DNA of 64,000 bases from Microbotryum violaceum (taxonomy: Eukaryota). Each line of letters opens with the position of its first letter. The first letter of the stretch is position 1. Shown here piece by piece: positions 1 to 64,000 of the stretch. The position numbers were made by a program, and so were the translations under genes. The notes under the pieces are model-generated. The model ran no database searches and was not told the DNA's origin. It saw only the letters and a list, made by a program, of their open reading frames with translations. The stretch spans positions 186,001 through 250,000 of the forward strand of contig LN717261.1 in NCBI GenBank assembly GCA_001244265.2, given 5' to 3'.

Positions 1-553
1 GACGAAAGGCAAGGGCTCATAAGACCCGAGGCCGCATAAAGCCGCGCGCGCATCACGTTGGAACACGGACCAGGAATAGCTCCGAGGTTGTAATACCAAT
101 TCGCGCTGTTTAAGCACGGCTTTGGCAACCCGAATCGACGGCGCCAGGCGGCGCGCATCCTCGCGCATCCTCGCGCATCTCGCTTGCAGATGAATACCCC
201 AGGCTTGCCTTTATGGTTGCACCGCAACCCCTTGATGCGTTCCCGCGTGCTGCACAGCTGCCGGTTGCTTGCCTCCACTCTGGCCCATCGCTCGGACGAC
301 TATGGCGCCCTAGGCACGTCTCACTCTACAATCGACACTCACCTCCATCCTTGCAGATCGAGTCGAGCATCAATTACGAGGCTATCCTACTAGCAACTCA
401 CTCCATCGCCGCGACCAGTCTCGAGTGTCTGTTCGCCCCGCTCACGTTACCGAATCGGGTCACCACGACCGGCGGCGTGAGGTGGGGTCGACCACCGCAC
501 GCATTCCTCCGCCTTGCCCCGAGGCAGGCACGCCGCCAGTCCCACTCGAAAAG

Positions 554-3359
554 ATGCAAGTGCGACTAGGTCCGGGAATGAACGGCATCATGGGTGCAGG
601 AGGGGGTCTCCACCCTTCCTCACCGCAGGCGCAGCCGGGAATGCTCGGAAGACCGCCTTCGACTCGGCCACCCCCAGGTCCTCCCTCGTCGAGCAACGGC
701 GCCTTTTCGATCCCACCCTCCCACCCACAGCACCCTCAACATCCTCAACACCACCAATGGGTCCTGCACCAGCACCAGCAGATGCAACACCAACATGACC
801 AGCAGCAGATGCAATTGCAGCAGCAGCAACAGCAGCTCCACCGGCAGCAACAGACGCAGCAGCAGCAACAACAGCAAGAACAGAACGGGCCCGGTCCGCC
901 TTCGATGGAGCTCTTGAGACAGCAACAACAGTCCCAGCTCGGGTACGGCATGCCACCTTCATTGCCTTCATCTTCGCACCCTCAGCTCGTCGCGTCGACT
1001 TCGGCGCAACCCACAACGATGGCGATGCAGCGGCAACAGCAGCAACAACAACAGTCGCATCAAGTCCCACCGGGAATGCTCCTCATGACCAACGGCGAGA
1101 TGAGATCGATCGAAATGCGCATCAACGCGAGCGGGTTGTCCGACTCGAAGTCGAACGGCAACAGCATACACTCGCCCCGCGGTGGCCGCCCAGGTTCGGC
1201 GATACCAACAGCAGGGTCGAGGCAGATGGGGGGTGTTTCGTCCTCGCCTTCACCGTTCGGGACACCGCCCGTTCAAGCTCCAACGCCAATCCACTTTCGA
1301 CAACCTTCGGGCTTGCAGCAACAGCAAGCACCAGGACTCGCCAACTCGCATGTGGGACCGCACCCGACCCCGCCTACTCGACCTATGTCGATCGCTCCTC
1401 CTGGCCCGCCCGGGCCATCGCTTGCCATGGTCGGGCCGGGATCAGTTCCCGGTGCGGGTGTAGGGCCTCAGTTGCTGTACCGACCAAGTGGTCCGGGCGG
1501 TCCACCGCAGCTTCAAACGCCGATGCGGAGAGATCTGATGCTGGCCGCTCAGCTGGCAGCTATGGCGTAAGTGCTCGAATCGCAAGCGTTCGACTCTTTA
1601 CCGATGCTCATATCGTTTTCAATCCTGCAGAGCCGGCCTCATTACAGCGACACCAACATCAGTCGGGCCTTGTCTGTCGAGGTTAACCGCTTTCAACGAG
1701 AGTCTCGCTTTAGCACTAGAAGATGCAAGTCACATATATTCGCGGTTTAGGACAGGGGCTAGCTCGGTCGATAATCTGACAATTCTCCCGACTCGTATTG
1801 CTTTTGCACAGACCGACATTCTCGATTCTCTACGGACACTGGTCGCGGACTACTTCACCGACTCGGGTCTGATCAAATTCGGGCTGTTCGATCGTACAGC
1901 GCAGCTGCACAAGATCTTTGGTACGTGCATGATTTACATTCATCGCACGAGTACCTAAACCCTTGTTCCTTCATCAATAGAAATTCCATGTTCCGCCTTC
2001 CCCCGCTTCCAACACCTTAATACCCTGTGCGGCGTCCTCCTCACATCAGTCCAGCCATCGTTCGTGCGAGAATTCTTCCTCTCCGCACACCACCCCGTCA
2101 CAGGACAACCGGTCCATGTCGGCTATCTGCTCCGCGCCGACGAAGCCGTCTGGTCATCCCGGTACTCAAACGGGACCAAAGTCGAATTGAATGGGACGCT
2201 CACTGTACACTTCGTCGTAGTCCCCCACACCGCAACGGGTCCTGGGGGAAGCGCGACGGGTAGCTCAATCAGTGGTAGTGCTGGTGGTGGTGCCGGTGCG
2301 GGATCGTTGAGGATCGAATCGATGGATTTCGAGTCGCGCGGTCATGAAGAATGGGTCGTCAAGGATTCGGTCGTCGATGAGTTGATCGAGACGTTTTACG
2401 ACGTCGATGGGGAAGGTGGTGGAATCTCGCAATATCTCAAGGAGGAGGAGGCACGGACGACGGCGCAGTCGAGAAGGTCGAGTGGGTTGATGACGACTCG
2501 ACGGAAATCGACCAATAAGGATGAGGCAGCGAATGGCAAAAACGCGTCGATGGGTGGACCTCAGTCGACAAAAGGTCACGTCCTAAAACCTTCGACGATC
2601 GAATGGAACGAGGAAAAGCGTCCGCCAGGTCTGCAAACCAAGTTTAGGAAGACGAGCCATTCACCGAGTGCAGGGGTGGGTTCGTTCGGTATCACCGAGA
2701 TGGGGATGCGGTGCCTCGAAATCGCCGAGAGCGTCGCGAGTTTACAGGAGGTAGTCACGCATTCGTTGAGGAATGGGGTCGGGCCTTTGCAGAGTTTGGC
2801 GACGTTGGCGAACGAACACCGGAGGAGAACGTCGATGAATGTCCCGCCTGGTGGTGGAAAACTGAATGGAACGGGTCCTGGGAGAGTGTCGGGGTTCCGC
2901 ACGCAGGCGGGTTCGCTCCCGCCCCCCGGGTCGATCGCGCAGACGTTCCAGAACCCTCTGCACAACTCATTCTACATGACCGCGCCTATCAACCCTTCCG
3001 CGTTCCCGACCAACTCCCCCGTTTCCGCCACACCGACATCGAAGGCCCCGACACCCGCAGCTACCGTATCAACAGCTCCCCCGTCCACCACCTCAGGAAC
3101 AGCCGCCTCGGTAACCAACTCCAATGTCGTCGGCGCCAACGGCACCTCCCCAGCAGCGAGTAATCTCGCAAACGGTATCGGCGGCGTCAACAAGCGAAAA
3201 GCCACCGGTGTCAGTGCGACCAACTTTAAAGCCTTAGCCGCCGTCGCCGACACGTCCTCGAATGACAATTCGTCTGACGAGTCATCGGCACCAAGTACGG
3301 CCGCGAAACCGACGGGTGGTGGGAAGACGCGGGGTTCGAGAGCGGCAAGGAATAAGTAA
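554..3359 (+). CDS. Q/P-rich transcriptional co-regulator with LIM-domain-binding (LDB/SEUSS; Mfg1/Adn1/PtaB-like) domain, 4 exons
   Basis: ATG at 554; introns 1567-1630 (GT-AG), 1725-1811 (GC-AG) and 1921-1980 (GT-AG) join into one frame. PolyQ N-terminus; motifs 'EIPCSAFPRF' and 'FGITEMGMRCLEIAESVASLQEV' resemble fungal LIM_bind proteins. Confidence 0.72.
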
Positions 3360-3787
3360 ATCCATACGGGAAGGGAAAGAGGAGTTTGTTGCACACATTT
3401 CCAGGTTCTGTTGGATCTTCTCCACATCTGTGTTTGTCCTCTTGTTTGAAGCAACCATAATTCGTACTACCTCTTCTTGCTACCGATCACACCCTCGCTA
3501 CTACTTCTTTATTGGCCCCCCACTGCCCGCCTTCGATTCGCCTTGATTCTTGACAAAAGAAAGCATCCTCAATGTGTTGATAGTTTTAGCTGGTTGTAAT
3601 GGTCACCTCGAGCTCACGATAACGCTCGCTCAGAGACCGAAAAGGTAGGCTGAAATGCATTTCTCAATTTCTTGAACAAAAAGAGCGATATCTACAAAAG
3701 GAGAGCGGAGGGTGTTGACGCGAGAGGTGAAAAAAGACTCAAAACACAGAGAGACTCGGATCCCGGATCACGTTTCACTACATCCGA

Positions 3788-5703
3788 TTACTTGAAGTTG
3801 ACCGAGCCGCGGAAGCGGCGGGCCTCTGAAGCAGGGGCGACCTTGAGGGGTGCGACGGCGGGAACGTTCAACGCCTTGGCGACGCGAGCACCGAGGTCCT
3901 CGTCGACCCTCGCGAAGCAAGCGAGAACGCCGTCGCGGATTGACTCGGACTTGATGCCGCCCATGTGACCCGAGACGTTGTGGATGAAACGCTCTTTGGC
4001 GCTGTCGTCGAAGACGCACTGCCACAACGCGCGCGGCTGCACAAAGTCGAGCTCTGTTACGACGCTCAGGTCCTGCACGGCACCGCCGAGGAACTGCTCG
4101 TGCTCGGCCGTGTTGTAGAGCCGAGGCTTGTACGACAATGGCTGAATCGATGATTGGTAGTTGGGTCGAGCACCTTGGTTATAGAAAGCCATGGCCCCGT
4201 CACGCTGGAAGTTGGCGGGCAAGTGCAAGGGTGCGTTGACGGGCAACTGGGCGTAGTTGACACCGAGGCGGTGGCGGTGGGTGTCGGGGTACGAGAAGAG
4301 ACGCGATTGCAAGACGGGGTCAGGCGAAGGCTCAATACCGGAGACCAAGTGCGACGGCGAGAAAGCAATCTGCTCGATCTCAGCAAAATAGTTTTGCGGA
4401 TTCTCGTTGAGCGTGAGCTTGCCGACCTCGCGAAGAGGGTAATCCTTGTGGGGCCAGATCTTCGTCAAATCGAGGATGTTATGCTCGAACTCTTGGGCCT
4501 GCTTGGCCGTCATGGTCTGGACGTGAAGGGTCCACGAAGGGAAGTCTCCCTTTTCGATCGCTTCGAACAGGTCCTGCGTGGCGTAGTCGGGGTTCTCACC
4601 GGCGAGCTTGACGGATTGCTCCTGGGTCAAGAATTTGCGCGGCTGGTCGCATCGCCAGTGAAACTGGGCGTAGACGAAGTCGCCGTTCTTGTTGACGAGC
4701 TTGTGAGTGTGGCCGGAGTAGCCGTGCATGTGTCGGAACCCATCGGGAACACCTCGGTCACCGAAAAGGATCATGACCTGATGGAAACTCTCGGGGTTCT
4801 GCGCAAGGTAGTCCCAGAACATGTCCGCGTCCTTCAGGTGGGTCTGCGGGTCGCGCTTTTGGGTGTGGATGAAGTGAGGAAACTTGGCCGGGTCACGCAA
4901 GAAAAAGACGGGAGTGTTGTTGTAGACGTGGTCCCAGTTGCCCTCCTCTGTGCGGAGCTTGATGGAGAAACCACGGGGGTCACGAGCGGTGTCGGGCGAT
5001 CCGGACTCGCCACCGACGGTCGAAAAGCGCGCGGTGGCGCGAACCTTGGTGCCAACCTTCTCGAAGACTTGAGCGCAAGTCAAGTCCGAGATGTCGTGGG
5101 TGACCTGTAACGTTGAGCGATCATTCCCAAGAGGTCAGATCGGAGGTCCAACCGCAGAGATCGGTGAAAAAAGATCATTGCGGACATAGTAGTCAGACGT
5201 ACGATAAATTCACCATGAGCTCCACTACCCTTGGCGTGGACGACGCGCTCGGGGATACGCTCTCGGTCAAAGTGAGCGAGGCTGCGGGCAAAAAAAAAAA
5301 CGGGGGGGGGGGGACAGAGCGAGCATGAGCGTCCGATCGGCGATAGGGGAGTGCTGCGATCGGCGAAGAGCCAACTCGCTTCGGGCTCGCTGATGGTGTG
5401 CGCGCGCGCGCAAGAGTGATGTCAAAGAAGGGTACTCACAGATCGATGTGGTGAAAGTCCTGCAGCAAAAGAGGGCCGTTGGTACCGGCACGTTCGGCGG
5501 CGTAGGGCTCGTTGACGGGGGCACCCTGCGAAGTGGTGTAGGTAGCACCATCGGGCTGGGAGAGCAGACCGGCAAGCGTTGACCGCGAGCGATGACGACA
5601 GTGGCGGCGAGCGGGCATCAAGTCAGCACGGAGCGCCACAAGCGGTAGGGAGAAGGCAACGATCACGGCAACTCACCTGGTTGCGGACTTGAGAAGAAGG
5701 CAT
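3788..5703 (-). CDS. Monofunctional heme catalase (small subunit), multi-exon
   Basis: Motifs '[13 protein letters not shown]', 'ERVVHAKG', '[21 protein letters not shown]', '[11 protein letters not shown]' and '[14 protein letters not shown]'; ATG at 5703 with short 5' exons. Confidence 0.96.
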
Positions 5704-6450
5704 ATTGGTGAAAAGTGTAGGTTGTAGTTTGCGTACTGGGAGACTTAACTACGAGTGTGGGGAGAAGGAAAAGCGAGAGATGGGTAGGCAACACGGTCAG
5801 AAAGGGATGGTAAGTGGAGGGAAGTGAGCATTAGTAATAGTCAAAGTCGAGGTCGAGGCGCGCCAACCAGCGTCTGCCCATTTAGCTTGTCGATCGCGGG
5901 AAGGGGTGACGTCGACGACTAGACGAATTGACGACAACGTGCAGTGTGTGCTGGCCCATCAACCACTCGATAAACACACATGAGACAGTACCGGTGTACA
6001 TATTCATGAACATGGACCAGTCGCTAGAGCGTCCACGCCACCTCGGCACGATTGCCTCACAGCGGTTCACAGTGCGACCTCCGTTCGGTTTCCCCACATT
6101 CCATCATGCTATAGGAAGCACGGATCGCCATCGGCAAAGGATCCGATGCATCGCATGGCGCAAAGAGTAGCACCTCAAAGCAGAGCCACGCACACTAAAC
6201 GTCGTCAAGATACAACAGGGTGCGATTGAAATCAACTTACTTTGATAGATCACGATTCAGTGGTTGAGGTTTTGGTGAGGTGGGGATCGAAGCCGAAAAA
6301 TCGAGGCCATCGGAGCGGACATGCGGACACGCGAACATGGGCTGAGGCCGGGCGCTTGGTCGCTCGTCGAGCGTCTCGTGTCGGCCAAGTAATACGACGA
6401 ACAGTCTCCGACTGAACGACGTTTGTGCCGATATCTATGAACATAATTAA

Positions 6451-6456
6451 TATAAA
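6451..6456 (+). promoter_or_regulatory. TATAAA box upstream of the structured non-coding region
   Basis: AT-rich island 'ATAATTAATATAAAATAAA' in otherwise GC-rich DNA. It could alternatively be a 3'-end processing signal. Confidence 0.35.
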
Positions 6457-6479
6457 ATAAATGGCTTTGGTTTGGGCTT

Positions 6480-8150
6480 GGGGGCGAATTCGCTCACGAC
6501 ACGGCCCCGCGAAGAAACCGGCGGGGCAACGCAAGCAAGGGGAGGCAAACCGGGGAGGCGGGCGGGAAAGCAAAAATTTATGGAGTTTCGAGCGAGCAAC
6601 AAGCGATGTTGCGAGCGAGAACAGTTGGTTATAGTAAGAGGGAGTGATTCATACCGCACTAGCCTTTCGACTCGCTCGGCGCGCGGGGTGGCCTTTGGCA
6701 ACGGCTTGCTCGGAACTTCGAAACCTTTGATTTCCACGTCTTTCCAACTACCCTACTCCCTCCACAGGGTTCTTTCCAACTCGAACAGGTTTTTCACAGG
6801 CAGTGACTCTCTCCAGAACCCTATCATGATGTCAGACATCAATTCCGGTGGCGGCGGGAACAGCGGTCCTCCCCAGTGGTGCTGGCGGTGCTGGTGCGCC
6901 TGATGCGGGTGCAAAAAGCCTTTTCTGGCAACGCGTCTGGTGCATATTAGAACCTATAGTGGCCTCGTTCGGTCGCGAACTCGGACGAGACGGTGATTGT
7001 CGAGCCCAGGCTTAGGATCGAGACCCGAACCGCATAGGATCGGGACGTGGAGACGGTGTACGAATCGAAGGATTTCTTACGGGAGTCCGATACCCCGACC
7101 TAGGAACCCCTGGAGTCCTTCAATTCGGACACTGTCCGTCACCATCTCCCGATCCCATGCGATTTTGTTTTCGGCGTTCAACGTCCGAGTTGTTTGACAT
7201 CGCGTCCAACGCGGCCAAACCGCATAAGTCCGTTCACGCCTGGGGCGGGGCGAGCATCAAAATGAAGCTGGGTCGGACCGTCTCCTTCGGCACGACCAAG
7301 GACCGCTCGGCTAATTTCCAACTAGGTCACCAGCTCGATCACTTGCTCACGTCCGACGAATGTCACCCGGCCTTGTTCCTGTACGCCACGCCGATGGCTA
7401 ACATCTTCAAGAGAAGCCCAACGCGGCGGCGGGTATAGCGTTTCTTCAACACTTTGCCCTAGAAACGCTTTTCCCCGAGTCGCCATGCGCGCTAGGTCGA
7501 AGACCTGACCCTTGTGGCTTGAATACCACATGGCCGTAAGAGTGAACTTCTGGACTCATCTGACGGGGTCATTTATTGATTAGGAGTTCAACAGCATCAC
7601 CAACGTCCAACTTGAACGTCGATGTTTCGGACTTCAACTCGGAGGACATGATCACAGCCGAAACACCGACCGATGCCGTGGTCCGATCGGAGACCATTCG
7701 AATATACGGCGAGTGCTTTCTCACTATCAACGAAGCTGTGGAGCTCTTCCAAAACCAAGACCAAGGCGATGATGGCCTTGATGGAAGAGAAGAAGAAGGG
7801 TATCTTCCCCACTGAATTTCACTACCCATGCCGACGCCGATCTTTTTTCTCTTCTCTTCCATCAAGGCCACGATCGCCTCGACCCCGGCTATGGAAAAAT
7901 TCCACAGCTTGGTTGATCGTGAGAAGCACTCGCCGTGTCCAAATGGTCTCCGGTGGGATGACAGCATCGGTGTTCGGCTGTGCTCATTTCCTCCGGGTTG
8001 AGGTCCTACATGAATGGCGTCTAACAGCATCACCGTCGTCGATTCATAGCTCGGAAACGGCGGACGGTCGATCCTCTCGGTCCAAAAAACTATTCGGTCA
8101 AAGCTTGGCGTAGAGCGCAGCTTGGAGAACCTCATCCACCTCCGGAGCGG
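6480..8150 (+). ncRNA. Candidate long structured ncRNA, possibly telomerase RNA; ends and strand approximate
   Basis: No convincing ORF. Several long imperfect hairpins (6564-6745, 6978-7191, 7243-7354, 7437-7469, 7617-8020), a template-like ACTACCCTACT at 6747-6757, a potential pseudoknot at 6766-6921 and a P6.1-like hairpin at ~7539-7551. Confidence 0.45.
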
Positions 8151-8396
8151 TCTCTATACTCTATACTAGTATAGGAGGGACTAGTAATACAACGGATGAA
8201 CAGGTGAATTTTTACAGTAGAATGCGAGCTATGTACACATGCACGAGTGTGCTTTACTGGGGACAACATGCATATGCGAAGAAACGAGAGAAAAAACGAC
8301 AAGAACCTCAAACTTTGCTCAGCCACGACTCCTCACCCAACCTTGACGACCGCCCAGGCCGATGTTCATAGTCGAACGAACTTGATTCGGTCCGAT

Positions 8397-10511
8397 TCAA
8401 GCTTCTGCCGCCCTCCCTAACTGATCTTCCTGGGCCCGTCGCTGGCTCTCTTCTCGCTTGCGCCGCCCTTCCTCCGAGACTGGGGTCGAACAGACCGGAC
8501 ACTGCGAGGAAATTCGGACTGTCTCAGCTAATCACTCTTGGACCCGAGTTCTGTCCAACTTTACTCGGATGACTCACCCTTCCAGAAGTTGCCAGCCAAG
8601 TCTCGGTGCAATAAACATGGAAACAATGACCGCAAGGCAACAGATGCAACAACTCGGGCTCCCAATCCGCGATCGACTCCCCTCTCGCAGGCGGTAGCTC
8701 GTACTCGCCCAGACAGATTGAACAAGCCGATTGAGATGGTTCGACAAGGATTCCAGGGACAGGAAGGTCGACAAAGTCGGAAGAGGTCGCGTCGGATGTT
8801 GAAAGTCCTTGGGGAAGGGTCCTCTTGCGAGCCGAACGCCACAGTAAGTGCAAGCGACGGGGCCGGCCTTGCTTCGAAGGAGCCGGCGAGGGCGGCACAG
8901 AAGAGTCGACCTTCGTGTTTGGTGGAAGGTTGGTTTGAATGGGTGGAGAAAGCGGCGTGGGTCCCGATGTTGTCGCTTCGCCTTCGCAAGCTGCTGCTGC
9001 TTCCGACGGCCCAGCAGTGGTAGCTTCGGATTTCGTCCCACTGGATCGGTGGAGAGGAGAGGGTTAGCACCGAGTGTTGAGCGTGGGATAGCCCCAACGG
9101 AGCTCACATGAAGATGCGCTTGGGCAATTTTGCGATCTCTTTCTTGGATATGGGCCCAATCTCGTTCTGAGCAGGTGCCATATAGCTTCCTAGGTTGTAC
9201 TGCGGATGACGGGGGTTTGGGGGGAGGGGGCACGGTCAGCCCAGCATCTAAGCAAGCATCTCGGATGTGTGCTCACCAGTGCAAAGGGGAGGTACAGCAT
9301 CACGACGAGGATGACCGCAAACGCCTCAAACATGCTCAGGTAGCTGATGATTAACGCCGCAACACTCGCCTTCCACAGCATCGGCGCCGTGGGTCGACAC
9401 TGGGAGGCGCCAAAAACCCAAACGTTGCCGATCACGAACAGGACGAGCGAGTAGAGCCAGACGAGATCCTTGACCCGCTTGACGCGACGATCGAGCGCGG
9501 GTGATCCTACCATTCGGGTGGCTTCGCGTTGGGCGATGACTTGCTCCGAGTCGCTGGACATGCGGACTGGTGGGGTGACAGCTCTGTAGAATGCGACTAT
9601 GGTGGAGGAAGGGCACTTGCTCAGCGTGGCGGAACTGATCGTTAGGAGTCAGCACTTACATGGGAATTGAACTGCAAGTTTGATGATGATGAGAATGAGG
9701 TAGACTCGTAGAGGCTTGACGCATGTGCTGTGCGTTGTCTTGGCCAGTACGACGCTCCACGCGATGATCTGAGTGACGTTAGCCGAGAATCGTTGTCAGC
9801 TTTTCGGGCCCCACATGCCAGCCTCGGCTCTCTCTGAGAGCCGAATGGACTCACCTGCGCGACCCCTATGACCGTCGTGACGATAAGTCGATCTCGACCT
9901 GCTTTTCCTGCAACGACTTGAAGTCAGCTTTTGACATTCAACACCTGATGGCCATGCCGAGTCGACTGACCCTGGGCTAAACTGGCAATGACTCTCCCCG
10001 CAAGCGACAAGCGGATTTGCAATGCATCCGTGACCATACCCGAGCCAGCTTGTCCTGGTATCTCGACGTTGATGTTGTCATTTTCAGTGCTTGCATTGGG
10101 TGGATAGGTCGTTGTGTCACGGTGTAGTTCAGCTTCGGCTTCGGCTTCGGCTTCGGCTTGACGGCGACGCTTGATCCGGTCTAGGATCGCTACGAGATCG
10201 ACTTGATCATCCGGAGATACAGGGTTGGGTGGTGGCTGATCATGTAGCATTGTTGAACCTGCTTCGATGAGGAATGGGGAGTCGATGTGGTCGATAGTGA
10301 GCGGTACAACCTCGGCTGGGGGGGCTGACGACGACGAGGTGGGCGCTGACGCTGACGAGGGCGCCGAGTGCTCAGCGGGTGATGTCGGTGATGCCGGTGA
10401 TGAGCGAAGGTCAAAGGCAGACTCGTGTGCGGACTCGGACGCTTTCATGGCTACGCAGGGCGTTGTCGATGCTTGGGTCAAGTCTGGGTCTTGTGCGTCT
10501 GCTGGTGACAT
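8397..10511 (-). CDS. Transmembrane RING-H2 E3 ubiquitin ligase, multi-exon
   Basis: TM segments 'WLYSLVLFVIGNVWVFG...LWKASVAALIISYL'. RING-H2 'CSICLGEYE...LLPCGHCFHVYCTETWLATSGR|CPVC' is completed across intron 8502-8577; stop at 8397-8399. Confidence 0.85.
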
Positions 10512-10535
10512 GGTTGCCGACACGAGTCACGCTGC

Positions 10536-10572
10536 CACACTGTCACACTGTCACACTGTCACACTGTCACAC
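10536..10572. repeat. (CACACTGT)x4.5 tandem repeat just upstream of the RING gene ATG
   Basis: Directly visible perfect 8-bp repeat. Confidence 0.9.
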
Positions 10573-10936
10573 GACCCACAACAGCTCCGTTGCTCGCTCT
10601 AGGTGGTGGGGCGGTGTTCAACCCGTACTCGATCAAGCCGCGGCCAAGAGCCACGTCCGAGCTAGTCAGCGAGATCGCAAGATCGGGACGTCGGATAAAA
10701 GGCTCAGCGAAATGCGACATTTTGTTTTTGTGAGGGTGTATTTGCGAGATGCCTTAATTAGTATATTCGCGTGCTCGAAAATAGTCCGCAGATCGGATCA
10801 GGTCATCGAGAACATGCCAGAAAGGAGGCTCGTGCTGCCAGTCGACTCTGCCAGGAACGGGTCTCCTCTTCCCGGTCGTCGCCGTCATCAGCAGACGGGT
10901 CATCCCGGCCTCTCAATCCCGCAGTACCATCCAACC

Positions 10937-13836
10937 ATGACAAGTCCGACGCCACTCCAATTCGCCCCCTTCTCCTCGTCCATTACCCCCGCATTCTGGC
11001 AAGAACTGACACGGCTCAAACTGCACGTGTTGCAGCTCTCGGACGCGCCCGTCGACGTGTATGCGAGCTATGGCAAGGGCCGCACGGTGCAGGATCGCTT
11101 GACGGGGCAGCACGTTGCTTTGACGCGTGCTTTGGAGTTGGATCCGAGTGGGCTGGGCACCAACAGGTACGTTTCGGCGATCTCAGTGGGCGGGCCAAGA
11201 CCCGGACTGGAGGCGGGTGCGACGTCGCACCAGAGAGGGTGATGTAGGACATGGTCGCAGCAGTCAGCACAGCTTTGTGTACCGAGTGGGTTCGGATGGT
11301 AGTCCTGCATGGGGTGTAGCTTCCATCCGGTGGTAAAGTTGCTGCCGTCAACCTCGATCTGCTGCTCCACGCCTGCCATCATGTGGGGTGGGACCCGCTC
11401 GACCGGTGGTCCGATCTGATCGCCAACATAGTCCATCGCTAATCACGGTACCATTCGTTCCTTCCGCTCAGTCCACCAAGTCAAACCTCTGCAGACAATG
11501 TGGTCCTCACCGGGCGGTTGCGCAACTTGAACACGATCGAGGAGTTCAAAAACTCGGACAAGGCCGCCATGCTCGATCAACTCGGTGAAGAGGTCCGTGC
11601 TTCGCGAGAAACGCCTTGATAGTCTCGGGAATAACCCATGCTTTCGCTTTGTCGATCACAGATATGGCAGAGGATGAATTCAGGCGGCGTTGCACCGACA
11701 GAATCTGAGCTCAATCCGTTCCTCATGATCACCTTCGCGGACCTGAAAAAGTACCGGTACTACTACTGGTGTGCGTTCCCGGCCTTGTTGCAAAAGCCGG
11801 CTTGGGAAGTGTCGGGCGATTGGGAAGATTATCCGCATGACCAGGTACGCGAGATCAGAAACGCGAAGATGAGCCGAGAGGCCTACCAGTTTACTAACGA
11901 CGCTTTCGTTTGCATTTCGAAGCTCGACCTGTCTGCTCTCGAGTCGGCATCATTCCAGCTGGCCAAAGTCATAGAAGGACAAGAGGGGCACACTCTTGCT
12001 CCCATCTCGCAAGCGACCGAGTTCTTCAAGGGCGTACTTCCCAACGAGGTGAGCTGTGAGAGCTATGCGAGGTAGAGTGTAACGCTAGACGTAGAAAAGA
12101 CAAGACCTGACACAGATGCGTCTCTGCAGCGCAAGCTCATCTTCACCGACCCGTCGTCGCATCCCAACGCTGTGGGCTGGCCCGTCCGGAACGTCCTCAC
12201 CTATCTTGCCCGAGCGCACCACGTCACCTCCATTCGTCTCATCTCCGTTCGTGAATCCTCTCTCCGAACCGTCTTCATCTCGATCCCCGCCCCGGTCCCA
12301 AGTACTCGGCCAAGCGTCATCGGCTGGGAGAAGAATGACAAGCTCAAGCTCGCTCCCCGCGTCGCCGACTTGGCACCCCTCATGGACCCGACCAAACTCG
12401 CGGACCAAGCCGTAGACCTAAATCTCCAATTAATGCGATGGCGCATCCTCCCCGCGTTGAATCTGGACAAGATCAAGCATACCAAAGTGCTCTTGTTGGG
12501 AGCGGGGACGTTGGGGTGTTATGTCGCGCGGACATTGATGGCTTGGGGGGTGAGGAAGATCACCCTCGTCGATTCAAGCACGGTCTCCTTCTCCAATCCC
12601 GTCCGACAACCCTTGTTCGAGTTTGAGGATTCGTTGAACGGGGGTAAACCCAAAGCTCAAGCGGCGGCAGATTCGCTCAAGAGGATCTACCCTGGAGTCG
12701 TGAGCGGCTTTGCAGAGGTTCCGTGAGGGTTCATCTCGCTAACCCCACATCATACGTCTGCAACCGATCACAGGATGCCACAGGAGTGTCCCTCTCGATC
12801 CCCATGCCTGGCCATCCTATTCCTCCCGCACTGCAAGAGCAATCCAAGAAGGATGTCACAGTTCTCGAACAGCTCATCGATGGGCATGACGTCGTCTACC
12901 TGCTTATGGACTCGAGGGAGAGTCGGTGGTTACCGACTTTGATTGGCGCATCAAAGCAGAAGGTCAGTTGTGCCCTTTTCGAGAACGCTACAAAATTGAT
13001 CTAGCATCTGAATCTCTGCAAATGTTTCAGCTCGTCATGAACGTCGCTCTTGGGTTCGACACATTCCTTGTCATGCGCCACGGGGTCCCCTCATTCCGCC
13101 CACCCGCCGAACCAGCAGGCCCCGCTCAGCCTGGCCAGCCATACAGGGGCCAATTAGGATGCTACTACTGCAACGATATCGTCGCACCCATGGACGTGAG
13201 TTCAGGTGATCGTTTTTGAGATGAGTCGGAGCCTTCATTGATTGATGTCTTTGATGCTGCCCGACCAAACACCCACAGTCCTTGACCGACCGAACATTGG
13301 ACCAAATGTGTACCGTCACCCGACCTGGGATCGCCTCGATCGCTAGTGCTACAGCTGTCGAACTCATGGTCTCGCTTTTGCAACATCCGCAAGGTGCACG
13401 AGCTCCATCGGACGTAAGCATACCTGCGAACGCGACGACGACTGCTGAACCGGGTGAGGATGGTGGAGAAGGATCTTGTTTGGGCGTTGTGCCGCATCAG
13501 ATCAGAGGGTATTTGAGTCGGTTCGAGAACCTCAAAATCACGGGACAAGCGTACGACAAGTGTACGGGATGTAGCCGGCATGTGAGTAGCACTCGCAAAG
13601 TGATTACATTCCGACTTGAGAATCTGATGTCTACAAGCATTTTTCGTCAGGTAATCGAGGCATACGGAAAAGAAGGTTTCGCGATGCTCGTCCAAGCGTT
13701 CGAGGATGCCAAGTACCTCGAGCGGTTGACGGGATTGGACAAGATTGAGGAAGAGACGGAGAGGATGATGGAAGGGATGGAGGAATGGGACGAGGAGGTT
13801 GAGGTGGTTGAGCCGGAGATTCAGAGTGCTTTCTGA
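10937..13836 (+). CDS. ATG7: Autophagy E1-like activating enzyme Atg7, multi-exon
   Basis: N-terminus '[23 protein letters not shown]'; motifs '[12 protein letters not shown]', '[13 protein letters not shown]', '[10 protein letters not shown]', 'LGCYYCND' and catalytic '[14 protein letters not shown]'. Confidence 0.96.
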
Positions 13837-16154
13837 GGGGCAGGCTGGTGATCTTGGTTGATAATGTATAAGGCAAGAGTTGTCCTTGGTTGTGGGTTCT
13901 TCGACGTGCTCAACAAACACTGGCAACGCGCGTCGTGCTCTCTTTTCTCTACCGCGAGCAGTATTCAAGCTGCAAATCGGCATTTATGCTGCAAATCGGA
14001 GATCTGGTGAAGGAACCTGAGACCGCGCATCGATCGACCTCGCGCCGAGGAGTGCTAGCTGACTCCTGAGTCGCACGGACCAGCCGGTCCAAGAGCAGAG
14101 CATTACTGAGCACATTGAAGATACCAATCAAATAAAATAAAACCGTTGCCCCCAACTGGGGCGATGCTGGTGAAATAGCATGACGTAATTGGTCGAGCAC
14201 AGATTGTCGCACCTGTCAAGAGCCACGCGGGCCAAGTGTTCGAGATCTGTAAGGTATGCGCCTCTGATGTGCATAAATTGCAACCTGTCGTTCTTGACCA
14301 CTAGACTAAAAGCAAGTCGTAACTAGAACTCGGCAGTTCTAGCTACTCAGAGGCTACTTATAGGGCTGTTCTGAAAGGCATCCCCTTACATAAGGCGGGG
14401 TATCTTCACAGGGATGGTTTTGGAGATGATCAGCAGTGGGAGATGGAGGATGCAGAGGCACAGGACGAGAATGGAAAGCGTGGAGAGGAGGAGGGTGGTA
14501 CTGGAGGAGAGGATGAAGTTGCAGGAGGAGCAAGGGGCGGGCGAGGGCAGTAGAGCTAGTAGAGGCTGGGTTCGATTTCCCCCTACCATCCCACACACAC
14601 CCCCACCAAATCACACATCCTCGTTCAAAAACAAAAAAAGAGAAAAAATAATGTATACTAAATATCTTGCTTTCATCTTTCATCTATTACAGGTCTGCTT
14701 TCGTTGCTCATGGACCGGCTCGCGATTTGGGATTGACATGACTCGACGGTGGCTCGCGCTCTTTGGCTTCAGGGTTCTGAGTCAAGGGAGGGATCAGCAA
14801 TCACAGGCAGAAAGTCGGCTTCGAGGGGCCAGGGACTGCTGAGGTGGAGGTTTTGAGGGGCCTCCACCGCGTCTTGTTGTGACCGAGCATAGACTTGGGG
14901 CTTCGTGGGTCAGGGTAGTTGCGCAGTCGCTCTCCTGTCTTTGTTTCGACCGAGTTGGGAAGTGGGTGCGGGGTGGGCCTCTTGTCGTTAGTTAGTCGTT
15001 TTATTACTCTTTCCCTACCTCTCTCTCTCTCTCTCCTTCTCTCTCTCATTCGTCTCCTTGGGGGGAGCAACCGCTTGGCTGGGGCACTTGAATCCCGAGT
15101 ATCGGATTAGTGGACACCGGCCCGATTCTCGCATCTTGTGGGCGGTTTGTGTTATCATCGTCGACTTCCATCTAGTTTTTCCGTAGGCCAATCAAAGGGA
15201 GCAGAAATTAGGGGCAATACGATGAACAGTTTCTACAAACAAAAATAAATTAACAATAAATAAAAAATAAATAAAAAATCAAAAAAATCCCTGTCGATCT
15301 CCGCATCGCACGTGGCGCAGCGCTCGGGCCCTATCCGACAACAGCGAATCAGTTGGATGTCCCCGAGATATGACAAGAGGACAAAAAATGCCCACAAAAT
15401 ATCGCGAAAAGACAGACTCTCGCTACCTCTTATAAAGACAGTGGCGAAGGGGTCGTGCCCGGTCCACCCGGCAGAATAGTTACGGGTGGTTGTCCTTTTT
15501 TAAATTGCAGAATCGGTCTACTCTGCAAAGACGGTAGCGGCTTGTATACATGTAAGGATATATCCTTACACATGAGTTAAGGTCAATACACAACCAAATC
15601 TGTTCATCTTGATATTGTAACATCAACATATAACTATTTCTGAATGGTGTCTGCAAGGACTACATGATAGCATGTGTATTGCAAGACTTGTAGTGACTCA
15701 AAATTTCTGTGTCCTTACCGCACCTCCCGTATCCTTACCGCACCCTCGTAGCTTACATGTGTCGACATGTGTAAGGAAGGATACGCCTGCGTGCGCACGT
15801 GACATGCGTAAGGATACGCTCGCGCGCAAAGAGCACTGGCTGCTGCTGGTGAATAATTGACTCTTTCCGCACACCAGTGGTTGTCAAAGTATCGCCATGC
15901 CCATTTTGCACTAAGTTTAGTTATACATACTATTGCTGACCGCTATCATAGCCCCTACTGTGCACTACATTAGTGATTGACAAGGCCAAAACTTCACTGG
16001 ACCACTGGGGCACAACTTTGTGAGTCAAACTTGCCATCAACATGAATGTTCCCCACTGTGATTTCCTCCAGGAGCACTGCACCTCTGGAAATCATTGTAA
16101 GAGGAGAGCATCGTCAGCTCTATTGATCTGCTTTTTTGGCGTTCCCGACACTCA

Positions 16155-18221
16155 CTATTCGCATTCATGAAAAAAAGCCGACGCATCTTCCATCTTCCAG
16201 ACACCTTGTCCTTCTTCAAGAGTCCCTTTGGGTGGTAGACTTGACACTTTAATGCCAATATCGGTAGGATCAGAGGGCTCATGGTATAGACTCCACATTT
16301 CGTGCCACTGCCGCATCAGCATTAGGTTGAAGGCTTGCAAGAAGTTCAATGACTCCTCTTCTAGCTCGTAGAAAAGAACGGAAACTAATCCGCCAGCGTT
16401 CCTGTCCCTATCGGCCTAGCGAGAGAGCCTTTGATTGCGTCGAAATGATAGCCTGCGGCCTCTTGCCCGTATCCAACCGTCGCGTTCGTAACGAAATGTG
16501 AATTGTTGATGTTGTACACTCCTGACCGAAGGCGCCAGACCATCTCTGGCATTTGGTCCGAAACACCGAAGCGTAGCTGAGCTGGGGCCAGTGGATGTTC
16601 CGGGTAAATATTGTTGATGTTGATCACGATCACACGGGGGAGCGAGGTGATTGAAACGAATTGCACGTAAGAGCCTCCGGGGCAATTGCGCTTGTGATGC
16701 CGACGGCCTGAGTTCTTTGCCTCTGTGTACAATTTCAACGGTTGCCCAACGATTGAGGCGAGGACGTCCGACAACGTTTCCAGCGAATGCGAAGGCAGGT
16801 GGAGACTTGAGATGAGAAGGGGCCAGTCAACCACAAAATGTCGTCTTGGGGACACCTCAATCTGAATGCAGTTGCAGGCAGTGCAATACCCGGCCCGTTG
16901 AAGATGTAATTCGACGAGAGTTCGGTCGGGATCATTCAACGTGACAGCGCTTGGCAGAACCGGATGATCGACGGTGAACGAGTGAAGTGTCTCGAGCCAG
17001 GTCTGCCGAAAAAAGTGATGATTAGCGTCCAGTTTTAATCGTCTTGGGAGGGCGGGGTTCGCTAAGTGATTGACTGACTACTGGGCTACTATAACTCCCC
17101 CGCTTAAATGGAGTTGTAAAATGGCTTCCGCGCTCTTTCGACATCCCAACCACAGTGGAAATCATCCGTTCTCGTAATTGTGTGTATGCTTCAATGGCGT
17201 TCGCCGCCGGTTTCATATCAAACTTTCGAGCCAATGCTGTGTATTCGCGAATCGCATCCCATGGCTCGAGTGCCAAATATCGAGGGCGGAGCCTCAACAC
17301 CATCTCATCGCCAAGTGGAGGAATCACGTAGGCCCTATGGGTGTTAAGGATATCCAGACACTGCAGCCATGGTTCCAATCCGTTGGCGACCGAGAGCAAT
17401 GCGATAAGCGTTGAGTCAATCCAGCAAGAATTATCGCTCCACGGGCCTTGGATAATGACGACTGGCCCGTCTTCACCTGATCGAAGCCAGAAGTCTGCGT
17501 GGAGCTGCACAATCGTGCTACCGAGCGATGTCGATGTCGATGTCTTGGGCGGAGCGAATTTTACCCTTGGTGCAGATCTAGAGTCCTCTGGGAGCTTGTC
17601 ACTGGTGCGCTCGAGTGACGTCGACGTCGAAGCAGGTTTTGGCGTGGCGATTTCTACCTTTCTTGCAGATTTCGATGGCGCCAACTCCGACTTGGATGCA
17701 ACCAGGGACAGGGGAATGTCGAATACGGACGTACATGTCCTCTTTGCCTCCGATTGTGATTCAGGTTCCGACAAGAGGAAAGCCAATCGTTTTCGAGGTA
17801 TCCGGTATTTTCGACCACTGGGGGCTTCCAAATTTCGTGCATTGTGCTGCGCAAGAACTGTGAGACGGAGGATAAATCAGAGCAGGATTTCCGTCAGCCA
17901 GGCCTCAGCGCCTCTGCACTCAGTCAACAGTCTGGGGCGGAGGCGTACGTATTTGGGACAACTCCATTTCTTCATTGAGCGCCCTCACAGCCATAGGGAC
18001 AACGGGGACTTGTCGCGATGGGCCGCTGAAATCTGAGCGGGGAGGACTACCTTTCGATTTGGAATTGGACGTTTGATGGAGCTTGATGGAGCGATCCGTC
18101 GGGGGAATGGCTTCGGATGAATTGCAATGAATTGAGGGCGTAAATGCAACGTCGTCTGATGATTCGCTCGAACTATGCTCGTCAGACGGCGGGTCAGGAA
18201 TCTTGCGCTTGTGGGGGTAAT
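16155..18221 (-). pseudogene. 3' part of the MULE gene with a USP/UCH (peptidase C19)-like cysteine protease domain
   Basis: Cys-box-like 'WSDNSCWIDSTLIALL', CxxC 'CTAC', His-box-like 'WRLRSGVYNINNSHFVT...YHFDAIKG'. One reading frame runs across the copia insertion site once the element is removed. Confidence 0.6.
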
Positions 18222-22927
<4,706 letters not shown>

Positions 22928-22932
22928 GTAAT

Positions 22933-25762
22933 CAACACGTGTTAAGCCCTTTTTGGAAGCCATCGACTGCGCAGTGGGCCATTGCCCTGCCTTGACCGGT
23001 TCTTTGGTTGCTGCCGGGAACGATTTGACGTGGAAGGAGGTGATTTGGTTGATTCGCTCAGTGGTGGTGTTGCAGAACCCTTTGACAGGTCTGAAGGTCC
23101 TTGTGGTGACTCAGAAAACCCGATGCCATCTAGACGAGCAGGTGCAGCGAACGAGATCGAAGGCTCAGGCATGTTGGCGTCACTGACGTAGGATGAAGGT
23201 ACCCGATTGCGTGACTTGACCTTTTTGATATGAGCGCGGACGTTGCCTTGCTCGTGATAAGTGGAACTCCTGACATAGCCGTCTGTTTTCAAAGCAAAGG
23301 CGAGAATGGTTTTAGATGAGGATAATGGGTTGGTGGTAACGCTATGCCAGGGCCTTATCGGTCGCATGACTTTCAATTCGGTCTGTCATTTTCGCGAAGT
23401 CAATAAGTCGCATCACCCCTTCCACCGGTCCAAAGCGTTCGCCACCACATGAATGGATTAGGAGCCAGTGGGAAGATTCCACCGCATTTGTTGTGGTAGC
23501 CACGCATCTTTCTGCGGATCCATTGAGTTCCTTGAATACCACATTTCGAATCGCCGGTCGTGTCCATCATTTGATCCAATTCTCTGACACAGGAAACTCG
23601 TCGATTGTGCGCTTTGCCATGGACTCAATCGATGCATGGGACTTCGCGTTGCGCATGGTGTTGACCAGCATTGCAAATCGTTCGCGCTCCGTTTGCGTAC
23701 TGAGATGTCGGACCCCGAACCTCCTGACCTGCTCAATGAAGTGAAAGGCGCACCCGCTTGCCGCCTTCTCGCCAATCTGAATAGCCTCTGCAGTCCACTG
23801 TGACACCTGATTGGGTGTGACGTTCAAGCGTCCCGCATCTGCGGTCTTGCGTGCCACGTATCAATCCGAAATGGCTTGGCGAAGACCCGAAATCTGCGCG
23901 CTTGAATAATCGACAACAAATGTGACTCCGTTGACGATGTCCTCCACGCTATAATTGGCATCGTCAAGAATCTGGAATAGGTGCGCAAAATGTCGACGGT
24001 AGAAGCCCGATCGCTCGTGGTTGCCGACGGAGTACAGGATCGGAAACCAGCGACGAGCGCTTGGCGAATAGCAGACCGTGGCGAGCAACACCCAATTGTC
24101 GCGAAAGTAGGTGTTGTGAGCGTCGGTAGGCCATCCCGAATTGCCTTCGACTAGCCGGTCGTCAATCGTTTCCGAGAGCCTCGCTTTCATCTGAGGAGTC
24201 TGGATGCCAAATGACTTCTCAGAGTCGGTTAGCGAGTTGGAGGTGATCTTCGACTTCGACCGCAACCCATCGTTCCTGGGTTGCTTCCGAGGGTCAGGAT
24301 CGTGTATTTGCTCGGCAAGTGGCTGCCCTTGGCGCTGTCCCCGTATTTCGATGTACGCGAGGCAACCGGAATTGGCAACAGCTTCAATAGCTGACCTCAA
24401 CGTGTCGGACAGGGCTCCATTACGCTTACTGTGGCCCACTCTTGGTGCGTATCTCGAGATTGATCGAGTGCTGTCGAATACAGGGCAAATCTCAGAGGCG
24501 GACGGCCGATGACGAGGGTCCTGCGGAAATGCGGTCATTTGTCCCATGCGCAGCTCAGCGGCCGATGCTTGTGGAGCGGCTTTACGCAATTGTCGCAGCT
24601 CTTCCAGATGTTGCGGGGACGGACGCGACACCAGAGGCGGAGGATGCAAATGGTACCCTGAATGCCAGATATATATTTCCCCCGGGCATTCCTCACGCTG
24701 CCCTCGGGCATCGTAGCGGAGCAGAGGATGTGCCTCATCGGTCCGTTGCAGCTTGTGATTGGACACGGCGGTAACTCGTCTGAAGGCCTCTCAACGTTTG
24801 GAGCGAGGTGCTTGCGGGTTGCAGCCTTCTTGGGGTGTCCTGTGACGAGTTGTGGAGTCTCCTCCTGAAACAACTTCGACCTACTCGCTGTCGACAGCGA
24901 TGTGTGAGGTCGACGCTTGCCAGGGCATGATTGATCACAACAGACGAACACGCCCATGCAACGTCTTTTGCTGTACTTGCTGTACTCGACGTTTGCATCC
25001 AAACGCGGGCCTTTCCATCGCCCTTTTGAATCGGTTCGAGATGATGACGCCGAGAAAGCCCACATGTGTGACAAGCCACCGCTCGAGCCTGGATCCATAC
25101 GAACAATGAGGACGTCGGCCCAAGTCCCGTTGGGCCGCCAAGGATCAAGAACAATCTCTTGTGGGTATGCTTCGAGCATCAAGTCTGTCATCGTTGTTTT
25201 TCCTTCACTATATTTTGGTAAATTCGCATGATCTTCACTGTTGACGAGCTTGTCATCCGTTGAATATGGTTCGGTGTTCGGACGTAGATTGCCGGAGATC
25301 CTGTCGCTTGGAGATGCTTCACGCTTTTCCCTGACAAGCAAGTCGTGCTTGGAAGCAGAAGGTGCGTCACTTGGAACAGGGGCATCTACCCGGCCTTGAG
25401 GTCTTGTAGTGATATTTACGAATGGGAGTCGAGCCTTGATGTGCTGGTAGACCTGTGACATTTGCAATCAAGAGTCAGCTCAGCGACTAAAGCTCAACGA
25501 CGTAGAATCCGTCAACTCATGAAGCTATGCGCACTCTCAAGGTAATGCCTGCTTCTGCTGGCAACGAGTCGATGTCGAGTACGAAGCCGGTCAACCCGAG
25601 AACCTTGTCCGAAGAGTCGGTCGCAGCAGTAAATGCTGCGAGTTGGTCGTACCGGCAGGAGGCAAGACATGGAGTCGAGTGAGTAGATGACGTAGCCGCG
25701 TCGTCGACCACCCAGTAGTCGAAGCAGGAGTCCTCTGTACAGAGGCACAGATAAGTCGCCAA
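22933..25762 (-). pseudogene. GCM/WRKY-type zinc-finger MULE transposase (frameshifts and stops); 5' part
   Basis: GCM-like 'RRCMGVFVCCDQSCPGKRRP...CPITSC...C...GYHLHPPP'; DDE core 'WPTDAH', 'FVVDYSSAQISGL', CxxH 'GCAFHF', 'TTTNAVESSH'. Split across several frames. Confidence 0.8.
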
Positions 25763-26091
25763 ATTAAACGGCTAGTAACTGGCTGAGTGGCCTGTCAACA
25801 TTGCTTGGGAACTGATCTAATCTTGTCTTGCATACCTTGGAGAGCCAGGCCAGTTAGCTCAGCAACCTCTTCCAAAATATCTCGTAGATAGACGAAACAA
25901 TGTCCTGTCTCCGTGAAGTTGATGGACACCAACAGCGTAAATATTATCGGCACGTTAGTCACCAAGAGAGGTTTTAAGGAAACCTCAGAGTTGACCATCA
26001 TCACTAAGAAAGGCAAGCGGACAATATCAATTTCCAGTGAAGCCGTTTGTTAAGCAGGCTGGGAGAGCGCATGTTGATGTAAAAGTGCACC

Positions 26092-26250
26092 ACCTATAGA
26101 GGTGGCAGCGGTAGGATGTTACGCAGCGCAGTGTCAGAACCGATAGTTGAGGAACAAATGATTGAAGTATTGTAACTAACCTATATAGGTGGCAGCGGTA
26201 GGATGATGCGCAGCGCAGTGTCAGAACCGATAGTCGAGGAACGAGTGATT
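26092..26250. repeat. Two-copy ~87-bp tandem duplication inside the MULE
   Basis: 'ACCTATAGAGGTGGCAGCGGTAGGATG...TCAGAACCGATAGT...GATT' at 26092, repeated with a few substitutions at 26179. Confidence 0.9.
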
Positions 26251-29200
26251 AAAGAAAAGATAAACAAGGGAGTCTGCTTTGCGAAGGCATAGGCCCACGC
26301 GCAAGACTATAATCCACTCAGACACTAAGTCTAATCCACTGCCTTAAAACCAATCGAGCCTCCGGGCGCGCGCCTCGCCTCGTTACCGAGACCTACCATC
26401 TAGACAACACATGTGGCGTACCTTCAAGCTTAAGAGTCGTATTTTGCTGCTTGGGAAGAATGGAGCTGTCCTTTGGAATAGCCTTGGGTTGTGAAACGCT
26501 TAGACGGGAGAGGTTCGGAGCTAATGCTGGTGAAAGCGAGCCGACTTGGAGGGTAGAAGCGGAATTCACACTCTCAACACTGCTTTGACTGCGCAGCGAC
26601 GGCCAACCGGGATCGCTGTTCTGGGAGCACAGGAGAGGCATTGTTGACTTCTCTTGCTTGATGGTGTGGTGGAAGGGAGTGTCGTGGGCGAGCCGAGTGG
26701 AACAAGGTGAGTCATTGTCACGGTCGTCCTTGTGATCGTTGTGCTTATCGTCCACATAATTGTCACAGTTCTCCTCGCAGTCCTCTGCGGACTTGATGCG
26801 ATTAGGCAAGTCGCTTGTACGATCGGTGATAGGAAATTCTCCTGTTGGAGTCGGGGATTTCGATAGCCGCGGTGCGGACACCGTGCAGGTCAATGCTTCA
26901 GCTTGAAGGTCGCCAGAATCGTCCTGAGGATGCGCTGAGTTTGCCGACTCGAGGTGCGGTAAGGACACAGAAATTTTGAATCACTACAAGTCTTGCAATA
27001 CACATGCTATCATGTAGTCCTTGCAGACACCATTCAGAAATAGTTATATGTTGATGTTACAATATCAAGATGAACAGATTTGGTTGTGTATTGACCTTAA
27101 CTCATGTGTAAGGATGTATCCTTACATGTGTCGTGGCCGAGACGGTAGGTGGACCACACCTCGGGCAGACATAAAAAATACGCCTTAACAGGCGCGCGCG
27201 CAGCGCCCCATCACGTGCCTTCCAAGTCACTGCCCCAGCGGGGTGTACCCTTGCTACCCCAGGGCGCCGACTTGGCCCCGTTGAGGTATGCCCACCTCGA
27301 TGTCGAGCTACCGAGACGTTCACTCCCACTATAACTCGGTGGAAAACCTGGAAACAAAGGCACAGTCGGCGAGTAATAGTGCATTCGGATTTTTGCATAT
27401 TTTTTGAGAGTTACTATTGTCCTCTGCAAGCTGAACAAGAGCGCTACCTCAAACACGTGATTCGGCACGGGTCGCGCGGAACAATTGGGGCCGGGACTGG
27501 CCGGGACGTCGACGCGTCACGACTCCGGAGACGCTGGAGAGGGCCGCGACGCGTCGCGCTCGCGCATACCGCCCATTCTTTTGCTTTGCTCAATCGCCCC
27601 CTACTACGTATACGAAGTAACGAACTAGAAACGAGCATCCGTGACTTTGCGACAGTCTGAAACGAACGCCCACTTCGAAATACCGGATCAGTCATAGTCT
27701 TGCTGCTCCTGTCATGATGAGTCAATCCCATCAACCACCTTCCAAATCGCAGCCAACGTTTGGCGCTCCGGCGATGAACAGCAGTATGTTTGCCGCCGAT
27801 CGACACGGGTGCTCTGCCTGGACTACCGGCTCACGATCACATCTGACACATAGGTTCATAAGCTGCCTCTAGGTACGAGTCGTGCACCTTGCCTTGGACT
27901 CCCTATCAGTCCGCATATATCGACTATTCGGGTCCGTGGGTGGCCGTCGCGTCGATCGCGTATAGCATCGGTCTGGTCTGACGTTACACCGTCGTGCACC
28001 CGATCCAGCGTCCACTTCCGCTGGCGTAACGGCCATCTCGAACCCTGCGTCGTACAACTATCCATCGTCTCCGGGATCTGCTTCGTCCAATCAACCAGTT
28101 TACCGTCCCACGTTCCCCGATCCTGGACGCATCGATGGCCCGTATCTAGCTCCGCCAGCAAGCATCAATCTCGCAAGCATCGCAAGCATCGCAAGCATGG
28201 TCGAACAAGGAGGGAACAATCCTGGCGGCACGGGTGACGCGGCAGGTTTGCCCAATACTGCACTTCCGCTCGCGATCGTCAAAAGTTGCGGTCCGCACAA
28301 GTTTCCCAAGACGAGGAGGGAGGCCGCGCATCAGGAGGGAGGGATGTATCAGCGAATGTCTGCGCACAGCTTGGAACGCACCCGTGGCCGACAAGAAACG
28401 TTGAGACCAAATGCCAATGATACGACATCATCCGCAAGGAACTGTTCCGTGAGTACAAGAAGTGCAGCCTGCCTACTCTTCCATACACATGCCTAATTTT
28501 GACCCGGCTCGCTGTCTTCAGAGTCCGCGCTGCGCTAACACTCCGTGCTGGACGGCGAGAAGATCCAATCACCCAAGTTCGTCTATGACGTAAAGGCCCT
28601 CAGGGACAACGCCAGAATCATTGTTCAGCGCGGCGCGCTCCTTCGCAAAGCGGATTTCCGAAGCCCGAGTAGCAAGCTCAAGTTGTTGGGACGACCTGGA
28701 TCGGATCATCCCATTGCTGCGTGCAGGCGAGCTGAGCTTCAGGCTGGAGGAAGAGGTAATCGGGTCAAGTGCAGACCAGGCAATGGCCGACGGCGATGAA
28801 GGCGGCGACAGCGATGCTGACCGGCGGACTCGGAACACGAGCTCCGACGAGTACAGCGAGTGAGGTGACGATGGCCGAGCTTTCAGCGCCAGCCGTACTC
28901 GTCGACGCGCATGCGGTGAGGAGATCTCGGCTGTTGAAGGGCCAGAATTCGTTGGACAACACAGGCCACCACAATCGTTCTTTTATAGTTTTGCTTCATA
29001 TGCATCCGGCTCTTGGTGACTAAAGGCGGAGAGGGTAATTGTTCGTTGCCCTTCGCACCTAATCTTCCCCTGGGCCGCTCGAGACCGACCTCTCCTTGTT
29101 GACGTGGGATGTGCCAGGGACGTAACCCTGCTCACAAACATTATCCTTCTTGTTCTGCTGGGTTGTTCTCGAAGTACTATGTAGAGTTGAATTGCCCAGT

Positions 29201-30432
29201 GAGAATGGAGTGCTCCCTGATCCGTGGACCAGACGGAGCGTCTGCTTTCCGGAAGTGACTCTTTGAGCAAAAGAATGAATGAACAGAATTCGCAAGGCGC
29301 TTCCACTAATTGCAGTGTATGTTGGCATCTTTTTATAATCTATTAGCACTAAAGTGAACGGGCAAGGGTTGCATCTGGCCGGGCTCGGTCTTCGCCAAAG
29401 TGCCAATCAGAGCTGCTGGGCCACGGTGACGACCCCCGGCCGGCTGACTTCAAGCGGCGCGCGCTCCCAGGGAAGGCGAACTGATCTGAGCCCCTGAATT
29501 CTGTACGCACAAGCGGAGCGGAACACGTAGGTAATCAGTCGTAATTTGCGAAGTAGCGACAAAGTACGTGCTTGATGAGAGGTGGGTCGAACTCGATCAT
29601 AGGTTCGGTGAGAACATGGAAGGCTTAGGCTTGTAACAGGCTCTTGGAGCGAGAACCTCAATTGACTCCGAAACATGATCAATGGTCGCTCATACCTACC
29701 TCTTACTTGAAAAAACACTCCTTCTCATCAATGAGGTAGGCCGCCAATCCTCAGGCCCCACAGTGAGTGCTCAAAGCAGAGAGAATTCTTGCATTCGCCG
29801 CACTAAAATGAATTGTCAGCACTTCTGCCCCCGTCAAGCATAAACTAAACTAGAGCTTGAGATCTTGACACTAAGCTCTTCTTAAAACAGGCGCAAGTCT
29901 CAGTAGCAGGGATCGGGATCGGTGCAAAGGGTCTTTTGCCGCGCCATGGCAGGAAGTCGAATCCTTCGAGCGGGAATCCTCATAAAGAGAGCCGCCCAGC
30001 CATACGCACATGCCAACTTTGCTATTCAACCCTGTCCGAAGGTAGGAGATACATTCTCTATATTGACCAAACCCAATCACCCATTTTCACGTGGTATACA
30101 TTCTAGGTACTCGAGCAGTTGCATGCACTTTGATTGAAAAGTCACCCGGCCAGTCACCCGGCGGGAGCCTAGTAAGGCAGGCGCAGCCCAGAGATTAGGT
30201 CTGACAATATTTCTTCCTATAAGACGGTGTTATTACTCTCATCCACCGCAATTGAGACGACTATAGTTTGCAAACACCATGTCCATTGTTTAAATATTAA
30301 GTTGCTCCACTAACTCAATCTAAATCAGAAGCTGGTCTAACCGCCCGAGAAGTATTCGTCTTCCTGACCAGCGAATTCATCGCCGTAGCTTTCACCCGAA
30401 GAGCTGCCCATCTCACCGTCCTGCTCGAGAAG

Positions 30433-31495
30433 TTATGCGGAGAAAGGCCCCACCTCCTTTGCGAGTTGAGCCTCGTCGCTCATAACCATCTGCGCCTGAA
30501 TGACCCGCACTCGCTGAACGTCACGGGCCAGCGGTGGAGGCCGCGCCGAGTCGTCGACGCCAGATGTCTCCACAGACCGTGTTCCCGATCGATTATGTGC
30601 AGGTAGCTGGTGATGTTTCGCCTTCTTGACACTCCTTCCTGTCGCGTTCAATCGCTGATGTAAACCACGAAATTCTGACAGTGTAGCAGGCATGGACTCG
30701 GAATCGCCCTCTGACTGCCCGCGAATGTCGAGCCAAACATCTAAGAAATGGTCGTTCGGGGACCAAGAACATTCGCGCAGCTGAAGAAGCTCCATCCGGC
30801 GATCCAGTATAATCAGCGCGCGGTCTCGGATCTCTTCAACATCTTCAGTGCAAAATATGGACTCGGCATCAGCTGGGTCGATCGATTCAGGAAGGATACT
30901 ATCTGTTGGGATGGTTTGAAAGATGTCAGGGCGACATAAGAGGTTATATGGAGCACGCTGTATCGAAAACTTACCCGACACGTTAGTCCAGAGTGTTTGG
31001 CAACTAGTGATACAGGTCTTTACATCTTCGATCAAAGCCAGAGCTTGCCGCACCTCGGCGCCGATCAGCGCTTTCTCCTCACCGACTCGATCCTTGGCGC
31101 GCACAGCTGCTACTCCTCGGAATGAGCGACCGTAGCCCGCTCACAGCCCTCTCCATCAGTCAACCCGAAGTTCGGAATGAGGCGGAGGTTGAACTCGACT
31201 TGGCAGGACCAGATATGGGCGTGGGCGTATGCACGTAAGACGTTCGTGGCGAACTCCAGTCGCTTGAAAAGCTTTGGCAGGAACTGCCTCCGGTGACAAA
31301 TGATTAAAAAGTAGGCACATTTAATCGGTGCCAACGAAACTGAGGAGGAAGGGACGCGTCGTGATCGATGCGAACCTTTTCAATGTGGTGCTTGAAGTTA
31401 CAAGCAATGTTGTATAAGACTCCGATCTTGGCGTTTTCAGGAAGGCGCTCCGAAATGTGCTTGAGGATGGCAAGCGCATAATACAATCTGAGTGG
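30433..31495 (-). pseudogene. Kyakuja-Dileera-Zisupton (KDZ) transposase remnant
   Basis: 'YYALAILKH...GVLYNIAC' (YDIAC motif with D>N), 'AYAHAHIWSCQVEFNLRLIPNFGLTDGEGCER' and C-terminal 'RAKDRVGEE'; internally deleted. Confidence 0.8.
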
Positions 31496-32306
31496 TCGGA
31501 GGGGAATATGCGCATTAGTAGGCGGAGCGGCGCCTTACAATTTGGTGGCCCTGCTCGACTGCTCCACCCGGGAGTGCACCCATATCACTGCCGAGGGGAC
31601 TCACCTGCGCTTGCCTACGTCCGATATTCCCGTGTACACCTGCCACAACATCGACTCCGAGAAGCAGGTCAGTTAGGGCAGATAGGCTCTCCCCCTTTCA
31701 AGCTAATAATGCGTTCACCATCCTGACGAAGTCTTATATTCTAGTCGTTCACAGCTCGACTTCCCTTGCACCGGCTCCCCGTGAGTTCAGGCGGTCACCT
31801 TCTCTGCATATAGTTTCACACGTCGATGCCGTGACGTCCGAGGTCCTGGTGTTATCTTCCACATGTCAGTATTTTTCATCTTATCACTGCCATGAGTGCA
31901 AGGCTTCTGTAATTGAATCTGAAAATGTTTCACTGGAGAAAAGTCCGCTTTGTGATCCGCAGACTTCTTCAGCTTACGCCGATAGATTGCCTGGCACAGG
32001 AACTTAAGTGGATCTGCTTACTCCATGCTGTACAGGGATGCTGTGAGTGATAGCCGCGCTCAAACGCGTCGCCCCTGTGAGCCCTGGATACAGATGGAGC
32101 TACTTCGGCGCTGCCACACGGCCCCGGTCGCACGTTCTCACATACTTGCCGCAAGTCAAGCAAAGTCGTTGAAGAGAGGGATGGATTTCATTGCGAGTTC
32201 CGATTTCACCTGGACGGTACTGAGCCAGGGTTCTTGTGTAGATCACAAAACACATCGTCCTATCCAAAAGGGCACAAATGAACTTGTTACGGTACGTACT
32301 ATCTCA

Positions 32307-32952
32307 TCACGACGCCGAAGGGTTCTCGATGGCGGATCGTAGCCGGATGTCCCTTGAGCTCGCGCCGACAAATACGGTGAAGTCACCCCTGGGTACCTTC
32401 CAAGACTGTAAGGCGACGTCCCAGATCGAGAAAGCTCTACGGTTCAATTTGATTGTGACTGTCGAGCCCGTCCTGTTCTTGAGAAAAGTTCGAGCAAATT
32501 CGCGGACCACTTTTAGGGGCTCTTGAGCGCTCGGAGGGAATGCGAGGTAGACCTGTGAAATCTCGGCGCCATCGACTGGACCGCGGTTGGTGACTTGGTA
32601 TGTGATGCAGTAGAAGTCGTCGTAGAGGTTCGACTTGGTGGTAGTTCCCCCCTGGGACAGCGCCGTCACGCTCAGTGCCGAATAGCGGAACGTGGTGTAT
32701 GACAACCCAAAGCCGAACTCGAAGCGAGGCGCGATGGACTTGGCGTCGAACCAGCGATAGGCGATGAAGAGACCCTCACTGTAGGTGATTTGCGGGTGCC
32801 ATGCTCGATTTGTCTGAAGGTAAGCAGTCGACGTCATCAGCGACATGCATGGGCAACTAAAGACCGCTCGCTAGCACATTGAACTTACAAAGCACGTCAG
32901 CCGCATAGTCACTCCTCTTCTTGCCAATGGTGTACGGAAGCCTTCCCGACGG
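32307..32952 (-). pseudogene. 5'-truncated GH3 beta-glucosidase (C-terminal and Fn3-like part only)
   Basis: 'PSGRLPYTIGK', 'YSEGLFIAYRWFD...FEFGFGLSYTTF', 'VTNRGPVDGAEISQVYL' and 'VFVGASSRDIRL'. No room for upstream exons before the dUTPase gene. Confidence 0.82.
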
Positions 32953-33243
32953 CTATGGATTGTTTGGCGAGACTTGATTCCTTACGAAATTCGTCTTTTC
33001 GATTTTCGGCCCAGTTCATTGGGTTCAATTTTTATTTCTTTATTCTTGTTTCGTCAATTCGTGTTGTGGAATCACCAGTATATTTGAAAGGCGTCCTCTT
33101 TTGCACTGAAGCCTTGCCCGGAGCCCTTGTCTCGATCGCGCCCCGTCGCGTTCTGGCGCGTTCTGGCGCGTTCCGCCGACAAAGCGTGCCCGTGGAGTCG
33201 TCGGCTTTTCTACGCCCTTGCAACCTTTCTCTCCACCCAGATA

Positions 33244-34171
33244 ATGAAACGCGCCGCATCACCGAATCCCACCAACCCGAACGAAAGCAAGCAACCCTTT
33301 CTCGACACCGCTTCATCCTCTGCCACTGCCATGTCCAGCTCCGCCGCAGCCACTTCGACCAAACGCGTGCTCGCGTCGACGTCGTTCCTCGTGCAGAGGA
33401 ACTCGTCCAAGGCCAAGTTGCCCACTAGGGGGTCGACAGCAGCGGCGGGATATGATTTGTACTCGTGAGACTGAGGACTTACTGACTATGCGGTCGTACG
33501 GTAGGAACGCGTGCTCATTGATGTTCATCGTACCCCGGGCGTGCAGAGCCGAGGCCAAAACCGTCCCGGCCCGTGGCAAAGCGTTGATCAACACAGAACT
33601 CAGCATCGCCGTCCCGGAGGGAACGTACGGAAGGATTGCACCTCGATCAGGACTGGGTACGTCTCTGCCTGCTCCTTTCTGGAGTATGCACACGAGCTGA
33701 CGGAGCGAATCGCTTGGATGTGGGGGGGCCGGAAACCAGCGAGCCAGTTTATGATCGACACGGGAGCCGGCGTGATCGATGGAGACTATCGAGGGACGGT
33801 CCATGTCCTGCTGTTCAACTTGAGCGACAAGGACTACGAAGGTCGGTTTGTTTTTCCACGCGCGGAAAACCTTTCGGATCCAGATTCTGGCCGCTGGTTT
33901 TGACTGAGTCAAGCACCCGTTACTTCGAAATTTACAGTCGTCGAGGGCGATCGCGTCGCACAACTGATCTTGGAGCAAATCGTCACGCCCGAAGTGACCG
34001 AAGTCGGGGTAAGCTCTCAGGTTTATTCAATCGCGGACAAGGCATTTCCGTTCGGTCAACATCTTGAATTCATGATCTCCGCAGTCCCTCTCCGAGACCG
34101 TTCGAGGAGCAGGTGGTTTCGGCTCCACCGGCGGTTTCACCGATGTCGCAGCCGAGAAGAACGGCGCATGA
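33244..34171 (+). CDS. DUT1: dUTP pyrophosphatase, 5 exons
   Basis: All five dUTPase motifs after splicing: 'AAGYDL', 'GRIAPRSGL', '[10 protein letters not shown]', 'GDRVAQLI' and '[10 protein letters not shown]'. A second in-frame ATG lies at 33331. Confidence 0.96.
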
Positions 34172-34428
34172 AAACCCTGTGCTCTCGAATTATCTCGAGA
34201 GCATGCATAGTCTTGGGCGTTGTTGCAGTATGAATTCATTGCGAAGATCCCGAAGCCATGCCCCACCATGAAAGAATGAACAAAATACCCCAAGAGGCAC
34301 CTACTAGGTCGGGTCAGAAGGCGGACGAAATGAGGGTATATTTGACCCTAAAGGTTTCTACACGATGCGAAGAAATTGCTAAAAAATGAATGCAAACAGA
34401 AGGTAGACCGTGGTACAAACGTGGATGC

Positions 34429-37400
34429 TCATGAAGCGGCGAGGGAAGGGTCGATGATTTTGATCCAATCAATCATCTCGCGCATCGATGAAGTCGAAAG
34501 GAAGTAACTGCAGCCACGTATCAGGTGTGTCAGTCTTTACGCCGAGCGCAATTGACCCCTGCGCCTGTAACCAACCTGTTTTGATGGGTAAAGATTGCGA
34601 ATGCGAATTGACGCTGTAAAGAAAAGAAAAGTAGAGGGACGAGCAGACAAAGTTAGGCCCTGGCTTCAGAAGCCCACATCAATGTCAGATGCACACCTCG
34701 AGCATTTGGCCTATTTCGGGTGATTGCTCGACGCGCACCGATGAGACGTTGATGACCATCGTCTCGTCGAGCTCGTTGCTATGTTCGTACAGGTACAAAT
34801 AAGGCCGGCGAAGCACGAGCCAGTATTTTTTCCATTTGTTGCTTGTTGGGTCACGGAGGAGAGCGACCCAGCCGCGCTTGGAAAACATGTCACTGTGCTC
34901 ACATCCCTTCTCTCGTCAGTTTTTGAGTAGAGGTGACGCATCGGGATCTGACTCACGATCGGGGCACAAGAGTCGTGGTCCCACGTAGTCGCGGAGATCG
35001 AGAAGGGGTGACGCTCAGATTCGGTGACGGCATTGGCGGAGGGGTTAAGTCAATGACCGCCGACGATGTGCTCGCCGGTTCTCGTTCGAACGAGATCTAG
35101 CACAAGCAACGCAAGTCAGTTTTAACATCGTGACGAATGCGGCGCGCCCGTGTCGCTCACTTCGTCCACTGCGCCGAAGCGCTTTTGCCACAACTCCACC
35201 GCCTGGGTCAGACGATTCTCGCTCGTCCGACCCTCGACAGGGCTCGGCAACGTCAACTCGAACGCGGCCAGCACAACTTTGGCCGCCTTAACGTCCGCGG
35301 CTTTGATCGTTGCCTTCAAGCCCCGTTCAAAGTCCCTTACGAGCGACAGACCCCTTGGCCGCCAATTAGCCAGTAGCTCTTCGCCGCGAACGTACATTTC
35401 CGCTGTGTTCAGCTGCCAGATCTCGGTCGGATTTTTGGTCCGGCAAGGCGTCAGGCGAACAGAAAAAACATTGGTCACGCTAGAGGAAAGGCGAGAGGCG
35501 CCCAAGAAATTCATGAGCTTCGAAGGGCCTCTCGCGTCCCGATTTTGAACGGTGACACCGATATCCATCGAGAACGGAACGGGCTCGGAGCAATTGGACG
35601 CCGAAACCTGGAAGTGTAAGCGCACCAAGACACGGGACCCGGACGGTGTGGACCGGTTCATATGAGGCGAATCGTGGACTGAACTATCCCACGCGGCGGC
35701 GAAGTTCAATGTCGCGACGCCGTCGGAAGAAAATCCAGCTCGTGGGTTCCCCATACCTCGCAGGTCGACGTCCGCAGCAGAAGTCGCGGCATGGACACGT
35801 CCGCGGGCGTCGAGCATGCGCACGTCACCGAGGGACACTTTGGCGACTCGCTTCCACTGCCACGCCCGGCCTGAGTTGTGTGAAAGCTGGATCACAATTC
35901 GACGCTGCAGGCCTTGGCGAAGGAAGAAGGCACCACTGTCGAGAGGGTTCGACGAGACGACGACGACGGGCTCGTAATTACCCGACTCGCCCAACTCGCG
36001 GATTTCGATCTTAGCCAGCACGTCATGGGTCTGTTCGACGATGAGGGCATCTTCGTGGCGCCGCGTCACGTCGCTGTTCCGGGGGTCGCCGCGAAGAGAA
36101 GGGGCGTTGGCGATCTTAGAGCTTGTGGAGGAGTCGCGTGCTTCGTCCCACCTTTCGATCTTGTCGAGGTGCGCCGGCGTAATTTTGGCAAAGAAAGAGA
36201 CCGGCGCGTAGCCTTGGCTGAGCTCGTGCAGCCGTTCGGCATCAAGAACAACGGAGAAGGTGCGTCGAAGGCGGATCTCGCTCGCCTCAGACGAGACCAG
36301 GTTGACCGCATCGCCAGCGACAATCTCATCATCCTCACCGGGCGACTTGACGAGAAACGACGATGCCGACAACTGCAGATGAACGGCGACAAAATCGCTT
36401 TTGCTCATGCCAATGACCCGATCGACGACGACTTCGAAAGTGAGTTTTGAACCCTCGACGAATGCCGCGATGGAAGGGTGGGCACCCCTGCCCAGAGGAA
36501 CTCCGGGCTTTTCGGGCGTCTCAATCGAGAGGGGCTTGATGCGAACGCGACATGTCCCCATCGGATCGGCGGTGTAAGGCGAATGAATTTGCACGACATT
36601 CGTCGCCGGTAGATTGCGTGACAAGGGTGCGAGCGAAACGGTCGCCGATCCGACGTAAGAGAATCTATTCGAGCGCTCGGCCTCGGACTCGTAGAACGGA
36701 TCTTCCCAGGCAAAGTGCTGGCTATACTCGGGGTTATCGACCCATTTGAACAGGTTACGCATCAGCTGCATCCGTTGCTGCAGTCTGGCCAAAGTCCAGA
36801 TCGAGATCATGCGGTGACGTCGATCGAGGACCTTGACACCGATGCAAGGCTTTTGACAGGTCGCCAGCGTAGGGTCCGATGAGGCCTCGAATTCGGCGAG
36901 ACCCTCTATCGCACCCTCGACCGAAGACGGAATTTCGTGGCCAATGACGACGAACTGAAACGTCGTCCCCTTTTTGAGCTCACGCGAGATCGCATTCGCT
37001 TCCTTGACCAAGACAGCCTGCGAGAACGTGTCTTCCGCCATTCGCACGCGTTGACATCTTCGCCACCGCTGGACCGCGTTCCTGGCCAGCCGCACTTCTC
37101 GTGGGGTCAAAGGGGTGGTATCGAATTCGTCATCGTCGCTGGGGACCCCATTGGACGGGTTCGTGGACTTGAGTCGCTTGACCTTCTTATCGTACTTGTT
37201 CCTCTGGGCGATCATCTTGGCTTCGAGCGACTTAAGCTTAGCCTCCATCTGAGCTTTCTCGGCCGTCGCTTCCTCGACCTTGACGGTGGCATTGGCCATC
37301 GTCTGCAGCTTGGTCTCGTACTCGTCTTTGACAGCCTGGACGCGATCGTCGAAGTCAGGTGACTGACTGAGCGTCAACGTCGAATCGCTGTAGCTCGCCG

Positions 37401-40400
37401 GACCTGTAGTCCAGGTCCCACCTGAATGTCGGCCTGATCTCCCCCCTACCTCATTTTCGTCGTCATCGTCATCTTCATGGACCGAGTCGAGGAAGCTCAT
37501 CCTACTCTCGGGTCGGTCCCCACTCGTGGCGCTCGATGCGGTCCTCGAGTGTCGGACTTTGAGGATGTCAGCATAGAGTCGATTGAGTTCGTCATCCTTG
37601 AGTTTGTCCAAATTGACGTGCTGACCATTGAGTCGAGCAACAACGGCTTCTCGCCGTGCGTAAGACCAGTCCGCCTCGGCCGTCGACATGGGTGATTCAG
37701 GTCGGGTCCCTGCCGGCGAGCCCTTCGACCCCGCATCGTCAAATTCGTTACTGAGCGGGGATCGCAGTTGGTGTACGGCATCCCGAGCTTTCCGGACCTC
37801 TTCGGGATGATTGAAGCGAAAGACGTGGAAGTCGCCGAGAATGATGCGGAACCCAGATCGGAGTTCCCTCGGTTGATCGACCGAAATCCGCCGACCGTTG
37901 ACCATCGTCAGACTCCCCGGGAGGGTGTGCAATACAACTTTGCCATCGGGGGAGCTTTCGAAGAAGCAGTGCTCGGCCAAAATGTTAGAACCACTCAATC
38001 GGATGTCGGCCGCGACTTCGGATCCAAGGTTTCCGACCGTCGTCTTTCCCAGCTTGATCTGATAGATCAAGCATTCGCTCATCAACGGGTCCTCGTTGAG
38101 GTTGACGAGATGCGGCATCTTTTTGGGGGTATGGACCCCGACTTGATTCTTTTCGATCGTGATACCGAGCGCCTCCAAAGCCTGTTCGCGCTCCTTCTGC
38201 ACCTCTTGTGTCCGTACGAGCTTCTCCTCCCACGTCTCGGTTACCGATGCCATCAACTTTTCGCTCTGCTCCAGCTGATCCTGCAGTTCTGCTTTTGTGA
38301 TCGTCTTGATCTCACCAGCTTGTGTCCGATACGACACAATCTGTTCCTCGGCGGGAATGTCGGGATCGTAGGTCGCTTCGTTCGATGCGCCCGTCATCCG
38401 GGTTCGAAGCGTCGCTAGCTCCTCCTTGAGTTCACGGATGAGCCTGGCGTTCGGGTCCTCGTTGACCACGGCCTTGTTCTTGATCTTCTTAGCCTGATCG
38501 GCATACCGAAGGGTCGACAAGGTCTCGTCGTAGTCGGCGGGGGATATGGCCGCCACCACTGGTTGATCAACACTATGTCAGCCCTGCGCAGCTGGTCGTT
38601 GAAAGCCCACCTCGATGACTCACTGGCCGTCTTCGAGTTGCCGCCTAATGAGTCCTTCAACAGCCACGTCAAGACCGAATCACGATACGGCACTTTCTCA
38701 CCCGCATGCTTCCCCACCCCGCTCGCGGCAGCCAGCGCCGCAATGACCCGCCCTAGAGTCGTTAAACTTTTGTTGATCAACGCGCCTTCCTTCAACCGCG
38801 TCCCCGTCGCGCCCGTAGAATTGGCTCGCTCTGATCCCGCGAGATCGACGAGTGAGATGCGCGATACTTTCTCCCCTGCCATTCCCGTCTCGACGTCGAC
38901 GCGCCTTTGGGTCAACAGAAGGGTGAAAACAGCGTGGGATCGCGAAGATGTCTCGTTCATATTTGTTGCTGCAACCGTGCGGGCCTTTGTGTCATTGCGT
39001 CCGGGGACCGATTTTGTCAGTGTGCCTGCATGTCCTCATTCAGTATCGCCTCACTCACTTTGGTTCCCTCATCCATCAATGCCTCGATATCCGGGAACGA
39101 TTGAACAGCCAGCTTCGACAGCCCTTCGACATAAGGACCCAAGCTCGGATGTTCCCGTACCTTGAGGTTTCCCTTATTGCTTGGGTTGAGCAAATCGCGG
39201 ACTTTTTCCTGGTAAATCTCGGTATAAGAGACCTACTCGGGCAGAGAAAGAACGCGTGTTAGCGTAAGGAACGACACGACGACCGTGCTTGTTACGCACT
39301 TCGACGGTGAAGGAGAGTTTGTCCGTTGAGAGGGACGTGATGCGTTCGAAAAGCGCCTCGCAAATGAGCGGGATAATTCCGCGATCGGAACCGTAACCCA
39401 TCATCGAATAAGATTTTCCTAGGCACGTGCCACCAAAGGATCAGTGTCAAGTCTCAACTGAATGCGACACCTCAATTCCGACTTGAGCTCACCACTGCCA
39501 GTTTGACCGTCTGCAAGTGTGCGTGAAGCTCAGTTCTCTGATCCAGGTTCTGCTCCTCGGTCGTCAAATGTGCGACTCACAGGCAAAGATACATGTGTTG
39601 AATCCCTGAAACGAGTGATCGAGCAGATCCTTTCCCAAGTCCTCGTACAGGGTCTGTTGTGACGCATATCCAGGTTCGTCTTTGGGCCCCGCCGACCTGT
39701 AGTGATAGAACCCGGCGGCCAGAGGAAGCAGGTTGAGCTTTCCTTCCGGGCATGCGGAAGATTCGTGCAGCACGAAACGAAGATGAGTCTCTCACCAATA
39801 CGACTTGTCGAAGGCAAAGGATTTGGTCTCCTTGTCTGCGTTGCGACTTGTACCGGTCGCCTAGCACACATGACGAATTTCGGCCATTAGCCTCGGACGC
39901 AGGCCACGTGAGCGCGATCCCCACCTCGGATGAACAGACGACCTACTTCGGGTGGATCCAAGTAGGTGTTGTTGCCTTCCATTCGCACCAGAGGTTTCGC
40001 ACCCCTCGCGAGCTCTGTCCAAAGATTCAAGGTGACCTGCTGATGAGCCGCTGATCGGTGCCAAGCTCAAAGAGGAGTCTTCGTGCTGCCTTCTGCCATC
40101 CCAGAGAGGCTCTCCTTAGAAGCTCGGAAGGGGGTGGGGAACTGACCTCTGGAGTTGAGCGGTCGACATCGGACCTAGAAGATAGAATGAGGTGGTTAGT
40201 AAAGAATTATTGAAGAGGGTCTGGTGCTTCGTCGTGTGATGCAACGTGCGACCCGCTCGATCAAGGCTGGGATAATGTTGGCTCAACCCATGCCCGACCT
40301 GGAATCGCGTCGCACGAGCGAGCTAGTGCATCGGCACAGGGTATTCGGAGTTTGAGTAAAGTGACAATAGGTCTACGTACGACTACTTTGATGTTGCCCC

Positions 40401-40434
40401 CTCCTCCCCCGCCATTTGCCGTGGGATGGGACAT
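34429..40434 (-). CDS. KIN3: Kinesin-3 (Unc104/KIF1A-like) motor with FHA, DUF3694 and PH domains, multi-exon
   Basis: 'NIKVVVR', 'SSRSHAVF', '[10 protein letters not shown]', '[17 protein letters not shown]', '[16 protein letters not shown]' and PH '[16 protein letters not shown]'; stop at 34429-34431. Confidence 0.95.
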
Positions 40435-40780
40435 GCTGTGCTGTGCGACCACCCCACCTGCTCCGGTGCGACCTCGACGACGACGACGACGATGAGGAGG
40501 CCGGTGCGCACTCAACCGACGCCTGCCTCGCCTACCCAAGTCACACAGCCCCGATGGAGTCAAGACGAGGGATGAAGGTGAAGCTTGTGAACAATCCGAG
40601 CCAGAGTGCGGTGGCGGTGGTGTCCAAGAAGGTGCGCAACGTGAAGTAGGTCGTACGCACCCGTTCGTATCCACCAGCGTCAGCCAGCTAGTAGCCATCT
40701 AGTAGCCAGCTTCATGAGGACTCCAGGAAGCCCAGCCAGAGGCGCATGCGGAAAAACACCCTTTTTTGGCCTTTACTACT

Positions 40781-43700
40781 TCTATATATAAAAAAAGGTC
40801 GATCCGCGACCCATGTACCTAAAATCGCTGTTTTTAACAGTGTTGCGGCCCTCGGGGCCGCCTATAGTGAGTGTACCAGTACAGTATTACGTCTGCCGCA
40901 CCTGCCTGTGCTATTGGCGTCGCGACCAGAAGTCATGTACGACCCTTTCCGCATTTTCTGCATCATGAAAGTCGTGCTACAGCCCGAGGACAATTTTTGT
41001 TGATTTTTGGCGGGGTGCCCAACTATTGAGCAGTTTGTGTATGATTTAATGTGTAGCAAGCGCGTGGGATTACATGACACTTCTTCTACAGAGCTCAGGC
41101 GTGGTCTCGCTGTCGTTGACGCGCGGACGCGGCCGCCGCTACGCTGCATGCGGGATGCCCCGTCGATCGCGTGACGTATTTCTGGCATCCCGATACCGGT
41201 TTTAGGGGCTCAACAACAATATGAGGTTCCAGGCGCTGTGAATACTCCTGTGAATACTCCGGCGCTACTCTCTCCAATTTTCGCCTTTTCCCTCCCACTC
41301 TCATCGAATTTGCGTGACAACCGCGCCGAGTCTTTGGCGCGAGGGTAGCGCCGTACGATAGCGTACCGCGCCTTACCATGGGAGACAAATGGACCCGCTG
41401 GGCGCCCGGCTCATCTCCTCTCCTCTTCGTCCCGCTTCGATCAACAGAATCAGCTCCCCACAGGTAATGACAACAATCAACCGACCTTGGTATTGCGACC
41501 CGTATAAGTGTCCGCTGTACAGCTTTGTAGAACGGACAGCGTGGTCAGCGCGAGGTCCCGATGGCCGATCCGACGCTGAGCTCGCCCCACCACCACCTCT
41601 TCCTGCGCAGAGCAAGTGCACAGGCCTCGAACCCCGCTCAAACCACTCAAGCCCCACGTTCCCATCCGCGACTACGTCGGCCCCAGATGGCCGTGTGTAT
41701 CCACTTCAAGACTCGACACTGGGAGTGCGAAAGGTCGAAGTCGACCGGACATTTCAGCACGTGCTGCTCGCAGGGTAAGGTGCAGCTACCTCCCCCTCCC
41801 AGCCCGATCCCAAGTATCGAAATCTACTTGAAGGATAGCGGTCAGTTGCTCCGTCCAACAACATCCGTCTACAGTAGACCCGCATGCTGAACTGTGCAAC
41901 CCACCTACACAGGAGCTCAAGCATTCCGCGAAAACGCCCGGTCGCACAACAACGCGCCGTCTTTCACTTCGACCAGACACGAATCGACACTCTAGGACTC
42001 CCCGTGTTTCGCGTGTTCGGTCGCCTCTATAATCGACTTGGCGCCCTGATCCCTGCCGTGAATCAGCGCCCAGCCTTTGCCCAGACATGGCTCATCGACC
42101 CGGCCGAGGCCACCGACATTCTACTTGGACCCGACAGCCCAGACAGTCACATGCAACGATCTACTTTGACCAAGCTCGAGTCCATGTTGCGCACCGGCAA
42201 TCGCTTTGTGAGGGAGTTCGCATCGGCCAAAGCCCGCGCGGGTTGGGATACGGCCAAAGAGTGGATCCTGCGCCTCTGCCTACCACCAGGCCGAGACCGG
42301 CGCACCCACAACCTTCCTACGTCGAGCACGGAAATGACGATGCTTATCTGCGATTCCGACACCAACACGGGAGATCGTGGACCGCAAGAACGTATTGTCC
42401 AGGTGCACGGTGATCGATGTCCCGATGGTCGGCCCAAGTACCAAACCGTTAGCTCGCTCCATCCGTCTGCGATGCCTCTCCGGTACCCACTACTCTTCCC
42501 CGCGGGGAAGATGGCTTCCACCCCAACATTCCTCTTTGCGGTTCGATCGAGTTGGGCCACTCTTCGCCAAAAGACAGCAACAAAGAAGGTGAGGACGAGG
42601 AGGAAGGGGACAAAAAGAACGGTGATGGTGAACATAAGCATCTTTGGCTCCTCCTCGGGTGTTCCCATTCTGTTAAGGCGCGAGCACAGACTGATATTGA
42701 ATGTTTGAACACCTACGACGAAGGTCAAGTAAAGGGGGTCAAGGTGGTGAGTCTCGCGTTCACAAATCCTTTGCGTTCTACTTGCACAAACGCGACAAGC
42801 CCGCATGGCACTCGACGTCCCTTCCCGGCGTTCGTGATCGAAAGATACTCCCAGGCTGAGGCCGATCGACTCAACTACATCCAGTTGCATTAAGAAAACC
42901 TACGCCTCACCACGACCCAAGGCATCAACGGCTTAACCCCGGACCAAATTGGATGCTTGATGACTTTGGGCTCGATGTTCAAGAATAGACCGCGCGACAT
43001 CACGCAGCGATACCAGGATGCGATGGCGTGCGTTGTCAAACATGGAAAGCCTCCGCTGCTCATCACGATGACGTGCGTTCCTGAATCACCGCAAACCAAG
43101 GCTGCACTGGGGCCGAACGACAAAGCATGCAACCGTCCGGATCTCATTGCACGAGTGTTTGAAGCCAAGTCTGGCAGCAAGCGACATCCAGGCTGTTTCG
43201 GCGATGAATGTAGGATGAATGGATTTGTTTTTTTTTTGCTGTACTTCGTATTGGGTTTTTTAACCTGAAATTGCGTAGACTGTACAATTATCCTGCTATT
43301 TAAATTTCATCCTCCCTTTAGTTTAACGGGTTCCCACTAGCTTTATTATACAGTTTTAAGGATTGCGGCTCACCATCCGTGGCAGATCCTCAACGGCTCG
43401 GTTCGGTGGAGTGACCGTCGCGATGGCAGGTGTGTGCCAATCTTTCAAAAGCAAAGCGCAGGGCAGCATGACTAAATAACTGACCGGTTGGACTGTAACT
43501 TCACAGGGGACAACTTTTCCCAAGATGCCTTCCCGTTATTCCCAAGTCATCACCTGCACATATCGTCGACGCTTGCATCATGGAATGCTGACTTCTGGGG
43601 GGAAGTTGAGGTGCTGCTTGGCTTTGTACGGTTGAGAATCCGGGTCATTGGAACACTAAATGTGAGTTTTCACTGCCATTGCTACAGATGGACAACACCA

Positions 43701-45032
43701 ACAATACTGATAGTCGAATCACGCAAGAAAACAGGCTCTGATTGCGTGAATTGCGGCTCACCATCCCGTGGCAGATCCTCAACGGCTCGGTTTGGTGGAG
43801 TGACCGTCGTGTTGACAGGTATGTGCCAATCTTTCAAAAGCAAAACGCAGGGCAGCATGACTGACCAATTGGACTGTAACACCACAGGGGATCCGAAGCG
43901 ATACCTTCCCGTTATTTCCAAGTCATCGCCTACATAAATCATCGATTTCGTTGATGCTCCGGGAGGGACAGGCAAAACAAAACGTTCTTGTAAGAAACGG
44001 TCCTTGGATTCGGTCAGAGGGAACATACGCTCTTGCCGTTGCATCATCGGGTATTGCTGCACTGCTACTGCCAAAAGGCAGAACGGCACATTCACGGTTC
44101 AAGATCTCGATCGACATTTTTGACGACTTTACATGTAATGTTCCGAAACAAGGACAGCTCGCCGACCATTTTCGGATGTGCGACTTGATCGTCCGGGACG
44201 AGGCACCGATGGAGCACCGTTGATGTTTCCAGCTGGTGGACAGGATGTTGCAAGATGTGCGATCGTCAACAGCTCGGTTTGGTGGACTGACCGTCGTGTT
44301 GGCAGGTGTGTGCCAATCTTTCAAAAGCCAAACGCAGGGCATCATGACTAACTGACCAGTTGGACTGTGACATCACATGGGATCCGAAGCAATGCCTTCC
44401 CGTTATTACCAAGTCATTGCCTGCACAAATCGTCGACGCTTGTATCATGAATGCTGACTTCTGGGGGGAAGTAGAGGTGCTGCATCTCTCTGTAAGTAGC
44501 AGTCCTTGCCTGTTTGACAGGTTGTCTGACTTCCGGCCGAACTGGAAATCTCTCTGCAGTAATGCAAATACTTACTAGCCACTTCCTGCTCTGGACAACA
44601 GTATAACTTCTTCAAGATCACCCTAAAAGTGTGGCCACAGCGAAGTTCCAAGAACCCCTCCGAAGATCGTCAGCGTTGCCAAGATGTGACGTGCGCCTCA
44701 GTCTGCTTCGTGTTTGTTTGACCGCGCATTGGTCCCCCCGGTCGCTGGCGGTGTCTTTGCCGGCAGCTTGTAACGCTTCAGCCATACCTTTCAATGACTG
44801 TGCCATACGGTCGACTCACTCGGAAATAGCCAGAGGCAGATTGAAAGGTGATGGTGGAGGCAAGAGGGAACAAGGGATGGGGATCGCGAGCGGTGTCAGT
44901 GAGTGGGAGGAAGGAAAAGGAGGCTCGCGACGGCGCGTGGACTTGGTAAACAACACGCGGCCGTGGCCTAATGCGAGTCACTTGGCCGTGACGGCGCTTG
45001 CGCCCACGTCCTGGCGAAGGCCCGGTTCGCGC
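40781..45032 (+). mobile_element. Degenerate Helitron (Rep/Pif1 helicase fragments) inserted in the left inverted-repeat arm
   Basis: 5' TCTATATATA; 'HWECE...CCSQGKVQLP', 'RVFGRLYNRLG', 'PLRYPLLFP', 'YQDAMACVVKHGKP', Walker A 'DAPGGTGKT', 'ASSGIAALLL..GRTAHSRFKI' and 'DEAPM'. HUH motifs missing; right boundary uncertain. Confidence 0.85.
43362..44482 (+). repeat. Three copies of an intron-containing Pif1 helicase segment
   Basis: 'GCTCGGTT(T/C)GGTGGA..GACCGTCG...GTGCCAATCTTTCAAAAGC...TTCCCGTTATT' near 43395, 43785 and 44272. Confidence 0.85.
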
Positions 45033-46505
45033 CACCTCTGGCTATACATATAAGCACGCTGAAAAGTGGCGCGCGCAGCGCGCCTCCGACCCTCGCTTCC
45101 GCGCGGCGTAGCCATACATGTTGCCCGCCTACAACCCGGGTTGCTGGATGGCCCGAGGACTAGCGCAACACGGAGGCTGGTGTGGCCTTCAACAAGTTCA
45201 TCTCATGTACGTGCGAGCGGGTAATCCAACAAATGCTGCCATCGTGTATAAAGCATATTCGGAACACTCATCGTCAATTTCTTCTTTAGATTAGTAGCGA
45301 GAAGAAGCTCGATTAGAACATCATTACATCACTACATCATTACATCATTACATCATTAGCAGAGGGGATAAGGTGGCGTTGATGGAGGTGATTAGGTCAC
45401 GTGCCGTCTCACCACGCTGATAGAACGGAGCGAGCCGTAGCGAGCCTGAGCGCGAGTGAGCGACAGCGTTGCCGCTTGACGCGCCGCTATCGATCACAGT
45501 CCTGGTCTTACTATTTTCTGTCCCCTTACGCTTTCAGTCGTATATCTTGATTCGAAGCCAACCGACCATACGATATGTTGCCTCTCCTGTCTGCTCCCGG
45601 CAACGCGTCAGCGTTTGCCGCTCCCACCCGCGGGCGAGGTTGGCGGGCGAAACAGGTGTTGCGTCGTTCGCGCGGTAGTCCACGTCATTTCGGTCGCCGC
45701 CTTTCGACGCTGAATAATACTCGAATGCAGAGCCTCGTCGCTGAGTCGAGCCGCCGCTCATCGGGTCCTTCTACCGTGGACGTGCGCCACACAACCATCG
45801 ATCTCGACGCATTCCGAAGGGAACTTGGCCTGACCCCCGATCCAGCCGCGGAGCAGGCCGAGCGAGACCGCGATGACATGTATGAAAGACGATTGGAAGA
45901 ACTTTGGGTTCACAATCGGAGCAGGAGGTCGAGGAAGAAGATGATGCTGAGCTCGGGATGGCGGCGGAGAGTCAGGCTCGAAAAGGGGTGAAGACTCGGA
46001 CGACCTCGAGATTCTCGACGAGCCCATGGACTAATAGTAGCTAGGGATGGTTTGGCGCATTTGTTGACTGTAGATTGTGGGCTATTGAAGGAATTTACTT
46101 TTTGTATGCGGCCCATATCGCACATGGTGGGATGTGGACGCCAAAGTGCACAAAAGTAAATCGAATGTCAGCCTTAAATCAAGCGTTGACGCGTTGACGA
46201 CCACGATCCCACGAGCCGGTCGCCACGGCCACAGTCGCCGAACGTCAGTGCTTGAAGGTTCTGCTAAGTTCAAGACTGAAAATTGGTGCACATCGGTGCT
46301 GACATTTTCGGGTTCAGGTTTGGGAACGTTGCCAGACCCGTGGGCCCGGGGGCGGGGGGGAGGATTGGTGTTGTTGTAGTTGTTCTGTTCCAACAGCACC
46401 CCAAAGTGGGTCCAGACGCGTTCCGAGTGAACAACGGCACTCACTACTAGTACTAACACGGAGGACCTGAGGTCTTGGGTGCGTGACACTGCACGCCCAC
46501 CGCGC

Positions 46506-47431
46506 GTGTACCCCGAGGGTACGCAGCGGAGGTTGCAGTGGCGGAACACTCGTTGTACAGTGCTTGCGATAATACGTCAGCAAGAATCGATGAAATACGT
46601 CACCGCATACCTTCTTCCGTTGACGTGATAGTTTATGTAGTCAAGTGAGCAGGGATATCGGTCCATCGGCCAAGGACCTTGTACTATAGGGGCTGTGTAC
46701 TCCGGGGTGTGGCCACTCCCGGGAGTACACAGCGGAAGAGTGGACCGGTCCTGCGTGCCCCCGGGGGTACACAGGCGCTTTCCCGCTTGCGCCTTGTGTG
46801 CCCCCGGGGGTACAAAGCCGGTCACCGGTGGCAGATCACTGTATAATAACATATATGATTCTCCAACGGCGGGAGGTTAATCCTTTCGGTAACTTCAGAC
46901 ACATCCTGGACTTTGAGCGGGTGCATGGAAGTTCGTTGTAGGCAGTTTTGCTCTGCTCTGCTCGGTGGTTCGAACGAAGAATTCAGCTTGGGAAGTGCGT
47001 TAGCCTTGCGGGCTTTTCAGAGTGCAAGTCGGATGTAGCAAACAAATGTTTCGTCGGTCTTGTCGCAGGAGATTATTACATTCCGTACCTGCAGACACAT
47101 CCTGAGCTTTGAGCAGGTGCGTGGAAGTTTGTTGTAGTGCAGTTTCGCTCTGCTCGGTGGTTTGAACGAAGAATTCAGCTAGGGAAGTGCGTTGGCCTTG
47201 CGAACTTTTCAGAATGCAACCCGGATGTAGCAAACGAATTTTCATCGATCTCGTCGCAGGAGATTACTCCACTCAGTAACTGCAGACATATCCTGAGCTT
47301 TGAACGGGTGCGTGGAAGTTTGTTGTAGTGCAGTCAGCAAGGGCATTGGCGACGGACCGCGCCTGAGCCGTGGAACCCCGGGAGTACACAGCTGGAGAGG
47401 GCACCGGTCATGTGTACCTCCGGGGGTACAC
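46506..47431. repeat. Cluster of imperfect GTGTACCCCCGGGGGTACAC palindromes flanking a ~195-bp tandem repeat (46896-47331, ~2.3 copies)
   Basis: Palindrome variants at 46506, 46695, 46715, 46753, 46796, 47375 and 47412; 'CAGACA(C/T)ATCCTG' repeat units at 46896, 47092 and 47283. Confidence 0.88.
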
Positions 47432-47578
47432 ACCGCCATGCCGGTTGTACAGTGCTTGTTAAGAGTGTCCTAGAATTGATGAAGCATGTCGTCGCATACC
47501 GCTTCCTCATTTCCGAAGGCGCGGGACTCTGTTGTAGTGTATCTACGCCCTGCCCTAAGGTTTAAAATTGAACAAGAG

Positions 47579-50500
47579 TTTCCGCCTTCGGAGTGCGTTG
47601 TACCCTCGGGGTGAATCATGGTTGCAGTGCAGGATCTCCATTGACACAACATAAAAGCTAGACGGCTACACACGCTCACGGAAAACTCGAGACGGTCATC
47701 GCCTAACCGGTGAATTGACACTCATGGTGCTTCATGTCCCAGTATCCAGGCCGCGCTCCAGCTCGCTCAGGCTGGTCAGCTCGGAGAGGGCGGAGAGATT
47801 GCTTTCGGCCTCCGAGCCGGCTGCTGATCTGTGGTCGGAATGCTGGCCGGTCGCCGAACTGTATTCCGATATCGCGTCCTCCTCTCGTGCCCCTGAGGTC
47901 GACGCGGCACCCTCTCCGCCGGACCCCTTCTTGCGCATCCAACAATACGCGTCCCTCTGTTTGCTCGACAGCGCCAATCACCTGTGGGCACAAATAAGAG
48001 ACTGACGAGCGTGTATTCCAACCGTCTGTTAATTGCATATGATAGTAGCCGTAGTGCTAGATGTACGTACCTGACGAGCGTGTAATCCAACCGTGGAGAG
48101 AAGACAACGGTTGGTGCGCATCGCCAGGCTTCACTAAACAAACGCGCGCTTCTAATCAAATAACCGATAGCCGCCTTCCTGCTAATCCTCATTCACAACA
48201 CGCCAACTCGCCCCTTCACGCGATGAATCTATAAGCCCCATCGCGTGTACAAACTGATAGTGCCTCTGTGTCCCGAGCCCCTTGGTGAGGACGCTCGCAG
48301 CCATGGTGCCCGCGGGCACCCAGACCATCTCGATCGTGCCTTCCGCGATGTGGTCCCGGATGAAGTGAAAGTGGATGCCAATATGTTTGGTACGAGCATG
48401 GAAAGCCGGGTGCTTGGCCAGAGTGATGGCGGACTGGTTGTCACCTCGCAAACGAGTCGGAGCGGTCTGCTCGAAGCCAAGATCCGCAAGCAAACGACGT
48501 AACCAAATCTCCTCGCGAGCGGCGTATGACATGGCCACATACTCGGCCTCGGTACTGGAGAGGGTGACGAGAGTCTGTCGCTTGGCGATCCAAGAGATAG
48601 CCCCACCAGCGCACATGAACACGTAGCCCGAGACGCTCCGGCGAGTGACCGGGTCGGCGCCATGATCAGCATCGACGAATCCCTCCAAGATTGCCGACAT
48701 AGGCTGGAAGGACTTCTGATAGCGGATGCCAAAATTGCGGGTACCGACAAGGTAGCGCAGGATGTGTTTGAGCGCCTCCCAATGCTCCGCCGTGAAGTCG
48801 TTGCAGAAACGAGCAGCCTTTGAAACGGCAAACGCGATATCGGGTCGGGTGGTGCCAGAGAGGTGTAAGAGCTTGCCTACAATGGCGCGATAGGGGATCG
48901 AGGCAGGATCAAAACCGGAGTCAGCGCGATTCCTCAGAGTCGACGGAGCCGCGAGAGGCGTGGGGCGGGGGGAGGCATTGGCCATATGGTGTTCCTCGAG
49001 GATGGCATCGACGAAATGTCCCTGGTTGACAATCGCAGCACCCGTCTTGCCCTCACGACGGATGCTCTGGCCGAGGAAGAAGGAAGCCTCGTCGGTGCTG
49101 CGAGCTTCGAACCGAGCCTTGAGCTGACAGAGCACGCCGTCGAGATCCCCGTCATCCGTGAGCAGACCGTCGTTGACATGAATGGAGAGGAAAGACCGTC
49201 GATCCCCCTCTTTGCAAACGAAAACGGCATGGTCACTGTCGGTGCGGGTGAAGCCAATGGACAGGATCCATTCAGTGAAGACCTTGTACCACTCGCGGCC
49301 CGCCTGAACGAGGCCGTAGAGAGCGCGCTGCAAGCGCACAATATCGCCTCCGGGTAGTCGCATGTAGATCTCGGTCCCACCGAGGTTGCCGTTGAGGTAC
49401 GCAGACGAGACGTCGAACTGGCGGGCCTCCCACTCGTTCTCGACGGCGAGGGCGAGTAACAGTCGATGAGAGGCGGCTCGACCTGTGGGCAAGAACGAAT
49501 TGATATGCATCCCCCGACGTCTTTGCATGTCCCCGCGCGCAACAAGTCGAGCTTTGTACTTGACAATTTGTAGTCAGGCGGACGGCGGGTCCGGGTGGAG
49601 CAATCACCATCGGGCGGTGCGTTTGCCGGGCCAGGGTTCGAAAATGCGAGGGCGGGCGGAACGGGTGGCGGAGCGGCGGCAGCGGGAGCCACGACCGGCG
49701 CTTCGGCGACAGGGGGCGCAGCGGCGGAACCGATGCCGAGCGGCGCGGGCGGGTAAGACAAACCGACCGCAACAGGGATGGCAGGCATGGCAGGGCTCAC
49801 CGCAGCGGGAAAGAAACGGTCCTCAAAGAACCTGGCCTGAGACGACTCAAAGACCTTGTTGCGAACCGGATCAAAGAAGCGCCAGGCCTTGGATCGCGAG
49901 GAGTAGCCAACAAAGTAGCAGAGGCGGGATTGCGGGGCCAGCTTGTTGGTCGAGGCGGGGGCGGCGGGTGTCCGTGACCGGGTCCGAGGGTTCGTGCAGC
50001 ACAGAGTCTGGGGTGCGCTGCTGGAGCGGCGACGAGGGGAGCAGATTTATGACGCAGATCGCGGCGTGCACCGCTTCATCCCAAAGTGCGGGAGGCAGTC
50101 CCGAGCGATGGAGCCAGGCGCAAACGGAGTTGAAGATCGTTCGCCAGCTGCGTTCCTGAACGCCCATCTGGCCGTGCTCGTACGCTGTGGAGAGCTTGTG
50201 GAAAATGCCCCGCGCGGCGAGCCAATCCCGGTGTAAGGCGCGGCTCCACTAGCGCCTCACGACCGCCTCAAGCCACCCTGGGGCCGCGCCAAAACTCGCA
50301 GGCGCTCGTCGTTTGACGGGCTACACCGGCAAACTCACGAATGCCCCTGAAAGCAGCTCCTTTCCTCAGAGCTTCACACGCTCACTGGTCTTTCCCCCAC
50401 TCTCTCTATCTTCTTACACATAAAGTCCTCACGTAAACACTCCTCCCTATCTTAGTCGCGCGGAAATACTGTGCATCTCGAGCAAACGACGCCCAGTGAA

Positions 50501-51759
50501 GGGTTTACCTTCAAGGTAGATGGCGCCAGTCGAACTCATCATGTCGACAGGAGAAATGAGCCAACTGCTCCAAAACAAAGGGGGCCGACCACCCATCGCG
50601 TTGCAGGAACAAAGCCCCCAGAGGGATACGCATCGGAAGTTGACTCGGAAGTGCATGAGGATGAGGACAGTCTGTAAGTCTTGGCAGCTTTGGTCCCGGT
50701 TCCCTCAAAGTCCTCGATATCTAGCCCCTCTGCAGTCTCGGGGCTTTTAATCTCTCCAAAGAGCCGTTCGAGAGACTCCGACGAGGATTCGGCAGACGAG
50801 GGTTACTACGGAGTCGACGACGACAATTCGGACGAGAAATCAATTGACAACATCTTCTCGGCACTACTCCTGGCTCGGAACGACAAGAAGATCCTTGACC
50901 GGCACACGTACGAGCCCTCTCGACAGGACAAAGAGTTATTGAACACGACGCGCGAGGCAATTTTCTCAAACATGATCCTCACGACTGCAGAGCACAACGA
51001 GCTCCGTCTCAGGCCGCTTGTTCTCAATTGTCGCAAGCCGAGGACCGAATGGGAATTTGTACGCAAACTTCCTGTCTTGGAGCTCCCCAAGTTCAGGCTA
51101 CAGAGGTATGTTGAAGCTGCATGCATGCTGCGCTGCGTTTTGTTTCGTCCTGTGAACGACCTAACTTTCATTGGTGCGATCTATTAACAGAAGCATGACT
51201 GGGCTCCACGCAAATATGAACGCTGTCTCGCTGTCGTCGAGCGACCTTACGGTGACGCGCCCTCGTCTACTCATCATCAACATCCGTCGGAGGTGGCAGT
51301 GGGGATCGAATGGCGTCCGGAAGTGCCTGTCACCCTTGAACTAGAATTTCCGCCTTCGGAGTGCGTTGTACCTCGGGGTGAATCATGATTGCAGGGCAGG
51401 ATCTCCATTAACACAACATACAAGCTAAACAGCTACACACGCTCACGGAAAACTCGGGACGGTCATCGCCTAACCGGTGAATTGACACTCATGATGCCTC
51501 ATGTCCCAGTATCCAGGCCGCGCTCCAGCTCGCTCAGGCTGGTCAGCTCGAAGAGGGTGGAGAGGTTGCTTTCGGCCTCCGAACCGGCTGCCGATCCGTG
51601 GTCGGAATGTTGGCCGGTCGCTGAACTGTGTTCCGATATCGCGTCCTCCTCTCGTGCCCCCGAGGTCGACGCAGCGCCCTCACCGCCGGACCCCTTCTTG
51701 CGCATCCAACAATACGCGTCCCTCTGTTCACTCGACAGCGCCAACCACCTGTGGGCACA
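47579..51759. repeat. ~412-bp direct repeat (47579-47991 and 51347-51759) duplicating the 3' end of the HMG-like gene
   Basis: Both copies run TTTCCGCCTTCGGAGTGCG...CACCTGTGGGCACA and give near-identical translations. Confidence 0.92.
47992..50250 (-). mobile_element. Truncated, internally deleted Ty1/copia remnant (second family)
   Basis: Integrase fragment 'ERSWRTIFNSVCAWLHRSGLPPALWDEAV', RT '[11 protein letters not shown]...HVND' (YVDD degenerate), RNase H 'FVDADH...RTKHI'; partial LTR at ~47992-48200. Confidence 0.88.
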
Positions 51760-52945
51760 CTCAGCAATCCAGAAGTCCCAGGTCTTCTTCCTTTCGGGCT
51801 CGAGGTCCGCATCGGTGGGCGGCTTGGGAGGTTTGGGAACGTGGACGAGCACCGTTGTTGCAAATGGTCTGAGCGCTGCTTGCCAGGTGCGATGTTCGCT
51901 TTCTAACTGATCCCGGTAATCGTCCGGGAAACGTTTCCCGAGAAAAGGGCGGTACGCCTTTCGGATCCATCTTAAAAGGCGGTCACTCCCCTCCTGGTCC
52001 TCGTCGGTCCTTACATTGTCCTCAGGGAGGGGGCGTTGGCACTCTTGGCACAGGGGTGAAAGGATTTAACTGAATAGGCGCGATTCCTCATGTTCGGCGG
52101 CAATGTCGACGGGGACGGTGAAGATGCGCGCGAGGATATCGTCGAAGTCTTGGATGCGGGTCCTATACTCCTTCAAAACTCTCGCGCTCCCTCCACCTCT
52201 CTTTCGCTTCTGGTTTTCGTATGCATCGAACAACACGTTCCTCCAATGGATGAGCACGGTCAACAGGCTCCGAGGCAGACGTCCATTCCCTTTGTACCCT
52301 GCCCATTCATCCCAAACAGGCCACATGACGTAGTCGATCTCCTCCCGGACCTCATAGTCAAAATTTTCGACGTCCTCGGGAATTGGGTCTTGACTCATGA
52401 TGTCTTTGGGTTCCATCGCCAGCCGACGCGCCCTTTCCGCCGCCCACTCGTCGTGCCTCGCACGATCCGCTTTCCCCGGCGCCTCCAACATGTCAAGCTT
52501 GGCCTGCAACTGCCGGCGGTATCTTTTCTTTAGGTGGCCAAAACCCTAATCAGATCAGATAAGTACATCAACAAAGGTTTAGCCGAATTCCACATGGTTT
52601 GTTTCTGATCTCCTGGGAAAGCTGTCTAGCACTCACCGCTTGGACCTCACGGTCGGTACCGATCAGCTCAAACGCCGCCTCGTTGCATCTGTACCGACTG
52701 TCGACCGTAGACGAATTGAACGCGCGCTTGTGTATACGAATGATATGTTTTTTCAGGTTTCGTTTGGCCTCATGTGCATGTTCCGGTGCTACAGTTGGTC
52801 CGTCGAGTGACCTGTACCCTTCAGGCAGCTTGTAGTGTTTGTTGCAAAGTTCACAACGGACACGCCATTGGCCGGACTCGTCACGGATGAGATGCGAGTC
52901 GATGTCGAGCCAGGCGCGGTCGCCCTCGGTGGCGCGTGGTGCCAT
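51499..52945 (-). pseudogene. Element-borne gene: C2H2/BED-like zinc finger plus HMG-box-like domain, frameshifted
   Basis: ATG at 52945; 'CELCNKHY...NLKKHIIRIH'; HMG-like 'GVTAF.RW' and 'CAHRWLALSSEQRDAY'. Confidence 0.5.
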
Positions 52946-52998
52946 TTTGGAACTTGGAGTGGGGGTTAGGGGTGAGAGGGAAAGAGCAGTGTCCCAAT

Positions 52999-55900
52999 GT
53001 GTACCCCCGAGGGAGGACCCCGAAAGCCCAGCCGGAGGCGTTTTTTTTTTTTTTTTTTTTTGACATTTTGAGGACCCAAAATCCTGAAAATCGTCGAGGC
53101 GCATTGCAAAAAATTGACATTCTGGGACGAAACACACGTTTCGCCCCGAGGCGCATGCCCAGATTTTGACATTTTCCCGTGAGTCGGCCCAATTTTGGCC
53201 TACTCTGAGCAGCCTTCGGCATGACTCTTGGCCCGTTTGCCTTCGCTTCGAGACGCGATGCTCGCGCTTGAACAAGTCACTAGCCCAAGTCGTATGGACT
53301 TATACCCTCCAACGTCATCTCCCTGGTAATGGCTCGCCCTCCCGACTCGGATCCTCATTCGGTCTTCAAAGCCTGCTTTTTCGGCCCGCCAAACCAGTAT
53401 CGGAATCTCATCGAGCTAGGCGATTGCATGCGCAACACGCCGACGTCAAAGTCAATCTGGTTTCTACCCCTCTGCTCCGACAGCCATTGGGTCCTGGCCC
53501 GCATCAACATGCACAAGCGGACATGGTCTGTGATCAACTCACTCTCCGCCACTCCGATCACCGCGGCTACTCGGACGGCCGTCCTTACGCTATTCAAATT
53601 TCTGAAGCTGGACATCAAAAACGAGTTCCCTCATACTCCTAAGGCGGAACAACAGGAAGACAGCTACTCGTGCGGGCCGGCTACGATCAATGCAGTGGAA
53701 CGGAGGTGCTCGGGATTGGGTCATTCAACGCAGCGAGCGCTCACATGTCACGGCTCCGTCAATTCTGTCGTTTATCCTCTCTGGTTGGTGCTGTCGAGGA
53801 TCCCAAAGAGATCGAATCCATCGTTGCCACGGGAGCAAAATCAAAGGCAAAGTATTGGAGGGGATCCGCTGCCGGAACACTGAGCAGCAAGAGCACGTCG
53901 GCAGAGTCCGGCAAGGCAGCGACAATCAAGCCAACAAATCAACGAGTCGCATCATCCTCAAAAAACCCGCCAACTTCTCGACTTCAAACGACCTTCACCA
54001 AGGTATCGAAGCCGACGAAAGCTCGAGAGCTCCCCCGAGGAGCATACGACGTGGGCTCGCGACCATCCGCCTCTTTTCAGGAGGTTTGCTGAAAAAGTCA
54101 AAGATCTTTGCCCGGGATCGAATGTCGACGTCAACAATCCAAAGTACGTGCGGTGTGGACGTTGTTATGTCTTGGTTCCAATGGCGGCCTTGCTGTGCAA
54201 GGCACGATTTCAATTACATCTCGGCAATAAGAAGTGTGTCAACCTCCAACCCATCAGCAATTTCTTCAGACCTATCGCCTCTGGCTCAACTGCTACCAGC
54301 CCCTCGCTAGGACCGTGCCCCGGCCTTACGTCTGAAACGACGATGCATTATCTTTCATCAACTGCGGCACAGGGTGGCGGGGCCCCTCCTTGACGGACGC
54401 TTTGTTTGCGCCTCTATCCCAAAATTGGTAAACGACCAATGACGGAGCTCGAGAGGAAGGAGGTGGACAAATTGGAAGCGAATGAATGGAAGTGGCGCAA
54501 CGATCATCGAGCACCGCGCATCATCAGTGTGAATTGTCGCAAGTATAGCGCTCGAGATTCGATCAACAAGGACGGACCAAGCTTACCGTGTGAAGAATGC
54601 GCGAGGCTTCCTAAGGATTCATCCTGTCGAGCAGCTCTTCGACGTCAATATGCTGCTGGCGCAACTCGCAAATACACCAACAAGAAATATGTCGCGGGCG
54701 ATACACTTCTCTCGGCCATCTAGCGGCGACATCATGGACTAGAAGAGATCCTGGATGACAACGGTCAAGGGACCGTGTATCTACGATTCGCGCAAGGTGT
54801 GGCCTCAGGAGAATTTGACGGAGCGAACATCTTGGAGGGATTGGTGAAAGCGGCTACAGTCAAGCACGATCGGATGGTCAAGGGCAAATCAATGCGAGGC
54901 TTTGTGCGGTCCGAAGCGCTGCGTGACTTCGAGCAAGCCATGGCGCTGGCGTCTCCGATGGCTCTGAGAGTGCTGCAGGCTACAATCGGCGCATCCACAA
55001 GCCGAAAACTGCAGTGAGTACCGTCATTCTTTCGTTCCTTCAATTCAACCTCATACTGAATGATCGAGGTGCTTGCAGAATGGACGAGCGACATCAGGCA
55101 GGATGCGCCTCGGCCTCGACAAGTCCAACATGGATCGTGTCTGCGCGAAACTCGAAGCAGACGGCCTAACGTTCAATTTGCACGTAGACGACACGAAGTG
55201 TCGATCCAGGATGCGAACCACTCCATACTACTCAGAAGACCTCAGTTTAGAGCGTGAACTACGTACGAAGGGCATATTCCGCCACGAGCTGATCGGATCA
55301 ATTGGTCCGCCACCCATCTACGAAACTCCGAGTGAACTCCCTGATATGTTCAGCGGACCTGACCCCCCGGTTGCTGGAACCAAAGTGAGTGGCAATGATG
55401 CTTTTAAGTTTGTACTTCATTTCCATGAGGCTTTAACATGTGTCGCCTCTTCATTCAGATCCGAGCTTACATGATAGCACCGAACGATGTTGGCTCCCCA
55501 GCACAGGTGTTTGCCGCTTTTGTGATCGGCGAAACTACGAACGCGGAGGACGCGACCAAACAGTTACATTCAGTGATACAAGAATTAATAAAACGTTGCG
55601 TCGCACACCTTCTGGTATCCATCTCCGCAGATGGTGCGGCAAGCGAGGGTGTGCTGCAACGTAATGTTGCCGTCCTTCTGCGCGATCAGGGTGGCGCTGT
55701 TGCTCAAACCGGATCAAGGAACGCGTCATCATACACCCTCCCCTCCCCAGATCCGGACGGAGTGTTTCCTGAGATCACTATATCGACCGTCAACGTCGCG
55801 GGAACGCCGATAGTCTTCTGTCGGGACGGAAAACACCTGGCCAAATGTCTGAGGAACGCTATCGACTCTGGAGCAAGATTGCTGTTCGGTGGTCTCGGAT

Positions 55901-58748
55901 GCATTGCCTACCAGGATATGCTCACCATCCTGGGCGGACTGGAGTCGCGTCGTACTCTGTCTCGTCGTGATGTGGTCGGGCGTGATCGTCAAGACGACAA
56001 TGCAACACATCGGGCATTCTCCAAGGCGACGCTCGAACTCGTAACCGAACTCGCCGAAGACAAAAAACTCGACCCCGATGCGGTCGTATATCTCTTATGT
56101 GGCGAGTTACACGATGCCATCCAGAACTGGTCGCTTCAGCCCCTTGAACGTATCAGGATGTTGCTCGTTGTCAGATATACGTTCGAGGCGTGGTATGACT
56201 TTGTCCGAAGTCGCCCCGGATCTAGCTCTCACTCGTTCCTCGCCAAAGAAACGCTTGATGGGGTCAGGAAGATGGTTGACTCAACGATTGCTTTCGTCCG
56301 CAACTACCGAGATTTTTGGCCGAAGGAATCGTTCATTCCCTGGCGGCATGGCACAGAAATGGTGGAGCACTTCTTCGGGGGTATACGCCAGATTGTAAAG
56401 GAGTTCGATGCTCTAGAGTTCTTGCAGGTGCGTTCTTCATAAATCAATCTAAACTATACAGTAGTTAACCCGGCTAGAATCCGACAGGCAACTGGCAAAG
56501 TCACTGCACTCTTGGAGCTCATGAGGAAGTTTAAGACCGAGGCGGCGGGATCACGTCAAGGCTACCATCATACCTACAACGACCTCGACGATCTTGACCT
56601 TGTTGCGATGCGAACGTACCCCAGTGATGGCGACGTCTCTCTCACCAGTTTTGCAGCGGCAAATACTGCGCGTGAACTGCTTTCAGGTTTACGCATGTGG
56701 GAGCCTGTGCAACGCATCGCGTCCAACAGACGCAACCAAGGTCCGCAACCTGACATACTCGTCGAGGACGTACTCGCCCATGGCACAACAGTTCAAGGTA
56801 GTTCCGAACGACTTGGTCTACAAGTGATGCGTATCTGACACGGGATACCATGCCCACTTTAAGTAGATCTTGAAGACCATCATCCTACCAAGGAAGATCA
56901 AGGTCTGCTCCGCACCGAATTGCTGGATTCTGCTCTTGATGGCCTGCGGCGTAGCACGTGCCAAGGTGTTGTGAAACTGGACCCAAACGAGCGGGAAGCT
57001 GTCGACCGTGCAATTCGATTGCTTGCAGCTCTGGACTTTGACGTTGAGGCAGCCTTGTGAGTGGACACTTCACTGTGCCACGTGCGCTGAAGCGTTCTTC
57101 TAACTTTTAATCCGGACCTCATATTGGTCTCCTTTCTCATTGGCCAGACTCGACGTGCAAATCGCTTACGACGAAGCTGACAGACAAGCTGAGGAACGCT
57201 ACGTACTCGAGACCATTGAGAAGGCAAACAGCTCATTACGTCCAATCGTGCGTCTACCAAGCTTAACTAGCGTAATTTCGATCTGAACTCATGCATCTTC
57301 GGTACTATACAGCCTACACACTTGAAACTTCCGCCTCTTGTTGATGCTCGCGATACCAGTTTCTCGCTGAACTGGGCCAGCTTGATTGCCCATCGAGCTG
57401 CTCATGAGTGTAGCCACCTCAGAGCTGTTCTACTCAAAGGGAGGCCAATGGAATTGAGCGACACAAGCCGCGGAGAGGCAGGCTTAGAGATTAGCAATAC
57501 AGAGCAAGGACGCAGTGCAGTACATTCACGCGTCTTGAAAGGGTTGGTGCAGTCCATGGGACCATCTCGCTTCGAAGACATTGCGGGCACCGCAAGGAGC
57601 TTTCGCTGGACTGGAGGTGGCCAGGTGGCCCGAGCGCTCACAACAAACGAGATTCAGAAGAACGCCTATATTGAGGATGGTCGCATTCAAGTGAGTTGTT
57701 GCTGAATTTAGGAACGAAGACAACTGGATCTAATGTTTTGCCGGTCCTGTGCTTTTAGGAAAAGCTCCCTGAGAGACACAAGCAGTATGGAGCGCTAGCA
57801 CAACGCTATCCTCATTTTGGATCGCTTGACGGAGCTGTAACCGCTGCCACACCATTGGAGATTGGATCTCTGATCTGCTTTGGCCTCAAGTGTGGCATGC
57901 ATTCACTCAGCTGCGATCAAACTGTTTATGGAGAAGAAGCGCTGTCTATCGGAATTGGTACGCGCGTTGTTTTGAGTGGCAGTTGAGGAAGTTCTCGTTT
58001 GACACAAGTATTGTGTCCTACAGTGCGACACATCTACAGCAGAGTGACACCAAACCACTGCAACCAAGACACGCTCGCCTCGTTGGTTCTACTCTCAGAT
58101 GTCGTCGTACAGGAGCTTCGCCTCATCAAGAAAACATGCTATTCCACACACCTCATTGATGGCACTATGCCGTTCCGCATGATTGATGGTCGACAGGTCA
58201 TCGAGTCATTAGGCCCGTCAACGACTACATATCGTTCAACCACGGACCTTACCTCACGTTACCCGGACGAGCGCCTAATCAGCACGAGCGCACATGCCGA
58301 GCAAAGGTTTGCCGCCCTTCGGAGCGTGCCCGGCCTGCGAGATGCCGCCGGCAGAACCTCTACAAGTCGCACAAATGCCACCGCGGAAACAAGGAGCTCA
58401 ACTTCAACAAAAAGGAAGTCTGACAACGAAGCAGCGAGCCAGCCAGCAAAGCAAGGAAGGCTTGTTTGAAGCCTGGAGCCACGCGCAACACCAGCCGAAG
58501 CGACGCGCGCCGCAATCCACTTTCGATAGGCCGCGGCGCGCCCGCAAACGCTCGGAACGCGTTTTCAAGGACTTTGAGCGATTTTTGGAGCATGTAGAAC
58601 ACATTTTGATAATATTTCCGAGGCGCATGTGAAATTTTGACATTTTGGGGCCAAAATAGGGTAAAAAACTTTGACAAAAAGGCCAAGAAAGGGCGTTTAT
58701 CCGCATGCGCCTCTGGCTGGGCTTTCGGGGATCCTCCCGGGGGTACAC
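52999..58748 (+). mobile_element. Inner TIR-bounded unit encoding a Ulp1-protease/P-element-like transposase
   Basis: Ends 'GTGTACCCCCG(A)GGGAGGA(T)CCCCGAAAGCCCAGCC.GAGGCG' inverted at 52999 and 58748; subterminal 'GAGGCGCAT...TTGACATT' repeats; no TSD seen. Confidence 0.7.
53329..58469 (+). pseudogene. Ulp1/C48 SUMO-protease domain fused to a P-element/THAP9-like DDE transposase, with introns, stops and frameshifts
   Basis: C48 'SHWVLARIN...INSL...QQEDSYSCG'; transposase 'LHVDDTK', 'SISADGA', D(2)H 'DGKHLAKCLRN', 'DRQDD' and 'EMVEHFFGGIRQ'; in-frame stop at 54721. Confidence 0.72.
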
Positions 58749-58840
58749 GTCGCGCCTCGCGTCACCTCACGTCACCGAGCGCGCGCGCTCTCCTCTCACA
58801 GCATCACCGACACCGCGCGCGTCACAGCCGATCCGATCCG

Positions 58841-59210
58841 ATGCCCTCAGCGAATCACGACAAGTTACAATCAGCGATTCTCTCTGCGGGACACAAAGGT
58901 CAAGGTCATCGAGTATTTGCACGAGACAAGATATACTGGCCACCTGGCACATTGCCTGTCCCAGGCGGGAAGCAACTTGAATACGTAGTCGGCACCGAGC
59001 GCGTCGGACCTATATGAAAGCTTGCAGTTTATGCAAGCGACTCGGCCAACAACGAGCTTTGCTACTACGAAGTCATTGACGCCTCAGCACCAAGCTGCCA
59101 CTATATCGATGCCGAGTTTACGCGCCCTTCCATTGACAATTCAGCAGAAAAGGCATTGATTACGCGTAATGCAGCGTCGTATTTCCCTGGCACATATGGT
59201 CAGCTAGCCA
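58841..59210 (+). pseudogene. Decayed ORF of unknown function within the large element
   Basis: ATG at 58841 just downstream of the shared terminal motif; protein-like frame interrupted by one TGA at 59015-59017. Confidence 0.3.
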
Positions 59211-59811
59211 GTTCGGACACCTTGCGATGTTGCGTCTGCAGGTCAGAACTGCCGAACTACCTTGTTCCCCGCTTCTGTTTTATATCTTTTGTTCCAGCGT
59301 TAACGAATAATCTCGGCTTTCATTCTCACCGCGGGCACACCGTTTGGAGAACCCAACGCGAAGCGTGTTATTACGGACATTCTCGACAGCTTGAAGGTTC
59401 TGCTCTCACTTCGCCGGCGTCTCGGGGGGTCCGAAGAGGTAGTCGGAGAAATTTGGGTGCTTTGCTGTTGTCACCCCTAAGCTCTGGGGCGAGCTTAACT
59501 GCAGTTTGACATTAGGTAGGATGCGTGAGTGCTTTATTTGGACATCCATTATTTGCCTGAATTGAATGTACGGAGTAAAGTCTGAAACGTTAGGCGTCAG
59601 TAAATCTATTTGCTTTGCGATCAAAATCGCGTCGCATAATTGATCAACGGACGAATCAGCTAGTCAAGATGCGTGGAAACTTGTTGAATACCTCTTGCCA
59701 CACACAGGTCAATATCACCTCAACGACTACAAAAAGTTTGGCAATCTATCTCAACGCGCGATAGGCGCACCAACAATATACTGAACAACAGAAGCGTAGT
59801 CGGATTCGGAA

Positions 59812-61654
59812 TCAGGATGTTGCAGCTCCCAAATCAGCATCAGAATCGGAATTAGAATTAGAATCAGAACCAAGATCAGAAGCAGAAGCAGAATCAGATC
59901 CAGAGACTTGGTCTTCTGGCTCCGTTTCCAACTGTCCGGTTGTCACAGTACCTTCAGCACGAGTGCGGTCAAAAGAGCCCTGGCCTATCTCCTCTTTGAG
60001 TGAGAAAGTAAGGCCACCCTGTCGCATCATCCGCAACGGTCGGCTTCTTGCCCTTTGTGGGACTGCGGAAATCACGCTCTTGAAGACCATTTCCGAACTC
60101 GACAATAAGAGCGATTGGATCCTTCGCAAGAGTTGCCTGGTTATAACTCGTAAGCTTGGAAAGCACGTAGGGCTGAGTAGATCTACTTCTCTGGTGGCGA
60201 CGATGGAGCGCTTGATCTGCACGGCCACAGATGTTCAGTACTAGGCTGCAAAATGTGGGCACAGAGCCGTGGAATGGTTGCTCACTATAGTGATCGTCGA
60301 TTATGATGCTATACCATGCGCAGAGCACTCGTTGAGACGCCTTGTCAACATCGCCATGGTTAGCTGCTCATCAGATTTTGGAATCAGCGCCAATCCATCA
60401 CCGAGCACAAAATACGTTCTAAAGCTTGCTTGACAAACCCCGCATCTTATATTGTTTATTTTGCTCCTGATTAAACCGAGACCCATTAACGCAATCCATG
60501 AAGTTGACTAGAATATCTTTTTGCTGGTCAGAATCCCAGCCTTGGCGACGCATGAAAGCTGCGCCGCCAAGCGTAGAAACGATAAAACGATCATTTTTTC
60601 GTTCTCGAGCTTGTTCGAGCTGACGATGACTAACGCGTCGAAGCCGTAGCCCTCAGCATACTGCTCAACCTAATTCAGTGCCGAGCTACGTAAGTCAGCA
60701 GGGGGAACTTGGCCTTTGAGGAGGCGGAAACGGAGAGCCGAGTCTTCACGGACCAGCTCGTTCATCGCATTTTCGTATCTGCGCCGCAGTTTGGAGATGG
60801 TAGCAGAATCGATTCGCCATCGCTTGAGGGGCCGAGCGGTCTCCTTTCGATCACGCGCTTCACTTGCCCTCGCTTCCTTCCATTGTTCCCAGAGTTCTGG
60901 TGAGTTTTTGACTTGTTCCCAGTAGCGTGATCCAATCGCCTGTAGCGCAGAGAAGTCTTTCGGGACTTTGTAGGGGTCCGAGTGATGGATTTGTCTGTCA
61001 GAGTAGCGTCTTGTAATGGAGAGTAAACGGTTTCGGGATGAGTCAGGAAGGCAGACGCTACACTTACCCTCGAGTCCGTTCTTTTCGAGGAGACAACGGA
61101 AGAAGCGGCTGGTCTTGAAGTCATTCCAGTCGTTTCGGTCGTTGCTTCGAGTCGCAGGGGGCGTGTACGAGTCGAGATCGTCGTCCCGAACTCCATGCCG
61201 CAAACAGTATTGCATCTTTTCGAGGCGACGTTGCAAGTTATAGAGCACGTGGGTCTCCTTTTGCGACGATGACAGGCGCGAAGTCGAAGGCAACGCTCGA
61301 ACGGCATCGTGGAGGGCTCGGATCTCATCCTGAACCTCTTCGATTCGATGACTCATTGAGTTGGACGAGTTGGACGTGGTCGGCCTTGAGGCGAGCGTCG
61401 TGCTTCGTCCATCTTCCGCGATGCTGGAAGCAGAAATGTGGTGCTGTTGTGTCTGAACGGTCGCTGAGGACGACAGTACAGACCCCATTTCGGGCTGCTG
61501 GTCGATTGCACCGAAGCATCTTCGGCGGTAACAACGAGGAATGAGGAGTAGGGTCAGCAGACAATAACAAAACAATCAAGACACGAGGACGCGTCTCACG
61601 GTCGGGAGCGGCAAACGCTGACGCGTTGCTGGGAGCAGACAGGAGAGGCAACAT
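59812..61654 (-). CDS. Element-borne multi-exon hypothetical gene with an HMG-box-like segment and acidic S/D tail
   Basis: Begins inside the right IR (MLPLLSAP); 301-aa ORF with 'FSALQAIGSRYWEQVKNSPELWEQWKEA'; (GATTCT)n-encoded tail. Exon structure uncertain. Confidence 0.4.
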
Positions 61655-62779
61655 ATCGTATGGTCGGATGGCTTCGAGTCAAGATATACGACCGAAAGCG
61701 GAAGGGAACAGAAAGTAGTAAGACCAGGACTGTGATCGATAACGGCGCGTCAAGCGGCAACGCTATCGCTCGCTCGCGCTCAGGCTCGCTACGGCTCGCT
61801 CGTTCTGCCAGCGTGGTGAGACGGCACGTGACCTAATCACCTCCATCAATGCTACCTTGTCCCCTCCGCTAATGATGTAATGATGTAATGATGTTCTAAT
61901 CGAGCTTCTTCTCGCTACTAATCTAAAGGAGAAATTGAGGATGAGTGTTCCAAATATGCTTTATACACAATGGCAGCATTTATAAGATTGGATTACCCCG
62001 ATACGAGCTCGCACGTACATGAGATGAACGTGTTGAAGGCCACACCAGCCTCCATGTTGCGCTAGTCCTCGCGCCATCCAGCAACCCGGGTTGCAGGGGG
62101 GGCAACATGTATGGCTACGCCGCGCAGAAGCGAGGGTGGAGGCGCGCTGCGCGCGCCACTTTTTAGCGTGCTTATATATATAGCCAGAGGTGAATAGAGG
62201 TAGTAAAGGCCCAAAAAGGGCGTTTTTCCACGTGCGCCTCTGGCTGGGCTTTCTGGGGTCCTTCCTCCCTGCTATTCGCGCGATTGACCTAATTCCGATT
62301 TATATTCGCCCGTCCTTTGTCAGACACCGTGCCACCCGTGCCACCACCTCATCGTCAGCGACACCTAGTTTTCATCTCGCCTGTCCCTCGCACTGCTTCA
62401 TACCTCCTACTCCAGGCGTCCAGTTGCTGTTCAGTGATCATCACCAATCGCGTGCTCGATCCGCTCCGCTTACTGGTCCTCGTGAGTTGCAACCTGCAAC
62501 GCAGGCCCTGCGCTGCCCGCAAGGCCGGCGATGCGCCTCGTCCAAACGTAAGTCTCCCGTCGCTTACTTTGTCGGCGCCGCCTTCATCTCGCTACAGATT
62601 AATAGGACGTCCATAATCTGCCTCGTAACCTCTTTGATTCCCTTGGCGCATCCGACCATTGCACCTGCCTTCGTCCTCGCGCTTCGAAGCCACCTCAATC
62701 TCGATCTCAAACAATCCTCGAGAGCACGCAAACCTAGGCTCTACCACTCCCGCGTTTCCTGGACGATTCGCGATATATC

Positions 62780-64000
62780 ATGGCCGATTTTGTCAAATTG
62801 AGCATTTTTGGTACTGTGTTCGAGGTGACGACGTAAGTTGACGGTGCGCCAGTGCTGTGATTCACGCCGAGCACTGTCAATGTGCACGCGTGCGCTTGCT
62901 CATCCTCGGTCCAGCCGCGCCTGGCGGGCTGGGCCCTCCGAGGGTGATCTGCACACTTCGGATCCGAGTGCGGTGACGCAGGCGTTGATGTAGATCGGAG
63001 CAACATATACATGTCCGGGGAGGGCTTCCGACTATGGATCGTGACTGGCCCTTGCTTCGTTTCCATTTGCGGCTGCTGATTGCCGTGCCAATCGCCTTGC
63101 TCGACCAGTCGTTATGTCGATCTGCAGCCTGTTGGGATGGGCGCCTTCGGTCTGGTGTGCTCTGCAAAGGATGAGGTCAGTGCTATGTCTGCAGCTTCAT
63201 TGATGTGATTCCTGATCGTAACTGAGGCGGCTGGAACGTTATGACCTCGGTTCCCTTTGGCTCGTCGAGTAACAGTTGACTGGAACTTCAGCCGCCATCA
63301 AGAAGATGTAAGCCTTTCGGAGCCAGCGAACTTCGTCTCTCTTGTCTGAACTGGCCGAACGTCGATTAACCCGTCGGCAACATCTTTTGCTCGTACAGCA
63401 TGAAGCCATTCAGTGCGTAGGCGTTTTGCTCGGTTCCACACGTTTCGAAAGAAGCTTACACCGCGATCCTTCCGCAAACCCACTTTCTCCTTCCCTGCCA
63501 CTCCCACAGGCACACCCGTACTTGCCAAGCGAACGTATCGCGAGCTCAAGCTGCTGAAACACATTCAGCACGAAAATATCATCTCCTTGTCCGACATCTT
63601 TATCTCCCCCCTGGAGGACATCTACTTTGTCACCGAACTGCTCGGAACGGATCTGCACCGACTTCTGACCAGTCGCCCGCTGGAGAAGCAATTTATTCAG
63701 TACTTCTTGTACCAAATCTTGGTACGTCCTCGGGCCTTCGTCCCCTTTCACCTTAACCGCAGCGCATACTCCTGCTGACTTTCTTTTCTCCTGCCCTCTG
63801 GTTTCCTACTTCGCGATGCAGCGTGGACTCAAGTATGTTCACTCCGCCGGAGTCGTCCATCGTGATCTTGTCAGTCTATCTGTCCCACAGCAGTTTCTAG
63901 AGATGGCCGAGTCAAGGAACTGTGCTTAACCTCTTTTGACTCTGGATTACATACACAGAAACCTTCCAACATCCTCGTCAACGAGAACTGCGATCTCAAA
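62780..64000 (+). CDS. HOG1: Stress-activated MAP kinase Hog1 (5' part; runs off the window), with micro-exons
   Basis: '[39 protein letters not shown]', '[22 protein letters not shown]', '[30 protein letters not shown]'. Confidence 0.97.

What the first reader, a model, noticed from the sequence alone, without database searches (positions are those of the whole stretch)
40717..62262. 21.5-kb multi-gene element with ~660-bp inverted repeats inserted between divergent kinesin-3 and HOG1
Seen: the right arm (61604-62262) matches the left arm once the 4.25-kb Helitron is removed. Each arm holds an inward TATA (TATA(C/T)ATATAAG), a (CATCATTA)n tract and the first ~17 codons (MLPLLSAP.NASAFAAP) of an inward-reading ORF, after which the two ORFs diverge. 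The interior has a Ulp1-P-like transposase, two HMG-like genes and orphan ORFs (~13.5 kb without nested insertions). Inference: a giant cargo-carrying cut-and-paste transposon that does not match the textbook fungal families I know.
Basis: partly seen in the sequence, partly recalled or inferred. Interest (0 to 1): 0.82.

Follow-up and report, generated by a model that had tools for sequence, protein, structure and literature searches.

The report
Nested transposons around a long-armed element
The 21.5-kb block is not one giant cargo transposon: it is a roughly 7.8-kb multi-gene transposon of the anther-smut fungus Microbotryum, with 660-bp inverted arms, swollen by three later insertions, one of which is a separate P-element-like transposon.

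Summary
The arms 40717-40785 plus 45033-45625 and 62262-61604 are inverted, about 90% alike, and split on the left by a 4,247-bp insertion.

- The Ulp1/P-like transposase belongs to a separate nested 5,722-bp element (53014-58735) with its own inverted ends and an 8-bp target duplication. DNA contigs from three public runs join 53005 directly to 58736, which is its empty site.
- A modelled homologue matches the Drosophila P transposase (E 1e-12).
- A third insert (47993-51335, carrying a Copia RT fragment) lies between a 425-bp duplication of a gene's 3' end.
- Without the three inserts about 7.8 kb remain, holding two Microbotryum-specific genes that I call R and M.
- The outer 60 nt of both arms match the nested element's ends (87-88%). 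I therefore infer that the same transposase moves the arm-bounded unit.
- All 13 gene-M loci examined have a gene-R homologue within 1-3 locus tags, so the unit is a dispersed multi-gene repeat.

Against a single insertion here: the outer 8-bp flanks differ (GCTTCATG and TCCTCCCT) and no empty site was seen. This copy is decayed. No HMG domain was found.

The parts
40717..40785 (+). Outer 69 nt of the left arm. The terminus starts with AGGAC at 40717. It shares about 60 nt with the ends of the nested P-like element.
   Evidence: (89.9% to 62262-62194; 88% to 58736-58678).
40786..45032 (.). 4,247-bp insertion that splits the left arm. It is an unclassified, highly repeated element with internal repeats of about 390-490 bp (43362-44494) and a GGTCGCGGATCGACC hairpin plus a T-run at one end. 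The Helitron identity is untested.
   Evidence: There was no Pfam hit on 5 ORFs. Summed depth is about 25 times the flank in run X1.
45033..45625 (+). Rest of the left arm: TATA-like motif, (ACATCATT)5 tract, and an ATG at 45575.
45575..45991 (+). 138-aa ORF starting in the left arm. It is Arg-rich, has no Pfam hit, and lacks 1 nt at 45902 relative to the contigs of all four runs. It is probably not a functional gene.
   Evidence: table 4.
46692..47434 (.). Cluster of GTAC(C/T)CCCGGGGGTAC-type palindromes (4 matches to the 20-mer, none elsewhere in the window) around three 192-bp tandem repeats (46853-47334). The nested element inserted into a motif of the same kind.
47568..47992 (-). Left copy of a 425-bp direct duplication (93.4%). 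It encodes the last 86 codons of gene M a second time, with a stop at 47980.
47993..51335 (-). 3.3-kb mosaic of repeat fragments, including a Copia reverse-transcriptase fragment (48182-49528). It has no LTRs of its own and shows breakpoints at 47991 and 50230/50231 relative to other copies.
   Evidence: RVT_2, 4.9e-29; loose ends.
51502..52945 (-). Gene M (451 aa in full-length homologues, with an N-terminal CxxC...HxxxxH zinc-finger-like motif). Exons are 52945-52638 and 52545-51502, and the intron 52546-52637 is skipped in RNA-like contigs. The window copy has a stop at 52068. The right copy of the 425-bp duplication (51336-51759) covers its 3' end.
53006..53013 (.). Left copy of the 8-bp target duplication of the nested element (CCCGAGGG). 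The right copy is 58736-58743 (CCCGGGGG).
   Evidence: joint 53005->58736.
53014..58735 (+). Nested P-superfamily-like transposon (5,722 bp) with ends AGGAC.../...ATCCT. A single long intron-containing gene (53290-58575) encodes a Ulp1/C48 domain and a P-type transposase core. This copy is defective: it has an internal deletion of about 0.8 kb ending at 53290 and in-frame stops at 54391 and 54721.
60034..61654 (-). Gene R (400-433 aa in M. saponariae homologues). Exon 1 (61654-61600) lies in the right arm. The introns 61520-61599, 60966-61067 and 60670-60753 are skipped in RNA-like contigs. The window copy is out of frame between exons 1 and 2 and carries 2 extra nt at 60599.
61604..62262 (-). 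Right arm. The terminus AGGAC (reverse complement) ends at 62262. The arm similarity stops about 10 nt into intron 1 of gene R.
35122..38397 (-). Left flanking gene: kinesin-3 type (DUF3694, Kinesin_assoc, FHA and KIF1B domains).
62860..64000 (+). Right flanking gene: a protein kinase. I read it as Hog1/p38-like by eye. It lies in single-copy DNA.
   Evidence: Pkinase, 2.1e-6, below the gathering score because the exons are split; depth.

Best explanation
The interval is a nest of transposons in the divergent kinesin-3/MAPK promoter region of a Microbotryum genome. Its frame is one decayed copy of a roughly 7.8-kb multi-gene element with terminal inverted repeats. The 660-bp arms each carry a promoter-like region and a first exon that reads inward. 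Inside lie two family-specific genes, R (driven from the right arm) and M (zinc-finger-like). Three later events enlarged it to 21.5 kb: a 4.25-kb repeat in the left arm; a 3.3-kb repeat mosaic with a Copia fragment, flanked by a 425-bp duplication of the 3' end of gene M; and a 5.7-kb P-superfamily-like transposon inserted into a CCCGGGGG palindrome with an 8-bp duplication.

Mechanism: the Ulp1-fused P-type transposase cuts at ends beginning AGGA(C/T)CCC and pastes with 8-bp duplications. This is shown for the nested element. The arms of the big unit start with the same ~60-nt terminal sequence, so I infer, but have not shown, that the same enzyme moves the unit in trans, as a long-armed non-autonomous partner. 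This particular copy is probably immobile and may be a recombinant of two copies, because its two flanks do not match.
For: - Arms and nesting.
- Terminal sequence: four termini begin AGGA(C/T). 40716-40774 matches 58736-58678 at 88%, and 58678-58738 matches 62205-62265 at 87%. The 19-mer core occurs 4 times in 64 kb, only at these ends, against an expected 0.04.
- Empty site of the nested element: one contig in each of 3 of 3 DNA runs joins 53005 to 58736 (skipping 5,730 nt, with 4 nt of overlap), at 2.7-5.4 times the depth of the single-copy flank contig. Duplication: CCCGAGGG and CCCGGGGG.
- P-type enzyme: the AF2 model of homologue P0002 has pLDDT 77.5. Foldseek's top hits are 6p5a/6pe2, the Drosophila P transposase (E 1e-12, TM 0.68 on the target); the next hit is RAG1 at 5e-4. 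The protein atlas gives 0.92 to TNP-like clusters.
- The unit is a repeated family: the gene-R contig has 8.4, 7.3 and 6.9 times the depth of the flank contig in X1, X2 and X9 (a rough measure).
- Gene linkage: 13 of 13 members of the gene-M cluster have a gene-R homologue 1-3 locus tags away, at 12 M. saponariae places and one M. lychnidis-dioicae place.
- Recent spread: the M. saponariae M copies are 98-100% identical to one another.
- Arm exon: M. saponariae gene-R models start with MSSLSAPSNASDFAAP, the arm's exon 1, in frame.
- Deletion derivative: model P0174 joins arm-like sequence to the C-terminal half of gene M.
- Expression: an RNA-like run skips GT..AG introns in the transposase gene, gene R and gene M.
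Against: - The 8 bp outside the two outer termini differ (GCTTCATG and TCCTCCCT, 3 of 8 alike). No partner 8-mer lies next to any other end.
- No empty site for the outer element was seen. The right junction is bridged in 3 of 3 DNA runs, and the left junction lay outside the 20-kb stretch laid.
- I could not look at the DNA of any other copy, so whether other copies have two inverted arms about 7-8 kb apart is unknown.
- 46002-46668 has only about 1.4-1.9 times the flank depth. It may be unique DNA between two separate partial elements.
- In M. silenes-dioicae the annotated M and R homologues are not neighbours (tags 80 or more apart).
- No P-like protein from M. saponariae appeared among the 12 hits or the 10 clusters. 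The proposed trans-acting enzyme is therefore not shown in the species where the unit looks most recently active.
- Pfam's P-element models do not hit the family.
Confidence: 0.6

Rival explanations
1. The arms come from two different copies. Either two partial elements of the same family inserted separately in opposite orientation, or one copy exchanged an end with another by ectopic recombination or aberrant transposition. In this reading the 21.5 kb was never one mobile unit.
For: The outer 8-bp flanks do not match. The arms differ by about 10%. The stretch 46002-46668 is nearly single-copy by depth. An internal 425-bp duplication and a mosaic insert point to rearrangement. In run X2, contigs follow the left-arm type to 45644 and then diverge (table 7). 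Two earlier findings of this scan in another organism were resolved in the same way (an analogy only).
Against: No further copy of the terminal core lies anywhere between the arms except the nested element's own two ends. Both hypothetical elements would therefore have lost their inner ends. The repeated DNA starts exactly at the two AGGAC termini and fills the whole interval between two single-copy genes.
Confidence: 0.27
2. This is a single giant (13-21 kb) cargo-carrying cut-and-paste transposon of an unknown family that encodes its own Ulp1-P transposase.
For: The inverted arms enclose a transposase gene whose element shares the terminal sequence.
Against: The transposase gene lies in a discrete nested element with its own ends, an 8-bp duplication and an empty site in other copies. 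In M. silenes-dioicae the P-like genes are 25 or more locus tags from any M or R homologue. The outer ends have no duplication. The enzyme family is P-like by fold.
Confidence: 0.05
3. This is a local inverted duplication of a promoter plus first exon, unrelated to transposition.
For: Each arm is a promoter-like region plus exon 1, and the similarity ends at the start of intron 1.
Against: The outer edge of both arms is a transposon terminal sequence. The arms and the enclosed genes are multi-copy and dispersed over many chromosomes in a sister species.
Confidence: 0.05

Closest known systems
P superfamily of DNA transposons (Drosophila P element, THAP9)
   Same: For the nested element: the predicted fold of the transposase core matches the solved P transposase far better than any other solved transposase. 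It also has short inverted ends, an 8-bp target duplication at a GC-rich palindromic site, and defective internally deleted copies.
   Different: An N-terminal Ulp1/C48 peptidase domain is present. No THAP domain and no Pfam TNP-like or P-element hit was found. The proteins are 1,400-1,900 aa long. The family is confined, as far as sampled, to Basidiomycota (10 of 10 named representatives).
Galileo and other Foldback-like long-TIR members of the P superfamily in Drosophila
   Same: Very long inverted arms (hundreds of bp). Copies are often chimeric and lack matching target duplications. The enzyme is of the P type.
   Different: As I recall, Galileo encodes its own transposase and makes 7-bp duplications. 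Here the long-armed unit carries two or more non-transposase genes, and the only P-like gene inside it is a secondary insertion.
Non-autonomous gene-carrying TIR elements (Pack-MULE-like, and fungal KDZ/Zisupton elements carrying TET/JBP genes; passages of PMC12730594)
   Same: These are multi-gene units bounded by inverted repeats and moved by a DDE transposase. Zisupton also makes 8-bp duplications.
   Different: No KDZ Pfam model hits the transposase family. No TET/JBP or other recognisable domain is present in genes R or M. The genes are lineage-specific rather than captured host genes.
Starship giant cargo transposons of Pezizomycotina (recalled)
   Same: These are large fungal mobile units carrying accessory genes.
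   Different: No tyrosine-recombinase 'captain' was found in what was scanned. The host is a basidiomycete. The ends are inverted repeats of a DDE-type element. The real size is about 7.8 kb.

Membership tests
P superfamily (nested element 53014-58735) | RNase H-like DDE transposase core with the fold of the P-element transposase, including its inserted domain | tested here: met
   The model of homologue P0002 (62% identical to the window ORF; pLDDT 77.5) matches 6p5a/6pe2 at E 1e-12 and TM 0.68 over 541 columns. The next hit is RAG1 at 5e-4. The atlas features score 0.92. The inserted GTP-binding domain was not examined separately.
P superfamily (nested element) | 8-bp target-site duplication | tested here: met
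   CCCGAGGG and CCCGGGGG flank the element. The empty-site contig reads GTGTACC|CCCGGGGGTACAC in 3 of 3 DNA runs. hAT and Zisupton also give 8 bp, so this feature is not exclusive.
P superfamily (nested element) | Terminal inverted repeats | tested here: met
   52999-53040 matches 58748-58708 at 90.7% over 43 nt, which includes the palindromic target. The true ends are AGGAC... and AGGAT....
P superfamily (nested element) | N-terminal THAP DNA-binding domain, and recognition by the Pfam P-element/TNP-like models | tested here: not met
   None was found at E<=0.1 or 0.01 in 11 family proteins or in the window frames; only C48 was found. For this reason I call it P-like by fold rather than a proven member.
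KDZ / Zisupton | KDZ transposase domain and associated CxC clusters (Pfam) | tested here: not met
   No KDZ model hit (11 proteins).
One large cut-and-paste transposon spanning 40717-62262 | Matching target-site duplication outside both ends | tested here: not met
   GCTTCATG against TCCTCCCT.
One large cut-and-paste transposon spanning 40717-62262 | Empty site in a related genome | tested here: inconclusive
   The right junction is present in 3 of 3 DNA runs laid. All are nearly identical to the window (0-2 differences in about 1.8 kb). The left junction was not covered. No whole genome is held.
One large cut-and-paste transposon spanning 40717-62262 | Other copies enclose the same gene set | tested here: inconclusive
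   Genes R and M are neighbours at 13 of 13 M loci. The arms, boundaries and intervening 1-2 gene models of those copies could not be read.
LTR retrotransposon (47568-51759) | Flanking direct repeats are LTRs with a 5-bp duplication | tested here: not met
   The 425-bp repeats encode codons 366-451 of gene M. The flanks AAAAT and CTCAG differ. Only an RT fragment is present.
Helitron (40786-45032) | Rep/helicase gene or 5'-TC...CTRR-3' ends with a 3' hairpin | tested here: inconclusive
   There is a hairpin plus a T-run at one end, but no TC/CTRR ends and no Pfam hit on 5 ORFs. The six frames were not scanned in full.
Starship | DUF3435 tyrosine-recombinase captain at one end | tested here: not met
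   No such hit in all six frames of 58700-62300, in two frames of 51600-62300, or in the ORFs. The remaining frames of 45033-58700 were not scanned.

The most novel reading that the evidence does not exclude
The arm-bounded R-M unit may be a previously undescribed kind of multi-gene mobile element of anther-smut fungi that does not merely borrow a P-like enzyme. Its long inverted arms would act as inward promoters for its own conserved genes (M, R and 1-2 more), and those genes would be needed for, or regulate, its spread. It burst recently in M. saponariae (12 loci, M proteins 98-100% identical), a species in which I saw no P-like transposase. In addition, the Ulp1-fused P-like transposases would be a large basidiomycete-wide lineage (1,202 cluster representatives) that current domain libraries do not recognise.
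Probability: 0.18. Interest if true: 0.8.

Novelty: new variant of a known kind. Interest (0 to 1): 0.5.

Why it matters
P-type transposons are listed as near-absent from fungi. In passages of PMC5751038, the Repbase fungal entries come only from Pucciniales and Allomyces, and that survey found 11 domain-bearing copies. Here a Ulp1-fused P-like enzyme family with 1,202 cluster representatives (E<=0.001) turns up across Basidiomycota, together with direct evidence of an insertion and its empty site. The long-armed partner unit carries expressed, lineage-specific genes and appears recently active in M. saponariae. It is a tractable case for asking how non-autonomous elements acquire and keep genes. 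It also bears on repeat growth in Microbotryum, a model for transposon accumulation on non-recombining mating-type chromosomes (PMC10502011, passages). For the scan, the result shows that a 'giant cargo transposon' call can dissolve into nested ordinary-sized elements.

Tried and rejected
- Whole-genome look-up: none is held.
- Earlier findings for this genome or for the arm sequence: none. A search by words gave only analogies from other organisms.
- First reading of 47568-51759 as a Copia element with 425-bp LTRs. I dropped it when full-length gene-M homologues aligned straight through the right 'LTR'. My first host reconstruction (7,377 bp) therefore removed one repeat too many; the corrected size is 7,802 bp.
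- MLPLLSAP as the start of gene R in this copy: after splicing it runs into a stop after 73 aa. It is in frame only in M. saponariae homologues.
- Structure of gene M: the AF2 model had pLDDT 39 and was unusable, so I did not run a fold search.
- Gene R: no Pfam domain above cut-off. The atlas gave only unnamed basidiomycete clusters.
- PDB sequence search with the transposase profile: only Ulp1/SENP proteases were hit.
- Metagenome scan for the 19-nt terminal core: 20 loci, but BLASTN of 40001-63000 against them gave only one 26-nt match, so these are chance hits.
- Search for inner partners of the outer 8-mers: none lies next to an end.
- Parts without cover, and the 0.00-share run X22, were not used as evidence.
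- Literature (passages in 36, 53, 71, 72): I found no description of a Ulp1-fused P-like transposase in fungi or of this Microbotryum family. Supplementary TE tables of PMC4469406 and PMC10502011, which may list it, could not be opened, and Repbase could not be consulted.
Full report
OBSERVATION

The inverted repeat is real and lies at the stated coordinates. 40717-40785 pairs with 62262-62194 (69 nt, 89.9%). 45033-45625 pairs with 62192-61604 (607 columns, 90.0%, E 0.0). The 4,247 bp between the two left pieces (40786-45032) is an insertion relative to the right arm. Both arms carry the TATA-like motif, the (ACATCATT)n tract and the inward ATG with MLPLLSAP(G/S)NASAFAAP. The flanks are a kinesin-3-type gene on the minus strand and a protein-kinase gene on the plus strand that I read as Hog1-like.

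ORGANISM

No genome is held for the window. Protein searches place it in Microbotryum. The transposase ORF is 95-97% identical to M. silenes-dioicae models. Gene M is 97% identical and gene R 86% identical to M. silenes-dioicae models.

THE TRANSPOSASE SITS IN A NESTED ELEMENT

A third and a fourth copy of the terminal sequence lie inside the interval, at 53014 (+) and 58735 (-). They bound a 5,722-bp element that is almost entirely one gene (53290-58575).

Contigs from three public DNA runs (X1, X2, X9) each join 53005 directly to 58736, skipping 5,730 nt with 4 nt of overlap. The joined form is the palindrome GTGTACC|CCCGGGGGTACAC. In the window the element is flanked by CCCGAGGG and CCCGGGGG. 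This is therefore an insertion with an 8-bp target duplication, and other copies of the surrounding sequence lack it.

The window copy is defective. It has a deletion of about 0.8 kb ending at 53290 (loose ends; compare P0005). It has stops at 54391 and 54721 where P0003 has R and Y.

WHAT THE ENZYME IS

Pfam sees only the Ulp1/C48 domain. A profile search of the PDB also finds only Ulp1/SENP proteases.

A language-model look-up pointed to P-element transposases, with a score of 0.92 and 188 shared features. I tested this by fold. An AlphaFold2 model of the M. lychnidis-dioicae homologue P0002, built on 69 aligned relatives, reached pLDDT 77.5. Its best PDB matches are the Drosophila P transposase strand-transfer complexes (E 1e-12, TM 0.68 on the target over 541 columns). 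The next match is RAG1 at 5e-4 with TM 0.34.

The family is large. A HMMER profile search found 1,202 cluster representatives at E<=0.001 and 170 at E<=1e-30. All 10 sampled named representatives are basidiomycete hypothetical proteins. Conserved blocks such as CDDTKL, S..DG, QDSKH.LKT.RNN and STE.CEH.FG are visible in the consensus.

Passages of PMC5751038 list P elements in fungal Repbase only for Pucciniales and Allomyces. That survey found 11 domain-bearing copies.

WHAT REMAINS WITHOUT THE INSERTS

I first read 47568-51759 as a Copia element with 425-bp LTRs. Full-length gene-M homologues, however, align without a break from 52545 to 51502, straight through the right repeat. Their last 86 residues align again to 47992-47735. 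The repeats are therefore a duplication of the 3' end of gene M, around a 3.3-kb mosaic that contains a Copia RT fragment and has breakpoints relative to other copies (table 7).

Removing 4,247 + 5,730 + 3,767 bp leaves 7,802 bp. It contains:
- Gene R (61654 to about 60034, minus strand).
- Gene M (52945 to 51502, minus strand).
- A stretch of palindromes and 192-bp tandem repeats (46692-47434).
- A doubtful 138-aa ORF behind the left arm.

Run X21 behaves like RNA. Ten of its 13 listed joints have GT..AG or CT..AC ends and skip 60-102 nt. It skips three introns in gene R, one in gene M and several in the transposase gene. The arm similarity ends about 10 nt into intron 1 of gene R, so each arm is a terminal sequence plus a promoter-like region plus exon 1.

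In this copy exon 1 is out of frame with exon 2. In M. saponariae models it is in frame (MSSLSAPSNASDFAAP...). Gene M here has a stop at 52068, and gene R has 2 extra nt at 60599. The copy is decayed.

IS THE UNIT A MOBILE FAMILY?

Depth of contigs is a rough measure, as the tool warns. The gene-R contig has 8.4, 7.3 and 6.9 times the depth of the flank contig in X1, X2 and X9. Most bins inside the interval are 5-13 times the flank. 46002-46668 is the exception at about 1.4-1.9 times.

Gene R has homologues only in Microbotryum (8 hits). Gene M has 17 hits.

Locus tags gave an indirect test of linkage. All 13 members of the gene-M cluster have a gene-R homologue 1-3 tags away. These are 12 places in M. 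saponariae on many chromosome pieces, in both orders, and one pair in M. lychnidis-dioicae. The M. saponariae M proteins are 98-100% identical to each other, which points to recent spread.

In M. silenes-dioicae the annotated M and R models are not neighbours, and the P-like genes are 25 or more tags from either. One model (P0174) joins arm-like sequence to the C-terminal half of M, as a deletion derivative would.

AGAINST ONE INSERTION EVENT HERE

All four termini start with AGGA(C/T). Using that to fix the ends, the 8 bp outside the outer element are GCTTCATG and TCCTCCCT. No partner of either lies next to an end.

The right junction is bridged by single-copy contigs in all three DNA runs: 99, 34 and 99 nt of arm plus flank, with 0-2 differences. 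These samples are near-identical to the window and give no empty site. The left junction lay outside the 20-kb stretch I could lay.

I therefore cannot separate a single old copy from a chimera of two copies. The low-copy stretch 46002-46668 keeps the chimera reading alive.

MECHANISM

Shown: a P-like element with ends AGGAC.../...ATCCT inserted with an 8-bp duplication into a GC-rich palindrome.

Inferred: the same enzyme acts on the arm-bounded unit, because the unit's outer ~60 nt are 87-88% identical to that element's ends. The arms would then drive inward transcription of the unit's genes.

Not shown: any function for R or M. Pfam finds nothing. The atlas gives unnamed clusters. The AF2 model of M has pLDDT 39. 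Also not shown: the presence of the enzyme in M. saponariae (0 of 12 hits and 0 of 10 clusters; weak evidence).

COMPARISON WITH KNOWN KINDS

The nested element works like, and by fold belongs with, the P superfamily. It lacks THAP and Pfam P-model hits and carries a Ulp1 domain. It is not KDZ/Zisupton by Pfam, though Zisupton shares the 8-bp duplication (PMC12730594, passages).

The long-armed unit recalls Galileo-type long-TIR P elements (recalled, not read) and gene-carrying non-autonomous elements. It is not Starship-like.

The Microbotryum papers I could read in passages count TIR elements only as a class (PMC4469406 and PMC10502011). Their supplements were closed.

VERDICT

This is a new variant of a known kind, of moderate interest.

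Noticed in passing
window 15538-27139: This looks like a second large element. Its 179-bp inverted ends (15548-15726 and 27129-26951) are 98.9% identical. The direct repeat AGACGGTAG lies 10-11 nt outside each listed arm, which may be an 8-9-bp target duplication if the ends extend that far. Inside is an intact-looking Copia (LTRs 18222-18500 and 22648-22927 at 98.2%, with gag, integrase and RT domains). Six other ORFs have no Pfam hit.
   Followed up: partly
proteins P0015-P0158: The Ulp1-fused P-like transposase family is widespread in Basidiomycota: Microbotryomycetes, Tremellomycetes and Agaricomycetes among the 10 named representatives. Pfam's P-element and TNP-like models do not recognise it.
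   Followed up: partly
M. saponariae proteins P0171, P0184-P0194: Twelve gene-M copies are 98-100% identical at the protein level, each next to a gene-R copy. This looks like a very recent burst of the unit in that species.
   Followed up: partly
window 43362-44494: Three tandem copies of a unit of about 390-490 bp (83-88% alike) lie inside the 4.25-kb insertion. That insertion has the highest summed depth of the stretch laid and shows a spliced transcript on the minus strand (44553->44622).
   Followed up: no
window 7629-8006: A 378-nt stretch aligns to its own reverse complement at 72% identity (395 alignment columns), that is, a long imperfect palindrome.
   Followed up: no
window 22290-22625 and 52188-51955: The M. 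silenes-dioicae gene model P0176 aligns partly to Copia-adjacent sequence of the second element and partly to gene M. It is a chimeric model that suggests these repeats lie next to each other elsewhere.
   Followed up: no
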